Positions 1 to 64,000 of a DNA stretch of 64,000 bases are shown piece by piece (the stretch's first letter is position 1; the number at the start of each line of letters is the position of its first letter). The translations under genes and the position numbers were made by a program. This DNA comes from Candidatus Saccharimonadales bacterium (GTDB lineage: Bacteria > Patescibacteriota > Saccharimonadia > Saccharimonadales > EFPC-124): assembly GCA_035710125.1 (NCBI GenBank), contig DASTDY010000063.1:86446-150445 (forward strand), in the 5' to 3' direction. The notes beneath the pieces were generated by a model. The model was not told where the DNA came from. It was given only the letters and a program-made list of their open reading frames with translations, and ran no database searches.

Positions 1-407
1 TCTTGCGCAGTGCCTACCACCAGGGTACTGCTTGTCGCTTTCATGCCTATGCCGCCGATTGGCGAGGCCGTAATTTTATCGCCGGCTTTTATGTCCCCGT
101 TTATGTCGCTCACAAACGTGGCGGTTATGCCGCTAGTTACTACCTGGACTGAAGTTCCGCCTTCGCTGAGTGAAAGAAGTGGCTTGTCGCCCACGACGCC
201 AATGATCCTTTCGTTGTTGTCTTGGTTGGCAAGCTCGACGTTATCGGTGCTGCCTTGTTTAACACTCACCATGGCGCCTGGCGCTACGGCAGGGTCGGTA
301 GTATGGAAGCCTTGGCTAATCGAAGAGTCGTTCGCGGCAAGGCTAATTGGTGCGGTAAAAAAGATCGTCAATAATAAGGCGCACATGCTCGCGCACCACA
401 ACCCCAC
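1..407 (-). CDS. exported hypothetical protein, 3' end beyond window edge
   Basis: Own minus-strand translation reads (M)GLWCASMCALLLTIFFTAPISLAANDSSISQGFHTTDP... and stays open to position 1. The N-terminus is signal-peptide-like and GAGGAG lies at about 440-445. Start is uncertain (GTG 407 or ATG 386). The listed + ORF 10..498 is its antisense shadow. Confidence 0.5.
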   Translation of the reverse strand, partial: MGLWCASMCALLLTIFFTAPISLAANDSSISQGFHTTDPAVAPGAMVSVKQGSTDNVELANQDNNERIIGVVGDKPLLSLSEGGTSVQVVTSGITATFVSDINGDIKAGDKITASPIGGIGMKATSSTLVVGTAQ

Positions 408-494
408 GATAGTTTTCAGGTGGTTAGCCGACGTAATTACTCCTCAGGTTATAATGCTTACGATTATACCCCAACTTGCTATGCAATGTGACGG

Positions 495-2021
495 TTAGGG
501 CAGTATTGTAACGTCGTCGCCCAAGTGTTTTTTAAGGCGGGCAATAATGCCGCCAGGTTGCCGGCCAAGCTTGGCGCACATTTCTTTGAGGCTTGTGCCT
601 TTTTTGTGAAGGTCAAGCAAAGTAGTGTCTTCTGTTTTTGGCCACGGCTTAAAGGCATTAGGGTAGGTTTGGCGCATTACGGCAATGCGTTCGTGCCAGG
701 CAGACGACGCTTTTTTTGGTTCTGGTATATCTGTTTGGCGCTCGGCCGCTTTTTGTTCGAGATGCTTAAATTTTTCGAGGTCTTGTGCCGACCGCGCCAA
801 AAGTAGCTCGTTAATTTCTAAAGCATCGCGGCTTACTTGTAACGCCATGCGGTTGATGCCAATGAGGCTGAGTGAGCTTAGGCGCTTTACGCGGCTTAGT
901 GCTACATACCCCATGCCTTCAACAAAAGCTTTACGTAAGTCAATGCGGGCGGCGTCGAGTGTCATTCCTTGGCTTTTATGTACTGTAATCGCCCAGGCTA
1001 GGCGTAAGGGGAGTTGCGTGATACCGGCACGTTTTTTGTCGCCGTCGCGCAGCTCCCATGTTTCGGGTGTAACGATAACCGTTCGGCCATTGCGCAGCTC
1101 TACCACTGGGTATGTAGTGTCTGAGTCGAAGCTTTTTACTACACCGAGCGATCCATTCACAAACCGTTTATCGGGGCTGTTTTTAATGCACATTACGAGC
1201 GCCCCAACTTTTAGGGTGAGTAATTCTGGCGCTAAGCATGACCGCTTGAGGGTCTCTACGTAGTTTTCTTTACCGGTGGTTTGCATGGGGTAGGTACGGC
1301 TTTCGGCAGAGATGCTGGCAAGTGCCCGTTCGTTAATGCGGTCTACGTCTACGTTTATTGTGTGGAGTTCGGTCACTTCTTGTTGGTCGGCTAGGTCGGC
1401 GTTCACACGGGATAGCAGGCTTTCTGCGTGGCGGCGGCGCACATCACCGCTACGGATTGCGGTGAGAATATCTAAAAAGTCATCGTCATCTTGGCGGAAC
1501 TGTTCGCTTAAATAGCAGATAGTTGGGTCAAGTTGTTGCCAAGCATTGCTATTCACTACAAAGCTGCCGGTGCGGGTGTCGTCGGCACGGTTAATGGGCG
1601 GCAGCTGGAAAAAGTCGCCACATAAAATAACCTGAAGACCGCCAAAGGGCAGGTCGTTGCCGCGCACTTTGCGGGTGATTTCTTCTACCATATCTAGGCG
1701 GTAGTCGTGGAGCATAGATATTTCGTCTATTATGAGTACATCTGTTTTTTCTATGGTGTCGCGCCGGCCCTTGGGTAGGTCTTTCCAAAAATATTTCGAT
1801 AACTCATTGTGGATGCCAATGCCGCTCCAAGCGTGGATTGTGCTGCCTCCCAAGTGGCTCGCCGCAAGGCCGGTAGTGGCGGTAACGGCTACGGTTTTAC
1901 CTGATTTTTTGGCGCGTTTAATAAAATCTTGGAGCACAAACGTTTTGCCCGCGCCGGCTTGGCCGGTGAGCAGCACGCTGTGGCCTTCGAGCATGATTTC
2001 GAGCGCAAGAGATTGCTTCAC
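495..2021 (-). CDS. Pif1/RecD-family ATP-dependent DNA helicase
   Basis: 508 aa with Walker A GQAGAGKTF, Walker B LIIDEISML, FFQLPPI, a later helicase motif VHKSQG and a C-terminal HTH-like tail. Confidence 0.85.
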   Translation of the reverse strand: MKQSLALEIMLEGHSVLLTGQAGAGKTFVLQDFIKRAKKSGKTVAVTATTGLAASHLGGSTIHAWSGIGIHNELSKYFWKDLPKGRRDTIEKTDVLIIDEISMLHDYRLDMVEEITRKVRGNDLPFGGLQVILCGDFFQLPPINRADDTRTGSFVVNSNAWQQLDPTICYLSEQFRQDDDDFLDILTAIRSGDVRRRHAESLLSRVNADLADQQEVTELHTINVDVDRINERALASISAESRTYPMQTTGKENYVETLKRSCLAPELLTLKVGALVMCIKNSPDKRFVNGSLGVVKSFDSDTTYPVVELRNGRTVIVTPETWELRDGDKKRAGITQLPLRLAWAITVHKSQGMTLDAARIDLRKAFVEGMGYVALSRVKRLSSLSLIGINRMALQVSRDALEINELLLARSAQDLEKFKHLEQKAAERQTDIPEPKKASSAWHERIAVMRQTYPNAFKPWPKTEDTTLLDLHKKGTSLKEMCAKLGRQPGGIIARLKKHLGDDVTILP

Positions 2022-2063
2022 AGCGCCGAGTATACCACGACCACACTACAACCAGGGTAATTA

Positions 2064-2600
2064 TTAGATAGCTATATTGCGCGCAATCTGCTCAGCCACT
2101 TCGGCCGCAGTTAAATGTGTAGTATTTATAGTTATGCTTGGTGTGCCAGCAAAGGGTTTGTCATAATTGTGTTGGTTAAGTAAGGATTGCAGCTGGGAGG
2201 GGTCTGTCATTTTACCTGCTGAGCGGCGGTCTGGTTGTTGTACGCGTTCTGTGAGCGCGTGGTGTTTTGCGGTGAGGTGCACTAGGGTAACGTTGGTGTT
2301 GTGGGCTTGGCCGGCCTCAAGTATGGTTTGCAGCAGCGCGATGTCTGTTTGTAGTTCGGCGCTGAAGGTGGCGGTCAGTATAATATCTTGCGTGCCAAAA
2401 CGCATTGCTGCGTTTAATATTTGAATCTGTAGGCTGTAGAGCAGTGGGGTGAACTGCGGGTTGTCGCGGCCTATGGCTTGTTCGATTGTAGAAGCTAAGG
2501 GCGTGCTGTCGAACACCCGCACATTAGTACGTTTGGCGAGTTCCTTGGCGACCGTGCTTTTGCCGACTGCTGGCGGGCCATATAAAACAATAAGTCTCAT
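2064..2600 (-). CDS. P-loop NTPase / small kinase-like protein
   Basis: 178 aa; N-terminal Walker A LYGPPAVGKSTVAKEL. Confidence 0.6.
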   Translation of the reverse strand: MRLIVLYGPPAVGKSTVAKELAKRTNVRVFDSTPLASTIEQAIGRDNPQFTPLLYSLQIQILNAAMRFGTQDIILTATFSAELQTDIALLQTILEAGQAHNTNVTLVHLTAKHHALTERVQQPDRRSAGKMTDPSQLQSLLNQHNYDKPFAGTPSITINTTHLTAAEVAEQIARNIAI

Positions 2601-2708
2601 GACTTGTTTATTCTAGCATGCCTGGTGTGTAGGCCTTAACAAGGACACAGCGCCATTTAACCTGATATTTGCATTGTTACCTCTGTTATGCTATGATTTT
2701 ACCGAATT

Positions 2709-4118
2709 ATGGAAACGCTCGGTCCGCCGGTAGCGCCACCCGAAAGCGCTCCCAAAAAAAATGCTGCGCCCTTAAGGTTAAGAACCCCAAACGTATTTGA
2801 ATTGTTTAAAAAAATCGACAGCCCCGAGGTGAACATTCCTCGTCCGCGTGAGGCAGAGGCTATCGAAAATCCCGTTTTATCAGCCCGCCGACGCCGTTTG
2901 GCGCTTGAAGTGATGCGCATTATTAAGGGTGAGGCGCCGCAGCCAACGCAATCGGCCGAAGCGCTGTGGCAACCTCTTGCGCAGCAAGCAGCGCAAGAAG
3001 GAGTGGCGACTGCCGTGGTCGAGGTTACTCCCAAGCCATATCTAATTGAACGCGCTAAAGGGATTGGCCGGAATGTGCTTAACCTTGTACAGCGTGTACG
3101 TAGTGATGTTGTGGATGCCGACATACGTGAGGCTGTGCCTGTGCCCACTGACATCACCCCACTTGCCGAGGCCGACAGCGACGTGCGGTCTGCAATGCGG
3201 GAACTCATCGCTCCGATAGAACAGTATCAGGCGCAGCACCCCCAGCCCAAAGAACAGCTATCGGCGGCCGCAGAGCTATCGCCAGAAACCCAGGAGCCGA
3301 CTATTGGTTTTGAAGCCAATGAACCGCTTGTGCAAAATTACGAAACTGCAGTGACTGCTGCTGTGTCGATTGCCAAAGAGGCTGTCGAAACCAAAGAGCG
3401 GTTCCGTCAAGGGGTCACTCTAGTGCGCAAGGTTGGTTTGTTCGCACTTGGCGCGGCCACTGTCGGGGGGTTTGCGTATACGTGGCATCGCATGCGCCAG
3501 CTAAAAAAAGAGCAACGAGCCCAGCGCCGCGAGCACAAAAAGTTCGAGGCAGAGGTGCGCGCTATTCAAACAGAGCAAGAACAGCAATTGCATACCTTGC
3601 AGCAAAAAAATGCCGTTAGTATGGCACAGACACAGCGGCAAGAGTACGTAGAGCAGGTGAGCCAGTTTGCGCACCAGCAGGCGGTCGAGATCCGCACCGT
3701 TGCCCGTGCAGCTGAAGTCATGCAGACGCAAACCGCCGTCCAAGAGCGGCACCCTACTTCCCAACCAGTCCGTCGCGTAGAAACTATGCCAGCCACCACT
3801 GCGACAATCGAAAATCCACAGCCTGCAATTGTAAAAAAAGAAAAACTCGCCCCCGCACCCGAGCATCATACGTTTACCGAGCGGGTTAACCACACCCTGG
3901 GTAAAGCTAAGCAAGCTGGCGGTGGAGTCGCAGGCGGGGTGGCGGCGGTTGGGAATCGCCTGCAACAAGCTTTTTCTGCCTCGCCCAGCAAGGTCAACCA
4001 AGTGCAGCAGTTACGGCAAGGCACGGCCCCTGTTAAAACGATACAGGGCTGGCCACTAATGACCGCTTTTGCAGCCAGTGTCATTGTATTTTTGGTTACT
4101 TTGTTTGGGGCTTGGTAA
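2709..4118 (+). CDS. hypothetical membrane protein with Gln/Glu-rich coiled-coil segment
   Basis: 469-aa ORF with an internal TM (VGLFALGAATVGGFAY), a KKEQRAQRREHKKFEAE... helical stretch and a C-terminal TM. No family recognised. Confidence 0.55.
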   Translation: METLGPPVAPPESAPKKNAAPLRLRTPNVFELFKKIDSPEVNIPRPREAEAIENPVLSARRRRLALEVMRIIKGEAPQPTQSAEALWQPLAQQAAQEGVATAVVEVTPKPYLIERAKGIGRNVLNLVQRVRSDVVDADIREAVPVPTDITPLAEADSDVRSAMRELIAPIEQYQAQHPQPKEQLSAAAELSPETQEPTIGFEANEPLVQNYETAVTAAVSIAKEAVETKERFRQGVTLVRKVGLFALGAATVGGFAYTWHRMRQLKKEQRAQRREHKKFEAEVRAIQTEQEQQLHTLQQKNAVSMAQTQRQEYVEQVSQFAHQQAVEIRTVARAAEVMQTQTAVQERHPTSQPVRRVETMPATTATIENPQPAIVKKEKLAPAPEHHTFTERVNHTLGKAKQAGGGVAGGVAAVGNRLQQAFSASPSKVNQVQQLRQGTAPVKTIQGWPLMTAFAASVIVFLVTLFGAW

Positions 4119-4163
4119 AACCGCCAGGCTGTGCAATACTCTTAAGTGCACCTATACAAACTA

Positions 4164-4315
4164 AAATATAAAGAGCGCAGCGAGGGATCTAGCCCGTTGA
4201 CCTGCCAGCAACCTGCTTTAAAAGTAAGGTGCTCCATCTAGCCCGCCGTAGTGTGGGAAAGATATAGCGATACCCGCAAGCTACCTTTCCGCCCCACTCG
4301 GCAGAAAGGTTTTTT
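4164..4315 (+). promoter_or_regulatory. SAM-I (S-box) riboswitch with terminator expression platform upstream of metK
   Basis: The sequence AUAUAAAGAGCGCAGCGAGGGAUCUAGCCCGUUGACCUGCCAGCAACC...AAGGUGCUCCAUCUAGCC...GGGAAAGAUAUAG matches the S-box core (AGAG, GAGGGA, GCCC, UGA, GCAACC, AAGGUGC, AGAUAU closing P1). A terminator follows at 4284-4315. Confidence 0.8.
4284..4315 (+). terminator. intrinsic terminator of the SAM riboswitch; 3' arm contains the metK SD
   Basis: Stem CCTTTCCGCC/GGCAGAAAGG (one mismatch) followed by a T6 run. GAAAGG (4304-4309) lies 7 nt before ATG 4317. Confidence 0.7.
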
Positions 4316-4316
4316 A

Positions 4317-5444
4317 ATGCCTCAATTTTTTACCTCAGAATCGGTGTGCGCCGGCCACCCAGACAAAGTAAGCGACCAAATTAGCGACGCCATGGTAGAC
4401 GCACTTATGGCCCAAGATCCGCAAAGCCGTGTTGCTGTAGAAACCGCCGTGACTGCAAACAGGGTTGTGCTCCTGGGCGAGGTAAACACCAAAGCCAAGG
4501 TAGACTTTGCGCAGATCGCCAAAGACGAAGTCAAACGTTTAGGTTACGATATTCGCGAGCTAGAGTTCCACCACGAAGACGTTCAAGTAGATGTTTTTAT
4601 CCGTCAACAATCCGCCGAAATTGCAGCCGGAGTAGACGACAAAGGCGAGGGTGAAGGGGCTGGCGACCAAGGTATGATGTTTGGCTACGCCTGCAACGAG
4701 ACTCCCAATCTTATGCCGTTACCTATTGAGCTTGCCCACCGCCTAGCGCGCAAATACGACGAGCTGCGCGAGACCGGTACGCTGCCATTTTTACGCCCAG
4801 ACGGCAAAGCCCAGGTAACAGTAGAATATAAAGACGGCAAGCCAGTAGGCGTACACCATGTAGTATCGGCAGTACCACACGACGAGAGCGTTGGCTTAAA
4901 AGAGGTACAAGACGCCCTTTACCAACATGCAATCCAGCCAATTTTAGGTGAATATAATTTAAGTATTGACCCGTCGAAACAATTTGTCCTAAACGGCACG
5001 GGGGTGTGGCATTTTTCTGGCCCAGCGGCCGACGCTGGACTTACTGGCCGTAAAATTGTAGTCGATACATATGGCGGCTACGCCCGCGTGGGCGGTGGCG
5101 CGTTTAGCGGCAAAGACTGCTCTAAGGTCGACCGTTCTGGCGCATATGCCGCCCGCTACTTGGCTAAAAATATTGTAGCAGCGGGTTTGGCTGACCGCGC
5201 CGAAGTTGCCCTGGCCTACTTTATTGGTGCGCGCCGGCCGGTCATGCAAGAGGTAGAGACCTTCGGTACTGCAAAAGCATCTCCCGAAGAAATTAAAGAA
5301 TTCGTGGACTCACTCCTAGATACATCTGTTAAGGGCATAATTGAAGGCCTTAATTTGCGTCGCCCAATCTATAAACAGACCGCCGCTTACGGCCACTTTG
5401 GTCGGACTGGTGTGCCATGGGAAGACGTGAAGACTCCCCAGTAA
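4317..5444 (+). CDS. metK: S-adenosylmethionine synthetase
   Basis: MPQFFTSESVCAGHPDKVSDQISD..., GAGDQGMMFGYA and GGGAFSGKD motifs. The upstream 22 codons of the listed ORF overlap the riboswitch terminator and were trimmed. Confidence 0.95.
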   Translation: MPQFFTSESVCAGHPDKVSDQISDAMVDALMAQDPQSRVAVETAVTANRVVLLGEVNTKAKVDFAQIAKDEVKRLGYDIRELEFHHEDVQVDVFIRQQSAEIAAGVDDKGEGEGAGDQGMMFGYACNETPNLMPLPIELAHRLARKYDELRETGTLPFLRPDGKAQVTVEYKDGKPVGVHHVVSAVPHDESVGLKEVQDALYQHAIQPILGEYNLSIDPSKQFVLNGTGVWHFSGPAADAGLTGRKIVVDTYGGYARVGGGAFSGKDCSKVDRSGAYAARYLAKNIVAAGLADRAEVALAYFIGARRPVMQEVETFGTAKASPEEIKEFVDSLLDTSVKGIIEGLNLRRPIYKQTAAYGHFGRTGVPWEDVKTPQ

Positions 5445-5456
5445 ACACTGGGGAGT
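5433..5456 (+). terminator. perfect 10-bp hairpin spanning the metK stop codon (no U tract)
   Basis: ACTCCCCAGT-aaac-ACTGGGGAGT. Confidence 0.4.
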
Positions 5457-5569
5457 TCGCCGCGGGCCGCCAGGCAATGAGCCTGGATTTCTGCTGGTCG
5501 CGCAAGCAGCAGCGTTTTATCGCTTAAACTACGGGCCCTTTTTGTGGATCATGCCGCCTCATTCGCGTG

Positions 5570-6013
5570 TTAAAGCTTGGTGGCGATCTCTAGCCTGAGT
5601 TCGCCACCGAGGATCGTGCAGTAGAGACGGTTAAAGCGCCGGTAAAGGCCTTTGCACGTCACGATCAGCACGTGGTCCTGCAGCCGAACGCAGAAGCTGC
5701 CGTTTGCAAGCATGTTACCTTCCGGCAACAGCTTGGTTCGGGCTACAGACCCACACGAACCCAGCCTTTTGGCTGTTGCCTGAGCTCTGCGGCGTGGGTT
5801 TTGGGTATCTTTCCCACCATCTGTGGGTTTGCTGCCCATACCCTTGTGCCACAACTCAACCAACTCACCACTAGGTAACAGTAGCGACACGTTCACCCAC
5901 AAGCTGGTGCCGCCCAAGTGGCCAGTAGCCAATCTAGGGCAAAGCTCCCGTGGGTTGCCAAGCACCCGCCATAGCAGGAGCTTGCCATCATTACTCTGGA
6001 GCTTGTCGCGCAT
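5570..6013 (-). CDS. hypothetical protein, GC-rich cassette A
   Basis: 147-aa ORF with GGAG 5 nt upstream of the ATG and TATATAAT further upstream in an AT-rich flank. Composition is clearly richer in G+C than its neighbours. No family recognised. Confidence 0.5.
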   Translation of the reverse strand: MRDKLQSNDGKLLLWRVLGNPRELCPRLATGHLGGTSLWVNVSLLLPSGELVELWHKGMGSKPTDGGKDTQNPRRRAQATAKRLGSCGSVARTKLLPEGNMLANGSFCVRLQDHVLIVTCKGLYRRFNRLYCTILGGELRLEIATKL

Positions 6014-6108
6014 GGCGACTCCAATCCGTAGGGGTGCGACACTAGTATTATATAATCTTTTGTTCTATATTTGAATATATTTTATAATAAGTTTTATCAT
6101 AAGCGTCA

Positions 6109-6654
6109 TCAGGCAATGAGTGGATAGATTGTCGCGTTTTCAAGCCGTGGTTGGTTGTACATGTGGTGCGACGATTTACCCTCGGCCACTGTTCGTAACA
6201 TGCGTCCGACACCAATGTGGCACACAATTAAAATTGTGTGGTGCGACGAATCGCGAAGCAACCCACGAAGTGCGTCTTGCACTCTGTTATGGAATGACAC
6301 TAGCTTTTCGACTCCCATAATATGGTCTACTGCCGGAAAATTACCGTTGAGCTTTTCGTTGTGCGCATAACTTGTGCCTTCTAGGTCACCCAAATTGCGT
6401 TCGGCAAGGTTGTTAATGGTAACGATTGCTTCGGGTGGGTAGCCGATTTCTTGGGCGATAATTTTAGCCGTTTGTTGCGCGCGTTCCAGCGGCGACGCCA
6501 CAATTAGGTCAATGCCTAGCCCCTTGGCATGCTGGCCAGCGTGATGCGCCTGGGAAATGCCGAGGTGACTTAAAGCAGTCTCTCGCGAGCCGCTCACAAT
6601 TTTGTGGGCGTTGTCGTTGGTTTGCCCGTGACGAACTAAATAAATTCGTTGCAT
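6109..6654 (-). CDS. histidine phosphatase family (phosphoglycerate mutase-like) protein
   Basis: MQRIYLVRHGQTNDN... carries the RHG catalytic motif; 181 aa. Confidence 0.85.
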   Translation of the reverse strand: MQRIYLVRHGQTNDNAHKIVSGSRETALSHLGISQAHHAGQHAKGLGIDLIVASPLERAQQTAKIIAQEIGYPPEAIVTINNLAERNLGDLEGTSYAHNEKLNGNFPAVDHIMGVEKLVSFHNRVQDALRGLLRDSSHHTILIVCHIGVGRMLRTVAEGKSSHHMYNQPRLENATIYPLIA

Positions 6655-6707
6655 ATGCTTATTCTAACAGTGCGGGCAGATTATGGTAGGCACTTCTGGC
6701 GAAACCC

Positions 6708-8174
6708 GTGTATACTCTGGCCGTGCAAATTAAAGGATTCGACTGGCGATATTGGCAGGTGCGCCGCACCACAATCATTGCGCTTTTGGCCGCAGGAGTA
6801 TTAGCTGGCATATGGGTTGCCCAATTTAATGCGCCAAGTGCGATGTGGCTACTTGCTTGCATATGCGTGGCAATATTTGGATTGCGCGGTAAAAAATGGT
6901 ATCTAGCCGTGCCGTGTGCCTTGGTAATTGGCCTGTGTGTCGGATTGTTGCGTGGGAGCGACACCCGTCAATATCTAGCAACCTATGGGCCATTATTGGG
7001 TTCAAAAGTACAACTCACCGGTACGCTGACCGAAGACACCGTGTACGGAGACCGTGGCCAGCGTGATATGCGACTTACTAACGTGCAGCTGCACGGCCAC
7101 GAATTACCCGGGGTTGTGCGGGTAACGGCGCTCACCATCGAACAGCCACGGCGAGGCGATACTGTGCAGGTTTCGGGCAAATTGTACAGCGGATTTGGGA
7201 GCTACCAGGCTGCTATATATTTTGGCCAACTACACATTACCCATGTTAACCAGGACCCGCTAGAAACATTACGCCGTTATTTTGCTGCCAGCGTATACTC
7301 GCTGTTGCCCGACACCCAAGCAGGACTTGGCTTAGGAATGTTGATCGGGCTTAAAACGCAGATGTCTGATTCGCTGAGCGACCAGCTTAAGGTATTGGCA
7401 CTCACCCACATTGTGGTGGCGAGTGGCTACAACCTTACTATTTTATTGCGTTTGGCGCGCCGGTTGTTCGAGCGTTTTTCTAAGTTTCAAACTGTCGCCA
7501 TTGGTTTTACCTTAATGGGGCTATTTGTGGTGGTCGCAGGTTTTGGTGCTAGCATGAGCCGAGCTGCGCTTGTGACTGGCCTTTGTTTGCTTGCGTGGTA
7601 CTACGGCCGGCGGACTCACCCTGTGGTTCTGCTCTTATTTGCGGCGGCGGTAACGGCGGTATGGAACCCACTTTACATGTGGAGCGACTTAGGCTGGTGG
7701 TTATCATTTTTGGCTTTTGCCGGAGTTATGTTGCTCGCGCCACTTATAGAGCGGCGGATTTTTGGCGAAAAGCGCCCAAAGCTTCTCGGCCAGCTAGCAA
7801 TAGAAACATGTGCCGCCCAAATCGCAACCCTGCCGCTTATTTTGGCTATTTTTGGCAGTTTAAGTGTGCTCGGTTTCTTCGCCAATATCATCCTTGTGCC
7901 GCTTGTACCATTTGCTATGTTATTCACTTTTGTTGCGGGGGTTGTCGGCTTGATGTTTGGTGCGGCCGCCGGTTACGTTGCGCTTCCGGCGCTATGGCTG
8001 CTCACGTTCATGACGCAAGTGGTCCATATGCTGGCGTCTGTGCCTTGGGCAGCGGTGCAATGCGTAATCAGCCAGCCCGTTATGGTAGGGTTGTACGTAC
8101 TCAGCTTAGCGGGCGGCGTACTATTGTGGCGGCGCACACGGTATGATTTCTTGGGGAGGAGTGTGATAGAATAA
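6708..8174 (+). CDS. comEC: ComEC/Rec2-family DNA internalisation channel (no C-terminal metallo-beta-lactamase domain)
   Basis: 488 aa and polytopic, with a DUF4131-like N-terminus and a competence-domain stretch LTHIVVASGYNLTILL. The ORF ends right after the membrane core. Confidence 0.8.
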   Translation: MYTLAVQIKGFDWRYWQVRRTTIIALLAAGVLAGIWVAQFNAPSAMWLLACICVAIFGLRGKKWYLAVPCALVIGLCVGLLRGSDTRQYLATYGPLLGSKVQLTGTLTEDTVYGDRGQRDMRLTNVQLHGHELPGVVRVTALTIEQPRRGDTVQVSGKLYSGFGSYQAAIYFGQLHITHVNQDPLETLRRYFAASVYSLLPDTQAGLGLGMLIGLKTQMSDSLSDQLKVLALTHIVVASGYNLTILLRLARRLFERFSKFQTVAIGFTLMGLFVVVAGFGASMSRAALVTGLCLLAWYYGRRTHPVVLLLFAAAVTAVWNPLYMWSDLGWWLSFLAFAGVMLLAPLIERRIFGEKRPKLLGQLAIETCAAQIATLPLILAIFGSLSVLGFFANIILVPLVPFAMLFTFVAGVVGLMFGAAAGYVALPALWLLTFMTQVVHMLASVPWAAVQCVISQPVMVGLYVLSLAGGVLLWRRTRYDFLGRSVIE

Positions 8175-8209
8175 GAAAAACAACCAGCTGTCAACATAAG
8201 GATTTTTAC

Positions 8210-8932
8210 ATGTCAGGACACTCCAAATGGTCAACCATCCGGCGCCAAAAAGAAATTACCGACGCAAAACGTGGCGCTGTTTTTACTAAGCTAGCTAACG
8301 CTATTACTATCGCTGCTAAAAAGGGCGGCGACCCAAGTATGAATTTTTCGCTGCGGCTAGTCCTAGACCAAGCAAAAGCGGCTAATATGCCTAACACTAA
8401 CATCCAGCGGGCAATCGACCGCGGTACAGGTAAGCTCGGCGGGGCAGCAATAGAAGAAGTTACCTACGAAGGATACGGCCCTGGTGGAATTGCCGTGATT
8501 GTAGAATGCGCCACCGACAACAAAAACCGTACCTACCCAGACGTCCGCTTAGCGTTTAGTAAAAACGGCGGCAACATGGCCGAACCTGGCGCGGTGGCAT
8601 TCCAGTTTGACCGCAAAGGGGTAATCCGCGCCGAATTTGCAGGCGACATAGACGAAGCCATGCTGCTCGCAATAGATGCCGGAGCCGAAGATGCCGAGAT
8701 AGACTCCGGCCAGATTGTCATTTACACAGACCCCAAACAACTTTCAGCTGTCCGTGACGCCTTACAGGCTGCCGCATTTACCGTAAAAGAGGCGGAACTT
8801 ACTTTTGTGGCCAAAAATACAGTAGAAATTACCGACCCAGACGTCGCGCGCAAGGTTATGAACCTCATGGACGCGCTCGACAACCTAGACGACGTAACCA
8901 ATGTACATAGTAACTTTGACATAAAAGAGTAG
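8210..8932 (+). CDS. yebC: YebC/PmpR-family transcriptional regulator
   Basis: MSGHSKWSTIRRQKEITDAKRG... is the canonical N-terminus; 240 aa. Confidence 0.9.
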   Translation: MSGHSKWSTIRRQKEITDAKRGAVFTKLANAITIAAKKGGDPSMNFSLRLVLDQAKAANMPNTNIQRAIDRGTGKLGGAAIEEVTYEGYGPGGIAVIVECATDNKNRTYPDVRLAFSKNGGNMAEPGAVAFQFDRKGVIRAEFAGDIDEAMLLAIDAGAEDAEIDSGQIVIYTDPKQLSAVRDALQAAAFTVKEAELTFVAKNTVEITDPDVARKVMNLMDALDNLDDVTNVHSNFDIKE

Positions 8933-8938
8933 CGCCCC

Positions 8939-9409
8939 GTGCGCATTCTAGGCATCGACCCTGGCACTGGCATATTAGGCTTTGGCGTAATAGATGTTGC
9001 TAAAAGAACTACAATGGTAGATGCGGGCGTGGTCCGAACCAAAGTGAATCAGGCAGAGTCTGAGCGGTTACTGACCATTTACAATAACCTTACCGACATT
9101 GTAGTAGCGAATAAGCCGCAAGTGGTGTCTGTAGAGAAACTATTTTTTGCCCGCAACGTAACCACGGCAATGTCTGTCTCACAGGCCAGAGGAGTAGTAT
9201 TGTTAATTGCACAACAGCACGGATTACCGATCTTTGAATACACCCCAATGCAAATAAAACTGGCGATCACCGGCTACGGCAAAGCCGATAAAAAACAAGT
9301 CCAAGAAATGGTCAGGGTGCTGCTCAACCTAAAAGAAGTACCCAAACCCGACGACTGCGCTGATGCCCTGGCGGCCGCACTTACCTATGCGGCCAGTCTG
9401 CGGTTGTAA
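8939..9409 (+). CDS. ruvC: crossover junction endodeoxyribonuclease RuvC
   Basis: (GTG)RILGIDPGTGILGFGVID...; 156 aa; yebC-ruvC linkage. Confidence 0.9.
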   Translation: MRILGIDPGTGILGFGVIDVAKRTTMVDAGVVRTKVNQAESERLLTIYNNLTDIVVANKPQVVSVEKLFFARNVTTAMSVSQARGVVLLIAQQHGLPIFEYTPMQIKLAITGYGKADKKQVQEMVRVLLNLKEVPKPDDCADALAAALTYAASLRL

Positions 9410-10021
9410 CTATTGTTTTGTAAGAATAACGTACAGCCACGAGGCTTTGCCAGAACTGGTGAGGCCGGTATATTCGGCTTGCCACGAAAATCCATTGTCG
9501 GTGGCGAGTTTTTTTAGGTTGTCTGGCTGCCAGTAATGGAAAAACCGTGGCGCTTCAAGTTTCTCATTAGTCCATTCACTGCCGCTCCCTAGTTTTACGC
9601 TCAGGGCAAATATGCCATTTTTTAGCAGTGCGTCACTGGCTTTGCGAAACACTTTTTGTGATTCTTCTGGCGTAAAATGAACCAATACGGCGTTTGCAAG
9701 GACCATAGATAGGCTATGTCCGTAGTCGTCGTGCAGGGCATCGAGAAGCCTGGCGTTAAGCTTTTGCTTTTTGAGGATTTCTATAAAACCAGGCACTGCG
9801 TCGGTGCATTCAATGCGGTAGCCAAGTTGCTGAATGCGCACGGCGTTGCGGCCAAACCCGCTGCCTAGCTCTAAAATCGTGCCAGTTTTAGGTGTGCGTG
9901 CGAGTGCGTCGTTGAGCCATTCGCCCTCTGCCGGGTTGATCTGTTCTGGAGTGTGGTCTATGTAAGCCTGAAGATTATTCTGGTAGGTGTCTAGGGTAAG
10001 TTTGTTGTCGTTTTGTCGCAT
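9410..10021 (-). CDS. class I SAM-dependent methyltransferase
   Basis: ILELGSGFGRNA motif I; 203 aa. Confidence 0.8.
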   Translation of the reverse strand: MRQNDNKLTLDTYQNNLQAYIDHTPEQINPAEGEWLNDALARTPKTGTILELGSGFGRNAVRIQQLGYRIECTDAVPGFIEILKKQKLNARLLDALHDDYGHSLSMVLANAVLVHFTPEESQKVFRKASDALLKNGIFALSVKLGSGSEWTNEKLEAPRFFHYWQPDNLKKLATDNGFSWQAEYTGLTSSGKASWLYVILTKQ

Positions 10022-10096
10022 ATGTGCCTCAGTATAGCAGAAGTACCGACCTGCTTTTGACCAATCGTCAACTTAAAACTGCTATACTATAAGTAC

Positions 10097-10672
10097 ATGA
10101 TTGCTCACGTATCTGGAGAGGTAGTAGAAAAAACACAGAACGCCCTAATTGTAGATGTGGGCGGTATTGGGTATGAGATACAGGTTGCTGCTGGCGATTT
10201 TGAATCAGCCACGCTCGGCAGCCACATTAAACTGTATACCCACGACCATTTGCGCGAGAACGCGCACGAGCTTTTTGGGTTTTCGCACCTAAGCGCAAAA
10301 CGGCTTTTTTTGTTGCTTACTTCGGTGTCGGGTGTGGGTCCAAAAATGGCGCTTTCTATTTTGAGCCTAGGCGACACAGAAGCGATCCGTAGCGCCATTG
10401 CCATGGGCGACAGTGCGTTTGTGCAGCGTGCCAGTGGTGTGGGCAAACGGATTGCCGAACGAATCGCCGTAGATTTAAAAGACAAGGTTGGTTTACCGAC
10501 CGGAACGCTCACACTTGGGCTTACGCCCGCGCCGGCCGGTGATGACGCGCTCGATGCCCTGCTTGCACTGGGCTACTCTTTACAACAAGCAAACGAGGCG
10601 CTTGCAAAAGTAAGCCCGGACCAAGACGTGCGTTTGCGCATAAAACAAGCGCTTCAAGTGATAGGCAGCTAA
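10097..10672 (+). CDS. ruvA: Holliday junction helicase subunit RuvA
   Basis: [12 protein letters not shown]...[10 protein letters not shown] plus the HhH region [10 protein letters not shown]. Confidence 0.9.
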
Positions 10673-10673
10673 C

Positions 10674-11696
10674 ATGATTGACCGCATTGTAGATACTACT
10701 ATCGACGACGCCGCCGAAGAGCAGCAGCTAGAAAACTCGCTGCGCCCCAGGGATTTTGCTGGTTATATTGGCCAAACACGGCTCAAGACAAACCTTAAGC
10801 TAGCTATAGACGCCGCAAAAAAACGCGCCGAACCGCTCGACCATGTACTACTGTTTGGTCCGCCAGGACTGGGCAAAACTACCATGGCAACCGTCATTGC
10901 AAACGAAATGGCTGCCAATGTGCGCATTACCAGTGGCCCAGCTATAGAGCGGGCAGGCGACCTAGCCAGCCTACTTACTAATTTAGCCGATGGCGACGTG
11001 CTTTTTATAGACGAAATCCATCGCCTCAACCATACCGTAGAAGAAGTGCTCTACAGCGCAATGGAAGACTTTAAGCTAGACATTATGCTCGGCAAAGGCC
11101 CAAGCGCCCGCAGCCTGCGCTTGGATTTGCCAAAATTTACGCTTATTGGCGCAACAACCCGCACTGGTAATTTAGCTGCGCCGCTGAGGGACCGTTTTGG
11201 CATGGTGCACAGGTTAGAGTTTTACACTCCAGAAGAAATCTCGCTCATTATTCGCCGTTCGGCACAGATATTAGGGGTAGATATTAATGAGGCGGCCGCC
11301 CAAGAGTTAGCCAAGCGCTCACGCCTGACGCCACGTATTGCTAACCGTCTACTTAAAAGGGTGCGCGATTATGCAGACGTTAACGGCGATGGCATAATAG
11401 ATACCACAATAGCTGCCCACGCCCTGAAGCTGCTCGAAGTAGACAACCTTGGCCTAGACCCTGCCGACCGCCAACTGCTTAGCAGAATAATAGAAAACTT
11501 CAACGGTGGGCCAGTCGGCGTTGAAACTCTGGCGGCCATAACGGGCGACGAACGTGCGACCATTGAGGATTTTTACGAACCCTACCTCATGCAGATAGGA
11601 CTTTTAGAACGTACCCCGCGCGGCCGAAAAGTAACACTTAAGGCCTTTGGACATTTAGGCAAACAAGTGCCTGCATCTCAGCCTGATCTGTTGTAG
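10674..11696 (+). CDS. ruvB: Holliday junction helicase RuvB
   Basis: [30 protein letters not shown]. Confidence 0.95.
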
Positions 11697-11716
11697 AATA
11701 AGATAAAAGGAATCTT

Positions 11717-12412
11717 ATGCAACCGCAACAACCCCAACACACTCCTCAACCCCATCAGCACGGATCACTGCGCATACCTGGCACGCCGCGGCACCCGCAG
11801 CTCACGCCAGAGTTAGAGGCAAAGCATAAAGAGTCGCGGCACCGCTACCCTAGCTTGTCGCTTTCGGCAGGTGAGTTTGTGATCCAAGAGGTCCGGCGCC
11901 ACCCGATTGGTTTGCTCACTATTTGGGGGTTTGTGCTGTTGTTGGTGTTACTTATGTTGGGCGCGCTCAGCTTATACAACTCCAACCAGGGCCTAATTAC
12001 GCAGGTGCTTATGATTGCGCCAGAAAACCTGCCGTCGCCAGAGTTAGCCACCGTACCCGTGCTTATTTTGTGCGCCTTTTTTGGCCTGGGCGGTGTCATT
12101 GGCACCATAATTTACGAGGGCAACAAGTTTTATATAACATCTGAGAGCGTAATCCAGTTTATTCAAACTGGTCTTTTTACCACAAAGCAGCAAACTGTTA
12201 ACCTAATTAACGTCGAAGACGCCAGCAGTGAGCAAACAGGCATTTTACAGCAAGTGTTAAATTACGGCACATTAAAGCTATCTACCCAAGGCGAAGAAAC
12301 CACCTACCATTTCCAATACGTAGCCAAACCAAAGAAAATCGTGAACGAAATAAACGACGCATCGGAGCGCGCCGTTAAAATTTTGCAGGGTTATCCTGCC
12401 AGCGAGTATTAA
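11717..12412 (+). CDS. membrane protein with bacterial PH (YdbS/YdbT-like) domain
   Basis: Gln/Pro-rich N-terminus, then GEFVIQEVRRHPIGLL, two TM helices and a PH-like C-terminus. Confidence 0.65.
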   Translation: MQPQQPQHTPQPHQHGSLRIPGTPRHPQLTPELEAKHKESRHRYPSLSLSAGEFVIQEVRRHPIGLLTIWGFVLLLVLLMLGALSLYNSNQGLITQVLMIAPENLPSPELATVPVLILCAFFGLGGVIGTIIYEGNKFYITSESVIQFIQTGLFTTKQQTVNLINVEDASSEQTGILQQVLNYGTLKLSTQGEETTYHFQYVAKPKKIVNEINDASERAVKILQGYPASEY

Positions 12413-12457
12413 AAAATACCGGCCGCACGCAGTTAGGCGAGATGGCCGGTATTTTTT
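12411..12457. terminator. bidirectional intrinsic terminator
   Basis: AAAAAATACCGGCC...GGCCGGTATTTTTT: a 9-bp GC stem flanked by an A run and a T run, between convergent genes. Confidence 0.75.
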
Positions 12458-12478
12458 AATAAGCTATGTTAGCTCGCG

Positions 12479-12868
12479 CTATTTATTGCGGCTTGTTTTT
12501 TCAAAGTCAGCTTCGTTTTCTAGGTTGGCCACAAGAGTGTAGCTTTTGCATTTGCCGCTTTGGCAATCTTTAGGTTCGTAGCGGTAGTCGCTGCCGTATT
12601 CGCCAACCGCCTTGCCGCTCGGGTCTTTTAGTTGCTCTGGGTTGATGCCCTTTAGGCCTTCGGCAGTAAGGTGTTCTGGATATCCATGGTTGGCCACAAA
12701 ATAAACGTCTTCTAGGTTGTAATAAAGCTCGTTAATGGCGGTTTTGCGGGCACTGTCGCGGGCCTTGGTTTCGAGGTCTCGTGTTTGTACAAAAAAGACG
12801 GTTGCTGCTATAAGCAAAAATACAATAGCCACAATCAGTTCAAGCACGGTAAAGCCACGTTGGCGCAT
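12479..12868 (-). CDS. type IV pilin-like protein (prepilin N-terminal cleavage/methylation motif), orphan
   Basis: MRQRG|FTVLELIVAIVFLL; AAGGAG lies 6 nt upstream of ATG 12868. The longer listed ORF was trimmed. Confidence 0.75.
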   Translation of the reverse strand: MRQRGFTVLELIVAIVFLLIAATVFFVQTRDLETKARDSARKTAINELYYNLEDVYFVANHGYPEHLTAEGLKGINPEQLKDPSGKAVGEYGSDYRYEPKDCQSGKCKSYTLVANLENEADFEKTSRNK

Positions 12869-13050
12869 GGGTGTCTCCTTATTTTCCATATTTTCCATCA
12901 TTATACTATATCGCGCGTGGGGTACCACCGCTAGATAGCGGCTAGTTTGCCGTTTGGCCACCCCACAGTATGCGAAATATAGCAAATATAGCAATTTTAT
13001 TTTATAGTTATTCCTGCAAGGAACACCCCCATCGCTGAAAGGCGGCAAAG

Positions 13051-13581
13051 GTGGAGTTACGTTCTCGATATGCGGAGAGCGAATTCAGAAACTTAGAGCC
13101 TGACCAGCTCCAGGTAACCTGGAGTGTGGCTGGGATCTACAGGCTCCTGAACCATGCTGATGTTGGCGAAGACCTCTCCGAGGGGTACAACGCCACCCAG
13201 CTGGGTGTGGATGAGAAGGTGTGGTTCCAGGGCACGGAGCACCCGTGTTCTTTTGAAACCGCCCATCTTTCGAGCCGGATGTTGGTTGTCAGCTTCAGGG
13301 CAGGAAACGACACGGTAACTACCGTGGCGTTTGCGCAGTGGCTGACCGGCAAGCGCTTTGAATGGCGCATGGCACGGGTTGCTTTGGTACTTCCGCTTAC
13401 CGATCCGCCCCAGTGGCGAACCGGCGATGAGGACGAACCAAACCGCCAGCGTTCGGCGCGGGTTTTCGAATATCTGTCGCTGGTGTACCACGGCGGCCTG
13501 ATGTTCGAGGAGCCATTCAAACCCATTCCACCGCACGGACCGGTCGTCGAGGATGACGGCACGAACGGTTCGGGCAAGTAG
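13051..13581 (+). CDS. hypothetical protein, GC-rich cassette B
   Basis: 176 aa from a GTG start. The + frame was chosen over the overlapping minus ORFs because its third codon positions are mostly G/C and its composition is protein-like. No family recognised. Confidence 0.5.
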   Translation: MELRSRYAESEFRNLEPDQLQVTWSVAGIYRLLNHADVGEDLSEGYNATQLGVDEKVWFQGTEHPCSFETAHLSSRMLVVSFRAGNDTVTTVAFAQWLTGKRFEWRMARVALVLPLTDPPQWRTGDEDEPNRQRSARVFEYLSLVYHGGLMFEEPFKPIPPHGPVVEDDGTNGSGK

Positions 13582-13584
13582 AAC

Positions 13585-13644
13585 GGGATAGTTCCATGTA
13601 GTCGGGGTAGGGCGTACACAGTGCGCCTTACCCCGCACTATCCC
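13585..13644 (+). terminator. nested GC-rich hairpin after cassette B (no U tract)
   Basis: Outer arms GGGATAGT/ACTATCCC enclose a 12-bp stem CGGGGTAGGGCG/CGCCTTACCCCG. Confidence 0.4.
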
Positions 13645-13733
13645 AAAATACTCTCGCACTTCTACCCAACCTGTACTACAATCGACGACACCAGTGATAT
13701 AATAGATATAAGAGAAAAGCGAGGGGAAAATTT

Positions 13734-14783
13734 ATGGCCGAACCGACTAAAAAGACCGACAAAAAACCAGTAGAAGACACCGTAAAAAAGGCAGACGAAG
13801 GCAAGCTTAAGGCGTTAGGCCTTGCCATGGAGCAGATAGAAAAGCAGTTTGGCACCGGCGCAATTATGCGGTTAGGTGAGCAAACGCACGCCAATGTAGA
13901 GTTTATTAGCGCCGGCGCGCTCAGCCTAGATTTAGCACTTGGCGGCGGCTATCCAAAAGGCCGCATTATAGAGATATACGGTCCAGAGAGCTCTGGTAAG
14001 ACCACGCTCACCCTGCATGCCATTGCCGAATGCCAACGCAGCGGTGGCACAGCCGCATTTATAGATGCCGAGCACGCGCTAGACCCCTCATACGCCCGTA
14101 AGTTAGGCGTGGATACTGACAACCTGCTAGTGAGCCAGCCAGACAACGGTGAGCAAGCGCTCGAAATTGTAGACTCACTCGTGCGTAGCAACGCGGTAGA
14201 CCTTATTGTAGTAGACTCGGTTGCGGCCCTAACCCCGCAGGCCGAAATAGAGGGCGACATGGGCGACAGCCACATGGGCCTACAAGCCCGCTTAATGAGC
14301 CAGGCGCTCCGTAAGCTAACGGGTGTTATTAACAAAAGCAAAGCCACAGTGATGTTTATTAACCAGATCCGCATGAAAATCGGCGTGATGTTTGGCAATC
14401 CCGAGACTACCACTGGTGGTAACGCGTTAAAATTTTACGCATCGGTCCGTATGGATATTCGCCGTTCAGGGCAAATTAAAGCCGGCGAAGAAGTAATTGG
14501 CAACCGCACAAAAGTGAAAGTTGTTAAAAACAAGATTGCGCCGCCATTTAGGCAGGCTGAGTTCGACATTATGTATAACGAAGGCATTAGCCAAACTGGT
14601 GATGTGCTTGATCTGGCGGTTACCCATGGCATTGTCGATAAGGCAGGCGCGTGGTTCTCTTACCAGGGCAGCAAAATTGGCCAAGGCCGGGAAGCATCAA
14701 AACAGTACCTTAAAGAGAACCCTGAGCTTATGGCAACAATCGACGCTGCAGTGCGCCAAAAAGTTGCCGCTGAGCAAGTGTAA
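13734..14783 (+). CDS. recA: recombinase RecA
   Basis: [19 protein letters not shown] and the canonical RecA core. Confidence 0.97.
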
Positions 14784-14804
14784 CCGGTTGGTTGTACGCC
14801 CAGC

Positions 14805-15413
14805 ATGACCATAACTGCAATTAAAGCGCAGGTTAAAAATCCTGACCGAGTGTCGGTGTATATAGACCAAGCGTATGCGTTTTCGCTGAGCTATAACCAG
14901 CTGCTAGATCAAAAGATCCATGCTGGCTTACAGATTGACCAGACCCGTGTAGACGAGCTAAAACGGGTGAGCGACCTCGGCAAAATGTACGAGCGTTCAC
15001 TCATGTTCGCTATGCTCCGGCCGCGGTCACAAAAAGAACTGCGTGACTATTTTAGGCGCAAAAAATGGGACGCAGCCGACGCCGAGCATATTTTGCAAAA
15101 GCTAGTGGCAAAGGGCTACGTTAACGACGTGTCGTTTGCGCGCTCTTGGGTGCAGAACCGTGCCATCAATAAAAAAATGAGCAAGCGCAAGCTGGTTTTA
15201 GAGCTTAAGCAAAAGGGTATATCAGAAGAGGTCATCCGGGGTGCGCTAGACGGTAGTGATTTTAATGAATCTACCGCGCTGAGCGAACTCATAACAAAAA
15301 AACGAAAACTCGCCAAGTATCAGGACCAGCAAAAGCTCATGCAGTATTTAGCCAGGCAGGGCTTTGGGTTCGACGATATTAAGCAAGCGCTCCAAGATTC
15401 TAATCTTGATTAG
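14805..15413 (+). CDS. recX: regulatory protein RecX
   Basis: 202 aa immediately downstream of recA; RecX-like helical repeats (YVNDVSFARSWV). Confidence 0.85.
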   Translation: MTITAIKAQVKNPDRVSVYIDQAYAFSLSYNQLLDQKIHAGLQIDQTRVDELKRVSDLGKMYERSLMFAMLRPRSQKELRDYFRRKKWDAADAEHILQKLVAKGYVNDVSFARSWVQNRAINKKMSKRKLVLELKQKGISEEVIRGALDGSDFNESTALSELITKKRKLAKYQDQQKLMQYLARQGFGFDDIKQALQDSNLD

Positions 15414-15978
15414 AATGTGTGGCCTCTGTTTGAGGGTGGTTGCGGAAGGGATTTTGAGCCATTCGCCTTGCATGCGCAGGCACGCGGTCTTTTACTGTGG
15501 CTGAGCGAACTACAATATTTGAATCGGTAATTTCTTTAATTTGGTTGCGGCCAATAATTACCTCGGCCAAACCCCACGATCTAAAAATGCTCGGCTGTAC
15601 ATGTAGCTGTGTAATATAAAATAAAGGAGTGTCCACTGTGTAATTGGTGACTTTGCCAATTTTTCGTCCGGACTCTTCTATTACAGTTTTGCCTTCTAGC
15701 GTAAAGTTAAACCCAATGACTTGTTGCAAGCGTACTAGGCCTTCTGGCGACATTATAGATTCGGCATCGTCAACAATAAGCCCAAGGTGGCTGATTTCGC
15801 GTATGTCGTCAATGTGCAAAACTGCCGGCGAGGAGTCCAGGTGTGGGCCTTGGCAGTAAAAGGCAACAATTTTAAGTTCGCGCGGGTCAATAATCGGTTC
15901 GGCGGTCACGGCAATTTGAGCGCCAGTTTGGAGGCTCATTATAGGAATCTCTGTTATTCGCTCTTTGAGTACAAGCAT
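15400..15978 (-). CDS. PRC-barrel domain protein (two barrels)
   Basis: Pattern IPIMSLQTGAQIA...IIDPRELKIVAFY, repeated as GKTVIEESGRKIGKVTNYTVD. Start is uncertain (TTG 16005, ATG 15978 or ATG 15939). Confidence 0.6.
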   Translation of the reverse strand: MLVLKERITEIPIMSLQTGAQIAVTAEPIIDPRELKIVAFYCQGPHLDSSPAVLHIDDIREISHLGLIVDDAESIMSPEGLVRLQQVIGFNFTLEGKTVIEESGRKIGKVTNYTVDTPLFYITQLHVQPSIFRSWGLAEVIIGRNQIKEITDSNIVVRSATVKDRVPAHARRMAQNPFRNHPQTEATHSNQD

Positions 15979-16082
15979 AATTTTATTATAGAACGAGTTG
16001 GCCAAGATGACAGTTACTTATTTTGGCTATTGTGCAAAAAACACTTTACACTTCGGGTGAGCTTGTTGCATACTGCGAGCCC

Positions 16083-17471
16083 ATGAAGATACGATACTTT
16101 TTTGCCACACTGCTTGTTTCGGTCAGCTTTACAGTTCCTGCTAGGGCGGTTGGGCCCCAAAACGAGCCTCACCTTTTAATAGCGGCAGTCCAAACAGCTG
16201 AAGGTTCGGCGGCGGGCAACGATTTTATTGTGGTGCATAACCCAACCAGTGAACCGGTAGATATTGCTGGGTGGAAACTGCAGTATCGCTCCGCGGGCGC
16301 AAAAGATAAAGACTCCTGGACAACCAAGCTAACTTTTGCCTGCGAAGCTACCAATACGGCATGCACCACAATCGTTGCACCCAACGGCAATATTGTAGCC
16401 AGTACCTATACAATAAGCGGCTTACCTGTACACTTGTTTACATCTGGTTTTAGTGACGTAGGCGGACAGGTGCGGCTGTCAAAAGTTGTTGCAGGGCAAT
16501 TGCAGGCTGTAGACTTTGTAGGCTATGGTACGGCGGCCGAGTCCGAGGCCCAAGCCGCACCAGCGCCAAAGGCAGGGAAAGCAATAGTGCGCAAAAGTGA
16601 TTCAACAGGTCAGCTTATTGATTCAGACAACAATAAAAACGACTTTACCGAATCGTGCGTGGCGCTTACCAGCGCGGCGATCCACCAAGCTATCGACTGC
16701 GCAAAACCGGCTGACACGTCGCAACAGCCAACTGACGAAGAAGACGAGGCGCCAGAATATTCCATCCTCGATATAACCGAGCTCTTGCCAAATCCTGCCC
16801 CGCCACTAACCGACAGTGACCATGAATTTATAGAGTTGTATAATCCTAATAACCGCGAAGTACCCTTAAAGGGGTATACTCTGCAAACGGGTGCAGACTT
16901 TAAGTACAAATATACGTTCGAAGAAGGCGTTATTGGCGCTGGTGCATACTTTTCTCTGTTTTCTGCCGACTCAGGACTAAGCTTGGCTAATAGTGGTGGC
17001 CAAGCAAGGCTGCTGGATCCATCTGGCAAAACCATAGCCATAGCCGCCTCTTATGAAAGCGCAAAACCTGATTACGCCTGGGTAAAGTCAGAAGCTAATT
17101 GGGCGTGGTCTTTGCGCGCGACTCCAGGTTCGGCGAATATAGTAGAGATTGAGCAACCGCCAATCGTGCCGGCTGTAGTTAAAAAGCCAGTGGCCACAAA
17201 GACTCCTGCTAAAAAGACCACGGCAGCATCGCCAGCTGCTAAAAAGGCGGTAAAGGCGGCAAGTACAACGAAAGCAGCAAAGCCTAAAGAGCCAGCCACA
17301 TCGATTGCCGCAATTCCACCCAAAAAAGATCCGCTTAACTTTAACTACCTAATCTTGGCAGGTGTGGGTTTGGTCGTTGTTGCATATGCATGTTATGAAT
17401 ATCGTCATGAACTAGCAAAACTATGGCGTAAGCTGCGTGGGGCATCGCTTTTTAGCCACAGCGCCAAGTAA
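16083..17471 (+). CDS. surface protein with two lamin-tail (LTD) domains, Lys/Ala/Pro-rich tail and C-terminal TM anchor
   Basis: Signal peptide MKIRYFFATLLVSVSFTVPARA. LTD signatures NDFIVVHNPTSEPVDIAGW and HEFIELYNPNNREVPLKGY. Then a PVATKTPAKKTTAASPAAKKAVKAASTTKAAKPKEP stretch, followed by a TM helix. Confidence 0.75.
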   Translation: MKIRYFFATLLVSVSFTVPARAVGPQNEPHLLIAAVQTAEGSAAGNDFIVVHNPTSEPVDIAGWKLQYRSAGAKDKDSWTTKLTFACEATNTACTTIVAPNGNIVASTYTISGLPVHLFTSGFSDVGGQVRLSKVVAGQLQAVDFVGYGTAAESEAQAAPAPKAGKAIVRKSDSTGQLIDSDNNKNDFTESCVALTSAAIHQAIDCAKPADTSQQPTDEEDEAPEYSILDITELLPNPAPPLTDSDHEFIELYNPNNREVPLKGYTLQTGADFKYKYTFEEGVIGAGAYFSLFSADSGLSLANSGGQARLLDPSGKTIAIAASYESAKPDYAWVKSEANWAWSLRATPGSANIVEIEQPPIVPAVVKKPVATKTPAKKTTAASPAAKKAVKAASTTKAAKPKEPATSIAAIPPKKDPLNFNYLILAGVGLVVVAYACYEYRHELAKLWRKLRGASLFSHSAK

Positions 17472-17476
17472 AATGT

Positions 17477-17788
17477 TTATTCTGCAAAAGGGTTAATGCG
17501 GCCAGCAGGCAGGGTGGAAGCCGGAGTGCTATCTGTACTCTTTTGCAAAGCTTCTATTTTAGTAATAGTGTCTTTCGTGCTCTGGTTGAATTTACTGCCA
17601 ATGGTGGACTGTTGCTGCTGCATGCGGTACGCGTCGTCACCAGGCATGTTTAGCGTTTCGTTCACCCAGTACACGCCAACACCGACTCCGCTAAATAGAA
17701 TAATTGTCACAATAAAATAGTGGTGCTTGGCGATCGGCCGCAATATACGGGTAAAGGTGTGGATTTTTGGTAGAAAAGGTATTCTCAT
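17477..17788 (-). CDS. small single-TM protein at distal end of the pilus operon
   Basis: 103 aa with one TM, 6 nt downstream of the pilO-like gene. No family recognised. Confidence 0.5.
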   Translation of the reverse strand: MRIPFLPKIHTFTRILRPIAKHHYFIVTIILFSGVGVGVYWVNETLNMPGDDAYRMQQQQSTIGSKFNQSTKDTITKIEALQKSTDSTPASTLPAGRINPFAE

Positions 17789-17793
17789 AATGG

Positions 17794-18342
17794 CTAACTC
17801 TTTAAGAACACCTCCAAGCTAAGGCTTGGATTGCTAATTTTATTAGGGTCTTTGTCGGGCGAAAGGTTTAGGCTGGTGACTTGGATTTTTGTGAGGTTTT
17901 TTTCTATGTCTTGCAAAAAGCGCATAAAGGTTGAGTAAGCGATTGGGCCTTTTAAGGTAAGGTTAAACGAGGTCTTTTTGGCATCTGCTGCTTTTTGATT
18001 TGCGGCAGGCTGGGTAAAGTCGAAAGTGTTAATTTGAATCCCATGACGTGCCGCGTAGTCTGAAACGTCTTTAATTATTTGGTCTTGGTAACGATATTGG
18101 TCGCTTGATGCGGCGATTTGCTTGGCGCGTTCTACGATGTCATGGTTCTCGGCCAGCTGTTTTTGAAGTGATTTGAGCTGTTGGAGTTCCGATGCGCTGA
18201 CCTCGGCATCTATATTTGCCCGCTCTGTTGCTGCCACACTAGACGCAAGCAACCCTTGGACCCACCATGCACCAGCGCCAAATGCACCCACTAATATAAC
18301 GATCAGCCCAAGCAGCACAAACCTGAGTTTTGTTGCAGTCAT
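17794..18342 (-). CDS. pilO: PilO-like pilus assembly protein
   Basis: N-terminal TM plus coiled coil; start/stop overlap with pilN; position in the pilMNO series. Confidence 0.6.
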   Translation of the reverse strand: MTATKLRFVLLGLIVILVGAFGAGAWWVQGLLASSVAATERANIDAEVSASELQQLKSLQKQLAENHDIVERAKQIAASSDQYRYQDQIIKDVSDYAARHGIQINTFDFTQPAANQKAADAKKTSFNLTLKGPIAYSTFMRFLQDIEKNLTKIQVTSLNLSPDKDPNKISNPSLSLEVFLKS

Positions 18343-18938
18343 TATTTTGCCCCCTGGGGCGACTGCCCTTTAGAGAATTGCGCTTTTATAGAAACCGTAA
18401 AGGGGTATTTGCGGGCAATATCGGTTGTTTGCGCGTTTGGTTCGGCTTGGTTGATATTAACAATACTTACCTTTTCGAAAATTGGCGATGCCTCAAGGCT
18501 GTTTTTAAGGGATACCGCACGTTCGTAAGAGACTGCGCGGCCGGTGATATCTATAGGGGTGTCGGCTTTGGGTGTGGTGCTAAGGCTTAGCGCGTTAAGT
18601 ACAACGCCTTGGGGAACCGCAGCAGCGATACCGAAAATTAGTGTGCTAAAGCTGACGTTCGATCCCAAAATGGTTTTTGCCACGACAAGGTTCTTGGCGT
18701 AATCTTCGGCGGCTGCCCTTGTTTTTTCGTATGGTTTAGCAGCGGCTTGGTTTTCTGTTTTGGCTGCTTCGGCTAGCGACCGGTCATTCATATCTGCCCA
18801 AAAACCTAGCGCAAACACACCCCCAAGTACAAGCGCGGTGCCAAAAACTAGCAGGCAATAGCGGTACAACACTACATTTACGCGGCCAGCGCGAATTTGG
18901 CGTTTTGTTTCTGGCGGCAAAAGGTTGATCATTGCCAA
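18342..18938 (-). CDS. pilN: PilN-like fimbrial assembly protein
   Basis: MAMINLLPPETKRQIRAGR followed by a TM helix, which is the typical PilN N-terminus. Confidence 0.75.
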   Translation of the reverse strand: MAMINLLPPETKRQIRAGRVNVVLYRYCLLVFGTALVLGGVFALGFWADMNDRSLAEAAKTENQAAAKPYEKTRAAAEDYAKNLVVAKTILGSNVSFSTLIFGIAAAVPQGVVLNALSLSTTPKADTPIDITGRAVSYERAVSLKNSLEASPIFEKVSIVNINQAEPNAQTTDIARKYPFTVSIKAQFSKGQSPQGAK

Positions 18939-19990
18939 ACCTCTCGGGGGTCAATAATAGCAAGTCCAGCGGCCGTAATGTAGCGCGGTTTAAACTGCGG
19001 GCTCGGCGGAGTAAGGTGTCCAAAGTTGATTGAGTGCCATGGGTTTGCAACCCGCGTGGGCATGAGGAGCGAATCTGTCAAAAATTCGCCTAGGCCAGGC
19101 AAGTTAGAGCCGCCACCCACAATAATAATCTGTTCGATTTTAGTTTTAGCGCCCATCCTTTCTGAATAGTAGCGAATAACTTTGCGGGTTTCGTTTGCGA
19201 CATCGTTCAAGACGGGCTCTAGTACGGCGCGCAGTTTAGATTGGCGTGGGCCTGCATTTAGGCCGCTATGTACCTTTAATTGATGCGCTTCTTCATAGCT
19301 TACTTTTAATTTTTCGGCAATTTTATAGGTGAAGGTGTGGCCGCCAACCGCTACGCTGCCTGTAACGCCAACTACTCGGTCGAACAGGGCTATGTCTGTA
19401 GTGGCAGCGCCGACATCCAAAATTATGGTAGGCAGGTGGCCTTCTTCTGTTTTGCGCACTAACCGAGCAGCCGCGCTGATGCCTGGCTCTACAAGAACCG
19501 GATCGAGTCCAGCCGATTGGCAAGACGCCAAAATAGAGTCAACGATTTTTTTGGGCACCGCAGAAAACAGCACGAGCAGCGATTCTTTGCTACGTTCGAT
19601 TACTTGGTAATCAGTATATAGGTCGTTGATTGCAATCGGAATGTATTGTTCGGCCTCTAATCGCAGCGCTTCGTCTAGGTTGGGTTCGGCGTCGAGAGGT
19701 ACTGTGATAGTGCGGCTGTATGTGCGAGAAGTCGGTACGCTCACCGCAACATGGCTGCTTGGCAGGTGGCCAGTTAATTTTTTGCTGAGTAGTTTCGCGA
19801 GGCTGTCGCCAAGGTAGGTGTCGCCTTTAATGAGGCTAACTTGCAATTTTTGGGGGTCGAGGTCTATGGCTCCATAACCTAACACGCTCATTTTACGGGG
19901 ATTTATGGCCATTATTTTAACGCCGGTCGTGCTTACGTCGACGCCGACTAGTGGTTTGTCCCTATAAAAAAGCTTGGTTTTGCTGCCCAT
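18929..19990 (-). CDS. pilM: type IV pilus assembly ATPase-fold protein PilM
   Basis: 353 aa, actin-like; VGVDVSTTGVKIMAI and IILDVGAATTDIALF. Confidence 0.9.
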   Translation of the reverse strand: MGSKTKLFYRDKPLVGVDVSTTGVKIMAINPRKMSVLGYGAIDLDPQKLQVSLIKGDTYLGDSLAKLLSKKLTGHLPSSHVAVSVPTSRTYSRTITVPLDAEPNLDEALRLEAEQYIPIAINDLYTDYQVIERSKESLLVLFSAVPKKIVDSILASCQSAGLDPVLVEPGISAAARLVRKTEEGHLPTIILDVGAATTDIALFDRVVGVTGSVAVGGHTFTYKIAEKLKVSYEEAHQLKVHSGLNAGPRQSKLRAVLEPVLNDVANETRKVIRYYSERMGAKTKIEQIIIVGGGSNLPGLGEFLTDSLLMPTRVANPWHSINFGHLTPPSPQFKPRYITAAGLAIIDPREVWQ

Positions 19991-20016
19991 TTTTAATTAC
20001 GCTTATGTTTAGTATA

Positions 20017-21591
20017 TCACGGGCCTGTAAGAACCTCGCGCCATGAGAGTACGTTGTAGCTGCTGGTAACTGGCCAGTTTGGAGGTGGATTGTATAGTAA
20101 GTTGTAGTCGTACTGCGTAGTGTTGTTTAGCACGCCCGAGATTCGCTTGCCACTCACAGGATCCAGCACGTTGTCGCCACAGGCACTGTTCCAAAGCCAT
20201 GTCCAGGTCCATGATTGCCTAGTGGCTACAGATCCGTAAAACAAAAATGTTTGGTTGCTGTTTACCCAGCCGCGCGTGCAGGTGTTGACGCTACGGTACC
20301 GTGACGGAAAATTGACCGGTCCCAGCTGGGCAATGACCGCAGCATTCACCTCAAAATTAAATGCTCCAGAGGCTGGTGGTGCGTATGGCGAGATTGTCAC
20401 TGAATTTTCAGCGATTAGTCCAATTGCATCGCTGCCATCTTTGGTTGAATATACCAAGTCGTCTATAATCGAAATTTCTGTATTCTGCGACGAGCTCGCT
20501 AGACGGCCAGCTGCAATAGACACGCGGCCCTGGAATGTGGGATTGGTGCGCACCCAGACGTTGTCTTCGGCAAAAATTACGCCCGAGCTCGGAATTGCAA
20601 TATTGTTGGCAACCGATGCGTATGTAAGCGCGCTGGTGTACGGTGTGTTGCGGTCGTTTTCGCCATTTACATTGTATAGGTTGTACGTGCCGGTGGGGTT
20701 GAGCTCAATAAGGTAGCCACGGTTTGTAGTGAATGCGCCACTGGGGCTGCGCTGTGGCAAGTATGCTGCGGTGCGGGTGTTGGGAGTTTGCGAACACGCG
20801 TTAGATTGGTTGGCAATGGGTGCTGTAGAGGCATCGGCCTGGAACGCTACCTTTTTCATGCTGCACAGGCTACTGCTCACAATATTAAAATCAATCGATG
20901 GCACAGGATAGCGCCAGTCAGATTTATTGCGCGTGTTGCAGTTGACTGGTGTTGTGACGCTTGGGTGACACCACACGCCAGGCTTGCTCGTTCCGTCACC
21001 ACCGAGACTAACTGGCGGTATATATGTGGCATTGGTGCTGGTGACATCGGTAGTGTTCGCACCGTCCATGCGGACACCTTGGTTCGAATGCACTGGGCCG
21101 TTTGCGGTCTCGGTGTTACCAAACCACAACGCCGTATCAGACACCACGGCGTAGCTGGCAAAAGACGGAGCGCCAATTTGGGCATCGATTGTGCGCGTTG
21201 TGTTTGTGTTTGCCACTTGCCCAATTGACCTAATCTTTACCAATGACGATCCGCTGCCTTGGGGATTGATCCATAGCGTAAAAGTGCCTTGGGTTTTGGC
21301 GTTGTCGTCTACGTAGCTGTGGGTGTACGGCCCGTATCCAAGCACAGGGTCTGGCGTGGCTGGTGTGGTTTTGCCGTCTTTATAGTCGGTGCCGTTGTGG
21401 CTAAGGTGCCACAGGTAGTAATTTATTCCCGCTTCGGCAATATTTAGGGCCTTCTGGCTTTGGATATTCGTATTTACAAGCACAATATTGCTGCCAATAA
21501 GTTCGGTTACGGCCGCAAAAATTATAGTAATCACAACCATAAATCCCAGCACACTAGGAAGCACAAAACCATAGGAGTGTTTAGTTGTCAT
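20017..21591 (-). CDS. large PilX-like minor pilin / tip-associated protein
   Basis: 524 aa; N-terminal hydrophobic helix GFVLPSVLGFMVVITIIFAAV (PilX_N-like) followed by a large Asn/Thr/Ser-rich beta-type domain. Confidence 0.6.
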   Translation of the reverse strand: MTTKHSYGFVLPSVLGFMVVITIIFAAVTELIGSNIVLVNTNIQSQKALNIAEAGINYYLWHLSHNGTDYKDGKTTPATPDPVLGYGPYTHSYVDDNAKTQGTFTLWINPQGSGSSLVKIRSIGQVANTNTTRTIDAQIGAPSFASYAVVSDTALWFGNTETANGPVHSNQGVRMDGANTTDVTSTNATYIPPVSLGGDGTSKPGVWCHPSVTTPVNCNTRNKSDWRYPVPSIDFNIVSSSLCSMKKVAFQADASTAPIANQSNACSQTPNTRTAAYLPQRSPSGAFTTNRGYLIELNPTGTYNLYNVNGENDRNTPYTSALTYASVANNIAIPSSGVIFAEDNVWVRTNPTFQGRVSIAAGRLASSSQNTEISIIDDLVYSTKDGSDAIGLIAENSVTISPYAPPASGAFNFEVNAAVIAQLGPVNFPSRYRSVNTCTRGWVNSNQTFLFYGSVATRQSWTWTWLWNSACGDNVLDPVSGKRISGVLNNTTQYDYNLLYNPPPNWPVTSSYNVLSWREVLTGP

Positions 21592-22181
21592 AAATTGGTC
21601 TTTCTGTTTCGTAAACTTACTTCTACGGTTATGGTGTCGTTGCCAGAAATGCTTGGGATTGTAACTGGTACAGCCAGGTTTACGCGCATGCCTTTAATGG
21701 TGTGAAGGTCGGCAATGGGCAGGTTGAGTTTATTGCCTGCTGCGTCTAGATATTCAAAAGTATTTACGTTTGGGTTTGAGTAGAAGTTTTCTATTATGGT
21801 GACGGTGCGCTTTTGCGCATCCAATAAAGTACCGTTAGGCGGGTTAGCCGACATAGGTGTTACATCTGCCAGCAGCTTGGTGCCGGCAACGTTTTTATAG
21901 TAGCGGATTAGCGACACGTAAGCGTCGTTAGGTGCAAAATAAGCATATACGGTGGTTTCGGTATTTTGGGCTTGGGTTATATCGGTCGCGCCGCGCAAAA
22001 CCTTGGCGATCCGGTGCGACTGCATAGAGAGTTGGCTAAAAGTAAGGCCTTCTTGTTCGAGTGTAAAAAATTGTTTAAGCGTGGTGTTAAAAAACGGGTA
22101 AGCTACCACAATAAGAATGCCAAGGATAGCGAGTCCTATTACAAATTCAGCAAGCGAGAATCCGGAGCTATGGCGTAACAT
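21588..22181 (-). CDS. minor pilin (prepilin-type N-terminal motif)
   Basis: SSG|FSLAEFVIGLAILGILIV; 4-nt overlap with the downstream gene. Confidence 0.7.
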   Translation of the reverse strand: MLRHSSGFSLAEFVIGLAILGILIVVAYPFFNTTLKQFFTLEQEGLTFSQLSMQSHRIAKVLRGATDITQAQNTETTVYAYFAPNDAYVSLIRYYKNVAGTKLLADVTPMSANPPNGTLLDAQKRTVTIIENFYSNPNVNTFEYLDAAGNKLNLPIADLHTIKGMRVNLAVPVTIPSISGNDTITVEVSLRNRKTNL

Positions 22182-23736
22182 TTATACCCCCCAGCGGTGA
22201 GGTCGGTAGGTTGAGTGTGTTGCCGCCACTTATGACTTGCAATTGTAGGGCGCCATTTGTTGCGGCCGATAAATCGGCAGTGCAATTGATTTCATCGCCC
22301 GTTCCACTGCCGGTGCAAGAACTTGGGAACGTGGTAGCGCCTTGAATAAGGTTCACTGTTGTCGCACAGCTGGCCGGCGAACCGCTGCAAGGCAGGTTGC
22401 GGCCGGTAAGCGTGAATTGGAACGAACTCAGCCCAGATGCAACGCTTGCGGTGTCGGGTTGAACACTAAAAACCCGCGGGAAGTTGGGGTTAGAGGTGAG
22501 CATAAGACGCACCTTTTGGTAATAGTTAACTCCTCCAAAGGGATAGGTTGTTGCTGGCGGCGATGCCGATTGCCATGTGGGCACAGTAATAGGGTTGAGA
22601 GAATTGCTGCCACCGTACGGCAAAGCCGCTGCTAGGTAATAGGTGGTGCTGCCAATCCTGCATCCGGTAGATCCCAAATCGCCGCAAAAAATGTAATTAC
22701 CAGGCACTAGGCTGCTTATGCCAACCTGGCCGCCCGCGTCTGTTGTGGGCCTGGTATCTGGCGACATGTTGTCGTAATAATAAGATGTATCACTGGTGCT
22801 TGTGTAGCGTTTATACCCACCTTTTATATATATCTGTGCGCCTCCGAGTGGCGCGCCGTTGGTGTCGGTTGTTTCAACGAGCAGGCTGTCGTTACCTTGC
22901 GGCTTTATAGTAAGCGTGACAGACGATGACTGCTGCGTAATGATTTGCTGGCTCGGATACGTAGGCTGCTGCGAGCCAGACGGTGCAATGGTAGTAAGGC
23001 TAGAGTAGTTGGCTTTAGACGCCGTAATTATATAGCTGTAGCCAGTTGTGTCTGGGGGGAGGCCGTAAAAAATGGCCACGCCGTTGCTATCGCTGGTGTC
23101 AGAAGCATTTATGTTTGGAGTAATTGTGGTGTTAGCGACCTGCACAGTAGCGCCCGAAACGGGCGTGCCGGTATCGTCTATAATAGTGACGAACAGCGCA
23201 CCTGTAGTGCTTGCAGTTTCGGCAACCCGGGCCGAAATTTGCGTATCTACCTCGGCAAGCAGGTAGTCGGTGGGCGCGTACACAGATACATGGACAATTT
23301 TGTAGTCGGCGGGGTTGGTGTCTACCGCCGGAGCGCCACTGGGCGATGGTAAATTGCGGCAATATAAGTTTTTGAGCTCGGGCGTGGGGTACGTTGCGCA
23401 GCCGTCATACGCGTCGTCTACGTAGTTAATGCTTGTTTTTATTGTATACACAACTCCGTTATACGTTTTTGTGGTTGTGCCTGGGAGGGGGTTCGCGCTA
23501 TAAATGCTGCCTCCTGCGATTGCGAGGCTGTCGTAGGGGAGTGACTTTAAATACTCCATTTGGTTTGTGGCAAGGGTAGAGGCGATAGCCTTGCGCTTGG
23601 TCACGGCAGCGCTATGCGCTAAGGTTGTGAACATGCTTAATACGCCTAGCGCTACAATCGCCAGGACAGTCATGCTAATAACAAGCTCTACAAGAGTATA
23701 TCCTGATGCCTTTTTGTGGGTGCCCACGGTATCCAC
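22168..23736 (-). CDS. large minor pilin (prepilin-type N-terminal motif)
   Basis: ASG|YTLVELVISMTVLAIV; 522 aa with Thr/Ser/Gly-rich beta domains. Confidence 0.7.
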   Translation of the reverse strand: MDTVGTHKKASGYTLVELVISMTVLAIVALGVLSMFTTLAHSAAVTKRKAIASTLATNQMEYLKSLPYDSLAIAGGSIYSANPLPGTTTKTYNGVVYTIKTSINYVDDAYDGCATYPTPELKNLYCRNLPSPSGAPAVDTNPADYKIVHVSVYAPTDYLLAEVDTQISARVAETASTTGALFVTIIDDTGTPVSGATVQVANTTITPNINASDTSDSNGVAIFYGLPPDTTGYSYIITASKANYSSLTTIAPSGSQQPTYPSQQIITQQSSSVTLTIKPQGNDSLLVETTDTNGAPLGGAQIYIKGGYKRYTSTSDTSYYYDNMSPDTRPTTDAGGQVGISSLVPGNYIFCGDLGSTGCRIGSTTYYLAAALPYGGSNSLNPITVPTWQSASPPATTYPFGGVNYYQKVRLMLTSNPNFPRVFSVQPDTASVASGLSSFQFTLTGRNLPCSGSPASCATTVNLIQGATTFPSSCTGSGTGDEINCTADLSAATNGALQLQVISGGNTLNLPTSPLGGINVTP

Positions 23737-23790
23737 ACGATCTTGGTTATATCTTTAAGCATAAGGGTTTAGGCGCGCATAATCAACCAA

Positions 23791-23819
23791 GCAGCCTCCC
23801 GCATCAATGGGGAGGCTGC
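23791..23819 (-). terminator. hairpin after pilA (likely attenuating terminator before the minor pilins)
   Basis: GCAGCCTCCC/GGGAGGCTGC perfect 10-bp stem; T-rich sequence follows on the minus strand. Confidence 0.55.
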
Positions 23820-23839
23820 ATTTGTAGGACAAGCGTAAA

Positions 23840-24292
23840 TTAGTTGAGGCTGTCTTTAGTTTGGTTGCTGTTGTCGTCTTCGCGTATCCAGTTTAGTTTA
23901 AACTTGGCGCAAGGAGCGGTAGAGCATGCAGTTGTGCCATCGCTGGCAAAGGTGGTGTAGCCATAGTGGGTAGCATCGGCAGTTGCGGCCATTGAGTTTG
24001 CTGACGCGCCAGGAGTGCGGAGCGAGTTAAGGTCGATGCCTTTTAGGTTGTCTTTAGCCCATGTGTCGCTGGCAAGTTCGCCGGTCAAAACCGGATAGCC
24101 ACCATTGTCGTTGTAATATACTTCGAGCTGGGTCGCTATTGAGTTAATGTCTGTCTGGCGCTCGGTGTCCCGCGCGCGCCTTTGCACGCCGCTGAATGTG
24201 TTTAATACTAGAGCCGCCAAGATACCGATTACCACAATCACGATCAATAGTTCGACGATTGTGAAACCTTTTTGTGAGTATTTTTTGAGCAT
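23840..24292 (-). CDS. pilA: major type IV pilin
   Basis: MLKKYSQKG|FTIVELLIVIVVIGILAALVL; 150 aa; own promoter and hairpin. Confidence 0.85.
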   Translation of the reverse strand: MLKKYSQKGFTIVELLIVIVVIGILAALVLNTFSGVQRRARDTERQTDINSIATQLEVYYNDNGGYPVLTGELASDTWAKDNLKGIDLNSLRTPGASANSMAATADATHYGYTTFASDGTTACSTAPCAKFKLNWIREDDNSNQTKDSLN

Positions 24293-24352
24293 CTAATGCC
24301 CCCCTTTTAGTTTATTCTAGCCGCGTAAGCTGTACACCGCGTCTTGAGCTTA

Positions 24353-24380
24353 AGTATAGCCATAAGAATTATCACGTCAA
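24353..24380 (-). promoter_or_regulatory. sigma70-like promoter of pilA
   Basis: On the minus strand TTGACG-N16-TATACT, followed by a leader and AAAAGGGGGG before the ATG. Confidence 0.5.
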
Positions 24381-24387
24381 TGGGTAT

Positions 24388-25605
24388 TTAGCCCTTCACA
24401 TTTGTAGAAAGGCTAGAAATCGGCCCCATCACGCTTGCGGCAATCAACCCCACCATACTGCCCATAATCACGATCATTACTGGCTCTAAAATCGAGCTTA
24501 GGCTACCAATGAGAGTGTCTACCTCTTCTTCGTAAAATTCCGCAACTTTTATAAGAACGGTGTCGGTTTGGCCGGTTTCTTCGCCAACAGCGAGCATTTG
24601 GGGTACGATTTGTGGAAACAATTTGCTCTGGCCCAAAATATCAGATAACTGCTTGCCGTTTTTAACAGATTCGGCGGCTTTGTCTAGCTCTTCTTTGTAA
24701 AGCACATTGCCAACTGCGCCGCCGCTTACGTGTAAGGCCTCTATAACACTTACTCCTGCACCCAAGAGCGATGCGAACGTGCGCGAAAATCTTGCAACGG
24801 CCAACTTGCTAATAATGGTGCCTACTGCCGGAGTTTTAAGCAAAATATAGCTAAAGGTTCGTTTACCTGCCGGTGTTTTTACCCATCGTCTAAACAGGTA
24901 AACCGCCAAAACCACTGCGCCAATCAAAATGTACCACTGGTTGGTCAAAAAGCTGCTTATGGCAAGCATAACTTGGGTAATCATAGGTAGCTCGGCGTCT
25001 GGGCCGCCTAAATCTTTTACAATCTGCCCAATGCGAGGCACAATAAAAACCATTAGCCCTATAAAGGCAGCCAAGGTAATGGTAAGAAGCACTACAGGGT
25101 AAGTCATGGCGCCTTTTACTTTTTTACGGATAAGGTCGCTTTTTTCTTGCTGGAGCGCCAACCTTTTTAAGATGTCGTCTAAAATGCCACCTGCCTCACC
25201 GGCCCGTACCATGTTTACATAGATATCGCTAAATACTTCGGGGTGTTTGCCAAAAGCGTCGCCAAGGGCCATGCCTCCTTGCACATCTTTGTTTACCGTG
25301 GCCAACACTTGGCTAAGACGTTTGCTTTCGGACTGCTGCTGCAGAGTGGTAAGCGCCCGTAGAAGCGGCACGCCGGCACTTACCATTGTGCTTAGTTGGC
25401 GCGTAAATACTACCAAATCTTTGGATCTTACTTTGGATTGGAACAGGTTGAAGGTGCGCGCTTTAGCGTTTTCTTCTTTAAGGCCAATAAGCCGCAGGCC
25501 TTGCTTAGCAAGAGCGGCTGTCGCGGCTGCCCGGTTGGCGGCCTCAACAGTGCCTGTGCTGCGTTTGTTGTGCGCTGTGATTGCAATGTAGCTGAATTTT
25601 GGCAT
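24388..25605 (-). CDS. pilC: type IV pilus platform protein PilC (GspF family)
   Basis: 405 aa; duplicated T2SSF domains with three TM segments. Confidence 0.9.
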   Translation of the reverse strand: MPKFSYIAITAHNKRSTGTVEAANRAAATAALAKQGLRLIGLKEENAKARTFNLFQSKVRSKDLVVFTRQLSTMVSAGVPLLRALTTLQQQSESKRLSQVLATVNKDVQGGMALGDAFGKHPEVFSDIYVNMVRAGEAGGILDDILKRLALQQEKSDLIRKKVKGAMTYPVVLLTITLAAFIGLMVFIVPRIGQIVKDLGGPDAELPMITQVMLAISSFLTNQWYILIGAVVLAVYLFRRWVKTPAGKRTFSYILLKTPAVGTIISKLAVARFSRTFASLLGAGVSVIEALHVSGGAVGNVLYKEELDKAAESVKNGKQLSDILGQSKLFPQIVPQMLAVGEETGQTDTVLIKVAEFYEEEVDTLIGSLSSILEPVMIVIMGSMVGLIAASVMGPISSLSTNVKG

Positions 25606-25607
25606 GG

Positions 25608-27398
25608 TTATTCGCGTGTGACCCGAAGGATTTCTTCTATGCTTGTTTGGCCGCGGAGTGCCTTTATTAGGCCGTCCATTTGCATGGTGACCATGCCATC
25701 TTGTATGGCTTGGTCTTGGATTATATTGCTGGTGGCGTTGCTAGTTATGAGTTTTTGCATTTCTGGACTGTTACTTAGTACCTCGTAAATGCCCATGCGT
25801 CCCTTGTAGCCAGAGTGCCCGCAGTTGTCGCAGCCTTTGAGGTTGGGCTTCCAGAGCTGGGCGATCGACGAGCCTTTTATGGCCGGTTCTTTACCGATGT
25901 CTTCGCCAATACCACCCGAGATTGCCTGCGATTCGAGTTCTGCAATGCGGTCGAGGTTATCTTTGGCTTTTAAATTAAACATGTTTAAAATAACTGATAC
26001 TTCGCTGGCATCGGGCTTGTATTGCTGTTTGCACTTGGCACAAAGGCGGCGGACCAACCGCTGGCCAACTACGGCTCGCACAGTGCTGGCTATAAGGAAT
26101 GGTTCGATCTTCATATCGAGCAAGCGTGGTAAACAAGTTGCAGCATTGTTGGTGTGCAAAGTGCTAAAAACCAAGTGGCCTGTCAGTGCGGCTTGCACGG
26201 CAAGGTCGGCGGTTTCGCTGTCGCGGATCTCGCCCACCATAATAATATTGGGGTCTTGGCGCAACAACGCCCGTAACCCTCCAGAGAATGTCATGCCGGC
26301 CTTTGGGTTGACTTGGGTTTGGTTGGTGCCAGGAATGCGGTATTCTACGGGGTCTTCAACTGTAGAAATATTAACCGTAGGCGAATTAAGCAAACTCAAA
26401 ATACTATACAAACTTGTTGACTTACCCGAGCCGGTTGGGCCGGTCACTAAAACCATGCCGTGCGGTTGGATAATTGTTGATTTTATTGTGTCGAGGCTGC
26501 TACCCCAGTAACCAAGTTGCTCTAGGGTGAGTGCTTTATTGGACTCATCGAGCACGCGCATAACAACCTTTTCGCCGTCGCTAATAGGCAGCGTAGATAC
26601 GCGCAGTGCATACAATTTGCCGCCAACCGACACTTTAAACCGGCCGTCCTGCGGAACGCGGCGCTCGTCTATTTTTAGGTTGCTTAAAATTTTAATGCGC
26701 GATACCAATGCAGCCAACACGTTACGGGGAAGTTTGTTGGCCTCACGCAAGATTCCGTCTATGCGGTAGCGTACTTGTACGTAATCTTCGCGTGGTTCAA
26801 TGTGCACGTCTGATGCGCCAGCGCGGATGGCGTATTCAAGTAGCAGGTTAACGGTTTGGGCGATGGGTGAGTTTTCGGCTACGTCTTCTTCGCTGACAGT
26901 TTCTTCTTTTTGTACTTCTTTTTGTACTTCTACGTCTATAACTTTGCCAAGTTCGGTGCTAATGCCCTCGCGGTATTGGTCGAGTGCCGCCAAAATATTG
27001 TCTTTTGTGGCAATGTAGAGCGCTAAATTCGCGCCAATGTATTTTTGCAAAAAATCTACAGCCTGTACGTCGTCGGGGTCTTCCATGGCCACTTGCTTAA
27101 TGCCGTCGGTGCTTACATCGAACAGTACTGCGTTGTATTGGCGGGCAACGCGTTCTGGCAACAGGTTGATGTTTTTCTTAGAGATTGTTTTAGGGTCGAG
27201 TTCTATAAAAGGGATACCAATTTCTTCGGCGTATAGTTTGGTCAGGTCTTTTTCTGTGATGGTTTCACTTTTTAGTACGAGGTCTTGTAGGGGTTTGCCG
27301 GTGCGCTTTTCTTCGGCGCGTAGCTTATCTAGGTCGGCAGGTTTTAGCTTGCCGGCCTTTTGCAAAAGCCTCCCTAGTGTCGCATCTGATACGCGCAT
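25608..27398 (-). CDS. pilB: type IV pilus assembly ATPase PilB (GspE family)
   Basis: 596 aa; GPTGSGKST Walker A, the IMVGEIRD Asp box, and CxxC...CxxC (CAKC, CDNC). Confidence 0.95.
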   Translation of the reverse strand: MRVSDATLGRLLQKAGKLKPADLDKLRAEEKRTGKPLQDLVLKSETITEKDLTKLYAEEIGIPFIELDPKTISKKNINLLPERVARQYNAVLFDVSTDGIKQVAMEDPDDVQAVDFLQKYIGANLALYIATKDNILAALDQYREGISTELGKVIDVEVQKEVQKEETVSEEDVAENSPIAQTVNLLLEYAIRAGASDVHIEPREDYVQVRYRIDGILREANKLPRNVLAALVSRIKILSNLKIDERRVPQDGRFKVSVGGKLYALRVSTLPISDGEKVVMRVLDESNKALTLEQLGYWGSSLDTIKSTIIQPHGMVLVTGPTGSGKSTSLYSILSLLNSPTVNISTVEDPVEYRIPGTNQTQVNPKAGMTFSGGLRALLRQDPNIIMVGEIRDSETADLAVQAALTGHLVFSTLHTNNAATCLPRLLDMKIEPFLIASTVRAVVGQRLVRRLCAKCKQQYKPDASEVSVILNMFNLKAKDNLDRIAELESQAISGGIGEDIGKEPAIKGSSIAQLWKPNLKGCDNCGHSGYKGRMGIYEVLSNSPEMQKLITSNATSNIIQDQAIQDGMVTMQMDGLIKALRGQTSIEEILRVTRE

Positions 27399-27428
27399 AA
27401 TTACCTTTTATTGTAGCGAATTACGCTT

Positions 27429-27980
27429 ATGATTACCATTTTAGAAACGCAAAAACACTGGTGCCACCGCACATCACCCCTTATAATAAAGCGCGTGACA
27501 TTTACATACTTGTGCAGCACCGCAAATGATACGCAAAACCTTGCCGCAACTTTAGGCAAGGCGGTTAAAAGCGGTGACGTAATTGCGTTTTTTAGCGATT
27601 TAGGCGGTGGTAAGACCACCTTTGTTAAAGGATTGGCGCGAGGTATGGATGTGACAGACGTTGTGCAAAGCCCTACATTTACCATTAGCCAAATCCACCA
27701 AGCAGGGCGCGGCCTTGAACTCCACCATTTTGATTTTTACCGTTTGGGCGAGGCAGGAATTATGTCGGCCGAACTTGCCGAGTCCCTTGCGCAGCCGAAC
27801 GCTGTGGTGGCGATTGAATGGGGCGACATAATGCGCAGCGTCATGCCAAAACAATATATCCATATGACACTCCGCACCCAAGATAACGAGGCCAGGCTTA
27901 TAATTATTGAATGCCCACAGCAGGCCACTCACATTATTAAAGCGTTGCAAAATTACCAGCAAAATAGGACAGGGCAATGA
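27429..27980 (+). CDS. tsaE: tRNA t6A biosynthesis ATPase TsaE
   Basis: FFSDLGGGKTTFVKGLARGM, SPTFTI, HFDFYRL. Confidence 0.85.
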   Translation: MITILETQKHWCHRTSPLIIKRVTFTYLCSTANDTQNLAATLGKAVKSGDVIAFFSDLGGGKTTFVKGLARGMDVTDVVQSPTFTISQIHQAGRGLELHHFDFYRLGEAGIMSAELAESLAQPNAVVAIEWGDIMRSVMPKQYIHMTLRTQDNEARLIIIECPQQATHIIKALQNYQQNRTGQ

Positions 27981-28369
27981 TTATAACCTTAAAAACAGAT
28001 AACCCAGTTGCCGAAATCGGCCTTTACAGCCCGTCTGGCGAGCAGATGTCGCACGTAACCTGGCAGGCTGACCGGCAGCTAGCTAACGATTTGCTTGCCA
28101 AGATCCACGAACAACTTTTAGTGCAAAAAGCAGACTGGCCTGACGTTACAGGGGTAGTTGTGTTTGAAGGCCCGGGATCTTTTACTGGCCTACGCATTGG
28201 ATTAACAGTTGCAAACTCTATTGCGTATGCGCAGTCCGTGCCAATTGTTGGCGCGCAAGGCGAGGACTGGGTAAAAAGTGGCCTGGCTTTGCTTATAAGC
28301 GGCAAAAATGATACGCAAGTACTCCCGCATTACGGTGCCGAGGCACACATAACCCTACCTAAGAAGTAG
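27977..28369 (+). CDS. tsaB: TsaB-like protein (short, N-terminal ASKHA half only)
   Basis: GPGSFTGLRIGLTVANSIAY; 130 aa; 4-nt overlap with tsaE. Confidence 0.7.
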   Translation: MIITLKTDNPVAEIGLYSPSGEQMSHVTWQADRQLANDLLAKIHEQLLVQKADWPDVTGVVVFEGPGSFTGLRIGLTVANSIAYAQSVPIVGAQGEDWVKSGLALLISGKNDTQVLPHYGAEAHITLPKK

Positions 28370-28381
28370 GCAAGTGACTCG

Positions 28382-28419
28382 CATGCGCCCTACAATCGCC
28401 GTTGACTGCAGGGCGCATG
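28382..28419. terminator. perfect 10-bp GC-rich hairpin between convergent tsaB and cassette C
   Basis: CATGCGCCCT...AGGGCGCATG. Confidence 0.45.
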
Positions 28420-28437
28420 GTTAGAGGGGGTAGTGGA

Positions 28438-28881
28438 CTAGGCCGCGATCTTGTTCAGCTCGGTGTTGATGACGTCGGCCATATCTTCGGCTTCTTTGGC
28501 GACACGGTTTACGAACGGTCGTTTGTTGGCCGAGTTCATGAAGTTCACGCCCCAGCTATCCACAGCCAGAATGAGCGAGCGATAGTTTGCCTCTCGGTCA
28601 ATCAGCAGTGGACGACAAGGGTCGATTTTGTCGGCCAGCAGATAGCCGTAGGTTCCGTCCATCGTGATGATACGTGCCCGTTCTCGCAGTTTCCTCTCTA
28701 CGTGAAAAGGAATCCACTCAACCGCGAACCGTTTGAAGGGTCCGCTGGTGAGGTTGGTGAACTTGTTGAACGTGTCGATGATCTGCCGGCCCGTTACCGG
28801 ATTGCAGATCTCTTCCCCTGTGGTGGGGTTAAAGCACCGCCATGCAGTTAAGCACACCTGTGAAACGTTAGATGCCCTCAA
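28438..28881 (-). CDS. hypothetical protein, GC-rich cassette C
   Basis: 147 aa. TTG start preceded by GGAGGA (4-nt spacer) and a TGgTATAAA extended -10 in the AT-rich flank. No family recognised. Confidence 0.6.
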   Translation of the reverse strand: MRASNVSQVCLTAWRCFNPTTGEEICNPVTGRQIIDTFNKFTNLTSGPFKRFAVEWIPFHVERKLRERARIITMDGTYGYLLADKIDPCRPLLIDREANYRSLILAVDSWGVNFMNSANKRPFVNRVAKEAEDMADVINTELNKIAA

Positions 28882-29141
28882 AATTCCTCCAACAGTGGCT
28901 TTTTCTTATGCCTGTTAATTTATACCACACCTCACAAAATAAAAGTGGCAAAAGTTGACGTAGTAAAAGCTACAGTCGTACAATAAAGCTAGGTTTTCTG
29001 ATTTGATAACCAACTGACCGCTTTCAAAAATTTACTAAAGTTTTCATTTTTAGGATCAGATTGCGCCCGGTGAGTCCGCCGTGGCCTATAAAAGCTACGC
29101 ACTTTTCGGACGATATCTGCGCTTAAGCAGAAAGGACAAAC

Positions 29142-30659
29142 ATGGAGCTAGGAGTCATCTTAGCAGCTGTTATTGGCGCAGGGGCCGGTGCAGGTGGCGT
29201 TTACGTGGTAAACCAACGCCGCGGCACGGCCGGAGCCGCTAAGGCCCAGCAGCTAATTGCCGATGCAAAAAACAAAGCTAAAACAATAGAAATAGAGGCC
29301 AAAGACAAGGCCCTAAAAACCAGTGACGAAGCCGCAAAAGAGGATCAGAAACGCCGCAAAGAGCTGATTGCCGTAGAATCCCGCATTGCCGACCGCGAAG
29401 CTAGCCTAGACAAAAAGCTAGAAGACCTCGACACGCGCAGTGAGCGTTTGCGCAAAGAAGAAACAGAGGTAGAGTCACTGAAGCACGAAATCCGCGAAAT
29501 CCGCGGGCAGCAACTCGCCAAGCTCGAAAAGGTAGCTGGCCTTTCTAAAAAAGAGGCCGCCGAAAAGCTCCTGCAAATGACAGAACGCGATGTGTCTAAA
29601 GATTTGCTGGGCCTCGTTAATAAATTACAAGCAGACGCCGTAAAAGACGCCGAAGAAAAAGCCCAAATGGTGCTCGTGAGCGCCATGGAACGTATGTCGT
29701 CAGATGTCACTAGCGAAAAGACAGTCACCGCCGTAAAGCTGACCGACGACGAAATGAAAGGCCGCATTATCGGCAAAGAAGGCCGCAACATCCAGGCAAT
29801 CCAACGCGAAACCGGCGTAGACATTTTAGTAGACGACACGCCCGGCATGGTAGTGCTGAGCAGCTTCGATCCAATTCGCCGCCAAGTTGCCCGCCTTGCA
29901 CTAGAGATGCTCATGAAAGATGGGCGCATCCACCCCGCCCGCATTGAAGAAGTCGTAGCAAAAGCCCAAAAGCAAATCGACAAAGAAATAGACCAAGCTG
30001 GCGAAGACGCCGTGCGCGAAGTTGGCGTGGTTGGCCTTGTGCCAAAAGAAATGCAGCGCTTGCTGGGTGAGCTAAAATTCCGCACGTCTTACGGCCAAAA
30101 CGTGCTCAAACACTCTACCGAAATGGCGCACATTGCCGGCCTTATTGCCGATGAAATCGGTGTAGATATCCGCACCGTAAAAGTGGCTGCTCTGTTACAC
30201 GATGTAGGTAAAGCGCTCACCCATAAGATAGAAGGCAAGCACCACCACATTAGTGCCGAAATGGCCCGCAAATATGGCATGCCCGACAACATAGTGCACG
30301 CCATAGAAGCCCACCACGACGACATAGAGGCAACCACACCAGAAGCGTTAGTGGTGCGCGTGGTAGACGCCTTAAGCGCCGCCCGCCCTGGCGCGCGCAA
30401 CATAAGCGCCGAAAACTTTGCCGAGCGCATGCGCGAACTAGAAAACGTAGCTTTAAGCTTTGAAGGCATAGATAAAGCCTACGCCATAAGCGCCGGCCGC
30501 GAAGTGCGCGTCATTGTGCGCCCGCAGCAAATCGACGACCTAAGTGCCATAAAATTAGCGCGCGATATCGCCACCAAAATTGAATCAACCATGCAGTACC
30601 CCGGCACCATTAAGGTAAACGTTATCCGCGAAACCCGCGCAACCGAATACGCCAAATAA
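29142..30659 (+). CDS. rny: ribonuclease Y
   Basis: N-terminal TM, coiled coil, KH (GRIIGKEGRNI) and HD (LLHDVGK) domains. Confidence 0.95.
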   Translation: MELGVILAAVIGAGAGAGGVYVVNQRRGTAGAAKAQQLIADAKNKAKTIEIEAKDKALKTSDEAAKEDQKRRKELIAVESRIADREASLDKKLEDLDTRSERLRKEETEVESLKHEIREIRGQQLAKLEKVAGLSKKEAAEKLLQMTERDVSKDLLGLVNKLQADAVKDAEEKAQMVLVSAMERMSSDVTSEKTVTAVKLTDDEMKGRIIGKEGRNIQAIQRETGVDILVDDTPGMVVLSSFDPIRRQVARLALEMLMKDGRIHPARIEEVVAKAQKQIDKEIDQAGEDAVREVGVVGLVPKEMQRLLGELKFRTSYGQNVLKHSTEMAHIAGLIADEIGVDIRTVKVAALLHDVGKALTHKIEGKHHHISAEMARKYGMPDNIVHAIEAHHDDIEATTPEALVVRVVDALSAARPGARNISAENFAERMRELENVALSFEGIDKAYAISAGREVRVIVRPQQIDDLSAIKLARDIATKIESTMQYPGTIKVNVIRETRATEYAK

Positions 30660-31264
30660 TGCAGACCGAAATCGAAGTAAAGTTTTTGGGTGTAAACCAC
30701 GACGACGTGCGCAAAAGATTGCAGGCCGCAGGCGCGGTATGCGAACAGCCAATGCGTTTAATGCACCGCACCGTTATGGATTTTCCAGATTTACGGCTGC
30801 AGACGTCGTCGGACGGTTTTGTACGCATCCGCGACGAAGGCAACAAGGTAGAGGTAACGTACAAGCAGTTTAATAAGGCGCTTTCAATCGACGGCGCCAA
30901 AGAGGTTGCCGTGGTTGTAGACGATTACGCCCGCGCCATAAAACTTTTCGAAGCCATTGGTTTGCAGGCTAAATCCGAACAAGAATCCAAACGCGAAAAC
31001 TGGCGCTTAGGCGATTGCGAGATTGTGCTAGACGAATGGCCCTGGCTGCGCCCTTACATTGAAATCGAAGGCCCGCATGAAGATGCAATCCGTTCACTCG
31101 CCCAAAAACTAGGCTTTAATTGGGCCGACGCGGTAACCGGATCTGTTACCGTAGCCTACCGCGCAGAATACGACATACCGCGTGAATTGTCGGTTGATAA
31201 GAATCCGCGGATTGCTTTTGACGAGCCAGTGCCGGAGTGGATGGCCAAAACGCGTCGTGCATAG
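30659..31264 (+). CDS. CYTH-domain protein (CyaB/triphosphatase-like)
   Basis: MQTEIEVKFL... carries the EXEXK motif; the start overlaps the rny stop (TAATG). Confidence 0.8.
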   Translation: MQTEIEVKFLGVNHDDVRKRLQAAGAVCEQPMRLMHRTVMDFPDLRLQTSSDGFVRIRDEGNKVEVTYKQFNKALSIDGAKEVAVVVDDYARAIKLFEAIGLQAKSEQESKRENWRLGDCEIVLDEWPWLRPYIEIEGPHEDAIRSLAQKLGFNWADAVTGSVTVAYRAEYDIPRELSVDKNPRIAFDEPVPEWMAKTRRA

Positions 31265-31333
31265 AAACTTATAGTTATCCTAGGCTTCCTTCTTGTAAAG
31301 TTTTCTTGAGGCTTTGCTATTATTAAATGTAAT

Positions 31334-32164
31334 ATGAGATTCAAGCCATTTTCTGAAAAGTATGATTTTACTAAGTCTGAATTAACCGAACATTACCCGT
31401 TATATTTACGCCGACCAATAGCACAATGGTTTCATGATTTGGTTGCAGAAAATGAACTCGGATATTTTACAAATTCATATATCTCAAGGATTTCAGGACT
31501 AAAACCTGGTTTTGTAAATAATTTAAATACAATCTTTCGAGAGAATTTTCCAACCGATCTCCAAGACTTTATTAAAAAAATATTTAGTGACGCCGATCTA
31601 ACCAGCAACTTTCTGGCGCTACTTCTTCAGAATATATGCAAAGGAGTGGATGCTGTTAGATTAGAAATGATACTCTCAAATGGCGGTTCCGCATTTGCTG
31701 TAGAAAAAGTCGATAAATCTGCTAATTCATATGATGCAGGCGTCTATGATTTAGTAAAAAGAGTGCCGGAAGTAGTGGCTAAACAGGCGGCGGAAGCACT
31801 TACGTCTAATGAGTTAATAAAGGAAGCGTGGAATGCTTGCTACTCTCGCAATCCAGACTACGAAAGAACAGTAAATAGATGCTGTGATGCACTTGAACAT
31901 ATGCTTCGAGATAAGTATGAGTCGAAAAATGTTAAACCTCAGCTCGGCATGCTCATAAAGAATTTACAGACAACCCCTGGCAAATTAAGTTTTAAGGGCG
32001 ATACTTTATTAAGAAATAAAGCAGATCTAATGAGTCTAGTTAGCTCGGCAACTCAGGTTCGAGGAAGCCATACAGCTGGTACCGGACGCAAACCTACCTC
32101 TGAAGAAGCTGAATTTATTTTGCATTCAACAATTCTAATTTGGAATGTGCATCAAGCTATCTAA
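31334..32164 (+). CDS. hypothetical protein, possibly Abi_C/HEPN-like (tentative)
   Basis: 276 aa, AT-rich. The C-terminal region ...RCCDALEHMLRDKY...VRGSHTAGTGRKPTSEEAEFILHSTILIW resembles Abi_C/TIGR02391-type helical domains, but no clean Rx4-6H is present. Confidence 0.55.
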   Translation: MRFKPFSEKYDFTKSELTEHYPLYLRRPIAQWFHDLVAENELGYFTNSYISRISGLKPGFVNNLNTIFRENFPTDLQDFIKKIFSDADLTSNFLALLLQNICKGVDAVRLEMILSNGGSAFAVEKVDKSANSYDAGVYDLVKRVPEVVAKQAAEALTSNELIKEAWNACYSRNPDYERTVNRCCDALEHMLRDKYESKNVKPQLGMLIKNLQTTPGKLSFKGDTLLRNKADLMSLVSSATQVRGSHTAGTGRKPTSEEAEFILHSTILIWNVHQAI

Positions 32165-32279
32165 AGCGCACTTTGGCCAAAAGTTTTCCACTATATCTAT
32201 TATTGAACTCCGAGGGAGTGTGTGGTTTTATACCTGCGTTGAGCAATTGCTTAACAAACCTCGGCGATTGGAAATACGC

Positions 32280-32783
32280 ATGAAAAGGTTGCGTGCGCGC
32301 ATTGCCACGGCAATGTTGGGCGTGCTACTGGTGTTGGGCGGGGCTGCAATGCACGTTCCGGCAGCAGTAGCAGCGGAAAGTTGCTATGGCGACTACTGTT
32401 CGGGCAAGGATCCGTCGCGTGTGGGAGTCGGCGGCGTTCCATGTGCGGATCGTGCCGACACCGTTCGTTCCGCCAGGGTCAACATGAGCGATGGGTTTGG
32501 CGGGTACTACGAGGTTGGCACCCTTGAAGTGCGCTGGTCGGCACGCTGCCAGACCAACTGGGCGCGGCTCAGTCTGGAAAGAGACGCCTACGGCATTCTG
32601 GGGATCAACATCCTGCAGGACACCGGCTACAAGCAATACAAGTCGACCAGAGGGTTTGACGGCGGAACAAGCAAAGGTGTGTTCTGGACGAACATGATCT
32701 ACTCACCAACGGCGCGCGTCATGGCGTATCTGCATCACACGTGGCCGCCGCCCTGCACCGTGTGCGCGACTGAGTGGGTGTAA
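32280..32783 (+). CDS. secreted DUF2690-type protein, GC-rich cassette D
   Basis: Signal peptide MKRLRARIATAMLGVLLVLGGAAMHVPAAVA, then CYGDYCSGKDPSRVG..C...EVRWSARCQTNWARL, the Cys pattern of DUF2690. The upstream part of the listed ORF was trimmed. Confidence 0.8.
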   Translation: MKRLRARIATAMLGVLLVLGGAAMHVPAAVAAESCYGDYCSGKDPSRVGVGGVPCADRADTVRSARVNMSDGFGGYYEVGTLEVRWSARCQTNWARLSLERDAYGILGINILQDTGYKQYKSTRGFDGGTSKGVFWTNMIYSPTARVMAYLHHTWPPPCTVCATEWV

Positions 32784-32805
32784 GAACTCTGCGCCAAGGG
32801 AGATA

Positions 32806-32848
32806 GTGAGGTCGGCTAGTTTTGTACAATAGAACTAGCCGACCTCAC
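32806..32848 (+). terminator. perfect 16-bp hairpin after cassette D
   Basis: GTGAGGTCGGCTAGTT-11 nt-AACTAGCCGACCTCAC. Confidence 0.55.
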
Positions 32849-32874
32849 GGATAATAAAATTTAAAGGACAAAAT

Positions 32875-33108
32875 ATGGAATTCGACACAGTTATATGGAG
32901 CATTGTGATCTTTGCAAAACTTTTATTAGTAAATTTGGTACTGCCTATCGTTATCGTAATTTATTTGGACAAGATATTATCCTTCATGCGCATTAGCAAA
33001 TTTTTAGATATAAATACCACCCGTCTAATCCGTAGTCTTCTTATTGTCTATGCGTTTATTTTTGGAGTTATTAAACCCTTGCTTGCCCTAATTACCGGGA
33101 AATTTTAA
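32875..33108 (+). CDS. small membrane protein (2 TM)
   Basis: 77 aa, hydrophobic; AAAGGA SD; first gene of a five-gene same-strand array. Confidence 0.55.
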   Translation: MEFDTVIWSIVIFAKLLLVNLVLPIVIVIYLDKILSFMRISKFLDINTTRLIRSLLIVYAFIFGVIKPLLALITGKF

Positions 33109-33440
33109 TGGCACAAACCCAAAATATTAATCGTTCAACCAGGTTTGTCTTAATTGGTGTATTTATCGCCATTTTCAGTTACGTATTAACTCCAATCTTG
33201 ATTTGGCTATTTAGCTTTCTGGAGTTTCTTGTACCCCTTAACGTAGCGATTGGAACTATGCTGGCGACATTTGCAGGCTACGCGCTACAAGAATGTATCA
33301 GGGGATCAAAATTGGTTTTAAGAAACAAGTTGATTGCTGCTGTTCTGGCACTTACTACGGTAGTTATTGCGAATATACTTTTCCAAATGTGGGTGCGATA
33401 TTCCTTAACCCAGCAGATTCAAGAGATTATGAGTCGCTAA
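33108..33440 (+). CDS. small membrane protein (3 TM)
   Basis: 110 aa; TAATG overlap with the upstream gene. Confidence 0.55.
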   Translation: MAQTQNINRSTRFVLIGVFIAIFSYVLTPILIWLFSFLEFLVPLNVAIGTMLATFAGYALQECIRGSKLVLRNKLIAAVLALTTVVIANILFQMWVRYSLTQQIQEIMSR

Positions 33441-33472
33441 TAATGCGAGTAAGTATGATCTAACGTAAGGTT

Positions 33473-33856
33473 ATGGATTTTCAGCTCTTAATCAATATTC
33501 TTATTGCCTTCAGCATACTTCTTGCGCTAACAAGCAGGTATATGCGCGTAGGTTTGATAACAGGAACCATTAGTTTCTTGGCGCTGGCAGTTTATAGCTA
33601 TATAGAAAATCACGATGTTCTGCTGGCAATCCTCAGTATTGGTGGCATGCTAGGGTTAATCTACGAACTCGCAAAATCAATCCGTAACACAAAATATCAT
33701 CTCGATAAAAAAAGTAAACTTATAATAAGTGGCACCATTATGCTTTTAGGGGTCTGGCACACTAGTCTTGGCTCGTTGTCGCCTTACCTAATTTCGGGCA
33801 TCTTTGCAGTGGCTCTTGTGATCGTAGATATAAAAAAGCCGAAACAAAAGGTTTAG
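33473..33856 (+). CDS. small membrane protein (4 TM)
   Basis: 127 aa; TAAGG SD. Confidence 0.55.
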   Translation: MDFQLLINILIAFSILLALTSRYMRVGLITGTISFLALAVYSYIENHDVLLAILSIGGMLGLIYELAKSIRNTKYHLDKKSKLIISGTIMLLGVWHTSLGSLSPYLISGIFAVALVIVDIKKPKQKV

Positions 33857-33859
33857 TCC

Positions 33860-34237
33860 GTGGACGCACCAACTCCACATATTTTATTTAGCATCATGCT
33901 TGGATTAGTGGGCATAGCCGGCATTACGACAGCGATGGCGTTTGTGATGAATGAAAATACACGCAGCCTTGGCGTGTTCATCGGCATAACGTTTATTACT
34001 TTGTTAGTGGCTCAGATTATCACTACCGGCTATTCAGAGTTTGGTAATGTGCCGTACTGGTGGATATTGCTTATTATTGCCGGTGTAGGCTTGCTTCTGT
34101 CGGTGTGGCAATGCAAAAGAATGCCTCGTAAATCACTGCTTAACAAAGAATTCTGGCAGCAGTGGAGGCGGGCGTTTTGGATGCTCTTTGGGGTTATGTT
34201 TATTGTGGGTGTATTGAAGTCTCTTTTTAGGGTATAA
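33860..34237 (+). CDS. small membrane protein (4 TM)
   Basis: 125 aa; GTG start 3 nt after the previous stop. Confidence 0.5.
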   Translation: MDAPTPHILFSIMLGLVGIAGITTAMAFVMNENTRSLGVFIGITFITLLVAQIITTGYSEFGNVPYWWILLIIAGVGLLLSVWQCKRMPRKSLLNKEFWQQWRRAFWMLFGVMFIVGVLKSLFRV

Positions 34238-34286
34238 ATATGCTCACTTCTTTATAAGCCTGAATAATTATCACCGGAGGGTTCTA

Positions 34287-34622
34287 ATGGAGTTTAAAGA
34301 TTTTGTACAGTATGCTGGCCTGACTATCTATAACATAATTATGGCCTACTTTCTAGGACTCATGATTTTTTGGACTTTGCCGGTGCCACACTTATCATGG
34401 CAGTTCAGTCTATTGCCTGGTTACGTAATTGGTGCAGTCATAAGTAGCTCACTGACATTCTTAATCATTAAAAAATGGCACGTAGAAAAAACGATAAAAA
34501 TAATCGTGGCTACGATTGTCCTAGTTGTTACGGTTGCCGTAAGTTATAGTGTCGTGACTGAGCGGTCAGATGCATTCACGGCACGGGCTCACCAATATAT
34601 GCAAGATAACTACGAAAAGTAA
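34287..34622 (+). CDS. small membrane protein (3 TM)
   Basis: 111 aa; GGAGGG SD. Confidence 0.55.
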   Translation: MEFKDFVQYAGLTIYNIIMAYFLGLMIFWTLPVPHLSWQFSLLPGYVIGAVISSSLTFLIIKKWHVEKTIKIIVATIVLVVTVAVSYSVVTERSDAFTARAHQYMQDNYEK

Positions 34623-34701
34623 ATAATATTTGTCGGTTCTAATTGATTCATCAGGCTCTGACAGTTCTTGCTGCTACCAGGTATAATCTTTTAGGGTTCA
34701 G

Positions 34702-35133
34702 ATGAATCGGAGGCGACAGTTGAAGTACATGACCGTAAGCGAAGGTCAACGCCGGACTTTTACTATCACATTGGGCCTCAGCGAGGGCTATGGAGACAAT
34801 TCCATAACCCACCATCCCAGTACTGCCGATAAGGTTGTTAGTACCTGGATGCAGGCTCGGTCAGAAGAAAGTCTGTTGACGATCGGCGGCTTTTTCAGCG
34901 AAATCAAGCTTCACTACACTTATCACGAGGGTGATAAGCCGCAGGCCAGGCACGAGCCAGGACTGCGTTTTTCGGGCGAAGTTTCGATTCGACGCCTAAG
35001 CGCTGTGTCCGATGCAGAGATTGAGGAAGCCTTGATTAATCTTGCAGATGCACTGGGTGCGGCACTGGGTCAGAAGCACGTGACTGTGACATATCGCGAA
35101 AGGGTTTGGATCCGAGAATTCCACGCCGGATAG
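34702..35133 (+). CDS. hypothetical protein, moderately GC-rich cassette E
   Basis: 143-aa ORF with no family recognised. An alternative start lies at Met10. Confidence 0.45.
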   Translation: MNRRRQLKYMTVSEGQRRTFTITLGLSEGYGDNSITHHPSTADKVVSTWMQARSEESLLTIGGFFSEIKLHYTYHEGDKPQARHEPGLRFSGEVSIRRLSAVSDAEIEEALINLADALGAALGQKHVTVTYRERVWIREFHAG

Positions 35134-35163
35134 ACGGCCCGTCAATTCATTAAACCGCCCATA

Positions 35164-35192
35164 GGCCGACCCTGGTCAATCCGGGGTCGGTC
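35164..35192 (+). terminator. GC-rich hairpin after cassette E
   Basis: GGCCGACCC/GGGTCGGTC (9 bp including one G-T pair). Confidence 0.4.
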
Positions 35193-35259
35193 GTGACAAT
35201 GCGCTGCATAACATACACACAACTTTGCAACTTCCCACCCCCTCTGCCATAATAAAACC

Positions 35260-35664
35260 ATGGCAGAGCTCAGTTACGACGACGTTCGCCGCGCCGCGCA
35301 GGAAGCTGCGAGTAACTTGCAGACTGCCCTTGGCGAAATCCGCAATAATGCGCAGTACATACGAAACGACATTGTAAGATTGAATCCGGCCGACTGCCAA
35401 TTGCGCCTTACTAACTTGCAGCGTACCCTCGATCAGCTACTCCAGTACATGCAGCGCATAGATGTGTATTTGCAAAATAATCAAAATATTACCAACGGAT
35501 TGCAGCAAACGCAACAACTTGTGCTACGCGTTGAACAAAGGCTGGTGAACACCGAGCATATTGTTGCTGAAACAACAAGATACCTAGAGGTTATACACGA
35601 ACAGATGGTCCAACTAAACGATCTTTACGCACAACAAATGGGCGGCATGCGGGCCGAACCATAA
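35260..35664 (+). CDS. coiled-coil hypothetical protein
   Basis: 134 aa, Gln/Leu/Asn-rich heptad-like sequence. The stop overlaps the ymdB start. Confidence 0.55.
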   Translation: MAELSYDDVRRAAQEAASNLQTALGEIRNNAQYIRNDIVRLNPADCQLRLTNLQRTLDQLLQYMQRIDVYLQNNQNITNGLQQTQQLVLRVEQRLVNTEHIVAETTRYLEVIHEQMVQLNDLYAQQMGGMRAEP

Positions 35665-36467
35665 TGCGAATTTTGTATTTGGGCGATATTATGGGCCGGC
35701 CTGGCCGCGAGGTAGTTGCCGCAGAGCTTTTAAAACTGCGCAAGCAACACGAGGTAGATTTAGTAATTGCCCAAGCAGAAAACGTGAGCCACGGCAAAGG
35801 AATGAGCCCCGCCCACATGCGCGAGCTGCAAACGGCGGGTGTGGATTTTTTTAGCGGCGGCAACCATACCATGGAGCGCGCGGCTACCAAACAACTGCTG
35901 GCAAACCCAGACATGCCAGTGATTGCGCCACTTAACCAGGCGGGTGTTGAACCCGATTGGGGTGCCAAGCGGGTCACCACGCCAAAGGGCGATGTGCTGG
36001 TAGCTAGCTTGCTGGGTGATGTGTTCCCTATGCCAATCGCCACAAGCAATCCACTTAAAGCTATAGACGACCTGCTTGAAAGCCCGCTTGCAAAAGACGT
36101 AGCTGCAATTGTAGTAAATTATCACGGCGAGTTTTCGAGCGAAAAACGCGTAATTGGCTATTACTTAGACGGCCGCGCCAGCCTAGTTGTTGGCGATCAC
36201 TGGCACGTACCCACCGCCGATGCCATGATATTGCCAAAAGGCACCGCACATATGACCGACGTTGGTATGTGCGGCACGCTACACTCCAGCTTAGGCGTGA
36301 GTAAAGAAATAATTATTGCCCGCTGGCGCGACGGCGCAAAAATAAAGAACGATATCGCAGATGGCTCGCCATACCAATTAAATGGTGTGCTTGTTACCGT
36401 AAGCCCGCGTACCCATTTGGCCGCAAAAATACAACCAATACATAAAATCCTTGAGAAACTAGGGTAG
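35664..36467 (+). CDS. ymdB: YmdB-family metallophosphoesterase (2',3'-cyclic nucleotide phosphodiesterase)
   Basis: MRILYLGDIMGRPGREVV..., AQAENVSHGKGM, GNHTMER. Confidence 0.9.
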   Translation: MRILYLGDIMGRPGREVVAAELLKLRKQHEVDLVIAQAENVSHGKGMSPAHMRELQTAGVDFFSGGNHTMERAATKQLLANPDMPVIAPLNQAGVEPDWGAKRVTTPKGDVLVASLLGDVFPMPIATSNPLKAIDDLLESPLAKDVAAIVVNYHGEFSSEKRVIGYYLDGRASLVVGDHWHVPTADAMILPKGTAHMTDVGMCGTLHSSLGVSKEIIIARWRDGAKIKNDIADGSPYQLNGVLVTVSPRTHLAAKIQPIHKILEKLG

Positions 36468-36493
36468 ATAGGCTATAATTCTTCTGAATGTAA

Positions 36494-36570
36494 CGGGGTG
36501 TGGCGCAGCCTGGTAGCGCGCGCGGTTTGGGACCGTGAGGTCGAAGGTTCGAATCCTTTCACCCCGACCA
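36494..36570 (+). tRNA. tRNA-Pro (UGG)
   Basis: Manual cloverleaf: acceptor CGGGGTG/CACCCCG, anticodon loop TTTGGGA, T-loop TTCGAAT, CCA encoded. Confidence 0.95.
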
Positions 36571-36608
36571 AGAAAAAAGAGTGAAGTTTTGTCTTCGCTC
36601 TTTTTTCT
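36571..36608 (+). terminator. hairpin/terminator after tRNA-Pro
   Basis: AGAAAAAAGAGTGAAG-loop-TCTTCGCTCTTTTTTCT. Confidence 0.55.
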
Positions 36609-36639
36609 TGGTCGGAATGCAGCGTGGTAAAATGCACAT

Positions 36640-37257
36640 ATGCATAAGCGTCATCTCCTTGCGCTATACCGTCTCTTTTTTGGGGTGCTCACTCTGTGGG
36701 CTGTATGGGTGCAATTTGCCCAAGGGTCTACCCGGGAGTCATTCGACCCTGTTAACTTTTTAAGCTTCTTTACGATAGAAAGCAACATTATAGCCGCCGT
36801 CTTATTTATTGTATCTGCGGCGCTAACGGCGCGCGGCAGCCAGAGTACGGCGCTAACTATATTACGCGGCGCCGCTACTCTTTATATGTTGGTGACAGGA
36901 GTGGTCTACAGCCTGTTACTGTCTGGTTTAGAAGAATCGCTGCAAACGACAATCCCGTGGGTTAATGCGGTGTTGCACTATATTATGCCTGCCGCCGTGT
37001 TATTTGATTGGTGTATAGATATCCCAAAACGGCGCATGTTATTTAGGCGCGCGCTTGTGTGGTTGGCGTTTCCGGCCGCGTATTTATTCTACAGTTTAGT
37101 GCGCGGTGCTGTTGTTGGGTGGTATCCGTACCCGTTCTTAAATCCTGCCTATTATGGGTACGCTGGTGTTGTTGTGACATGCGTGGGTATTCTAGGCGGT
37201 ATGGTTGCGCTTATTTGGTTGCTCACCAAAAGTACGCATATTGTGAACCGTAAATAG
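36640..37257 (+). CDS. Pr6Pr-family-like polytopic membrane protein
   Basis: 205 aa, six TM helices, FFTIESNIIAAVLF motif. Confidence 0.6.
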   Translation: MHKRHLLALYRLFFGVLTLWAVWVQFAQGSTRESFDPVNFLSFFTIESNIIAAVLFIVSAALTARGSQSTALTILRGAATLYMLVTGVVYSLLLSGLEESLQTTIPWVNAVLHYIMPAAVLFDWCIDIPKRRMLFRRALVWLAFPAAYLFYSLVRGAVVGWYPYPFLNPAYYGYAGVVVTCVGILGGMVALIWLLTKSTHIVNRK

Positions 37258-37261
37258 GCCA

Positions 37262-37613
37262 AAGAAACAGGCTCGACGTATCGAGCCCGGGCGGGAAAGC
37301 CGAACGTTCATTGAAGTGTTTTTAGAGGGAGTCGCGCCGCAGGCACCAGGCGGGCATCGACAAGATGCCTACGGCGGACTCTTCGAGCGATAGATCTAAC
37401 GGCTCATTGCCGCATGGTGTTTGTCTTGCAGCCCTCGGGCGGCTGGTGGAGAGGAAGTGGCGCAGCTCTTCATAACCAGAGACAAACTAAGATCTTTCGC
37501 TCGCTCAGGCACCCTACAGGGCACAAAACGGTTCAATGGAAGGCGACAGCTAGCAAGCAACTGTCTTTTTGGTCGGCTACTCGACCGCAGCACTCTACGG
37601 AGGTAGGAATGCC
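37262..37613 (-). ncRNA. rnpB: candidate RNase P RNA (divergent, type A-like order of conserved regions)
   Basis: The minus strand has TTGACT-N18-TATGAT (37648..37619) upstream and a GGCTCGA/TCGAGCC hairpin plus T-rich tail at the 3' end. In canonical order it carries GAGUAGCCGACC (37582..37571, CR-I-like), AUGAAGAGCUGCGCCAC (37473..37457, cf GGUAAGAGCGCACC), CUCCACC...GCAAGACAAACA (37451..37418, cf CUCCACCCGGAGCAAGGCCAAA), UUAGAUCUAUCGCUC (CR-IV-like) and GAACGUUCGGCUUU (37309..37296, cf ACAGAACCCGGCUUA). AGCCGA/UCGGCU can form P4. Confidence 0.55.
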
Positions 37614-37680
37614 TTTTAATCATAACCGCAAATGATTTTGTGAGTCAATATAGGCAGCGCCTGAGTGGTATGATAATTAT

Positions 37681-38151
37681 ATGAAAAAGTCTGAGTCAGG
37701 GTTTGCGCTCATAGGGCTGGTGGTAGTGGCGTGTATCTTGATAGGACTATTTTTAATTGTGTTTTATACATCGGGTACTAATGGCCGTGCACAGTCGGCA
37801 AATAATCAACGCCGTGTTGATGTAAACGCGCTTTTTAACGCGGTTGAGCAATACCGGCAAAACCATAACGGTACGCTCCCCGATGGCATAACCGATAAAC
37901 CAAAAATAATAAGTTCTACGCTAAGCGATGGGGCAGTAAACCTATGCCAGGCGCTTGCGCCGTATCTATCTACGATTCCTATAGATCCGGTGGGTGGGCT
38001 GGCTGTCCCAAGCAACGCTCCATGTACGCAGCAGGGCATGCGCTACAACAGCGGATATACAATCAGAATCACGCAGAGTAAGCAGGTTGTGGTAGAGGCA
38101 CCATCGGCCGAAAACGGCGCTAATATTTTTGCTGGTGTCAAAGAACCCTAA
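37681..38151 (+). CDS. pilin-like protein with atypical N-terminal motif (Gly instead of Glu at +5)
   Basis: MKKSESG|FALIGLVVVACILIGLF, then NNQRRVDVNALFNAVEQY, a typical pilin alpha1 continuation. Confidence 0.6.
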   Translation: MKKSESGFALIGLVVVACILIGLFLIVFYTSGTNGRAQSANNQRRVDVNALFNAVEQYRQNHNGTLPDGITDKPKIISSTLSDGAVNLCQALAPYLSTIPIDPVGGLAVPSNAPCTQQGMRYNSGYTIRITQSKQVVVEAPSAENGANIFAGVKEP

Positions 38152-38154
38152 GCA

Positions 38155-38376
38155 TTATTTTAAAAACGAAGGGAGCTTTTTCCAGAACGAGTACACCTTC
38201 CAGCCACCAACAAGCAATGATACGCCAATAACAATAAAGGTGGCCGCAACTAATGCAAAAAGCACGGCCGGATATATAAGGATCAGAACCGCCAGCGCAA
38301 TAAATACAATGCCCTGCAAATAAAGGGTGATATAAAAATGGCGCACGGTGTCTTTGATTGTTTCAAGCTGTTTCAT
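38155..38376 (-). CDS. small 2-TM membrane protein (DUF308/HdeD-like)
   Basis: MKQLETIKDTVRHFY... followed by two TM helices; listed ORF trimmed to the internal ATG. Confidence 0.5.
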   Translation of the reverse strand: MKQLETIKDTVRHFYITLYLQGIVFIALAVLILIYPAVLFALVAATFIVIGVSLLVGGWKVYSFWKKLPSFLK

Positions 38377-38422
38377 AAAAGTAATCCTTATTACACGCCT
38401 ATTATAGCAACATGGTTGACAG

Positions 38423-38455
38423 AACAACCCGCGCAGCCCGATTGCGCGGGTTGTT
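38423..38455 (-). terminator. perfect 12-bp GC-rich hairpin after cassette F
   Basis: AACAACCCGCGC-9 nt-GCGCGGGTTGTT. Confidence 0.5.
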
Positions 38456-38512
38456 CTGGTAATTCGCAGCGGGTTTCGAGGTGCAGGCCTCTAAAGCCCC
38501 GCGGCTACTTGG

Positions 38513-39337
38513 TTACAGCGTGCCCCATTGGTACCAGGGCAGGTAGTACTGCGCGCCGTACAGGTCTCCGTAGATGCCGTACTTCTGGCCGGAGCCGACG
38601 TACAGGTAGCGGTTGGCCACCCCACCGCTCGGGGCGGGGTAGTCCCAGTGCATGCCGGTGTAGGTGCCAGAGGCTCCGTTCGGGGCAAGCTCGTGGCTCA
38701 GGACCGACGCGTAGGCCGTGCCGCTGTTCTTGTACTGCAGCAGCACGTAGCCGGTGTATCCCGGGTACTTGTAGAACGTCATCGACACGTTGCAGCTGTA
38801 GTTGCGCGACTGCCACTCGTCGTAGTCGTAGACGCCGGTCGACGGGTTGTACGTGTAGAGCGTGGCCGACCACGTGTTGGAGTTGTTTCCCCGGAACGAC
38901 GGGAACGCGTAGCTGTACGCGTTGACGTACCCGTAGAAAACGGTGTAGGCGCCGGTCGCGTAGTTGTAGAAGTAGACGTAGTAGTAGCGGGTGGTACTGG
39001 TGTTGTTCTTGACGCCGGTTTGCACCAGGCCTTGCTGGCAGTACTGGCCGGGCGACACGAAGTCCACGGTCGCTACGTAGCCGGCTTGTGCCGTGACGCC
39101 GCCGTCGACCCGCTTGCCGGTCACGTCGGTCTTGACCGCCGCGGTCTTGCCCCGCTGCTTGTCGGCTACAGCGTCCTTTCCAGGCTCGACCTTTTGGGTC
39201 ACGGTCGAGACTGGCGCCTTGGCGGCGTCGGCGGTGTCAGGCGACGGTGCTGCCAGCGCAGAAGGAACCACCAGCCCCAGGCTCGCCAGCGTGAACACGC
39301 ACGCCATAGCAAGCCTTCTTAGCCGTATGCTTCTCAA
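38513..39337 (-). CDS. secreted Tyr/Gly-rich protein, GC-rich cassette F
   Basis: TTG start 5 nt after GGGAGG. Signal peptide (M)RSIRLRRLAMACVFTLASLGLVVPSALA|AP. The mature part is very Tyr-rich (YYYVYFYNYATGAYTVFYGYVNAYSYAF...). Long shadow ORFs appear in other frames. Confidence 0.7.
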   Translation of the reverse strand: MRSIRLRRLAMACVFTLASLGLVVPSALAAPSPDTADAAKAPVSTVTQKVEPGKDAVADKQRGKTAAVKTDVTGKRVDGGVTAQAGYVATVDFVSPGQYCQQGLVQTGVKNNTSTTRYYYVYFYNYATGAYTVFYGYVNAYSYAFPSFRGNNSNTWSATLYTYNPSTGVYDYDEWQSRNYSCNVSMTFYKYPGYTGYVLLQYKNSGTAYASVLSHELAPNGASGTYTGMHWDYPAPSGGVANRYLYVGSGQKYGIYGDLYGAQYYLPWYQWGTL

Positions 39338-39588
39338 CGAAACCTCCCATTGCAAGATGAACCCTCCGTAAGGGCTCATACCTGCGAGCCGTTTTTGGCC
39401 GCAGGGTGGCGGGCGCGTAAGCATCCACAACACTGCGGCCAATCATTTAACGAACTTTACTTAAGTAACCATTCGCAATTATGTTTTGTTGCGCCCTGGC
39501 CGTCAAGGTATTTTTTGCAGCGCCAGTAGTAGGGCCGCTTGTTGCTATGTGTTCTGCGTGGGATAGGCCTTCGTGCTACACTTACAAC

Positions 39589-40023
39589 ATGGAACAAGCA
39601 GCAGATTTTACACTTAAAGATCAGCACGGAAACACACGCAGCCTACATGAATGGCGTGGTAAATGGGTGGTTTTGTATTTTTACCCCAAAGATGAAACAA
39701 CTGGTTGCACGCAAGAAGCCTGCAGTTTCCGCGATGCAAACGAGGCGCTTTTGGCGCGCGATGCAATAGTGGTCGGCGTTTCTAAGGACTCGCCCGAGAG
39801 CCATGCCAAGTTCATTCGCCACTACCAATTGCCGTTCACCCTTTTGAGCGACCCAGACGGCGAAGTCATGAAACAATATAGTAGTTGGACTCCAATTTTT
39901 GCCAAGCGCCAAACGTTTATCATTAATCCCGAAGGCAATATTGCTAAGGTATACCCAAAGGTCACGCCGGCGCAGCATGCAACCGAAATTCTGAATGATT
40001 TAGCGGTACTGCAATCACACTAG
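39589..40023 (+). CDS. bcp: thiol peroxidase Bcp (peroxiredoxin)
   Basis: VVLYFYPKDETTGCTQEACSFRD; listed ORF trimmed to Met37. Confidence 0.9.
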   Translation: MEQAADFTLKDQHGNTRSLHEWRGKWVVLYFYPKDETTGCTQEACSFRDANEALLARDAIVVGVSKDSPESHAKFIRHYQLPFTLLSDPDGEVMKQYSSWTPIFAKRQTFIINPEGNIAKVYPKVTPAQHATEILNDLAVLQSH

Positions 40024-40059
40024 GCATTTTTACTTAAAATACGGTACACTACAGCATAT

Positions 40060-42705
40060 ATGTGCGGCATTGCAGGATACTTTGGCTTTGCAGATGGCAA
40101 AGCGTTACTTACTACCATGAACCGTGCCCAGGCTCACCGCGGGCCTGACGGCGATGGTTTTTTTACTGATACAAATGTGGGGTTGGCGCACCTGAGGCTT
40201 GCAATCATTGATCGCGACCACGGCCAGCAGCCAATAACTGACTCATCGCAAAACTACACCATTGTGTACAACGGTGAGATCTATAACTACAAAGAGCTGC
40301 GTGCCGAGCTGCAACAAAAGGGCCGTGTTTTTAAAACCAACTCCGACACAGAGGTAGTGCTAGAGGGGTACGCCGAATGGGGCGCTGAGTGTTTCGACAA
40401 ACTCAACGGCATGTTTGCGCTTGCTATCTGGGATAAAGCTAAACAACAGCTGGTGCTTGCCCGGGACCATTTTGGCATTAAACCACTTTATTTTGGCAAC
40501 GCTGGCGATCTTAATAAGCCGCAAATTGTGTTTGCGTCAGAAATCAAAGCTATTTTAGCATCGCAAAAAATAACTTCAGCGCCTAACGACCGGCTCATTT
40601 ACCGCTATTTGGCATTCCGCGCACACGAAGACACGCCCGAGACTTTCTTTAGCGGCATAGAAAAACTCATGCCAGGCGAGATGGTCGTCATAGACAAAAA
40701 AGGCTTGGCTCGCAGTAACTACACTGAACTTCGCGAACAGCTCGCGGTGCTGGCAACTCGGAATAGCCCGTATATGCCGTCGCAAACAGACGAATACCGC
40801 CGCCGTTTAACCGAATCAATCAAAATGCGGCTCATGAGTGAGGTACCTGTTGGTACATGTTTGTCTGGCGGGTTAGACTCTTCAACTATCGCGCTCATTG
40901 TAAACCAATTGCTTGCCAAAAAAGACCAAGCTGCAGGCTCAGTGGGGGCGCAGCAAAATACATTCTCTGCGGTATTCCCTGGCTCAATAAATGACGAAGA
41001 AAAATACATAGACGCCGTGCTCGACAAGGCCAAAGGCAAAGTAGCGTCGCACAAAGTGTACCCAACAGCCGATAGCTTTGCGGCCGACCTTGAGGATTTT
41101 ATCCGCACCCAAGAAGAGCCCACCATCAGCACTGGCCCCTACGCACAGTACAAGGTTATGGAAGAAGCCAGCAAGCACGTTACCGTTTTGCTAGACGGCC
41201 AAGGCGCAGACGAAATGCTGGCAGGCTACTACCCCTATTATTTTGTGTACCTGCGCCAGCTTAAACGTGAAGGCAAGTGGCTAAAACTTGCTACAGAAAT
41301 GCTGCGCTCTGCAGACGTATTATTTAGGTTTTTGCGGTTCCGCATATACGATACGCTCCAGTTCCGCCGAAGGGTTGGGATCCGCCAGTTGTTGGGGGCC
41401 GACTTTAAGGCAGCCCACATCAAGGAATCATTTACGTCGATCCCCGATAACCTTAAGAAGCGGTTTATCCAAGACTTGTTTTATAACAGCATCCCTGCGC
41501 TTTTACGCTACGAAGACAAAAACACCATGCGGTTTGGCTTAGAAGGCCGTGTGCCATTTTTAGATAAAGAAGTAACAAAGTTTTTGTTTGGCCTAAGCGA
41601 TGAGGCAATTATAAGAGGTAGTTGGAACAAACGCATCCTACGGGATGCCACTAAGGGGTTGCTGCCAGAAATGGTGCGGACCCGCCGCAATAAAATTGGC
41701 TTCACCACACCTGAGCAAGAATGGTTTAAGCGGCTTAAAACCCGTTTTTACGGCGTATTTTTGTCGGAAAGCTTTGCTAATAGGCCATATTTTAACCAGC
41801 AAGAAGTGCTGGCGGCGTTCGAAGGGCATATCAAGGGCAGGAACACTACAGACACCATGGTCTTTTGGCGCATGCTAAACGTAGAGCTTTGGTTGCGTGA
41901 ATTTTTTGACCAAAAGGAGAAAACCAAGCAAAAGGCAGAGAAGCCCGACCTAGAGCCCAACCAAGAAAAATCGCTTGATATCACTGCCAACGGCGCAGAT
42001 TTTAGGCGGTACCCACTCCGCACTAAAATGGTGGCGGCAACAGATGACTTAGCGCCATTTGTCACTGACAGGCTCAAGGAGTTCTTTACTACGCTCTCGG
42101 CGGCAAAAAACCACAAACAATACACCGAAAAGCCATGGCAACTTTTTATAAGCGAAAAAATCGTGGCCATAACCCAAGGGCGATCTTACTTTATTTGGGA
42201 TATCAAGCCGAGTTTTTGGGCACGTACTCTCAGTAAATTTGTAGTAAAAACTCCTTATGGAATTGGCCTGGGCAGCCCATGGACCATGCAGCTCGCCATA
42301 GAAGAGGCAGGCTTGGCTAGGATTTTATTTGCATCTGTAGCAGCCGCGGTCGGCAAAGTATTTGGTAAAAAAGGCTTGTTCTACGAGCTTGCCGGCGCAG
42401 ATGTGCGGGCAATAGATGGCCCTACCGAATATTCGGTGTACCCAAGCAACGTATCGGCAAAGTTACCGCCAAAAGATCCCGCAAAGGTTGCGCAGCAGCT
42501 AGATAACGCTATCCGTTCGGCGCTCCCTAAAAAACTACTCGATAACTTTAAGGGTGTAGTTGTAATAGACGCCAACGACCTAGGCCGCAACGTGCTGGGC
42601 CACAACACCAGTCAAAAAGAGGCTCATCTAGAAGCTATCTTTGCCGATAATCCGCTTGGCCAAGGCAGCGAGCGTACGCCGCTTTGCGTGGTGTTTGAGA
42701 AGTAA
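40060..42705 (+). CDS. asparagine synthase (glutamine-hydrolysing)-like enzyme fused to a C-terminal CofE/F420-ligase-like domain
   Basis: N-terminal MCGIAGYF (Ntn Cys) and an SGGLDSS PP-loop. The C-terminal roughly 260 aa aligns by eye to CofE (ISEKIVAITQGR cf STVISKAEGR; LPPKDPAKVAQQL cf LPPLDPDGSAEKL; VVVIDANDLGR cf GVIITDTNGR). Confidence 0.85.
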   Translation: MCGIAGYFGFADGKALLTTMNRAQAHRGPDGDGFFTDTNVGLAHLRLAIIDRDHGQQPITDSSQNYTIVYNGEIYNYKELRAELQQKGRVFKTNSDTEVVLEGYAEWGAECFDKLNGMFALAIWDKAKQQLVLARDHFGIKPLYFGNAGDLNKPQIVFASEIKAILASQKITSAPNDRLIYRYLAFRAHEDTPETFFSGIEKLMPGEMVVIDKKGLARSNYTELREQLAVLATRNSPYMPSQTDEYRRRLTESIKMRLMSEVPVGTCLSGGLDSSTIALIVNQLLAKKDQAAGSVGAQQNTFSAVFPGSINDEEKYIDAVLDKAKGKVASHKVYPTADSFAADLEDFIRTQEEPTISTGPYAQYKVMEEASKHVTVLLDGQGADEMLAGYYPYYFVYLRQLKREGKWLKLATEMLRSADVLFRFLRFRIYDTLQFRRRVGIRQLLGADFKAAHIKESFTSIPDNLKKRFIQDLFYNSIPALLRYEDKNTMRFGLEGRVPFLDKEVTKFLFGLSDEAIIRGSWNKRILRDATKGLLPEMVRTRRNKIGFTTPEQEWFKRLKTRFYGVFLSESFANRPYFNQQEVLAAFEGHIKGRNTTDTMVFWRMLNVELWLREFFDQKEKTKQKAEKPDLEPNQEKSLDITANGADFRRYPLRTKMVAATDDLAPFVTDRLKEFFTTLSAAKNHKQYTEKPWQLFISEKIVAITQGRSYFIWDIKPSFWARTLSKFVVKTPYGIGLGSPWTMQLAIEEAGLARILFASVAAAVGKVFGKKGLFYELAGADVRAIDGPTEYSVYPSNVSAKLPPKDPAKVAQQLDNAIRSALPKKLLDNFKGVVVIDANDLGRNVLGHNTSQKEAHLEAIFADNPLGQGSERTPLCVVFEK

Positions 42706-42737
42706 AAAATTACCACAACGTGATACCATAAAAGTAT

Positions 42738-43112
42738 ATGATTCTTGCCACATTCTTTAGTTGGTGGTACGGGGTGGGTTGGTTGTCCCTTGGCCGTAAG
42801 GTGAGCGGGCGCGTCGTAGGCGTGCTGCGGTTTTTTTCGGTAGGCCAATTAGCCACAAGCTTGTTTGCGCCGTTTAGGCAGATCTCGGCCGGTCGGGTGC
42901 AGGGCCCACTCGGGGTGCAGCTGCGCGCTTGGGGTGATAGGCAGTTTTCGCGGGTGATTGGGGCGATTGTGCGGTTAATGCTTATAGCTTGCGGTCTCGC
43001 AGGGGCATTGTTTTACTCCATAACAGGCCTCATTATGCTCGTTTTATGGCCAGTTATGCCGGTGATGCCGTTGTTTGGGATTATTTTAATGGCAACAGGA
43101 TTCCACTTATGA
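42738..43112 (+). CDS. small polytopic membrane protein
   Basis: 124 aa; its stop overlaps the start of the Clp-like gene (ATGA). Confidence 0.6.
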   Translation: MILATFFSWWYGVGWLSLGRKVSGRVVGVLRFFSVGQLATSLFAPFRQISAGRVQGPLGVQLRAWGDRQFSRVIGAIVRLMLIACGLAGALFYSITGLIMLVLWPVMPVMPLFGIILMATGFHL

Positions 43113-45502
43113 ACCCGGGTATCAACTTAAGTAGTGCCCGTGCGCAACAGGCACGGCTGAGTATTACGCTGGGCAAGGCCTGGATCCGGATTGCGTTAAT
43201 CACGACATTTGTAGTATTGGCTGCAACAGGTGTGTGGTTGCTGCTCATAGGTGTGGCTGCCGGCTGGCTGTTAGTCAGCCTTGCGTTCTGGCCTGTGCTG
43301 CCGCTTATGTGGTACGAATGGTGGCTTAAACAACTTCCACCAACAAAGCATCCCACCACAGTCGATGATGTTCTAGAGGCCGCCGTGCTCGGCCGCATTA
43401 AGGGTAATATGTCGCCACAAGAATTGAGCCAAGTTGCCATGGGTACAGATGGCGGCCATTTTTTTGCGGTGCGCGTTGGTATTGGCCCAAATTTTTTGCG
43501 AGAAATGAGCAGTCCTAACGCGGCCGATAGCGCCATCGTTTGGCAAACCGCTCTGCAATTGCAGCACGACTTAAAGCTCCATAATTTGTCCGCGGCAGTG
43601 TTGGTGGCAGCGTTGGTGCGGGCGGTTCCAAACAAAGACCGCATAATTGCCCAGCTACAGCTTAATTTTGATGACATTTTGGCGACAGTGCATTGGTATC
43701 ACCACCGCAGAGAGCTTGCCGAAATGCACTCCCGTCGCCGCAACACAGGCGGAATAGGCCGCGACCTCAGTTTTGGTTTTACTAATTTATTGAGCCGTTT
43801 TGCGCTGAATGTCACTATGCAAGTTTCGGGTGGTAGCCTCACGCGCGAATTAGAGGCCCACGAACAAGTGCTCGACCAACTCACGCAGCAGCTTTCTAAC
43901 AGTGGCAAGCGCAACGCCGTGCTGGTGGGGCCTACTGGTTCGGGTAAAACAACCCTTGTATACGCCCTGGCCGACCACCTTATAGACGCTACTGTACGTG
44001 TGCCGAGCGACCTGAAGTTCCGCCAGGTTATGGCGCTCGACCCCGCTGCGCTCATTGCGAATGCGCGTGGCCGAGGCGAGCTAGAGTCGCTGCTTACCCA
44101 ATTACTCAACGAAGCCTACGCCGCCAAAAATGTGATCTTGTTTTTTGACAATGCAGAGCTATTTTTTGGCGAAAGTACCGGTGCGGTAGATGTCCGCAAT
44201 ATTTTACTGCCAGTTTTAGAAGGCGGCGCACTCAGGATTATCATGAGCATGGACGAACAGCAATGGCTAAAACTCAGCCGTGCCACTCCTTCACTTACCC
44301 AGCAGCTTAACCGCATTACCGTGCCAAGCCTAAACCAAGACGATACGCTTTTGGTCTGCGAAGATAAAATAATCGAATTTGAATACCGCACTAAAGCTAC
44401 CTACATGTACCAGGCCATGAAACACGCCTACCAGCTTGGGCTACGCTATGTAGCCGACCAAGCTATGCCGGGCCAGGCGCTGCATATCTTAGAGGCGGCT
44501 GCTAAATACCACACCAAAGGCTTTGTAACTATGGCGAGCGTAGACCAAGCTGTAGAACAGCTCTACGGCGTAAAAGTTGCAAACGCCCGCAACACAGACG
44601 AGCGCCAGACACTTTTAAACCTTGAGGACCTTTTGCACAAACGTATGATTAACCAGGTGCGTGCGGTTAGCGCTGTGGCTAACGCCCTGCGCCGCGCCCG
44701 TAGCGGCGTACGCAACCCTAACCGCCCAATTGGCAGCTTTTTGTTCCTAGGCCCGACCGGCGTGGGCAAGACAGAGCTGGCCAAAGCCCTAGCGGCTGTA
44801 TATTTTGGCGGCGAGGATAGGTTGGTGCGGCTCGACCTAAACGAATTCGGCCAGCCTAACGATGTAACTCGGCTTATAGCCGACGGCGCAACCGACCCCC
44901 ATAGCCTAACTGCCCAAATAGCCAAACAGCCGTTTAGTGTGGTGCTGCTAGACGAGATAGAAAAAGCCCACCCCAACGTGCTCAACACCCTGCTGCAACT
45001 ACTCGACGAAGGCGTACTGCGCGACATAAATAACCGCGAGATCAGCTTTAGGGACGCAGTAGTTATTGCTACGAGTAACGCTGGCGCAGACCGTATCCGC
45101 GAATACATATCGCACGGCTACGAGCTGGAACAATTTGAAAAGCAGTTCCAAGACGAGCTTATAAACGCTGGCTACTTTAAGCCCGAATTTTTAAACCGGT
45201 TCGACGAAATCGTAGTGTTTAGGCCACTTAAGCCAGACGAGCTATTGCAGGTGATCGACCTCATGCTCATCGGAGTAAACAAGACGCTCGCCCAGCAACA
45301 GGTCAGCATACAGGTAGACGAAGACGCCAAACGCCGCCTTGTTGAACTTGGCAACGACCCGAGGCTTGGTGCTAGGCCCATGCGCCGCATTGTGCAGCGC
45401 AGCGTAGAAAATATCGTTGCCAAAAGGTTGCTACAAGGCGAGGTTGAGCCAGGCGAGACAGTCCACATAACGCTTTCTGATATAGAAGGAGCATTACAAT
45501 GA
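43109..45502 (+). CDS. membrane-anchored Clp/Hsp100-family AAA+ ATPase (two NBDs)
   Basis: Two N-terminal TM helices. D1 has GPTGSGKTT and ILFFDNAE (Asn replaces the Walker B Glu). D2 has FLGPTGVGKTELAKALA and VVLLDEIEKAHP. No IG[FL] loop was seen. Start trimmed to ATG 43109. Confidence 0.85.
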   Translation: MNPGINLSSARAQQARLSITLGKAWIRIALITTFVVLAATGVWLLLIGVAAGWLLVSLAFWPVLPLMWYEWWLKQLPPTKHPTTVDDVLEAAVLGRIKGNMSPQELSQVAMGTDGGHFFAVRVGIGPNFLREMSSPNAADSAIVWQTALQLQHDLKLHNLSAAVLVAALVRAVPNKDRIIAQLQLNFDDILATVHWYHHRRELAEMHSRRRNTGGIGRDLSFGFTNLLSRFALNVTMQVSGGSLTRELEAHEQVLDQLTQQLSNSGKRNAVLVGPTGSGKTTLVYALADHLIDATVRVPSDLKFRQVMALDPAALIANARGRGELESLLTQLLNEAYAAKNVILFFDNAELFFGESTGAVDVRNILLPVLEGGALRIIMSMDEQQWLKLSRATPSLTQQLNRITVPSLNQDDTLLVCEDKIIEFEYRTKATYMYQAMKHAYQLGLRYVADQAMPGQALHILEAAAKYHTKGFVTMASVDQAVEQLYGVKVANARNTDERQTLLNLEDLLHKRMINQVRAVSAVANALRRARSGVRNPNRPIGSFLFLGPTGVGKTELAKALAAVYFGGEDRLVRLDLNEFGQPNDVTRLIADGATDPHSLTAQIAKQPFSVVLLDEIEKAHPNVLNTLLQLLDEGVLRDINNREISFRDAVVIATSNAGADRIREYISHGYELEQFEKQFQDELINAGYFKPEFLNRFDEIVVFRPLKPDELLQVIDLMLIGVNKTLAQQQVSIQVDEDAKRRLVELGNDPRLGARPMRRIVQRSVENIVAKRLLQGEVEPGETVHITLSDIEGALQ

Positions 45503-46038
45503 AACAAAAGTTTGAACAATACCTAGGGCAGTTAGTATATGGCGCAATCGACGGCTCAGTCACCACCTTTGCGGTAGTGGCGGGCGCTGCCGGTGCCAAG
45601 CTGGGGTCTACAGTGATTATAGTGTTAGGGTTTGCTAACTTGATCGCAGACGGGTTTTCTATGGGCGCAAGTTCGTTTTTGTCTACAAAATCCGAACGTG
45701 ACTTGCAACTTAGTAAAGACCCTGCCTACCAACATGCAAAAACGCCACTGGGCAACGGCGTAGCAACCTTTTTGTCTTTTGTAGTTTTGGGAACGATACC
45801 AATTTTGGTGTATGTGTTCGACGCGCTGCTCAGGCTGCACATTGACGCCGTACCACTCTTTTCGGTCAGCTGTTTCTTAACCGGCGCGGCATTCATGGCA
45901 ATTGGTATAATGAAGGGCCAAATGACCCGTACAAACCCGCTAAAGGCGGCCTTTGAAACGCTCTTACTGGGCGGGGTGGCGGCAATCTTGGCATACGTGC
46001 TGGGCGATGTGCTGGCAAGAGCACTAGGCGCTAACTAG
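45499..46038 (+). CDS. VIT1/CCC1-family (iron/manganese) transporter
   Basis: YGAIDGSVTTFAVVAGAAGA; 179 aa; ATGA overlap with the Clp-like gene. Confidence 0.75.
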   Translation: MKQKFEQYLGQLVYGAIDGSVTTFAVVAGAAGAKLGSTVIIVLGFANLIADGFSMGASSFLSTKSERDLQLSKDPAYQHAKTPLGNGVATFLSFVVLGTIPILVYVFDALLRLHIDAVPLFSVSCFLTGAAFMAIGIMKGQMTRTNPLKAAFETLLLGGVAAILAYVLGDVLARALGAN

Positions 46039-46076
46039 ATTCACCCCTGTTGGTGTGGTATACTTAAACCCGTTAT

Positions 46077-46152
46077 GCGGGTGTCGTATAATGGTTCAAT
46101 ATATCTGCCTTCCAAGCAGAAGCTGCGGGTTCGATTCCCGCCACCCGCACCA
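46077..46152 (+). tRNA. tRNA-Gly (UCC)
   Basis: Manual cloverleaf: acceptor GCGGGTG/CACCCGC, anticodon loop CTTCCAA, T-loop TTCGATT, CCA encoded. Confidence 0.95.
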
Positions 46153-46165
46153 AGCAATTATTTCC

Positions 46166-46191
46166 AAGGACCCTAACTGTGGGTCCTTTTT
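46166..46191 (+). terminator. intrinsic terminator after tRNA-Gly
   Basis: AAGGACCC-7 nt-GGGTCCTT followed by a T run. Confidence 0.7.
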
Positions 46192-46207
46192 GGGTTATCA
46201 TAAAATA

Positions 46208-46801
46208 ATGGAACGATCTACCATAGTTTTTACCGAAGTCGCCGCGCTTTATTCTGCTGCAACCACCAGCATGGGTAAGTGGATGTGGCAAAACCATACC
46301 CAATGGGTTGCAGATAGGGCAAAAGAGCTGGCAGTAAAGTACAAGGCAAATACAGAGCAAGTATATTGTGCCGCACTTATTCACGATTTGGGCGATAGCA
46401 AATACGAAAGAGGCGATAAAGCTTTTGAATCGTGGTCATGGGAGACCGGCAAAGCAATTCTTAAAAGGGCCGGCTTTCGAAAAATCGAGCGCGATGCCAT
46501 TTTAGAAGCCGTCCGTACGCATTCTTGCCACCCTGGCCACATGCCGACAGCCCAAGAGGGCAGGGTGTTGGCCACTGCCGATGCAATGTGGCATTTACAA
46601 ACTAATTTTTTTCCGGTCATTTGTTATATGAACCGCCCAGATACCACGCATTCGTACGAAGAATGGCAGTTATGGTTTAAAAATAAGATCGAACGCGATT
46701 TTGGTACTAAAATTTTATTTGAAGCTGAACGTACAGAAGTACAAGAAGACTATAAGGCCTTGATGCGGGTTTTTGGCAATACGGCACTTAAAAGTAAGTA
46801 G
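46208..46801 (+). CDS. HD-domain phosphohydrolase
   Basis: AALIHDLGD (HD motif). The listed ORF start runs through tRNA-Gly and was trimmed to Met52. Confidence 0.75.
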   Translation: MERSTIVFTEVAALYSAATTSMGKWMWQNHTQWVADRAKELAVKYKANTEQVYCAALIHDLGDSKYERGDKAFESWSWETGKAILKRAGFRKIERDAILEAVRTHSCHPGHMPTAQEGRVLATADAMWHLQTNFFPVICYMNRPDTTHSYEEWQLWFKNKIERDFGTKILFEAERTEVQEDYKALMRVFGNTALKSK

Positions 46802-46818
46802 GCGGCACGGGCACGAAA

Positions 46819-46857
46819 ACAACCCACGTAACCGGTTTGGGCCGTTTCGTGGGTTGT
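46819..46857 (-). terminator. perfect 10-bp hairpin after cassette G
   Basis: ACAACCCACG-19 nt-CGTGGGTTGT. Confidence 0.4.
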
Positions 46858-46879
46858 GAACCCATATGAAGTTGTTTTT

Positions 46880-47389
46880 TCATCGCAGAATCCACGCCTT
46901 CACCTTGTGCACTGCGTAGCCGTGTTGGAATGCTCCGGAGCGCATGATACGCTCCAGGTTGGCCGCAGCGGTGTGTGGGTTGTCGAGCACTTGTTCGTAC
47001 TCGAGGAGCAAGTTGAGCATGCAGTCTTCCATGTGGGTGTAGGGGCAGAGCTCGTTGGTGGCGATCTTGATGATCGTGTTGTGGTTGGAGCTCAGCTCGT
47101 ACTCGATGCTGAACGCGAGTCGGGAGTCGCTCAGCGTCATGGCGCAACAGCCGACTCCTAGCTCCCACACCATTTTCTGCCGGCCTCGTTCGACGTCTGC
47201 GACTACCTTTTCGTAGAATGGACACCGGAAGAACCTTTGGCCGGCGTGCACGCGGTATGAGCCGCCGCGCCTGGTGACCAAAAAGGTGTCGGCGTCTACC
47301 TTGACAAAGACGTACGAGTAGACGCGCGCCAGCAGAACGGCCAACAAGCAAACTGCAACCGCTGCCAAAAAAACATATATGAGTTGCAT
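46880..47389 (-). CDS. N-terminally anchored membrane protein with SPFH/band-7-like beginning, GC-rich cassette G
   Basis: 169 aa; TM MQLIYVFLAAVAVCLLAVLLA, then YVFVKVDADTFLVTRRGGSYRVHAGQRFFRCPF (SPFH-like pattern). The alternative R-rich frame 46788..47351 was rejected. Confidence 0.55.
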   Translation of the reverse strand: MQLIYVFLAAVAVCLLAVLLARVYSYVFVKVDADTFLVTRRGGSYRVHAGQRFFRCPFYEKVVADVERGRQKMVWELGVGCCAMTLSDSRLAFSIEYELSSNHNTIIKIATNELCPYTHMEDCMLNLLLEYEQVLDNPHTAAANLERIMRSGAFQHGYAVHKVKAWILR

Positions 47390-47509
47390 TGCCGCCCTTT
47401 CAAGTGCGAGCCAATGGGTAATGTATATTATAATGGATTTTATTAAAAAAGCAATGCCTCACAAAGGCTATCGGTATGCATTACCTCGACGATACTAATA
47501 CTTTGTAAT

Positions 47510-47542
47510 GCCCGACACACCCTGCGAGTAGGCGTGTCGGGC
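47510..47542 (-). terminator. perfect 9-bp GC-rich hairpin after cassette H
   Basis: GCCCGACAC-15 nt-GTGTCGGGC. Confidence 0.45.
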
Positions 47543-47550
47543 TGTCAACA

Positions 47551-47976
47551 TCAGAACTGCCTTGGGTTATCCCATGCGAGTTGCAGTAGCCGGAACAGCG
47601 CTCGCTTGCCGCTCACGTGGGATGCCAGTGAGTAGGCGAGCAGCCAAGCAGTGTGCTCGGCTTCAAGCGCCATATCTTTGAGGTTTCCACCCCCAACCGC
47701 AAGCGCGTTCCATGCCGTTTCGGCCTGCTGGCGAGTTCGACGCAATGCCTCGGCGCTTGCGTCCAGGTGCGATTGGGCCTCTTGCTGCGAAAGACCCCTG
47801 ACCCTGGCGTACAGCTCTGACCAGCGCTGATGTTCCTCTAGCAGTTCAGCGGCAGCGGGGTCGCCCACCTTTTCGGCAGCTGCAAAGTCGCGGCTGACTC
47901 TAGGGTGGCTCTCTAGTGCCATGCGGAAGAACAGGTGTGTGTATTCGGCAAGCCATTCGGGGCTCTCTACGCTCAC
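47551..47976 (-). CDS. all-helical hypothetical protein, GC-rich cassette H
   Basis: GTG start 5 nt after AGGAGG (47987..47982). The AT-rich sequence upstream of that point looks like native leader. No family recognised. Confidence 0.55.
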   Translation of the reverse strand: MSVESPEWLAEYTHLFFRMALESHPRVSRDFAAAEKVGDPAAAELLEEHQRWSELYARVRGLSQQEAQSHLDASAEALRRTRQQAETAWNALAVGGGNLKDMALEAEHTAWLLAYSLASHVSGKRALFRLLQLAWDNPRQF

Positions 47977-48126
47977 AGATACCTCCTGAGAATAATGTGA
48001 CATTTTAAGATAAGAATAATTGCTTGTGTTGGTCAAGTATTATGGATGGTCGCCATTATTTTGCCAATCACCTACATAAACATAAAAAATACCCTAAATT
48101 AAGGGGTATTTTTTTATATAATTTCA

Positions 48127-48204
48127 TGGGGCGAATGATGGGACTTGAACCCACGGCCTCCGGAGCCACAATCCAGCGCTCTAACCAACTGAGCTACATC
48201 CGCC
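48127..48204 (-). tRNA. tRNA-His (GUG) with encoded G-1 and CCA
   Basis: Manual cloverleaf: G-1 + GCGGATG/CATTCGC + C73, anticodon loop TTGTGGC, T-loop TTCAAGT. Confidence 0.95.
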
Positions 48205-48273
48205 AAACGGTGCGTCTAAACGACGCAGCTAATTGTAGCAGGTTTTTGCCCAAAAGAACAGATCGCCGTTAGG

Positions 48274-48837
48274 TTATATCGTGCTTTTTGCGGCCAAGGT
48301 GCCGGTGTGTTTAGGTAGGACACCATGGCTTTTTAGGCAGGCCTCGATTTTTTTAACCAAACGTCGCTGCTTCATTGCAAGCTTTGGATCGTCTGGGCCA
48401 AGCATTGTGGTGTCATGTAGGATTTCGGGGCTGAGGGTCGCCACCGCAAGCTGTAGATCGCACCGGTCTATACCAAGTATGTCGTTGCCTAGCGTTTTGG
48501 CCTCGGGTTCGAAAGCAGTGTCACGGTACGTCCAGCTATCAAGGTAAAACACAACAATGTGCTTGCCGTAGGCCGGTAAAAGGGTGTGCTCTACAAAATC
48601 GGCGAGCTCGCCAGAGCGGTCGTATTCGAGGTATATGAATTTTTTGGCTGGGAACCACCGTGTGGTTATGGCATTGCGGAAGTTGGTCAGCCGCTTCATC
48701 TTTGCAGGGTACCTAAGCGTTGCAAAGATAATCGACAGCGGAAATACAACGCAAACAACCACTAAAATGAGTGGCAGGGCGAGTATCCAACTAATCGCGC
48801 TAAGCAGGCGTTTCATAGTTTGTGTACTATAAAACAA
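48274..48837 (-). CDS. hypothetical N-terminally anchored membrane protein
   Basis: 187 aa; one TM (LLSAISWILALPLILVVVCVVFPL); no family recognised. Confidence 0.55.
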   Translation of the reverse strand: MFYSTQTMKRLLSAISWILALPLILVVVCVVFPLSIIFATLRYPAKMKRLTNFRNAITTRWFPAKKFIYLEYDRSGELADFVEHTLLPAYGKHIVVFYLDSWTYRDTAFEPEAKTLGNDILGIDRCDLQLAVATLSPEILHDTTMLGPDDPKLAMKQRRLVKKIEACLKSHGVLPKHTGTLAAKSTI

Positions 48838-48850
48838 TGTGCCTGATAAA

Positions 48851-49060
48851 TCAAGTATCTAGCGGTTTTTGCAACAAGCCTTTACCTAATGTGACAGATC
48901 GCATTACTGTATTTTCTGCATTCTGCTGGAGCACTTGCGCAGTGCCTGGTTCGTGATCTTCAATAAGGCCGGCAACGGCCACGCGCTCGGCCTCGGTTAA
49001 ATTTGGTTCAAATTCGTAGCGGTTTACTTCTTGGGATGGTACTTTTGTAGGTTCAGACAT
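48851..49060 (-). CDS. small hypothetical protein
   Basis: 69-aa acidic ORF (MSEPTKVPSQEVNRYEFEPNLTEAERVAV...); weak SD. The upstream part of the listed ORF is the repeat element. Confidence 0.35.
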   Translation of the reverse strand: MSEPTKVPSQEVNRYEFEPNLTEAERVAVAGLIEDHEPGTAQVLQQNAENTVMRSVTLGKGLLQKPLDT

Positions 49061-49067
49061 ACCAATT

Positions 49068-49113
49068 TTGGGCATGCAAAAAGCCCTACTAGCATCTTTT
49101 TGCATGGTTGTGC
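49068..49113 (+). repeat. direct repeat copy 1 (46 nt) downstream of 3-TM cassette I
   Basis: TTGGGCATGCAAAAAGCCCTACTAGCATCTTTTTGCATGGTTGTGC shares a 27-nt identical core with 50301..50327. Confidence 0.85.
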
Positions 49114-49137
49114 AGTTTTAGATGTGTTCGGGCTGTT

Positions 49138-49167
49138 GCCAGGGAGGGGGTGATGTCCCTCCCTGGC
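49138..49167 (-). terminator. perfect 11-bp GC-rich hairpin after cassette I
   Basis: GCCAGGGAGGG-8 nt-CCCTCCCTGGC. Confidence 0.5.
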
Positions 49168-49183
49168 GCCTCGGGTAGTGCGG

Positions 49184-49549
49184 TCAGACGTGCGTGGCGA
49201 CCGGTTCTGCGTGCGCTGCTCCTTGCTGTTCCTTCTTGTGGTCTTCGACGGTGGTGAGTGTGAGGCCCACGGGCAGGGCGGCGATCAGGACGAAGATGGC
49301 GAGCGAGAGTGGCGCGGTGAAGAGCCCCCAGTCGTAGTTGTCCCACGCGCGCAGCTCGATCGAGATCGAGATCGCGCACACCTCGCAGACGAGGATGGCG
49401 ACCACGAGCGTGTGGGTCCAGAAGTTGACGCCGCCCTTGCGTCCGTTGAGGTAGGCTGCGTAGAAGGCAACGGTCAGGCTGATCAGGGCGAAGAGCAGGG
49501 TGTCCGAGACAAACGGCACCAGGCTGTTCGAGACCGGAGTGCAAGTCAT
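49184..49549 (-). CDS. 3-TM small membrane protein with charged C-tail, GC-rich cassette I
   Basis: 121 aa; GGGAG SD 6 nt upstream. Paralogue of 50254..50670 (shared AY..G, Glu in TM2, R..AW[DN], LP[VI]G). Confidence 0.65.
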   Translation of the reverse strand: MTCTPVSNSLVPFVSDTLLFALISLTVAFYAAYLNGRKGGVNFWTHTLVVAILVCEVCAISISIELRAWDNYDWGLFTAPLSLAIFVLIAALPVGLTLTTVEDHKKEQQGAAHAEPVATHV

Positions 49550-49596
49550 GAGGTTCTCCCGAGGGTAGGTGTAAGGCGGGGTGCCATTACACGTTC

Positions 49597-49625
49597 ATTA
49601 CATAATATTAGAACTTGTATGTCAA
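49597..49625 (-). promoter_or_regulatory. near-consensus sigma70-like promoter of cassette I
   Basis: Minus strand TTGACA-N17-TGTAAT. Confidence 0.55.
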
Positions 49626-49711
49626 GTTTATGTCTCTGGCGTACCTTCTTGTTTCTGACAAATAACTTAAAAGTGGTTTACGTAAGCTTAAAAAGTTGGC
49701 ACAATTAACCT

Positions 49712-50284
49712 ATGGAAAATACAGTATGCTACTTAATCGGTGGCGCAGCGCGCACTGGCAAAACAACTATGGCTAACGAGCTAGCCGTAGAGCATGGCAT
49801 AAAGCCGTTTTGTACTGATTCATTGCACGTTATGCTAACAAAATTAGTGCGTCGTCAAGACAACCCCGATCTTTTTTATACGCATGATCTTTCTGTTGAG
49901 CAGTTCTACGAGAAAAATAATACACCTCAGAAAGCGTTGGAAGCTACGGTTAAAGCCGCTCTTGCATCTGAATACGGGTTTACAGTATTCATAGAGCGTA
50001 TTTTGCCGTCCTGGCAGGTTATGGTAATAGAGGGCACGCTAATAACTCCAGGTTTTGTGAGCCGGCTGCGGCAGAAGTATCCAGACACTACATTTGAGGC
50101 GACCTTTTTGTACGATGATAACTTGGATCGGATTCGTGATAGAATCTACACCCATGGCCTGTATTACCGTACGCCCTATTCTGACAACATAAAGCCTAAA
50201 GAGGTCGCATACGTTCAGGCATGCAACGACTGGTATAAAAAAGAGGCAAAACGCTACAAAATGGAGTTAATACACATTTTGTAG
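49712..50284 (+). CDS. P-loop ATPase, 2-phosphoglycerate-kinase-like
   Basis: YLIGGAARTGKTTMANELA, ...CTDSLHVML, VIEGTLITP; 190 aa. Confidence 0.65.
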   Translation: MENTVCYLIGGAARTGKTTMANELAVEHGIKPFCTDSLHVMLTKLVRRQDNPDLFYTHDLSVEQFYEKNNTPQKALEATVKAALASEYGFTVFIERILPSWQVMVIEGTLITPGFVSRLRQKYPDTTFEATFLYDDNLDRIRDRIYTHGLYYRTPYSDNIKPKEVAYVQACNDWYKKEAKRYKMELIHIL

Positions 50285-50670
50285 ATATTAAACCTTGGGA
50301 ATGCAAAAAGCCCTACTAGCATCTTTTCGCGTTGGGTTGTGCTGTTCTTCTGCTCGTCGTTGCGCTTCTTCTGCTCGTTCTGGAACTCCTCTTCGCCGGC
50401 GCAGCGGGCACCGATCGGCAGGACGAAGATCGCGACGATGGCGATGATCGCCACCCAGATGCTCCACCACATGAAGGCGTCGGTGTTCCACGCGTTCCAG
50501 CGGAACGTGAGCGCGACCATGCCGGCCTCGGCGAGCAGCAGTGACAGGAACTCCAGGGAGTAAACCCAGGACTCGATGGGACGGTTGCGCAGGCCGCTGA
50601 CGTACGCCGTGAAGGTGGCGTGCGTCACGCCGACGACGGCGAAGATCATGCAGAGGGCGTTGATGACCAT
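50254..50670 (-). CDS. 3-TM small membrane protein, GC-rich cassette J (paralogue of cassette I; C-terminus reads through the repeat)
   Basis: Start ATG 50670 sits behind the conserved leader ...CCTACCCTCGGGAGTTCCTC. The ORF tail overlaps the convergent P-loop gene by 31 nt. Confidence 0.55.
   Translation of the reverse strand: MVINALCMIFAVVGVTHATFTAYVSGLRNRPIESWVYSLEFLSLLLAEAGMVALTFRWNAWNTDAFMWWSIWVAIIAIVAIFVLPIGARCAGEEEFQNEQKKRNDEQKNSTTQREKMLVGLFAFPRFNIYKMCINSIL
50295..50342 (+). repeat. direct repeat copy 2 (48 nt), inside the 3' end of cassette J ORF
   Basis: TTGGGAATGCAAAAAGCCCTACTAGCATCTTTTCGCGTTGGGTTGTGC. Confidence 0.85.
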
Positions 50671-50718
50671 GAGGAACTCCCGAGGGTAGGGCAAAGGCGG
50701 GTGCCGTATGCTGAATGT

Positions 50719-50747
50719 ATTATATAATTAATAACTTAAAACGTCAA
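50719..50747 (-). promoter_or_regulatory. near-consensus sigma70-like promoter of cassette J
   Basis: Minus strand TTGACG-N17-TATAAT. Confidence 0.55.
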
Positions 50748-50804
50748 ATACGTTTGCTCTTTTAAGGTATTCCGAGAGCATGATAAATAAAAAATAATTT
50801 CACC

Positions 50805-50880
50805 TGGTACCCCGGGTTGGACTCGAACCAACGGCCAGAAGCTTAGAAGTCTCCTGCTCTATCCACTGAGCTACCGGGGC
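50805..50880 (-). tRNA. tRNA-Arg (UCU)
   Basis: Manual cloverleaf: acceptor GCCCCGG/CCGGGGT, anticodon loop CTTCTAA, T-loop TTCGAGT, CCA encoded. There is one A-G mismatch at the base of the anticodon stem. Confidence 0.85.
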
Positions 50881-50916
50881 ATGGGGTAATTGTACCAGAT
50901 CGGCTATACTTGGGGT

Positions 50917-51507
50917 ATGACAAATAGGGTTCGGAAGACGCTTGGTGATAGGCTGTGGCTTATTTTTGGTATCACCGCTTTGGTAGCAGGCACGTACGTT
51001 TTGCTGCTCGCTTTTGCGCCGGCACTGCCCTTATGGATGTCGGGCGCACAGCAAATTAAGGTGGACCTTGCCCAAATTAAGCCTGGCGACCAAGGGAACC
51101 GCTTGTTTATTCCGTCTATTAATGTCAACGTTGCGATTGGCGAAGGCAATGACCCTAGTGTGCTAGACGGTGGTGCATGGCACCGCCAACCTCAAAACGG
51201 CAATCCTTTGACAGGCGGTAATTTTGTACTGAGCGCGCACAGGTTTGCAATGGGGCTTACCCCGGCACACACCCTAGAGAAGTCGCCGTTTTATAATATA
51301 GATAAACTTTTTACAGGCGATGAGATTTTTGTAGATTACCAAGGCGCACGGTACACCTATAAGATTACCAAGCGCTATGACGTGCCGCGGACGGCAGTAG
51401 AAATTGAAGCGCCGAGCGACAAGGCTAAACTTACGCTATATTCGTGCGATTTGCGGGGTGAGCAGGCCGGACGCATCGTGCTCGAAGCCGAACCGCTAGG
51501 GTTATGA
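50917..51507 (+). CDS. sortase-family transpeptidase
   Basis: N-terminal TM, His in FVLSAHR, Cys in LTLYSCD (TLxTC-like), Arg in GRIVLEA. Confidence 0.7.
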   Translation: MTNRVRKTLGDRLWLIFGITALVAGTYVLLLAFAPALPLWMSGAQQIKVDLAQIKPGDQGNRLFIPSINVNVAIGEGNDPSVLDGGAWHRQPQNGNPLTGGNFVLSAHRFAMGLTPAHTLEKSPFYNIDKLFTGDEIFVDYQGARYTYKITKRYDVPRTAVEIEAPSDKAKLTLYSCDLRGEQAGRIVLEAEPLGL

Positions 51508-51541
51508 CACACAGTCGCGCCAAAGGCTACTTTTTCGACCT

Positions 51542-53071
51542 TTAAATCTCGCGGATCACCTCTATATTTGCGCCAATGCTATTAAGGCGGGCGGCCAAAT
51601 CTTCGTACCCGCGGTTAATCGAATACACGTTGCGCAGCACAGACACGCCATCTGCCGCCAACATACCAATCAAAATCAGTACAGCCGGACGTAAGGCGGG
51701 CGGGCAAATAACCTCGGCGGCGCGCCAGTGGGTGGGGCCGTTAATGTAGGCGCGGTGCACATCGGCTAGGGTTACGTCGGCATTTAATTTGGTAAGCTCT
51801 GTGTAATAAATGGCGCGGTTTTCGTATGTCCAGTCGTGGACCAACGTTTTGCCTCGGGCGTTGGCGGCAATCGGCACAAAGTAAGGCAGGTTGTCCATGT
51901 TCATGCCGGGGTCGTCGTGGGCTTCTAGTTTATCTTCTAGCGCCACAAGGTCAGATGCGTCAATACACTGGATATCTACTAAATTAGTGTGGCCGTTTTT
52001 AGCTTTGTACGGCTCGCTTACCTTGAATTTAAAGTTCATTTTTTCTAGTTTTAGCAGTTCTAAGTCTAAAAAGTCGATTGGCGCACGGCGGATGTGTATA
52101 GGTGAATTGGTAGTTGCGGCAATACTTAAAAAGGTCATTGCCTCTATTGGGTCTTCGCTTGGCCAATACTCTACATCTTTATTGATGTTTTTTACGCCGT
52201 GGATCCGCAGTGTGTGGGTGCCAATACCCTCTATTTTTACGCCCAGTTTGGTCAAGAAATGGCATACATCCACCACCATATAGTTGCTCGCGGCGCGGCG
52301 GATCTCTACCACGCCGTCAATGCGGGCGGCTGCCATAACGGCGTTTTCGGTTGGCGTGTTACCGCTTTCGTACATGACAATTTTGCCGGGGTTACGTGGT
52401 TTGGCGGTGCAGTTATACCAACCGGTTACGGTGTCTACGCTAAGGCCCATTTCTTCTAATGCGTACAGATGCGGCTTAATGGTGCGTTCGCCTAGCTTAC
52501 ATCCACCGGCAAACGGAATGCGAAATTCGGGCATTAGGTGCATAAGCGGCCCCATGTACATAATGACGCTGCGGGTTTTGCGGCCGGCTGCTGCGTCGAT
52601 TTTGTTCATTTGTAGTTTTGCAGGTGGTTTTATTTCTAGGTCGCCAAGGTCGTTGAGCCAGCGCACTTTAACGCCAATGCTTAGCATAACTTCTATAAGC
52701 CGGTTGACCTCTTCAATCTTAGGCATGCGGCGTAGGGTAGTGGTGCCTTTGTTTAGTAATGATGCGCATAAAAGGCCCACTGCAGCGTTTTTACTAGTAC
52801 GGACAGTAATATCACCCTTGAGTTTATGGCCGCCCTCAACTCGGAAGTTAAGCGTGCCAGGGCGGTGCAGCGAAATAATTTCGCTATTTAAGGCGTCGCT
52901 AATGCGCGCCAGCATTTCCATGCTTAGGTTTTGACCCCCGTTTTCTATGCGGTTGATGGCACTCTGGCTGGTGCCCAGCGCCTGCGCAAACTGAGCCTGG
53001 GTAAGGCCGCGGTCTAAACGGGTTTGTTGAATAAGTTTACCTATTTTTTGCTTGTAGTCGGTTTCGCTCAT
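51542..53071 (-). CDS. murA: XRE-type HTH domain fused to UDP-N-acetylglucosamine 1-carboxyvinyltransferase (MurA-like)
   Basis: The first roughly 70 aa are LTQAQFAQALGTSQSAINRIENG (an HTH_3 pattern). The rest has the EPSP/MurA fold with FAGGCKLGERTIKPH (active-site Cys loop). Confidence 0.85.
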   Translation of the reverse strand: MSETDYKQKIGKLIQQTRLDRGLTQAQFAQALGTSQSAINRIENGGQNLSMEMLARISDALNSEIISLHRPGTLNFRVEGGHKLKGDITVRTSKNAAVGLLCASLLNKGTTTLRRMPKIEEVNRLIEVMLSIGVKVRWLNDLGDLEIKPPAKLQMNKIDAAAGRKTRSVIMYMGPLMHLMPEFRIPFAGGCKLGERTIKPHLYALEEMGLSVDTVTGWYNCTAKPRNPGKIVMYESGNTPTENAVMAAARIDGVVEIRRAASNYMVVDVCHFLTKLGVKIEGIGTHTLRIHGVKNINKDVEYWPSEDPIEAMTFLSIAATTNSPIHIRRAPIDFLDLELLKLEKMNFKFKVSEPYKAKNGHTNLVDIQCIDASDLVALEDKLEAHDDPGMNMDNLPYFVPIAANARGKTLVHDWTYENRAIYYTELTKLNADVTLADVHRAYINGPTHWRAAEVICPPALRPAVLILIGMLAADGVSVLRNVYSINRGYEDLAARLNSIGANIEVIREI

Positions 53072-53339
53072 GGCTTAAAGTATATCACACATGATATAGA
53101 TTTTTGCAAGTTTTATTGTCTTGTAAAAATATACGTTTATAAAATCCCCACCCACCTACTTGTTGGTAGAGGACTCTTCTGACCCGCAGGGCGAAGTAGT
53201 CTCGTCACTCTTTGTGGCGAGACGAGGTACTCCACTAGCAAGTGTGGGGGATTTTACCTTTTACCCGTGCAACTGTACAATAAAATCATGCTGTAACAAC
53301 ATCCAACCCATTCAAACAAACCTAATGGAGACTCCAAAA

Positions 53340-54599
53340 ATGGATGATGTTGCAATATTCGACCTAATAAAAAAAGAAGAACAACGCCAGCGCGAGGGTC
53401 TAGAAATGATCCCCAGCGAAAACCACACTTCTGGCAACTTACTAAAAGCACTCGGTAGCCGCCTAACCGATAAATACTCCGAAGGCTACCCGGGCAAACG
53501 CTACTACGGTGGTTGTGAATTTGTAGACCAGATAGAAAACATAGCTATAGACCGCGCCAAAAAATTATTCGGCGTTACCCACGCCAACGTCCAGGCCTAC
53601 TCTGGCAGCCCCGCAAACATGGCTGTGTACTATGCATTGGCCGACCCAGGCGATACAGTAATGGGGCTAGAGTTATACTTTGGTGGCCACATGACCCACG
53701 GCCTAAAGGTAAACTTTTCGGGCAAGTGGTTTAATTCGGTCCAATACCAAACCGGCAAAGATGGCTACCTAAACTACGAAGCCATGGCCGGCTTAGTGCG
53801 TAAGCACAAGCCAAAACTTATTTTTGTTGGGGCAACCGCCTACCCACGCATATTTGATTGGCAAAAATTGCGCGAAATCGCCGATATATGCGACGCATTT
53901 TTAGTGGCCGATATTTCGCACATTGCAGGTTTGGTTGTGGCGGGAGCACATCCTAGTCCGGTGGGGATAGCAGATGTAGTTACAACTACAACGCATAAGA
54001 CATTGCGTGGCCCCAGGGGGGCGCTAATTATGTGCAACGGCAACCCATCCAACCCATTAAAAGCAGCGCCACGCACGCGTGAGAACTTGCCTACCTTGAT
54101 CGATAGGGCGATTATCCCGGGGTTGCAGGGCGGCCCGCACAACCATCAGACTGCAGCAATCGCCGTTGCCTTGCACGAAGCCGCGCAGCCAGCATTTAAA
54201 GAGTACGGCCACCAGATTGTAAAAAATGCCCAGAGGTTGGCCGAAAACCTTAAAAATAAGGGGTACAACCTTGTGACTGGCGGCACCGACAACCATTTGA
54301 TTCTTGTTGATTTAACGAATAAGGGCATAAAGGGTAAAGACGCCGAGGTTGCGCTGGGGTTAGCCGGTATTACTGCAAACAAAAATACTGTGCCGTTCGA
54401 CCCAAGGCCGCCGTTTGATCCAAGTGGCCTTCGTTTAGGCACGCCCGCACTTACCACGAGAGGCTTAAAAGAGGTCGAAATGGACCAAGTGGGCGAGTGG
54501 ATCCACGCTGCAATACAGGCAGCCGGTAATGATGCCAAGCTTGGGGAGATAAAAAAAGAGATCGTGGCGTTCAGCAAAGATTTCCCTTTGCCAAATTAA
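53340..54599 (+). CDS. glyA: serine hydroxymethyltransferase
   Basis: MDDVAIFDLIKKEEQRQREGLEMIPSENHTS...TTTTHKTLRGPRG; GGAG lies 9 nt upstream of ATG 53340. Confidence 0.95.
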   Translation: MDDVAIFDLIKKEEQRQREGLEMIPSENHTSGNLLKALGSRLTDKYSEGYPGKRYYGGCEFVDQIENIAIDRAKKLFGVTHANVQAYSGSPANMAVYYALADPGDTVMGLELYFGGHMTHGLKVNFSGKWFNSVQYQTGKDGYLNYEAMAGLVRKHKPKLIFVGATAYPRIFDWQKLREIADICDAFLVADISHIAGLVVAGAHPSPVGIADVVTTTTHKTLRGPRGALIMCNGNPSNPLKAAPRTRENLPTLIDRAIIPGLQGGPHNHQTAAIAVALHEAAQPAFKEYGHQIVKNAQRLAENLKNKGYNLVTGGTDNHLILVDLTNKGIKGKDAEVALGLAGITANKNTVPFDPRPPFDPSGLRLGTPALTTRGLKEVEMDQVGEWIHAAIQAAGNDAKLGEIKKEIVAFSKDFPLPN

Positions 54600-54619
54600 A
54601 AGGCCCTAGATAGGCGAAT

Positions 54620-54643
54620 GCCCGCGGCGAGATCGCCGCGGGC
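54620..54643. terminator. perfect 10-bp GC hairpin between convergent glyA and cassette K
   Basis: GCCCGCGGCG-agat-CGCCGCGGGC. Confidence 0.55.
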
Positions 54644-54674
54644 TTGCCCTACTGCTGGGTTGTACGTTGTGGAG

Positions 54675-55829
54675 CTACTCCGAGGTGCCGTTGGTGCTGT
54701 GCTGGTCGGTTGCGGTCGGGTCGGTTGCTGCGGGCGCCTCGGGCTGGGTCGGGTCGACAGGTTTCATGTCGGTCTCGGTTTTCGGGAACCTCGAGTTTAC
54801 CTCGTTCAGCACTAGGGCGGCGATCGGAAGCGAGCGGAGGGTGGCCTCTGCGTTCCACATGGCGGGTTCTGCGGTCTGTGCCGCTTCGGCCACGGGTTCC
54901 TTGTCTGCCTGCGGAGGGTCAGTCACCCTGTCGTCGCTGGTCTGGGGCGTGGGCTCAGGTTCAGCGACCTCCGACACGGGTTCTGGTGCAGGTTCGGGCT
55001 CATCTTCCATTTCGGGCGCCGTTGCCTGTTCCGGTTCGAGGCCGGCTTCGGGCTCGAACTCCTGCTCGAACTCTGGCGTTGTCTCCTCTGGGGCTGCGTC
55101 GTCGTAGCCCGCGCTGTAGCCCTGATCGTCGGCTTCAGCCTGAGACTTCTCGATGAGTGCCAGACCGTTGCCTCCTGTTGCCACACTCCCGTTGTGCGCG
55201 AAGTAGCCCGTGGCTTGGCCAGATCCCTGTGCGCCGTTGCCAGGCGCCTGCCAGACGGGAGACGCCGGTGCGAGCGCTTGTTGCGGCGCCGACGAAGTCA
55301 AAACCCGCAGCTGCTGAGGTGCCGTTGTCGGCAGACCATGCGGCGGCTGCCGGAAGGTGTACTTGGGAGCCGCCTGGCCGATCGCCCGCTGGGCGTGGCG
55401 ACGGAACTCCTCCAGCTCGCGGCCGGCAGCCTGCGTGAACGCGGTCAGCGACGCCTGCTGTCGTTCTGTGAGTTGAGCTGTGACGATGCTCGCTCTGGCC
55501 GTGACTTCCTCGAGGATGTCCTTGACTGCAGCGTCCAGGTTCATCTGCGGGTTGAGTTTTTTCACCAGTTCAGCTGTGTGGTCGTGCCACGCCAGCAGGT
55601 CATCGTGCCGGTCGTCGCTGGCCTTCTTGCGGCGTCTCAACATGACGATGATTACCACCATCGCCACGAAGATCAGCGCCAAAAAACCCAGCACGATCCA
55701 CTGGAATGGGGTAAAAATGCCAAACACAGACACAGTGTCTGCCCCTTCGGGTAGGGAATTGCTCTCTGTTAAACGCGTACGAACCCCTTTTTGCGCGGCG
55801 CGGTGTGCGCGCCAGACGTTCGGCTCCAA
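54675..55829 (-). CDS. single-pass membrane protein with Pro/Glu/Ala-rich acidic low-complexity C-terminal half, GC-rich cassette K
   Basis: TM FQWIVLGFLALIFVAMVVIIVML-RRRKK; tail ...EFEQEFEPEAGLEPEQATAPEMEDEPEPAPEPVSEVAEPEPTP.... Start is uncertain (TTG 55829 or an internal GTG before the TM). Several shadow ORFs are present. Confidence 0.6.
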   Translation of the reverse strand: MEPNVWRAHRAAQKGVRTRLTESNSLPEGADTVSVFGIFTPFQWIVLGFLALIFVAMVVIIVMLRRRKKASDDRHDDLLAWHDHTAELVKKLNPQMNLDAAVKDILEEVTARASIVTAQLTERQQASLTAFTQAAGRELEEFRRHAQRAIGQAAPKYTFRQPPHGLPTTAPQQLRVLTSSAPQQALAPASPVWQAPGNGAQGSGQATGYFAHNGSVATGGNGLALIEKSQAEADDQGYSAGYDDAAPEETTPEFEQEFEPEAGLEPEQATAPEMEDEPEPAPEPVSEVAEPEPTPQTSDDRVTDPPQADKEPVAEAAQTAEPAMWNAEATLRSLPIAALVLNEVNSRFPKTETDMKPVDPTQPEAPAATDPTATDQHSTNGTSE

Positions 55830-55917
55830 TAAAAAAAGCCGAGTTGTAGGGCCAGTCCATACTTATACTAGGTATAGGTTAAAGAGTCAAGTCGAGTGGT
55901 TAAAATACCAAAGCTAC

Positions 55918-56934
55918 CTACATTAATTCTGGCTCTTGCTGCAGCTCTACCCCAAAAAGTCGCTGGACTGTATCTGTTATTTCTTGTTGGAAGGTTGCTA
56001 GGTCTTGGTACGAAGCCGCATGCTCATTTATAAGCACCAGCGCGTGTTGCTCGTATGTTTTCATGCCGTGCGAAGCGTATCCTTTAAGACCGGCTTCATC
56101 GATTAGCCAGCCAGCGGCCAACTTTACGCGGCCATCGGGCATTGGCCAGTGCGGCATATCTGGATGAGCTGCCAAAAGTTCGGCAGCTTTGTCTGCGTGT
56201 ACAATAGGGTTTTTAAAAAAAGAGCCAGTATTTGCTACACGTGACGGGTCGGGGAGCCGCACTGCCCGAATTGCCACGACAGCTTGGCGAATTGTGAGTG
56301 GCGTAAATTCAGTAATAGCGTGGTCATCTAAATACCTCTGTAAGCTGGCATAAAAGGGCGGAGTTGGGTTTTGCGCAGTGAGCTCTAGGGTGATACTGGT
56401 TATAATGTAACGCCGGTTTTGGATAGATTTAAAAATGCTACTTCGGTAGCTAAATTGGCAGTCGTCTTTAGTGAGCGTCACGAAGGTTTTTGTAGTAAGG
56501 TCGTAGGCCTCAAGCTCTACAAATACATCTGAAATCTGTGCGCCGTACGCCCCTACATTTTGTACTGGCGTAGCTCCAGCGGTGCCGGGTATGGCACTTA
56601 AAAATTCTATGCCGTGTAGTTGTAAGTCGACCGTTTTTTTGACTACATTATCCCAGTTCTCACCCGCACCAATTTGTATGTGGGTCTTGCCCTTGTGCTG
56701 TTTTATAACTTTAAAACCTGGCAAACGGTTAATTATAACCAACCCATGAAAACCATCTTTAAAGATAACGTTCGATCCGCCGCCAAGCACAATATGGGGT
56801 AAAGAGCGGTCTTGCGCCCACGCGAGTGCTTCTAGGAGTTCTTGTTTGCTTTTAACAGTAGTAAGCGCGTGTGCGGTGCCGCCTAAACGCATAGTGACGT
56901 AGTTTTTAAGGGAAACGTTGGATTGTACCTGCAT
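55918..56934 (-). CDS. murB: UDP-N-acetylenolpyruvoylglucosamine reductase
   Basis: MQVQSNVSLKNYVTMRLGG..., LGGGSNV. The listed ORF start overlaps tRNA-Arg and was trimmed to Met23. Confidence 0.9.
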   Translation of the reverse strand: MQVQSNVSLKNYVTMRLGGTAHALTTVKSKQELLEALAWAQDRSLPHIVLGGGSNVIFKDGFHGLVIINRLPGFKVIKQHKGKTHIQIGAGENWDNVVKKTVDLQLHGIEFLSAIPGTAGATPVQNVGAYGAQISDVFVELEAYDLTTKTFVTLTKDDCQFSYRSSIFKSIQNRRYIITSITLELTAQNPTPPFYASLQRYLDDHAITEFTPLTIRQAVVAIRAVRLPDPSRVANTGSFFKNPIVHADKAAELLAAHPDMPHWPMPDGRVKLAAGWLIDEAGLKGYASHGMKTYEQHALVLINEHAASYQDLATFQQEITDTVQRLFGVELQQEPELM

Positions 56935-56996
56935 GCCTATATTATGGCACACACCTGTTTTAATCGGCCAACATATGGGATAGACTAGATGTGCAC

Positions 56997-57072
56997 GCAC
57001 TCGTAGCTCAGGGGATAGAGCACTGGTTTCCGGTACCAGGTGTCGCAGGTTCGAATCCTGCCGAGTGTACCA
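56997..57072 (+). tRNA. tRNA-Arg (CCG)
   Basis: Manual cloverleaf: acceptor GCACTCG/CGAGTGT, anticodon loop TTCCGGT, T-loop TTCGAAT, CCA encoded. Confidence 0.9.
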
Positions 57073-57120
57073 AGTATAAGCACTATAGAAAAGTGATTAT
57101 TTTTTATATACACTCAGTTT

Positions 57121-57957
57121 ATGAGAAAGAACCAGGGCGGCTTTAGTATTGTAGAGATCCTCATTGTGTTCGTTATACTAGGTGTAATCGGATTTATTGG
57201 CTGGAGAATACTCGATAATCCCAAACAATCAGATCCTCAAGTACAGAACCCAAACACAAACCCTATACCAGATAAGTTGATTTGGCAGCAAACAGCTGAC
57301 GGTTGGCGGGCTACAGAAACCCCACCCGCTTGTCCTAGCCAGCCAATGCTTACACCGCCGACCGATCTAAGTAAAGTAACCTCAATGCTTTACCCTGGGC
57401 AAACGAGAGGTGGTAATTACAAGCCGCATGGTGGGTTCCGTTTTGATAACGCCGCCGACAACGCCGTTATGGTAACAGCTCCGATTGACGGGTTTATAGT
57501 TAAAGGTACACAGTATCTTGCCGAGGGCGAAAATGAAATCCAGTATGGTTTTGATATTATGAACAACTGTGGAATTATGTACCGCGTAGGGCATTTAAGA
57601 GAGCTGCCCGCTAATTTGCAAAAGATTGCAGATACGTTTCCCGCCGCAACTACAAGCTCACAAAACCATCCCGTAAATCCTGTAGTATTCGTAAAAAAAG
57701 GCGATACGCTTGCCACGAAAGTAGGAATCATCAGTAATAAAAATACATTCTTTGACTGGGGTGTGTATGATTTTCGCCAAACAAACGAGGCTAGCAAATC
57801 GCCAGCGTACCAGTCGGGGCACAGCCAGGATAAAGAGCTATCTTGGCATGCCGTTTGTTGGCTAAAAGACTGGCTGCCAGCAAGCGACGCGGCCACAATT
57901 GCCAAACTCCCTGCCGGCGACCCAGCCAGTGGTAAAAATAGTGATTACTGCAAATGA
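57121..57957 (+). CDS. protein with prepilin-type N-terminus and large C-terminal domain, orphan
   Basis: MRKNQGG|FSIVEILIVFVILGVIGF; 278 aa. Confidence 0.65.
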   Translation: MRKNQGGFSIVEILIVFVILGVIGFIGWRILDNPKQSDPQVQNPNTNPIPDKLIWQQTADGWRATETPPACPSQPMLTPPTDLSKVTSMLYPGQTRGGNYKPHGGFRFDNAADNAVMVTAPIDGFIVKGTQYLAEGENEIQYGFDIMNNCGIMYRVGHLRELPANLQKIADTFPAATTSSQNHPVNPVVFVKKGDTLATKVGIISNKNTFFDWGVYDFRQTNEASKSPAYQSGHSQDKELSWHAVCWLKDWLPASDAATIAKLPAGDPASGKNSDYCK

Positions 57958-58505
57958 AAAACCCATTCAAAACCCTATCTTCAAAAATCGTATATAAAAA
58001 CCCTTGGATACGGGTGAGGGAGGATGCGATCATCCGGCCGGATGGATCAGAGGGCATATATAGCGTTGTTGAATCTAAAGACTCAGTAGTAGTGGGCGCT
58101 TTAAACGACAAGAACGAACTATTTTTGATTTATTCTTTTAGTTACCCTGCGCAGTCATGGCAGTGGGAACTCCCAGGCGGCAGTTGCGATGACGACCACA
58201 GGTTGGTTGCATCCAAGCGTGAGCTCGCCGAAGAAACAGGAATAACCGCCAAGCAATGGACCGAGCTGCAATCTACCAGAGTTTGTGATGGTTTTATGAC
58301 CGAACGCACTACAACCCTACTAGCCAGAGACTTATCTTTTGGATCAAAAACAGTTGCCGACGACCACGGTGTTATTGCAGAAGGGCGGTTTTTTTCGTTT
58401 GCCCAAATACATAAGATGGTACAAGAAGGCAAAATTGATGAGGGGCAAACCATTACGGCGCTTTATCTTATAGAGCACTGGCTCAAAAAGAACCAATTAG
58501 CGTAA
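57954..58505 (+). CDS. NUDIX hydrolase
   Basis: NUDIX box GGSCDDDHRLVASKRELAEETGI. Confidence 0.85.
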   Translation: MKNPFKTLSSKIVYKNPWIRVREDAIIRPDGSEGIYSVVESKDSVVVGALNDKNELFLIYSFSYPAQSWQWELPGGSCDDDHRLVASKRELAEETGITAKQWTELQSTRVCDGFMTERTTTLLARDLSFGSKTVADDHGVIAEGRFFSFAQIHKMVQEGKIDEGQTITALYLIEHWLKKNQLA

Positions 58506-58557
58506 CTTTTTTAAGGTATGATAAAAGTATGCCGGTAAAAATTGTCTACGAGTTAAT

Positions 58558-59121
58558 ATGAAAAACGCAATTTTACTTCATGGCAAGCCTGGGAAAGAAG
58601 AATACTACAGCGACAAGTATCCGTCTGCCAGTAATTCACATTGGTTTCCTTGGCTGCAAAAACAGTTAATTATCCGTGGTGTTGCGGCACATACTCCAGA
58701 GGTGCCTAATGCTTGGAAGCCTTATTATCCAACCTGGCAAAAAGAGTTTGAACGTTTCGATATCACCCCAGATACAATCCTTGTTGGCCATAGCTGTGGC
58801 GGCGGGTTCATTGCGCGCTGGCTAAGCGAGCACCCAGGGGTGAATGTAGGTAAAGTGGTATTAGTGGCGCCATCTTTAGGTAAAGATTGGGTGCAAGATG
58901 ATTTTTTTGAATTTACTATTGATCCGCAGATGGCCGCCCGCACTAAAGGGTTAACCATTTTTGGCTCAGACAATGACCATCCCGGCATTAATGACGCGAT
59001 CGCAACCTTGCGTACCTCTGTTAAAGATGTGCAGTATAGGGAATTTTCAGGATATGGCCATTTTTTTCACAGCAGTATGAATACTGATGCATTTCCGGAG
59101 TTATTGCAAGCGGTTTTGTAG
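58558..59121 (+). CDS. YdeN/RBBP9-type alpha/beta serine hydrolase
   Basis: 187 aa; ILVGHSCGG nucleophile elbow. Confidence 0.75.
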   Translation: MKNAILLHGKPGKEEYYSDKYPSASNSHWFPWLQKQLIIRGVAAHTPEVPNAWKPYYPTWQKEFERFDITPDTILVGHSCGGGFIARWLSEHPGVNVGKVVLVAPSLGKDWVQDDFFEFTIDPQMAARTKGLTIFGSDNDHPGINDAIATLRTSVKDVQYREFSGYGHFFHSSMNTDAFPELLQAVL

Positions 59122-59186
59122 TGTGGCCTCAAGTAGTCATATATCTGTAAAGATGTTTCTTGGCAAACGCACCTCTGTTTATATAT

Positions 59187-59215
59187 TTGACAAATCAGTA
59201 GAAAATTGGTATAAT
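59187..59215 (+). promoter_or_regulatory. consensus sigma70-type promoter in front of cassette L
   Basis: TTGACA-N17-TATAAT exactly, followed by AGGAGA 6 nt before ATG 59275. Confidence 0.65.
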
Positions 59216-59274
59216 TTTGTTTAGAAAGTTGGGTAATACCTTCGCTAGAACCGAGACAATTTAGGAGAAATTCC

Positions 59275-60033
59275 ATGAGGATCCGATTGGTTGCGCTTGG
59301 TCTGGCGGCACTCGCTTTGAGTGCCTGCTCGAGCACCGAACCGCAGCAGACGGCGCCCGCGGCCACCTCGGCCACCACAACCACCACGGCCACACCGACC
59401 CCGACCAGCCCGGTCGACATGGTGGCCGAGTCCATCAAGGACAAGGCGTTCGCGTACTACACGTCGACTGAGCGCCGTCAGCGCATCGACGCGTTTCTCA
59501 CGAACGAGGGCGTGCGTTACGCCAAGCTGATGGAGTCGGGCGAGATCCCGTCGAGAGCCCGCGGCTGGGCCAGCACCACGCCGCCACCGCGCAACGGCTA
59601 CGGCCTGCTCGAATCGGTCAACGGGGGCAACACGGTCAGGCCGTTCCTGAGCGTTGTCGTGTTCTTCAACAACGGCAAGGTCGATCTGAACCAGCAGGTT
59701 CTGTCGGTCTACATCATCAAGGGCAACCGCTCTGTCGATGTGGACGGCAGGCTGGTCGTGAAGGTGGACGGCACGCTGTTGCGTGACACCCCCGGGGCCT
59801 ACGGCTGGCGGATCGACGGCTCCAAGGACGACAACCACGGCTTCATGCTCGACAAGCGCGGCCGCGGCTCGTTCGACCCCGAGCTTCCTCTCGACCCGAA
59901 CAGGAAGTACACGGTGCTGTCCCGCAAGAGCATCGGCGTTCTCGTCACCGAGACCGAGCTCCGCGATGCCGACAACATGCTGTTCCAGCTGCTCGGCACC
60001 GAGTTCGCGGTGAACCCCTCCGACTGGCGGTAA
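59275..60033 (+). CDS. lipoprotein, GC-rich cassette L
   Basis: MRIRLVALGLAALALSAC (lipobox LSAC) and a Thr/Pro-rich linker ATSATTTTTATPTPTSP. There is a long shadow ORF on the opposite strand. Confidence 0.75.
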   Translation: MRIRLVALGLAALALSACSSTEPQQTAPAATSATTTTTATPTPTSPVDMVAESIKDKAFAYYTSTERRQRIDAFLTNEGVRYAKLMESGEIPSRARGWASTTPPPRNGYGLLESVNGGNTVRPFLSVVVFFNNGKVDLNQQVLSVYIIKGNRSVDVDGRLVVKVDGTLLRDTPGAYGWRIDGSKDDNHGFMLDKRGRGSFDPELPLDPNRKYTVLSRKSIGVLVTETELRDADNMLFQLLGTEFAVNPSDWR

Positions 60034-60041
60034 CCCAACTT

Positions 60042-60112
60042 GCCGAGGCGTCCACACACTGGACGCCTCGGCGGGAACCTAAGTGCTTAATGAGTTAAGC
60101 TTTTAGGTTCCC
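60042..60112 (+). terminator. tandem hairpins after cassette L
   Basis: GCCGAGGCGTCC-7 nt-GGACGCCTCGGC (12 bp perfect), then GGGAACCTAA...TTAGGTTCCC. Confidence 0.55.
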
Positions 60113-60141
60113 ACTAAAAAGTACTCATGTATACTTAAACT

Positions 60142-60690
60142 ATGAACCGGCGTACAACCGTTTCGGTACTCTCATTAGGCTGTCTTATTGCAGCCTTGCT
60201 GGCTTTGCCTGCAGCTGCGTCGCCTTTTGGGTGGGGAAAATTTGGCGAGGATGTCCCGTTTGGGGCCTCTACTAGTTTGTCGGTCGACCTAGGCAGCAAT
60301 GTAAGCCTTTCCCTCAGTCCGAATGGCGCAAATTTTAGCGGCAATGGATCGCATGTAGTCACTGTCACTACAACAGATGTTGTGGGGTATGCGCTATATG
60401 TCCATGCGACTAGCTCTACTAATATGACTAATGGCAGCGCCACGATCGCAGCTAGTGCTAATAGTTCGCCTGCTCCGCTGGCAGTAAATACGTGGGGCTT
60501 TAATACTACTGGTTCGACTACAGATTTTATAGGAATGCTCACGAGCAACACCCGAATTAAAGATACTACGGGGCCATACAAAAATGGCGACCCCACAACC
60601 GTGACGTACGGTGCACTAGTAGATGCAGTGCAACCTGCGGGTACGTACAACACGGCGGTGACATATACGGTGGTGGCGAAGAACCAATAA
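60142..60690 (+). CDS. secreted WxL-like surface protein
   Basis: Signal peptide, Ser/Thr/Asn-rich beta sequence, C-terminal ...PAGTYNTAVTYTVVAK resembling the WxL C-terminal motif. Its neighbour is DUF916/DUF3324-like. Confidence 0.55.
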   Translation: MNRRTTVSVLSLGCLIAALLALPAAASPFGWGKFGEDVPFGASTSLSVDLGSNVSLSLSPNGANFSGNGSHVVTVTTTDVVGYALYVHATSSTNMTNGSATIAASANSSPAPLAVNTWGFNTTGSTTDFIGMLTSNTRIKDTTGPYKNGDPTTVTYGALVDAVQPAGTYNTAVTYTVVAKNQ

Positions 60691-61536
60691 CTATAAGTTG
60701 CGCCGGCGGGCGCGCCATGCTGCCCACAACAGCAAGAGGCCGGCTGGGATTGCAACTGACCATAATGGCAGGTATACAATGTACCGTGTTTTTTCTTTAG
60801 TTTCTCCGCTGTCGCTCGCATAGCCAAAGGTTGCTTTATACACACCAGGGAGCAGAGGGGCTTGGATTGTGCCACTGAGCACCCGCGTGGTATCTGGCAA
60901 AATAATGTGTGCCGCCTCTTGCGTTGGGTCTTTGGCGGTGAACCCGTGTAGCTGGCCTGCCATGAACACAAACGCGTGGCTGTTGCCGGTGCCTTTTATT
61001 TGCAGTTGGTACGGAATAGGGTTACCGATGGCCAAAAAAGGCAGGTCGTCTTTTACGATTTGGGTTGCCGCGCTTATCTGGCCCTTTATGGTGACGTACA
61101 ACAGGGCGGCTATCCGTACGTTGCTTACGCCGTCAAAACTTGTTGACGCAACAATGCTAAAATAGTGGCCGCCTGGTTTGCTGCCTGGTGGGGGAGCAAT
61201 GGTAAATGGTACTTGCGAATTCTTACCTGGCTGTAATTGTATAGTTGTGACGCCCACTTTTACCCACTCTTCTTTGGCCGGTAAAAACGTAAAATCGTAG
61301 GTAAAGTTTGCGACCGAAAACTGCTCTACCGAAAGCGTGACGTTAATAGGGTTTGGGGTATTATTTGCGACGGTGAGCGATCCGTCGTGGCTACCGCCAG
61401 CGTCCAGCGATATATACTGTCGGAGTGGTGATACGAATAGCCCCTTGCTGGCGGCGTCTTCTGTTGCGGCCTGCGCGGCAGGTTGTATGCACAGGGCAAC
61501 AATGGCGCCTGCAATAATCGCCAGACGCCATCGCAT
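60691..61536 (-). CDS. DUF916/DUF3324-like cell-surface protein with C-terminal TM anchor
   Basis: Signal peptide, FVSPLRQYISLDAGGSHDGSLTVANNTPNPINVTLSVE pattern, C-terminal TM plus an RARRRNL tail. Confidence 0.65.
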   Translation of the reverse strand: MRWRLAIIAGAIVALCIQPAAQAATEDAASKGLFVSPLRQYISLDAGGSHDGSLTVANNTPNPINVTLSVEQFSVANFTYDFTFLPAKEEWVKVGVTTIQLQPGKNSQVPFTIAPPPGSKPGGHYFSIVASTSFDGVSNVRIAALLYVTIKGQISAATQIVKDDLPFLAIGNPIPYQLQIKGTGNSHAFVFMAGQLHGFTAKDPTQEAAHIILPDTTRVLSGTIQAPLLPGVYKATFGYASDSGETKEKTRYIVYLPLWSVAIPAGLLLLWAAWRARRRNL

Positions 61537-61537
61537 A

Positions 61538-62140
61538 TTATGGCTTGGCGGCCGGCCGTTTAATTATTTGCACCTGAATGTCGCTTACCACATTTAGGTA
61601 GTGCTGGATTGCGAATGTTTGCGCCTCTTGGCTGCGGTTTTGCCACTCTGGTGTAAGAATGTAGCCGTAGTTAAAGTCAAAATCGCAACTTATTGGGTAG
61701 TGGTCTAGTTTGTTATCTATACGCCATTGTTTGTTAAGGTATAAAAAACTAGCCTCTGAAATTGCGCGTTGGTGGGTTGGGTCTTGCCAGGCACGCATGC
61801 TGGAGTAGTAAGGGCATACAATGCGCGCAAAACCTTTGGTTGGGATATTAGGGTTAGCGGGGTCGAATTCTGCTGGTTTTAAAATACGGTAGATTTCGTC
61901 AAAAAACTGAAAGAACGGGTCGTGCCGGCTGTTGCCATGGGGAAGGTGTTCTACAAAGTTACTGCATTCGATTTCGTCTACGGAACTATCGGCGAATTGT
62001 TTCCAGGGGAACGAAAGTAAGTCTTGCACATAGGTGACCTCTGCCCGCTTTATAATATCGACGCCTTCAAAGCCTTCTGGTGGGTGTCCGCCACTGGCAA
62101 GTGAAAGTTTAAGTGGTTTCGGTTGTTTTTTTACTGCCAT
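61538..62140 (-). CDS. class I SAM-dependent methyltransferase-like protein
   Basis: LSLASGGHPPEGFEGVDI...VDEIECSNFVEHL pattern; 200 aa. Confidence 0.6.
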   Translation of the reverse strand: MAVKKQPKPLKLSLASGGHPPEGFEGVDIIKRAEVTYVQDLLSFPWKQFADSSVDEIECSNFVEHLPHGNSRHDPFFQFFDEIYRILKPAEFDPANPNIPTKGFARIVCPYYSSMRAWQDPTHQRAISEASFLYLNKQWRIDNKLDHYPISCDFDFNYGYILTPEWQNRSQEAQTFAIQHYLNVVSDIQVQIIKRPAAKP

Positions 62141-62153
62141 ACTGCTCCTTGTT

Positions 62154-62879
62154 TTACCACATTATCTGGTTGCTCGCGTCGTAATGGCCTACCCGTACCC
62201 GCGAATCGCAGGCGCATTTGTAGCCGAACTCGCGGGCTTTTTGGAAAAACCATAAATCTTGAGTCATAACTTGTATGCCGCCACCGGGCGTGATTTCTTG
62301 CTTGGTTTTAAACCAGTGGCCGTATTCAAACCGTTTGTCTTTAAACATTTCGGTGCGGAATAGGGTAAAGCCCATGCCAAGACCGTTGCATGGGGTTACA
62401 GTTTCGGGCTGGGGGATTTGGGGAATAAAGTTGAGCGGCATACTTGCGGGGTTGCCATAGCACATGGGTTGGCCGCCTTCGCCCTTTGTCCAGTACAAAC
62501 CACCTACTGCGTCGTAGCTATCGATTGATTCGTATAATTTTAGTAAGCCATCGGCTGGCGGCGCGTTGTCTTCTTCGAGAGTTAAAATAAAGTTAAATTG
62601 GCTGAGTTCTGCGTTTTCGAGCACCATTTTAATAACTTGGTTGTAAGCTTCACCAACCTCCATGCCCTCCATAAAAATAGGGCCCAGAACTTTTTGGTTC
62701 ATGGGGCGGATAAGCCCTTGCCAGCTTTGCACAACGCGCGCCGGGATCATGCCGCGGGTGGGGCATACAATAATTGTGGATAGATCGCGGTAGGTCTTTT
62801 CTTTTTCTAGTCGAGTCGCGTAGTCGCTGGCGTTATGAATGCCAGCGTTGTCGGGGATAATAATTTGCGGTTTGGTCAT
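62154..62879 (-). CDS. glycosyltransferase (GT-A/GT2-like)
   Basis: STIIVCPTRG..., acidic LTLEEDNAPP (DxD-like); 241 aa. Confidence 0.6.
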   Translation of the reverse strand: MTKPQIIIPDNAGIHNASDYATRLEKEKTYRDLSTIIVCPTRGMIPARVVQSWQGLIRPMNQKVLGPIFMEGMEVGEAYNQVIKMVLENAELSQFNFILTLEEDNAPPADGLLKLYESIDSYDAVGGLYWTKGEGGQPMCYGNPASMPLNFIPQIPQPETVTPCNGLGMGFTLFRTEMFKDKRFEYGHWFKTKQEITPGGGIQVMTQDLWFFQKAREFGYKCACDSRVRVGHYDASNQIMW

Positions 62880-62894
62880 ACTGTATTTACCTTA

Positions 62895-63854
62895 TTAGGC
62901 GCGAATCCAGCCTACATTTACTGCGTATGGCCGAAAGGTTACGTTGTCTCCGTAAGATGTGCCGTTGGCATTAATTGCGTATGCTCGTGCATAGTATAGT
63001 GTACCATTACTTAACCCAGTTATCGAAACGCTGTACGATCCGGTGGTGCCGGCCGAGGTAGCTTTGCTGTCTGAAGTGGTTGGGTTGAGCGAGGTGCTCC
63101 AACATACACCGCGCTCTGTTATGGTTTCGCCGCCATCTGCAACTACGGTACCGTTTCCTGTAGCAGTGGTTACTGTTAGCTCTGTGACTGCCTGCGTTGT
63201 GACGGTAGGCGTGGTTATGACGCCCTGGATCTCTATGCCCCCTATTGTTGCTTGTTGACTACCAGGCGCGGTAAGGCCAATCGTTTGTGTGCCCGCAGTA
63301 GTGGTTACCTGGTACGCAAAATAGGCCACGTAAGAAGTAGTGCCAGATTTGTCATGAAGGCCATCTTGCGTCGCACTAGAACGGTAAGCCGGTGTGCCGG
63401 GCGCTACTGCATTCCAGTCGGCCGACACCCAGGATACAACACTGCCATCGGCAACCGTAGTCACCGTAAGTGAAGGTGCACCTGTCGATACGCCACTATT
63501 TACCGCCGGCGAACCGGCAAGTGTGGCGCTGCCCCAGCGCTCTACTACTATCGAGCGCCACCCACCTGTGCCGCCAAATGCTTGGCTTACAGTCATAGAG
63601 CCGGGCGAACCGCTTACAATTGCGCTATGGATTCTTATTACACTATTTGAGCTGGTTGCCTCGTATACCCGCGACGTAAATGTCTGCCCCCCGCCAGAAG
63701 CAGCACCGATATCCGGGTTGTTGAATGATTCGCTGGCCGCCTTAACAATCAAGACCTCACCGTTGTTAGGGGTGAATGCGGGCGTGTCAAGTGAAGTAAG
63801 ATCTGCCGTAGGCGAAAGAACCTCGTACGATGCGATAAGGCTGGGTGTTGCCAT
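62895..63854 (-). CDS. hypothetical beta-rich protein with C-terminal Fn3-like module (possible phage fibre or surface protein)
   Basis: 319 aa with no signal peptide. The C-terminus reads ITERGVCWSTSLNPTTSDSKATSAGTTGSYSVSITGLSNGTLYYARAYAINANGTSYG. Confidence 0.6.
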   Translation of the reverse strand: MATPSLIASYEVLSPTADLTSLDTPAFTPNNGEVLIVKAASESFNNPDIGAASGGGQTFTSRVYEATSSNSVIRIHSAIVSGSPGSMTVSQAFGGTGGWRSIVVERWGSATLAGSPAVNSGVSTGAPSLTVTTVADGSVVSWVSADWNAVAPGTPAYRSSATQDGLHDKSGTTSYVAYFAYQVTTTAGTQTIGLTAPGSQQATIGGIEIQGVITTPTVTTQAVTELTVTTATGNGTVVADGGETITERGVCWSTSLNPTTSDSKATSAGTTGSYSVSITGLSNGTLYYARAYAINANGTSYGDNVTFRPYAVNVGWIRA

Positions 63855-63859
63855 TGTGC

Positions 63860-64000
63860 CTACACCGTTCCGCTCACAAAATAGAATATAGGTTGGCGCA
63901 AGACTATGGACCCCGTACCATTGATCTGCGAAAATGCTACAGAGCTTGGCATGGCGGTTGTGGTGGTTGCATACACCCCAAGCCCCCTTGTGTATTGAAT
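63860..64000 (-). CDS. 3' end of an upstream ORF (5' end beyond window)
   Basis: Own translation ...GLGVYATTTTAMPSSVAFSQINGTGSIVLRQPIFYFVSGTV*; its stop lies 5 nt before the next ATG. Confidence 0.4.
   Translation of the reverse strand: MQYTRGLGVYATTTTAMPSSVAFSQINGTGSIVLRQPIFYFVSGTV

Follow-up and report, generated by a model that had tools for sequence, protein, structure and literature searches.

Compositionally foreign single-gene units, possibly of long residence, between conserved genes of a Candidatus Saccharimonadales genome

A 64-kb stretch of a Candidatus Saccharimonadales metagenome-assembled genome (MAG), hereafter the window (50.4% GC, from a contig of 229 kb, NCBI tags VFO38_04650 and VFO38_04785), contains twelve GC-rich gene blocks, or cassettes, that are compositionally foreign to the surrounding backbone. 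On the best reading of these 64 kb and a few short contigs of relatives, the cassettes look foreign yet have long been resident in the lineage, their composition not having blended with that of the backbone. We give about an even chance to the explanation that they are long-resident, fast-evolving, autonomous envelope-gene units whose separate composition equilibrium is actively maintained, and their ultimate origin may be foreign.

All twelve cassette ORFs of the original prediction are present at the positions listed in Table 1, and in a leave-one-out codon-usage log-likelihood score each of them ranks above all 63 other ORFs of the window. Their status as GC-rich outliers is strong in seven only (GC 0.57-0.65, GC3 0.71-0.89, versus a backbone GC3 of ~0.52), the remaining five being weaker (GC3 0.56-0.69). 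The dinucleotide signature of the seven lies at a distance of 213 from the backbone, compared with 32 (95th percentile 54) when equally large samples are drawn at random from the backbone. The cassettes lack the resident signature, a depletion of TC/GA together with an excess of GC that is present at codon positions 2-3 and 3-1 as well as between genes. Shadow ORFs, which had been described as exclusive to the cassettes, also occur outside them but are enriched 3.7-fold inside (3.1 per kb versus 0.83 elsewhere).

Table 1. Cassettes and associated features of the window, with the compositional class of each cassette
Feature	Position	Strand	Class	Details
GC-rich block flanked by metK and a histidine phosphatase gene, no support for coding	5570-6013	-	weak	10/12 promoter 6075-6047
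GC-rich block preceding recA, reading frame uncertain	13051-13581	+	weak	three overlapping ORFs
Cassette between TsaD and RNase Y	28438-28881	-	weak	SD GGAGGA, TTG start; GC3 0.69
Secreted DUF2690 protein cassette	32280-32783	+	strong	signal peptide, four invariant Cys; GC3 0.71; perfect 16-bp hairpin 32806-32848
Cassette of borderline composition	34702-35133	+	weak	GC3 0.56; 11/12 promoter 34658-34687
Gene for small 2-TM protein, AT-rich; conserved partner following Tyr-rich gene	38155-38427	-		start probably near 38370
Perfect 16-bp hairpin past Tyr-rich gene	38420-38458	-		
Secreted Tyr/Gly/Asn-rich protein cassette	38513-39337	-	strong	signal peptide; SD GGGAGG, TTG start; GC3 0.88
tRNA-Gly	46077-46152	+		
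N-terminally anchored protein cassette, tRNA-Gly/tRNA-His slot	46880-47389	-	strong	GC3 0.77; hairpin 46819-46857 (14 nt, 93%)
Cassette, helical soluble protein	47551-47976	-	weak	SD AGGAGG, GTG start; GC3 0.65; 10/12 promoter 48067-48039; hairpin 47510-47542
tRNA-His	48127-48203	-		
3-TM membrane protein cassette, paralogue A	49184-49549	-	strong	GC3 0.87; promoter 49625-49597 (11/12); perfect 11-bp hairpin 49138-49167
3-TM membrane protein cassette, paralogue B	50254-50670	-	strong	GC3 0.86; promoter 50747-50719 (11/12)
tRNA-Arg	50805-50880	-		
Single-pass membrane protein, Pro/Glu/Ala-rich disordered tail	54675-55829	-	strong	GC3 0.73; true start probably GTG near 55733; 10-bp all-GC hairpin 54620-54643, common to convergent SHMT
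Perfect sigma-70 promoter, TTGACA-17-TATAAT with extended TG	59187-59215	+		12/12 + TG, best promoter match of the window; 60 nt upstream of lipoprotein gene
Lipoprotein cassette	59275-60033	+	strong	lipobox LSAC, Thr/Pro linker; GC 0.65, GC3 0.89
Two successive GC-rich hairpins closing lipoprotein unit	60042-60112	+		13 bp perfect; 18 nt at 89%

As predicted, the composition resembles that of Actinomycetota of 62% GC: in codon usage, the cassettes show a correlation of r 0.90-0.95 with plasmid genes of Rhodococcus and Paenarthrobacter but of 0.51 with the backbone, and the dinucleotide distance from cassettes to actinobacteria (119-151) is like that between Rhodococcus and Paenarthrobacter (133). 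From composition alone a foreign origin is the simplest reading, which speaks against a maintained composition and for recent capture, in which single genes were taken up from a donor of high GC such as an actinobacterial host and the donor composition is not yet ameliorated. The encoded amino acids, however, stay closer to the backbone (GARP 0.29 and FYMINK 0.21 in cassettes, 0.26 and 0.25 in the backbone, 0.33 and 0.17 in actinobacteria). Moreover, the rise in GC is limited to third codon positions, GC1 and GC2 being hardly raised despite dN/dS of 0.5-0.7; cassette flanks are AT-rich, and co-transcribed or adjacent small genes have a GC of 0.40. This pattern weighs against GC-biased gene conversion at recombination hot spots as the process lifting cassette GC, as do the sharp, ORF-limited boundaries and the expectation that heteroduplex forms in conserved flanks, not in a non-homologous insert. 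Although cassettes sit in slots with demonstrated allele swapping by recombination (see below) and the organism is seemingly competent, we regard gene conversion as very improbable.

The cassettes had also been proposed to be self-contained units with strong promoters and hairpins of their own, and this is supported. In a sigma-70 scan of the window, cassettes follow four of the top five matches (the fifth precedes tRNA-Pro), and the three promoters named beforehand, those of the lipoprotein and both 3-TM genes, were borne out together with the three Shine-Dalgarno (SD) sequences preceding non-ATG starts. A perfect hairpin of 9-16 bp after ten of the twelve was, by contrast, an overstatement: perfect stems of at least 10 bp lie downstream of five (versus 2 of 59 other genes), and imperfect stems of 12-16 nt, 87-93% paired, follow four more. 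The unit is best read as a single ORF with an SD and an AT-rich sigma-70 promoter of near-consensus sequence in front and a GC-rich hairpin without U tract behind; the near-perfect promoters count against recent capture. Export or membrane signals were confirmed by inspection in seven of twelve products, which are exactly those of the strong outliers, in support of the claim that strong cassettes encode envelope or secreted proteins. Soil MAGs from complex communities invite the suspicion that GC-rich reads of other organisms were joined into a Saccharimonadales contig during assembly or binning. Unit boundaries nevertheless match promoters, SDs and stop codons, and the same gene-flank junctions recur in independent assemblies (L033, L034 and L035 from Logan SRR7186533/SRR7186536; L116; L001-L004, of which two are NCBI MAGs and two come from Logan runs), which leaves a chimera with a near-negligible probability.

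Age is indicated by relatives that carry the same genes in the same places. The membrane protein gene 54675-55829 and the lipoprotein gene have orthologues in the same slots in L033, with dS of 0.32 and 0.45, respectively, versus 0.32-0.62 in flanking genes, and with dN/dS of 0.59 and 0.70 versus 0.06-0.08; the lipoprotein orthologue, P0024 (55%; GC3 0.89), is the sole other homologue known. Cassette orthologues hold GC3 at 0.76-0.93 even with backbone synonymous sites ~80% saturated. For example, between the window and L001, W/S differences have reached 80% of saturation in the backbone, and in the Tyr-rich gene 80% of the level at which that gene itself saturates; its GC3 is 0.88 in the window and 0.79 in L001 (0.93 in the L005 homologue). 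Neutral amelioration is disfavoured because an ancestral GC3 above 1 would be required: when the two-state process of the backbone is applied, the starting value comes out at 1.20 for the Tyr-rich gene and 1.04 (95% interval 1.005-1.07) for the lipoprotein gene. It is the more biased cassettes that are conserved, whereas turnover among close relatives affects the less biased ones; had the cassettes formed a series of progressive amelioration, the reverse would be expected. With siblings bearing cassettes in the same positions, backbone-like dS and GC3 without decay, the idea of recent capture is not supported on timing.

Donors give it little support either. Homologues of the Tyr-rich, lipoprotein and 3-TM families occur in a handful of relatives' contigs only: searches of 5.8 billion or 1.84 billion proteins, of plasmids, of phages and of IMG/VR turned up nothing actinobacterial and nothing from plasmids, phages or IMG/VR. 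Acquisition from the host, or from a donor like it, is unsupported as the source of the present composition. DUF2690 (Pfam 26.7 bits, cut-off 23) is the family that had been linked to Actinomycetota, and it does have homologues on Rhodococcus and Paenarthrobacter plasmids, adjoining conjugation genes, in favour of recent capture. These homologues (36-39%), however, are placed in other clades, and the closest relatives (47-66%) are found in ~50% GC contigs bearing the resident dinucleotide signature. Taken over all cassettes, the outcome is largely the one that had been named beforehand as refuting capture. For DUF2690, an old exchange with Actinomycetota is likely. The gene has a dN/dS of 0.03 against L034, and its AF2 model is a confident beta-sandwich (pLDDT 85) with no neighbour among solved structures. 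Four cassettes lie in slots bounded by tRNA-Gly, tRNA-His and tRNA-Arg, but att-like direct repeats at tRNA ends were looked for and not found, and the ORFs scanned against Pfam included no integrase families. Variation of certain slots between close relatives and the presence of ComEC, type IV pili, RecA and RuvABC genes in the window would suit recent capture, which we consider improbable overall.

The other strong families are narrowly distributed. Five members of the Tyr-rich family are known, its fold being modelled, with low confidence, as all-beta. Positional orthologues of the gene occur in L001, where it lies with its small TM partner between YmdB and ClpC, and in L116, where it adjoins AsnB; L005 has an additional homologue, and GC3 in these relatives is 0.79-0.93. 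The partner is 56% identical to the 71-aa gene following the L001 orthologue and has a GC of 0.40 in both genomes. The two 3-TM paralogues match at E 3e-9 (24% identity), have a 33-nt leader in common and flank a resident gene, with GC3 of 0.86-0.87 kept in both copies; only 2 representatives were found among 1.84 billion proteins. Plasmid and PDB searches with 46880-47389 gave no match.

Whole-unit exchange is most evident in the weak class. At 28438-28881, L034 has a 26%-identical homologue (E 4e-11) with its own hairpin in place of gene and hairpin, between flanking proteins that are 92-99% identical; both alleles are GC3-rich, and the comparison shows a swap of the whole unit by recombination in conserved flanks. 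Cassette 34702-35133 is missing from L034, a DUF72 gene being found at that place, and in L038 and L057 the slot upstream of recA is short (about 210-240 bp). The SHMT-MurB slot, home of 54675-55829, contains GC-rich genes of the same architecture in L008 and L010 and is empty in L009, L013 and L028. No homologues and no Pfam or Rfam matches were found for 5570-6013 and 13051-13581. The swap at 28438-28881, non-homologous GC-rich genes in the same slots (L001, L006, L008, L010) and the competence and recombination gene set could reflect a GC-rich accessory pool among these Saccharimonadales, re-imported through conserved flanks and possibly supplied from outside by hosts or their plasmids or phages, the composition being that of the pool. 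Residence in Saccharimonadales of ~50% GC should, however, bring amelioration there too, AT-rich genes enter the same slots (the pool is not uniformly GC-rich), plasmid, phage and IMG/VR searches found no external reservoir, and dS parity with flanks argues against replacement of two strong cassettes since the window/L033 split. We therefore rate the pool as rather unlikely.

Under the maintained-equilibrium explanation, the blocks would be resident, largely vertically inherited and lineage-restricted genes of a soil Saccharimonadales clade, the strongly biased ones encoding exported, lipid-anchored or membrane proteins. The units lie in intergenic slots bordered by conserved genes and tRNA genes, where whole units can be exchanged via recombination in conserved flanks, as at 28438-28881. 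Except for DUF2690, strong-class proteins evolve about ten times faster than those of neighbouring genes, and the cassettes likely form a variable cell-surface and secreted repertoire. Their G/C-ending codons and non-resident dinucleotides would represent a separate equilibrium within the ORF, not a fading trace of import, equal to a W-to-S fixation bias of 4Nes ~2 by an estimate based on the GC3 values of both equilibria. Tentatively, synonymous-site selection for expression or mRNA stability, shunning A/U-ending codons and UA, would be the most likely cause. Such selection must recreate the high-GC pattern, down to the use of Lys, Glu and Gln codons that end in G, and the backbone codon usage of the pilin (23840-24292), AhpC and RecA genes, all presumed to be well expressed, counts against a link with expression. 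One rRNA operon and ~46 tRNAs are reportedly (Sharp et al. 2005) a setting in which strong translational selection is not expected. The values of one operon and about 46 tRNAs are based on a genome related to that of the window (PMC6031116). Against vertical descent, positional orthology at longer distances would also be compatible with allele replacement from a pool, as at 28438-28881.

Among known systems, integron gene cassettes are likewise single-gene units followed by an inverted repeat; the window units differ in having strong promoters of their own, in being dispersed on both strands with hairpins unrelated in sequence, and in lacking intI or attI nearby. Horizontally acquired alien genes, or genomic islets, which ameliorate in the model of Lawrence and Ochman, share the atypical GC3, codon usage and dinucleotides, the variable and in several cases tRNA-adjacent slots and the restriction to a lineage. 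Unlike them, the cassettes show no amelioration over near-saturated synonymous divergence, no donor homologues, integrase or att repeat were found, and it is the conserved members, rather than the newest, that are most strongly biased. Phage morons, described by Hendrix and colleagues, are single ORFs between conserved genes with their own sigma-70 promoter and factor-independent terminator; their composition is unlike that of their neighbours, usually AT-richer, and they often encode surface or host-interaction proteins. The window cassettes match them as single ORFs of deviant composition with own promoter and hairpin between conserved genes, but lie in a cellular chromosome without phage genes nearby, are GC-richer, have long co-diverged with their flanks and gave no phage or IMG/VR homologues. 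The O-antigen and capsule clusters of Enterobacteria are AT-rich, multi-gene biosynthetic loci of persistently low GC. Whereas the cassettes are GC-rich, single ORFan protein genes, they resemble these loci, which encode variable surface structures, in keeping a non-resident composition across diverged lineages and in being exchanged by recombination in conserved flanks.

All 12 GC-rich single-gene ORFs ("cassettes") of the original prediction are present, and they are compositional outliers, as it had claimed: in a leave-one-out log-likelihood score of cassette codon usage against that of the backbone (the remaining resident ORFs), each of the 12 ranks above all 63 other window ORFs (cassettes -0.27 to +0.62; backbone mean -0.53, sd 0.14, maximum -0.29). 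GC content of the window is 50.4%, and GC3 is about 0.52 in backbone ORFs, 0.71-0.89 in seven cassettes (strong in the table) and 0.56-0.69 in the other five (weak). Cassette codons are shifted wholesale to those ending in G or C, e.g. TTC from 0.23 in the backbone to 0.78, ATC from 0.26 to 0.84, AAG from 0.31 to 0.82 and CTG from 0.15 to 0.48, and relative codon usage correlates at r 0.90-0.95 with that of actinobacterial genes (Rhodococcus, Paenarthrobacter plasmid) and at 0.51 with the backbone. Amino-acid composition is shifted only slightly (GARP/FYMINK 0.29/0.21 in cassettes, 0.26/0.25 in the backbone, 0.33/0.17 in actinobacterial genes), and GC1 and GC2 are near backbone values. The use of AGR and GCA codons, considered as an un-actinobacterial trait, was dropped after comparison with real actinobacterial genes of 62% GC.

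The strong cassettes also lack the resident dinucleotide signature. In the backbone TC/GA is depleted to 0.66 overall and to 0.71 in intergenic DNA (TC 0.44-0.55 and GA 0.30-0.54 at codon positions 2-3 and 3-1), GC and AA/TT are in excess (1.46 and 1.28) and TA is not avoided (0.98); the relatives' contigs L001, L010, L012, L032 and L034 have this signature in common (TC/GA 0.66-0.78 and GC 1.4-1.55, window included). Strong cassettes show TC/GA 1.04, GC 1.08 and TA 0.61. In signature distance they lie 213 from the backbone, for which equal-sized random samples give 32 (95th percentile 54); plasmid genes of Paenarthrobacter and Rhodococcus are closer to them, at 119 and 151, and are themselves 133 apart. 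The cassettes are a distinct compositional class, donor-like and atypical for the recipient in composition, codon usage and signature, as recent transfer would have it. As for the resident TC/GA depletion, a deaminase-like mutational pressure from TC to TT would be consistent with it; avoidance of palindromic restriction sites was rejected as its cause, GATC and TCGA having observed/expected ratios of about 1 under Markov expectations.

Cassettes and other features of the window
Feature	Position	Remark
Cassette	5570-6013	weak
Cassette	13051-13581	weak
Cassette	28438-28881	weak
DUF2690 cassette	32280-32783	strong
Cassette	34702-35133	weak
Tyr-rich cassette	38513-39337	strong
Cassette	46880-47389	strong
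Cassette	47551-47976	weak
3-TM paralogue	49184-49549	strong
3-TM paralogue	50254-50670	strong
P/E-rich cassette	54675-55829	strong
Lipoprotein cassette	59275-60033	strong
Leaders of the 3-TM paralogues	49550-49582; 50671-50703	- strand; 33 nt
C-terminal extension of a 3-TM paralogue	50254-50331	25 residues, AT-rich
Gene convergent to it	49712-50284	its end overlapped by the extension
DUF2690 module	32280-33107; 34287-34622	split by an AT-rich insertion of ~1.2 kb
AT-rich accessory genes	31334-32164; 33108-34237	GC 0.38-0.44; no Pfam match; flank DUF2690
SAM riboswitch	4163-4268	immediately upstream of metK
metK	4251-5444	backbone
Pilin gene	23840-24292	backbone usage
Asparagine synthase gene	40060-42705	F420-ligase-like domain at the C-terminus (E 2e-6)
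MurA gene	51542-53071	N-terminal HTH_3 (XRE-type) DNA-binding domain
NUDIX hydrolase gene	57954-58505	backbone-like composition; absent from L033, a strain-level indel that is not GC-rich
Blocks given sensitive Rfam scans	5400-6150; 12950-13760	nothing usable

The backbone carries metK with its SAM riboswitch, ComEC, RuvCAB, RecA/RecX, a type IV pilus cluster, TsaE/TsaD, RNase Y, AhpC, AsnB, ClpC, a sortase, HTH-MurA, SHMT and MurB; a scan of the window against Rfam gave just five tRNAs and the riboswitch, and exact-sequence look-ups of window proteins returned no record. Sequence searches did, however, match two cassette products at 100% identity to NCBI proteins from a 229-kb contig of a Candidatus Saccharimonadales MAG. 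The HTH_3-MurA fusion is kept at full length in relatives down to ~53% identity, and the MurA relatives from GTDB genomes are Saccharimonadales or Patescibacteria with a GC content of 33-55%. Backbone GC3 spans ~0.20 to 0.72 across related Saccharimonadales (MurA and RuvB relatives L006-L115; locus GC 33-55%), and base composition is therefore evolving quickly in this group.

The cassettes are autonomous units of promoter, ORF and hairpin. The three promoters and the three Shine-Dalgarno sequences with non-ATG starts proved to be as predicted; the five best sigma-70 matches in the whole window (at least 11/12) precede 59275, 34702, 50254, 49184 and tRNA-Pro. GC-rich perfect hairpins had been reported 3' of ten of the 12. 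Stems are indeed frequent there, but perfect ones of at least 10 bp follow only five (vs 2/59 other genes), with near-perfect stems of 12-16 nt 3' of four more. Shadow ORFs, said to be restricted to the GC-rich blocks, are 3.7 times denser in strong cassettes but occur in long backbone genes too. A non-coding RNA explanation of the weak blocks finds no support in the Rfam scans listed in the table.

Strong cassettes encode envelope or secreted proteins: by inspection, seven products have, as predicted, a signal peptide, lipobox or TM segments, and these coincide with the seven strong GC3 outliers; a crude hydrophobicity test of relatives' loci gave an odds ratio of 2.9 (p = 0.04). In the lipoprotein, for example, inspection finds a signal peptide that ends in a lipobox L-[AS]-[GA]-C (MRIRLVALGLAALALSAC). 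Two starts are uncertain. The P/E-rich gene has a TTG at 55829 that no Shine-Dalgarno sequence precedes, and its orthologue in L033 (a Logan assembly with ~90% backbone nucleotide identity to the window) begins at about residue 33 (GTG near 55733); for the Tyr-rich gene the NCBI call is 10 residues shorter than the Shine-Dalgarno-preceded TTG at 39337. The two 3-TM paralogues, although only 24% identical in protein, have in common a leader of the form CCCGCCTT..CCTACCCTCGGGAG..CCTCATG, identical at 28/33 positions and perhaps a regulatory element used by both. The C-terminal extension of the second distinguishes its product from the close relative P0034 (113 aa).

Genes of atypical composition are as a rule taken for recent horizontal acquisitions, and for episymbiotic Saccharibacteria origin from the host is an attractive story; here, however, composition and comparative tests disagree. 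The predicted capture from an actinobacterial donor is, as a recent event, not supported by the closest homologues, which for the Tyr-rich, lipoprotein, 3-TM and DUF2690 proteins fall outside the donor clade. For the first three, matches are confined to Saccharimonadales or relatives: the Tyr-rich protein has four in 5.8 billion proteins, two of them labelled Saccharimonadales or Saccharimonas (the contigs fetched for them, L001-L005 and L116, are all ~51-55% GC), one other homologue was found for the lipoprotein, and the 3-TM pair has two representatives in 1.84 billion. Searches of phages, plasmids and IMG/VR with these and the 46880 protein gave no match, nor did sequence searches of the PDB, and the AF2 model of the Tyr-rich protein is of low confidence (pLDDT 54). 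Except for DUF2690, the cassettes are ORFans of this clade. Hallmarks of mobility were likewise missing, though four cassettes stand between tRNA genes: att-like direct repeats of tRNA ends were not found, and there is no integrase among the ORFs scanned against Pfam.

The DUF2690 (PF10901) assignment was confirmed at 26.7 bits (gathering cut-off 23), and the cysteine pattern is present, with C35, C40, C55 and C90 invariant in 17 sequences. Its reading as a recent actinobacterial import is not supported: of 18 matches the nearest (47-66%) lie in the ~50% GC contigs L031, L032 and L034. These share with the window both the resident dinucleotide signature and a pair of small membrane-protein genes downstream of DUF2690, these two features being all that ties L031 and L032 to the window's lineage. 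Matches in high-GC DNA reach 36-39% (contig L117 with 63% GC, plus plasmids of Rhodococcus and Paenarthrobacter on which the DUF2690 gene adjoins conjugation genes) and fall outside the clade of the window protein in a neighbour-joining tree that is unsupported. An old exchange between Actinomycetota and Saccharimonadales is plausible for DUF2690 only; an actinobacterial link of soil Saccharimonadales has been raised as a suggestion only (PMC6031116). The AF2 model is confident, and Foldseek against the PDB found no significant neighbour (best TM about 0.3). In L031, L032 and L034, DUF2690 is followed by two small AT-rich 2-TM genes with a GC of about 0.40; the three make up a conserved module whose composition is mixed. 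The AT-rich accessory genes are absent from the ~92% identical L034, where an AAA_15/SMC_N gene takes the place of the first and the second site is empty.

Comparative data consist of the 64 kb and relatives' short contigs, and both models applied to them are simple (dS and dN by NG86; amelioration by a two-state model fitted to the backbone). L033 carries orthologues of the P/E-rich and lipoprotein genes in the same slots, with dS of 0.32 and 0.45, in the range of the flanking genes (0.32-0.62), dN/dS of 0.59-0.70 (flanks 0.06-0.08) and GC3 that stays at 0.76 and 0.89, respectively; DUF2690 is conserved in L034 with a dN/dS of 0.03. The Tyr-rich gene has positional orthologues in L001 (between YmdB and ClpC, with a small TM partner gene) and in L116 (adjoining AsnB, 82% identical in amino acids), with 42-48% identity and GC3 of 0.79-0.87; GC3 of the L005 homologue is 0.93. 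Cassettes thus occupy the same sites in relatives, their dS is like that of the backbone and their dN/dS is high, and GC3 shows no decay. In the comparison with L001, backbone W/S differences at synonymous third positions have reached 80% of saturation; the Tyr-rich gene has a saturation level of its own, which differs from that of the backbone, and it too stands at 80%. For neutral amelioration under the two-state model, the ancestral GC3 would have to be 1.04 for the lipoprotein (95% interval 1.005-1.07) and 1.20 for the Tyr-rich gene, both impossible values. The values for the P/E-rich gene (0.86) and DUF2690 (0.74) are possible, and these two are therefore uninformative at this distance.

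Turnover follows the opposite order to that of an amelioration series, since weakly biased cassettes turn over and strongly biased ones are conserved. In L034 the whole unit at 28438-28881, hairpin included, is replaced by a 26%-identical homologue between flanks of 92-99% identity and with sharp break points, and a DUF72 gene stands in place of 34702-35133; L038 and L057 lack the 13051-13581 block. Among the close relatives, whose contigs all lie outside 46-51 kb, L033 or L034 retains each of the cassettes at 32280, 54675 and 59275. Other GC-rich genes, most of which encode membrane proteins, occupy the SHMT-MurB, VIT1-sortase and tRNA-Gly/tRNA-His slots of L006, L008, L010 and L001. AT-rich genes enter these slots as well, and nothing stands between SHMT and MurB in the more distant L009, L013 and L028. 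A GC-rich gene pool with re-import is the main rival explanation of the composition.

We infer that a fixation bias acting only within the ORF maintains the composition; its strength, estimated from equilibrium GC3 of 0.88 vs 0.53, would be a 4Nes of ~2. gBGC as the agent raising cassette GC is a poor fit because the effect does not extend past the ORF and leaves GC1 and GC2 unaffected. Nor is classical translational selection a good fit, because G- and C-ending codons rise together; moreover, the pilin, AhpC, RecA and ClpC genes, whose high expression is assumed, have backbone usage. Motif scans of the window and all fetched loci for ribosomal, EF or GroEL genes found none. Our leading guess for the cause of the fixation bias is selection at the mRNA level, against A/U-ending codons and UA, linked to strong expression. 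It is very improbable that the surface and secreted protein genes owe their actinobacterial-like G/C-ending usage and UA avoidance to adaptation to epibiotic life and not to their history; one possible form would be transcription or translation tuned to high-GC host resources, conceivably scavenged G/C-rich nucleotide pools or host-type decoding capacity. Were such tuning real, the surface repertoire would be made preferentially while feeding on the host, and a host-matched compositional compartment would be kept by selection in a reduced genome.

All compositional measures make the cassettes look foreign, but they diverge in step with the chromosome and show no amelioration. Should the same be true of the whole genome, about a tenth of the genes would make up a compartment of their own in composition, rich in rapidly evolving envelope proteins, which are the likeliest to mediate host recognition; compositional HGT detectors would mislabel this class in Patescibacteria, and a 4Nes of ~2 would act at synonymous sites in an organism for which next to no such bias is expected. 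Literature searches found no description of this gene class, which gives experimenters a small, clearly delimited set of surface and secreted protein candidates whose promoters are predicted to be strong.

Among known systems, integron gene cassettes would be marked by a conserved attC architecture and by promoterless ORFs in a co-oriented array beside intI/attI. The units described here differ from them in that their hairpins are perfect GC stems mutually unrelated in sequence, and in that they possess promoters of their own and lie dispersed on both strands.

Follow-up and report, generated by a model that had tools for sequence, protein, structure and literature searches.

The mRNAs of type I toxin–antitoxin systems are characterised by a 5′ stem-loop, a Shine–Dalgarno (SD) sequence opposed by an anti-SD, a long-distance interaction between the 5′ and 3′ ends and a 3′ terminator, and the toxins themselves are small hydrophobic peptides of 20–60 amino acids (PMC8594479); further papers relevant to locked mRNAs of this type are PMC5416894, PMC9841398 and PMC6733600. 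An interaction between the two ends of an mRNA need not imply a toxin, as two cases indicate: translation of the icaR mRNA of Staphylococcus aureus is reported to be controlled by pairing of its two UTRs, in which the 3′ UTR contacts the SD region of the 5′ UTR (PMC3868564), and in the hbs mRNA of Bacillus subtilis a 5′/3′ UTR interaction is reported to help in coupling mRNA stability with translation (PMC5737220). In the locus described here, from a soil Saccharimonadales genome, a rare gene that encodes a small membrane protein with three helices is present twice, in diverged copies. The locus is similar to icaR and hbs in that the 5′ and 3′ UTRs of one mRNA are predicted to interact. It differs from them in that the predicted pairing immediately follows the stop codon, makes a closed loop of a 360-nt GC-rich coding sequence (CDS) and recurs in diverged paralogues, and in that the product is a three-helix membrane protein rather than a transcription factor or a histone-like protein.

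Both units are on the reverse strand of the window, which is the whole 64,000-nt stretch of DNA that was analysed. Unit 1 (CDS 49184..49549) encodes 121 residues with three transmembrane (TM) helices and a charged tail (NCBI HET9412122.1, hypothetical protein). Unit 2 as present (CDS 50254..50670) encodes 138 residues (HET9412124.1), of which the part encoded at 50338–50670 is native and the last 26 codons are read-through across a downstream repeat into the end of a P-loop NTPase gene. The latter (49712..50284, forward strand), weakly similar to 2-phosphoglycerate kinase and AAA_18, is found between the two units and is a neighbour, its membership in the system being that of a candidate only. 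Unit 2 is located between this gene and tRNA-Arg(UCU) (50805..50880, reverse strand), and the array adjoins the tRNA, as stated in an initial annotation made from the letters alone. The neighbourhood consists of housekeeping genes and ORFans, and includes tRNAs, a sortase, a MurA-like gene and SHMT.

BLASTP shows the two proteins to be homologues (22% identity across 104 residues, E 3e-9), and each contains three hydrophobic segments, in agreement with their earlier description as related but strongly diverged three-TM proteins. The AlphaFold2 model has three helices, at low confidence (pLDDT 54.7), the C-terminal tail is charged, and the loop charges give a weak N-out/C-in prediction. No family of Pfam, NCBIfam, PHROGs or PADLOC scored above its curated threshold, the best Pfam-type match being DUF5993 (E 0.044). 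An exhaustive profile search of 1.84 billion representatives returned only the copy-1 type, the copy-2 type and P0008, and the two copies are old paralogues within a very rare family. A third, distant homologue in L126 has the gene layout of the two units, in a different genomic context and with an unrelated 3′ UTR sequence; no neighbouring gene is conserved across the three contexts of the family.

The third-codon-position GC content (GC3) is 0.87 in copy 1 and 0.95 in the native part of copy 2, against 0.47–0.57 in the neighbouring genes and about 0.5 in the genome. The 3-base periodicity identifies both units as coding sequences and rules out their being GC-rich RNA genes. So extreme a GC3 suggests that the whole unit came from a foreign, high-GC source; no donor was found for the units. 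Several other ORFans of this 50% GC genome also have a GC3 near 0.9 behind AT-rich consensus promoters, with no identifiable donor.

Each unit comprises a near-consensus sigma-70 promoter, a 5′ hairpin, a strong SD, a start codon, the CDS and a structured 3′ UTR of about 120 nt. The unit 1 promoter (49597..49625, reverse strand) is built of a −35 TTGACA (49625..49620) and a −10 TGTAAT (49602..49597), separated by a 17-nt AT-rich spacer that can be aligned with those of unit 2, L001, L003 and L126; the unit 2 promoter (50719..50747, reverse strand), TTGACG-N17-TATAAT, matches 11 of the 12 consensus positions. At about the predicted +1, the unit 1 mRNA begins with a hairpin, GUGUAAUGGCACCCCGCCUUACAC (49569..49592, reverse strand; −10.3 kcal/mol, z −4.0), and all six leaders have a hairpin in this position, its stem differing in sequence through compensating changes (GGC/GCC against AAC/GUU in L001). 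In unit 1 it is followed by the ribosome-binding segment CCUCGGGAG (49541..49564, reverse strand), which contains the SD GGGAG (49560..49556), the AUG (49549..49547) and the first codons, and which is the 5′ partner of the predicted long-distance interaction. The unit 2 leader (50671..50711, reverse strand) has the corresponding hairpin, GCA..GGCACCCGCC..UGC (50711..50691), and SD GGGAG (50681..50677). The two leaders are 85% identical over 49547–49580 and 50668–50701, and CTCCCGAGGGTAGG occurs exactly twice in the window, where 0.13 occurrences would be expected.

Right after the stop codon, the 3′ UTR has an anti-SD, then a GC hairpin and finally a long terminator stem followed by a U-tract. 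In unit 1, the 3′ partner segment (49169..49195, reverse strand) contains the last codons, the stop UGA (49186..49184) and the anti-SD CCCGAGG (49175..49169). Downstream, a perfect 11-bp GC hairpin, GCCAGGGAGGG-ACAUCACC-CCCUCCCUGGC (about 49138..49167, reverse strand), is also present in unit 1 of L001 and unit 2 of L003. The terminator-like stem (49078..49134, reverse strand) is long and interrupted, with paired blocks AGCCC/GGGCU, AC/GU, CAUCU/AGAUG and UGCA/UGCA followed by U5 (49082..49078); its predicted fold is identical in unit 1 of the window, unit 1 of L001 and unit 2 of L003, the arms being conserved and the apical part variable. The downstream direct repeat (49068–49103 and 50295–50330, reverse strand) is 94% identical, with a 27-nt identical core (49074–49100 and 50301–50327), of which none would be expected by chance. 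Judging from the folds, this repeat is probably the 3′ arm and U-tract of the terminator stem, its second copy (50295..50330) being a remnant of both. The initial annotation had listed these genes, promoters of the form TTGAC[AG]-N17-T[GA]TAAT, the shared leader, the long repeat with its core, and the intact stop and GC hairpin of copy 1, all of which were found, in place or a few bases off; the 8-bp hairpin that it drew within the repeat can form, but in all full-length folds the repeat pairs instead as the 3′ arm of the longer stem.

Folding predicts that the two ends of the transcript meet. Full-length transcripts are more stable than their shuffled counterparts (z = −3.0, −3.1 and −4.9), and in both MFE and centroid structures CCUCGGG(AG) pairs with CCCGAGG just past the stop codon in unit 1 of the window, unit 1 of L001 and unit 2 of L003 (P 0.95–1.0), the pair probabilities between the ribosome-binding segment and the 3′ UTR in unit 1 being 0.97–1.0. 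The regions of the start and stop codons pair as well, through different bases in each unit: AUGAC with GUC-UGA in unit 1 and UGGUCA with UGACCG in unit 2. In L126, the predicted partner of 22 nt comprising the SD and the GUG start is the stretch of 3′ UTR directly 5′ of the terminator. When only the 3′ partner segment was shuffled, the observed pairing was matched in 0/100 (window unit 1), 0/100, 3/100 and 1/100 cases, and only one of 43 other window genes reached the score of the units, by chance, as its pairing is absent in two related strains. Under the interaction, the probability of the SD being unpaired falls to 0.00–0.03 in unit 1 and to 0.11 in L126, where that of the start codon is 0.0; in unit 2, it gives no further drop in SD accessibility (0.19 to 0.30). 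The SD is mostly paired locally already in nascent fragments, and the 3′ UTR may therefore add stability rather than repression. These results come from three independent sequence types, with a 7-bp SD/anti-SD core that is invariant between unit 1 and unit 2, so that base-by-base covariation is not scorable.

With moderate confidence, we propose from these predictions that each unit forms a single-gene module, complete in itself, with an mRNA that closes on itself, and that constraint at the RNA level explains its conserved flanks. The promoter would drive a transcript of about 500 nt that opens with a stable hairpin and encodes a fast-evolving protein of 110–121 residues with three TM helices. 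Once the transcript is finished, the segment with the SD and start codon would pair with that containing the stop codon and anti-SD, turning the whole CDS into a closed loop with a covered ribosome-binding site. The cell would thus make a stable, poorly translated mRNA, and translation would need either the time window before the 3′ UTR is synthesised or a trigger, such as cleavage, an RNA partner or melting. Such a locked mRNA would suit a membrane protein that does harm when overproduced. The flanks would outconserve the protein because the promoter, the 5′ hairpin, the SD partner and the 3′ structures are all selected at the RNA level and the pairing partners must stay complementary, the protein being weakly constrained. 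A conserved regulatory leader, one of the options raised in the initial annotation, is thereby favoured and extended to the 3′ UTR, since pairing between the two is predicted in three independent sequence types.

Between the paralogues, identity is 0.74–0.81 in the 5′ region and 0.85 over 120 nt of the 3′ UTR (shuffle maxima 0.62–0.66), against 0.56 in the CDS. Between copy-1 orthologues, the 3′ UTR is 96% and the CDS 90% identical. The initial claim that the flanks are better conserved than the coding sequence therefore stands for both flanks of the paralogues and for the orthologous 3′ UTR, but not for the 5′ region of the copy-1 orthologues, which at 74–84% varies more than the CDS and counts against the lock. 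The dN/dS values of the units are 0.66 (unit 1 against its L001 orthologue) and 0.48, compared with 0.10–0.14 for the neighbouring genes (0.14 for the P-loop gene).

Copy 2 varies between strains, as comparison of the number of units between strains showed: L001 lacks it between tRNA-Arg and the P-loop gene, and L003 has an intact copy. The stretch that varies between close strains runs from the promoter through the repeat as one unit, and copy 2 is a strain-variable insertion or deletion beside tRNA-Arg. The junction in L001 has neither a clean empty site nor a target duplication, and its gap holds 17 unrelated nt. Since copy 2 is intact in L003, the window copy carries an 82-bp deletion (junction 50337..50338, reverse strand; alignment with L003 527–608), bounded by the short direct repeats ACCAGC and ACCCAGC. 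It removed the stop codon, the anti-SD, the GC hairpin and the 5′ arm of the terminator stem, and the predicted 5′–3′ pairing drops to 0.001. The reading frame now runs on across the repeat into the final part of the convergent P-loop gene, as had been noticed; the loss of the original 3′ end, attributed to recombination at the repeat, is real, but its site is this deletion upstream of the repeat. As this copy has lost its 3′ partner and terminator and keeps an open frame, the lock is dispensable or the copy is decaying.

A simpler account, rather unlikely in our estimate, is that of an ordinary duplicated gene, whose flanks are generic signals for strong expression and whose end-to-end pairing is a by-product of high GC content. 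The −35, −10, SD and start make up about one third of the 5′ region, and CCTCGGGAGnnCCTCATG occurs as a chance ribosome-binding context in more than 120 unrelated metagenome contigs. Some predicted 5′–3′ pairing is also common in short transcripts, three short background genes giving 0.25–0.46, and a shuffle test on the duplex only is significant for unit 1 (0–5/500) but not for the other two sequence types (unit 2, 87–110/500; L126, 48–102/500). The full-length tail-shuffle tests, however, are significant in all three types, the conservation of the 3′ UTR relative to the CDS, in both paralogues and orthologues, goes far beyond what a terminator needs, and L126 repeats the pairing with unrelated sequence.

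The self-locking mRNA also has a stronger form, to which we likewise give a rather low probability, namely a type I toxin–antitoxin module in which the three-TM protein is a membrane toxin and its stable, self-locked mRNA is restrained by a cis-encoded antisense RNA, initiated within the repeat and overlapping the 3′ UTR. As in hok/Sok of plasmid R1 and aapA1/IsoA1 of Helicobacter pylori, the gene stands alone, with no conserved neighbour in its three contexts, has a strong promoter and encodes a hydrophobic membrane product; its mRNA has a 5′ stem-loop, an SD that is predicted to be masked by an anti-SD close to the 3′ end, and a structured terminator region, and the full-length transcript is predicted to be poorly translatable. 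In silico, the units match the published type I mRNA architecture (5′ hairpin, SD/anti-SD, 5′–3′ interaction, 3′ stem-loops), with a weak effect on SD accessibility in unit 2. Unlike those systems, the units encode three-helix proteins of 110–121 residues, about twice too large for single-helix toxins of 20–60 residues (PMC8594479), and show no convincing antisense RNA, no sequence similarity and no Rfam match. Two strong 3′ hairpins follow their anti-SD, which makes it unlikely that trimming of the 3′ end activates the mRNA as it does in hok and aapA1.

In the convergent type I systems of B. subtilis (txpA/RatA and bsrG/SR4), the antitoxin RNA and the toxin mRNA overlap at the 3′ end of the latter, and the units resemble these in having an antisense promoter-like site at their 3′ end, within the repeat and directed into the 3′ UTR (TTGGGC-N16-TAGCAT, 49068..49099, forward strand; second copy at 50295–50326). 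The site (TTGGGN-N16-TAGCAT) is found in 4/4 repeat copies, including those of L001 and L003, and is, at low confidence, a candidate start of a 3′-overlapping antisense RNA. The match is weak, at 7–8 of 12 consensus positions, with no U-tract terminator on the antisense strand of the repeat and no equivalent in L126, and the protein size again differs. Copy 2 of the window, without lock and terminator but with an undisrupted frame, is unexpected for a potent toxin, and its survival makes strong toxicity mildly less likely. We know of no type I system described from the phylum Patescibacteria. A further, tentative reading, which we think somewhat improbable, sees in these units the first examples from this phylum of a toxin-like, RNA-locked module: a polytopic membrane protein of about 115 residues would be silenced by circularisation of its mRNA through SD/anti-SD and start/stop pairing, possibly with an antisense RNA, and the module would move from promoter to terminator into tRNA-proximal sites and belong to a wider set of GC3-rich, lineage-specific secreted or membrane ORFans, acquired or maintained by this epibiont lineage for interacting with its host.

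Pore-forming colicin immunity proteins are small membrane proteins of three or four helices, expressed from their own constitutive promoters. The units are like them in encoding a small polytopic membrane protein in a stand-alone gene with its own promoter, and an immunity or protection protein against a membrane-targeting toxin, with diverged copies matching toxin variants, would be compatible with any of the RNA models; the elevated dN/dS (0.48–0.66) and the two diverged paralogues of strain-variable number also point this way. However, the vicinity contains no toxin gene, searches showed no resemblance of the proteins to an immunity or defence family (PADLOC gave no match for them), and a locked ribosome-binding site would be unexpected for a protein that is constitutively needed. 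We consider this function quite unlikely.

Exchange of cassettes or alleles, which the initial annotation had put forward, would make the conserved ends substrates for recombination, either homologous or integron attC-like, with the coding cargo swapped near tRNA genes. The presence or absence of copy 2, from promoter to repeat, beside tRNA-Arg, the foreign composition and the different context of the third family member agree with it, and the units share with integron attC cassettes a hairpin-forming conserved 3′ element, a variable coding part and a unit number that varies between strains. Flank identity, however, is 0.76 and 0.76 within genomes against 0.81 and 0.74 across genomes, and flanks that are no more alike within a genome give no sign of gene conversion. 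Both cargoes are homologous members of one family rather than unrelated genes, the L001 junction is not a clean one, and the flank motifs occur nowhere else in the window, in GTDB species representatives, in JGI metagenomes or in viral contigs. Integron cassettes are promoterless, end in an attC site and adjoin an intI integrase with attI. Unlike them, each unit has its own near-consensus promoter and the element is limited to this gene family; no recombinase gene was found in 47.5–52.5 kb, no integrase is nearby, and the repeat lacks a GTTRRRY core. Such mobility is, in our view, highly unlikely.

Class I holins such as S105 of phage lambda have three TM helices, an N-out/C-in topology and a charged C-terminus, and a holin of a lysis cassette, a reading that concerns only the identity of the protein and also goes back to the initial annotation, has very little chance of being correct: size, the three TM segments, the charged tail, the weakly predicted topology and weak PHROG matches of copy 2 (Rz-like spanin, 8e-5, over a TM-plus-charged stretch; holin family, 0.009) are in its favour, but PHROGs are silent for copy 1, P0003 and P0008, the tail is mixed or acidic rather than basic, neither an endolysin or spanin nor any other phage gene is among the neighbours, the genomic context is different in each of the three cases, and 50,697 phage genomes and IMG/VR contain no match, which leaves topology alone.

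How genes are controlled after transcription has hardly been explored in the candidate phyla radiation, and most lineage-specific genes of these small genomes have no assigned role. If the self-locking mRNA is correct, a conserved 5′–3′ UTR lock on a fast-evolving membrane protein would be a concrete, testable regulatory mechanism, and would flag its product as one that needs tight control, be it a toxin-like, a lysis-like or a host-interaction factor. Flanks more conserved than the CDS, often taken as a mark of cassette exchange, would in this case mark instead the ends of an mRNA that must remain mutually complementary. The GC3-rich ORFans behind AT-rich promoters represent a separate puzzle, on how genes are acquired or maintained in these genomes.

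The two GC-rich genes, copy 1 (49184–49549, − strand, 121 aa) and copy 2 (50254–50670, − strand, 138 aa), encode proteins that are homologous, with 22% identity across 104 residues (E 3e-9), and thus related yet diverged, as the initial annotation had described them. Its assignment of three TM segments to each protein agrees with the three hydrophobic segments found in both and with a three-helix AlphaFold2 model, which is of low confidence (pLDDT 54.7). NCBI annotates both as hypothetical (HET9412122.1, VFO38_04715, for copy 1; HET9412124.1, VFO38_04725, for copy 2), no family in Pfam, NCBIfam or PADLOC matches them, and PHROG matches are weak and concern copy 2 only. The residues invariant throughout the family are Y33 and G36, which form a Y-x-x-G motif after TM1, W69 after TM2, and P93 in TM3; P0008, a distant homologue, does not keep the glutamate of TM2. 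Constraint on the protein is weak, with dN/dS values of 0.66 and 0.48 compared with 0.10–0.14 for the neighbours. Copies 1 and 2 have a GC content of 0.62 and 0.61 (mean of the window, 0.50), and GC3 reaches 0.87 in copy 1 and 0.95 in the native part of copy 2, against 0.47–0.57 in the neighbours and 0.43–0.58 in most window genes. Since the GC excess sits at codon position 3, both islands are coding sequence; that they might be RNA genes is ruled out, the excess being confined to this position of the ORF frame and the cassettes matching no Rfam family. A six-frame profile search found no further paralogues in the window beyond these two.

Relatives are few. Among 5.8 billion proteins, a word-indexed search yielded P0002 (81%) and P0003 (68%) for copy 1 and P0004 (95%) for copy 2. 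When 1.84 billion cluster representatives were searched exhaustively with a profile, P0008 emerged as a single further, distant member (E 1.6e-4), the other matches being repetitive junk. P0008 aligns with the copy-2 type over 56 residues at 34% identity (E 6e-8). The protein clusters of the relatives are all singletons or pairs. Three related contigs were informative: L001 (copy-1 type), L003 (copy-2 type), and L126 (P0008), the last being identical in sequence to L127 and L128; no gene next to the units recurs in all three genomic contexts. Comparison of cassette number between strains, which the initial annotation had suggested, showed that copy 2 is missing in L001, where the order is tRNA-Arg, P-loop gene, unit 1, a 132-aa ORF, a 180-aa ORF, and tRNA-His, and 17 unrelated bases occupy the gap. 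This junction is compatible either with insertion of copy 2 in the window lineage or with its loss in L001. In L003, copy 2 is intact and ends at its own stop codon, followed by a 3′ UTR of the copy-1 type, composed of CCCGAGG, the GC hairpin, CAGCCCGAACACATCTAA, and the repeat. The window copy 2 therefore carries an 82-bp deletion, flanked by two short direct repeats, ACCAGC and ACCCAGC. Stop codon, anti-SD, GC hairpin, and one half of the terminator stem were eliminated by it, and 26 read-through codons became fused to the ORF. The earlier proposal that copy 2 had lost its original 3′ end is thus borne out as a deletion, but not as recombination at the longer downstream repeat. L126 has a different genomic context and an equal layout, with an AT-rich TTGACT-N17-TATAAT promoter, a leader containing GGCACC, a CDS of GC3 0.93, and a hairpin terminator.

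Deletions at this locus in the window genome number three, counting the one in copy 2. The small acidic ORF 3′ of unit 1 (48851–49105, − strand), which probably starts at 49060 to give 69 aa, is an in-frame deletion derivative of the 132-aa L001 protein (L001 1305–1703), with ~60 residues missing between two “VAV”-like motifs. In addition, 35 nt found in L001 upstream of the gene for the 132-aa protein are missing from the window.

The flanks of both units contain the elements initially reported. The promoters, TTGACA-N17-TGTAAT and TTGACG-N17-TATAAT, the leader repeat (34 nt, 85% identical), and the downstream repeat (49068–49103 in unit 1 and 50295–50330 in unit 2; 36 nt, 94% identical with a 27-nt identical core), and the 11-bp GC hairpin of copy 1 are all found and lie far above chance. 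When the units are aligned at the nucleotide level, the 5′ region from −35 to the start codon is 74–81% identical and the 120-nt 3′ UTR 85%, against 56% for the CDS, the maxima in shuffles being about 62–66% for both flanks. The overall observation of duplicated cassettes with conserved flanks is therefore confirmed, and the better preservation of flanks than of CDS holds for the paralogues and for the 3′ UTR of copy-1 orthologues (96%, CDS 90%), but not for the 5′ region of the latter (74–84%). Copy-2 orthologues are 95% identical in the 5′ region and 96% in the CDS, the truncated window copy 2 giving no value for the 3′ UTR. The 5′ region consists of fixed positions (promoter hexamers, hairpin, and SD block) amid freely varying ones. 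As an additional observation, both cassette promoters, when read on the opposite strand, resemble a second promoter in the opposite direction, GTGCCA-N16-TAATAT (49581–49609, + strand) and GTGCCG-N16-TATAAT (50701–50729, + strand), whose −35 falls within the GGCAC conserved in the leader hairpin; the one at unit 1 could serve the divergent P-loop gene (49712–50284, + strand).

Regarding the folding of the mRNA, whole transcripts were folded for window unit 1, L001 unit 1, L003 unit 2, and L126. In the first three, the SD-bearing leader CCUCGGG(AG) has as its predicted partner a CCCGAGG lying a few bases past the stop codon (P 0.95–1.0), and this 7-bp SD/anti-SD core is invariant between units 1 and 2. 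A second predicted helix joins the start-codon region to the stop-codon region, with bases that differ between the paralogues (AUGAC/GUC-UGA in unit 1 and UGGUCA/UGACCG in unit 2). The 3′ UTR of L126 bears no sequence similarity to the others (identity 0.50–0.55), and there the predicted pairing joins 22 nt spanning the SD AAGGAG and the GUG start to the 3′ UTR just upstream of the terminator. Fold stability exceeds that of shuffles in each of the three transcripts compared (z −3.0, −3.1, and −4.9), and when only the 3′ partner was shuffled inside the full-length RNA, the observed pairing was matched in 0/100, 0/100, 3/100, and 1/100 cases; a duplex-only shuffle test was significant for unit 1 only. 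With the interaction, the predicted unpaired probability of the SD falls strongly in unit 1 (0.00–0.03) and falls in L126 (0.11, start codon 0.0), and is not lowered in unit 2; in nascent fragments, the SD is predicted to be largely paired beforehand.

Among the other window genes, 1/43 attains the pairing score of the cassettes, and this is not recurrent in related strains. In this case, that of the P-loop gene (score 0.649; 49672–49720 with 50330–50359, + strand), the leader finds its partner just past the stop codon in the truncated end of copy 2; since neither L001 nor L003 shows the pairing, it is probably due to chance.

An 8–9-bp hairpin opens every leader, its stem sequence varying among copies (e.g., GGC/GCC or AAC/GUU). 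The downstream repeat forms, in every full-length fold, the 3′ arm (AGAUGCUAGUAGGGCU) and U-tract of a long interrupted stem, whose 5′ arm, AGCCCGAACACAUCU, is as conserved as the 3′ arm, the apical part between them being variable. The 8-bp hairpin formerly assigned to the repeat is incompatible with this stem; it may be an alternative fold, its base pairs (A-U, G-U, and G-C) also being kept in the four copies.

The layout predicted for the units is shared by the mRNAs of type I toxins, which are described by a 5′ stem-loop, an SD/anti-SD pair, a 5′–3′ long-distance interaction, and a 3′ terminator (PMC8594479). Such toxins measure 20–60 aa (PMC8594479), whereas the family proteins, of 110–121 aa, are larger and by size fall outside that class. 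As a candidate for an antitoxin there is only a weak promoter-like site, TTGGGN-N16-TAGCAT, which each of the four copies of the repeat carries on its antisense strand. Exchange of cassettes, put forward in the initial annotation, is without support: flank identity within one genome (0.76 and 0.76) is no higher than across genomes (0.81 and 0.74), so there is no sign of gene conversion, and concerted evolution of the flanks is rejected for lack of an excess of within-genome similarity. A holin role is likewise unsupported, as no phage genes lie nearby and the phage, viral, and plasmid collections contained no homologue of the proteins. Of the flanks, a 19-mer of the repeat had two chance matches in GTDB species representatives and 0 in JGI metagenomes, and in IMG/VR neither an 18-mer of the repeat nor the pattern of the GC hairpin had any match. 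Locus searches of viral contigs with single proteins found nothing, the protein alignment being too diverged as a query. As a search key, the leader pattern CCTCGGGAGNNCCTCATG lacked specificity, giving at least 120 matches, all in unrelated RBS contexts of high-GC organisms. An integron has no support, as no recombinase gene is near the units.

The source contig is a 229-kb piece of a Candidatus Saccharimonadales MAG, of a lineage present in SRR7186533, SRR7186493, and SRR18218241, and the region around both units is ordinary chromosome, with tRNA-Gly, tRNA-His, two tRNA-Arg, a sortase gene, and translated ORFs that, from their translations alone, we take to resemble a Clp-type ATPase and serine hydroxymethyltransferase; no phage or recombinase genes were found among the neighbouring genes. 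Other features of the window include an unusual fusion of an N-terminal XRE-type helix-turn-helix to a MurA/EPSP-synthase-family enzyme (51542–53071, − strand; HTH_3 3e-15, EPSP_synthase 1e-39) and a SAM riboswitch (4163–4268, + strand; Rfam RF00162, 51.9 bits, exceeding the gathering score) immediately 5′ of an ORF (4251–5444) that, by eye, presumably resembles metK. A low-GC island (31200–34800, + strand, GC 0.34–0.42), the compositional opposite of the GC-rich ones, contains four successive ORFs (33108–34622) for small multi-helix membrane proteins (110–127 aa) with no significant Pfam match.

The GC3 anomaly, an AT-rich promoter, and a GC-rich leader and terminator occur together. L126 (1–5394) is a GC3 mosaic, from 0.58 to 0.93, in which GC-rich genes are preceded by AT-rich consensus-like promoters (e.g., TTGCAT...TATAAT before a 367-aa ORF) and all encoded proteins are singletons. 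Further single-gene islands in the window, where genome GC3 is near 0.5, are found at 38513–39442 (− strand, 0.85), 59275–60033 (+ strand, 0.89), 54675–55829 (− strand, 0.73), and 46880–47389 (− strand, 0.76), the first two, which were examined in detail, having a promoter-like site upstream and a GC hairpin past the stop codon. These islands encode secreted, lipoprotein-like or membrane ORFans without a Pfam family. The 59275–60033 protein has one 55% homologue among 5.8 billion proteins; neither it nor the cassette proteins have homologues beyond a handful of metagenome contigs, with no plasmid or phage matches. Recent transfer from Actinobacteria is consequently not demonstrable, and no donor lineage was identifiable for the other GC3-rich ORFans of the window. 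On compositional grounds, it is plausible that whole promoter-to-terminator units were imported from an unsampled high-GC lineage.

The suggestion of a conserved regulatory leader is the one that gains support, from predicted folds and shuffle tests, and can be sharpened to a 5′–3′ UTR lock, in which pairing of the mRNA ends would close the transcript and cover the ribosome-binding site. Pairing of 5′ and 3′ UTRs is reportedly known without a toxin for icaR (PMC3868564) and hbs (PMC5737220), and to our knowledge control of this type has not been described in this phylum. The best-supported reading is that of a self-contained gene whose mRNA would close on itself and conceal its ribosome-binding site, which would account for promoter, leader, and 3′ UTR being preserved better than the CDS. 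In the window copy 2, the predicted lock and the terminator are gone and the reading frame is kept, which fits either decay or a protein without strong toxicity. The protein family appears to be new, and the predicted lock would place it under regulation of a known sort.
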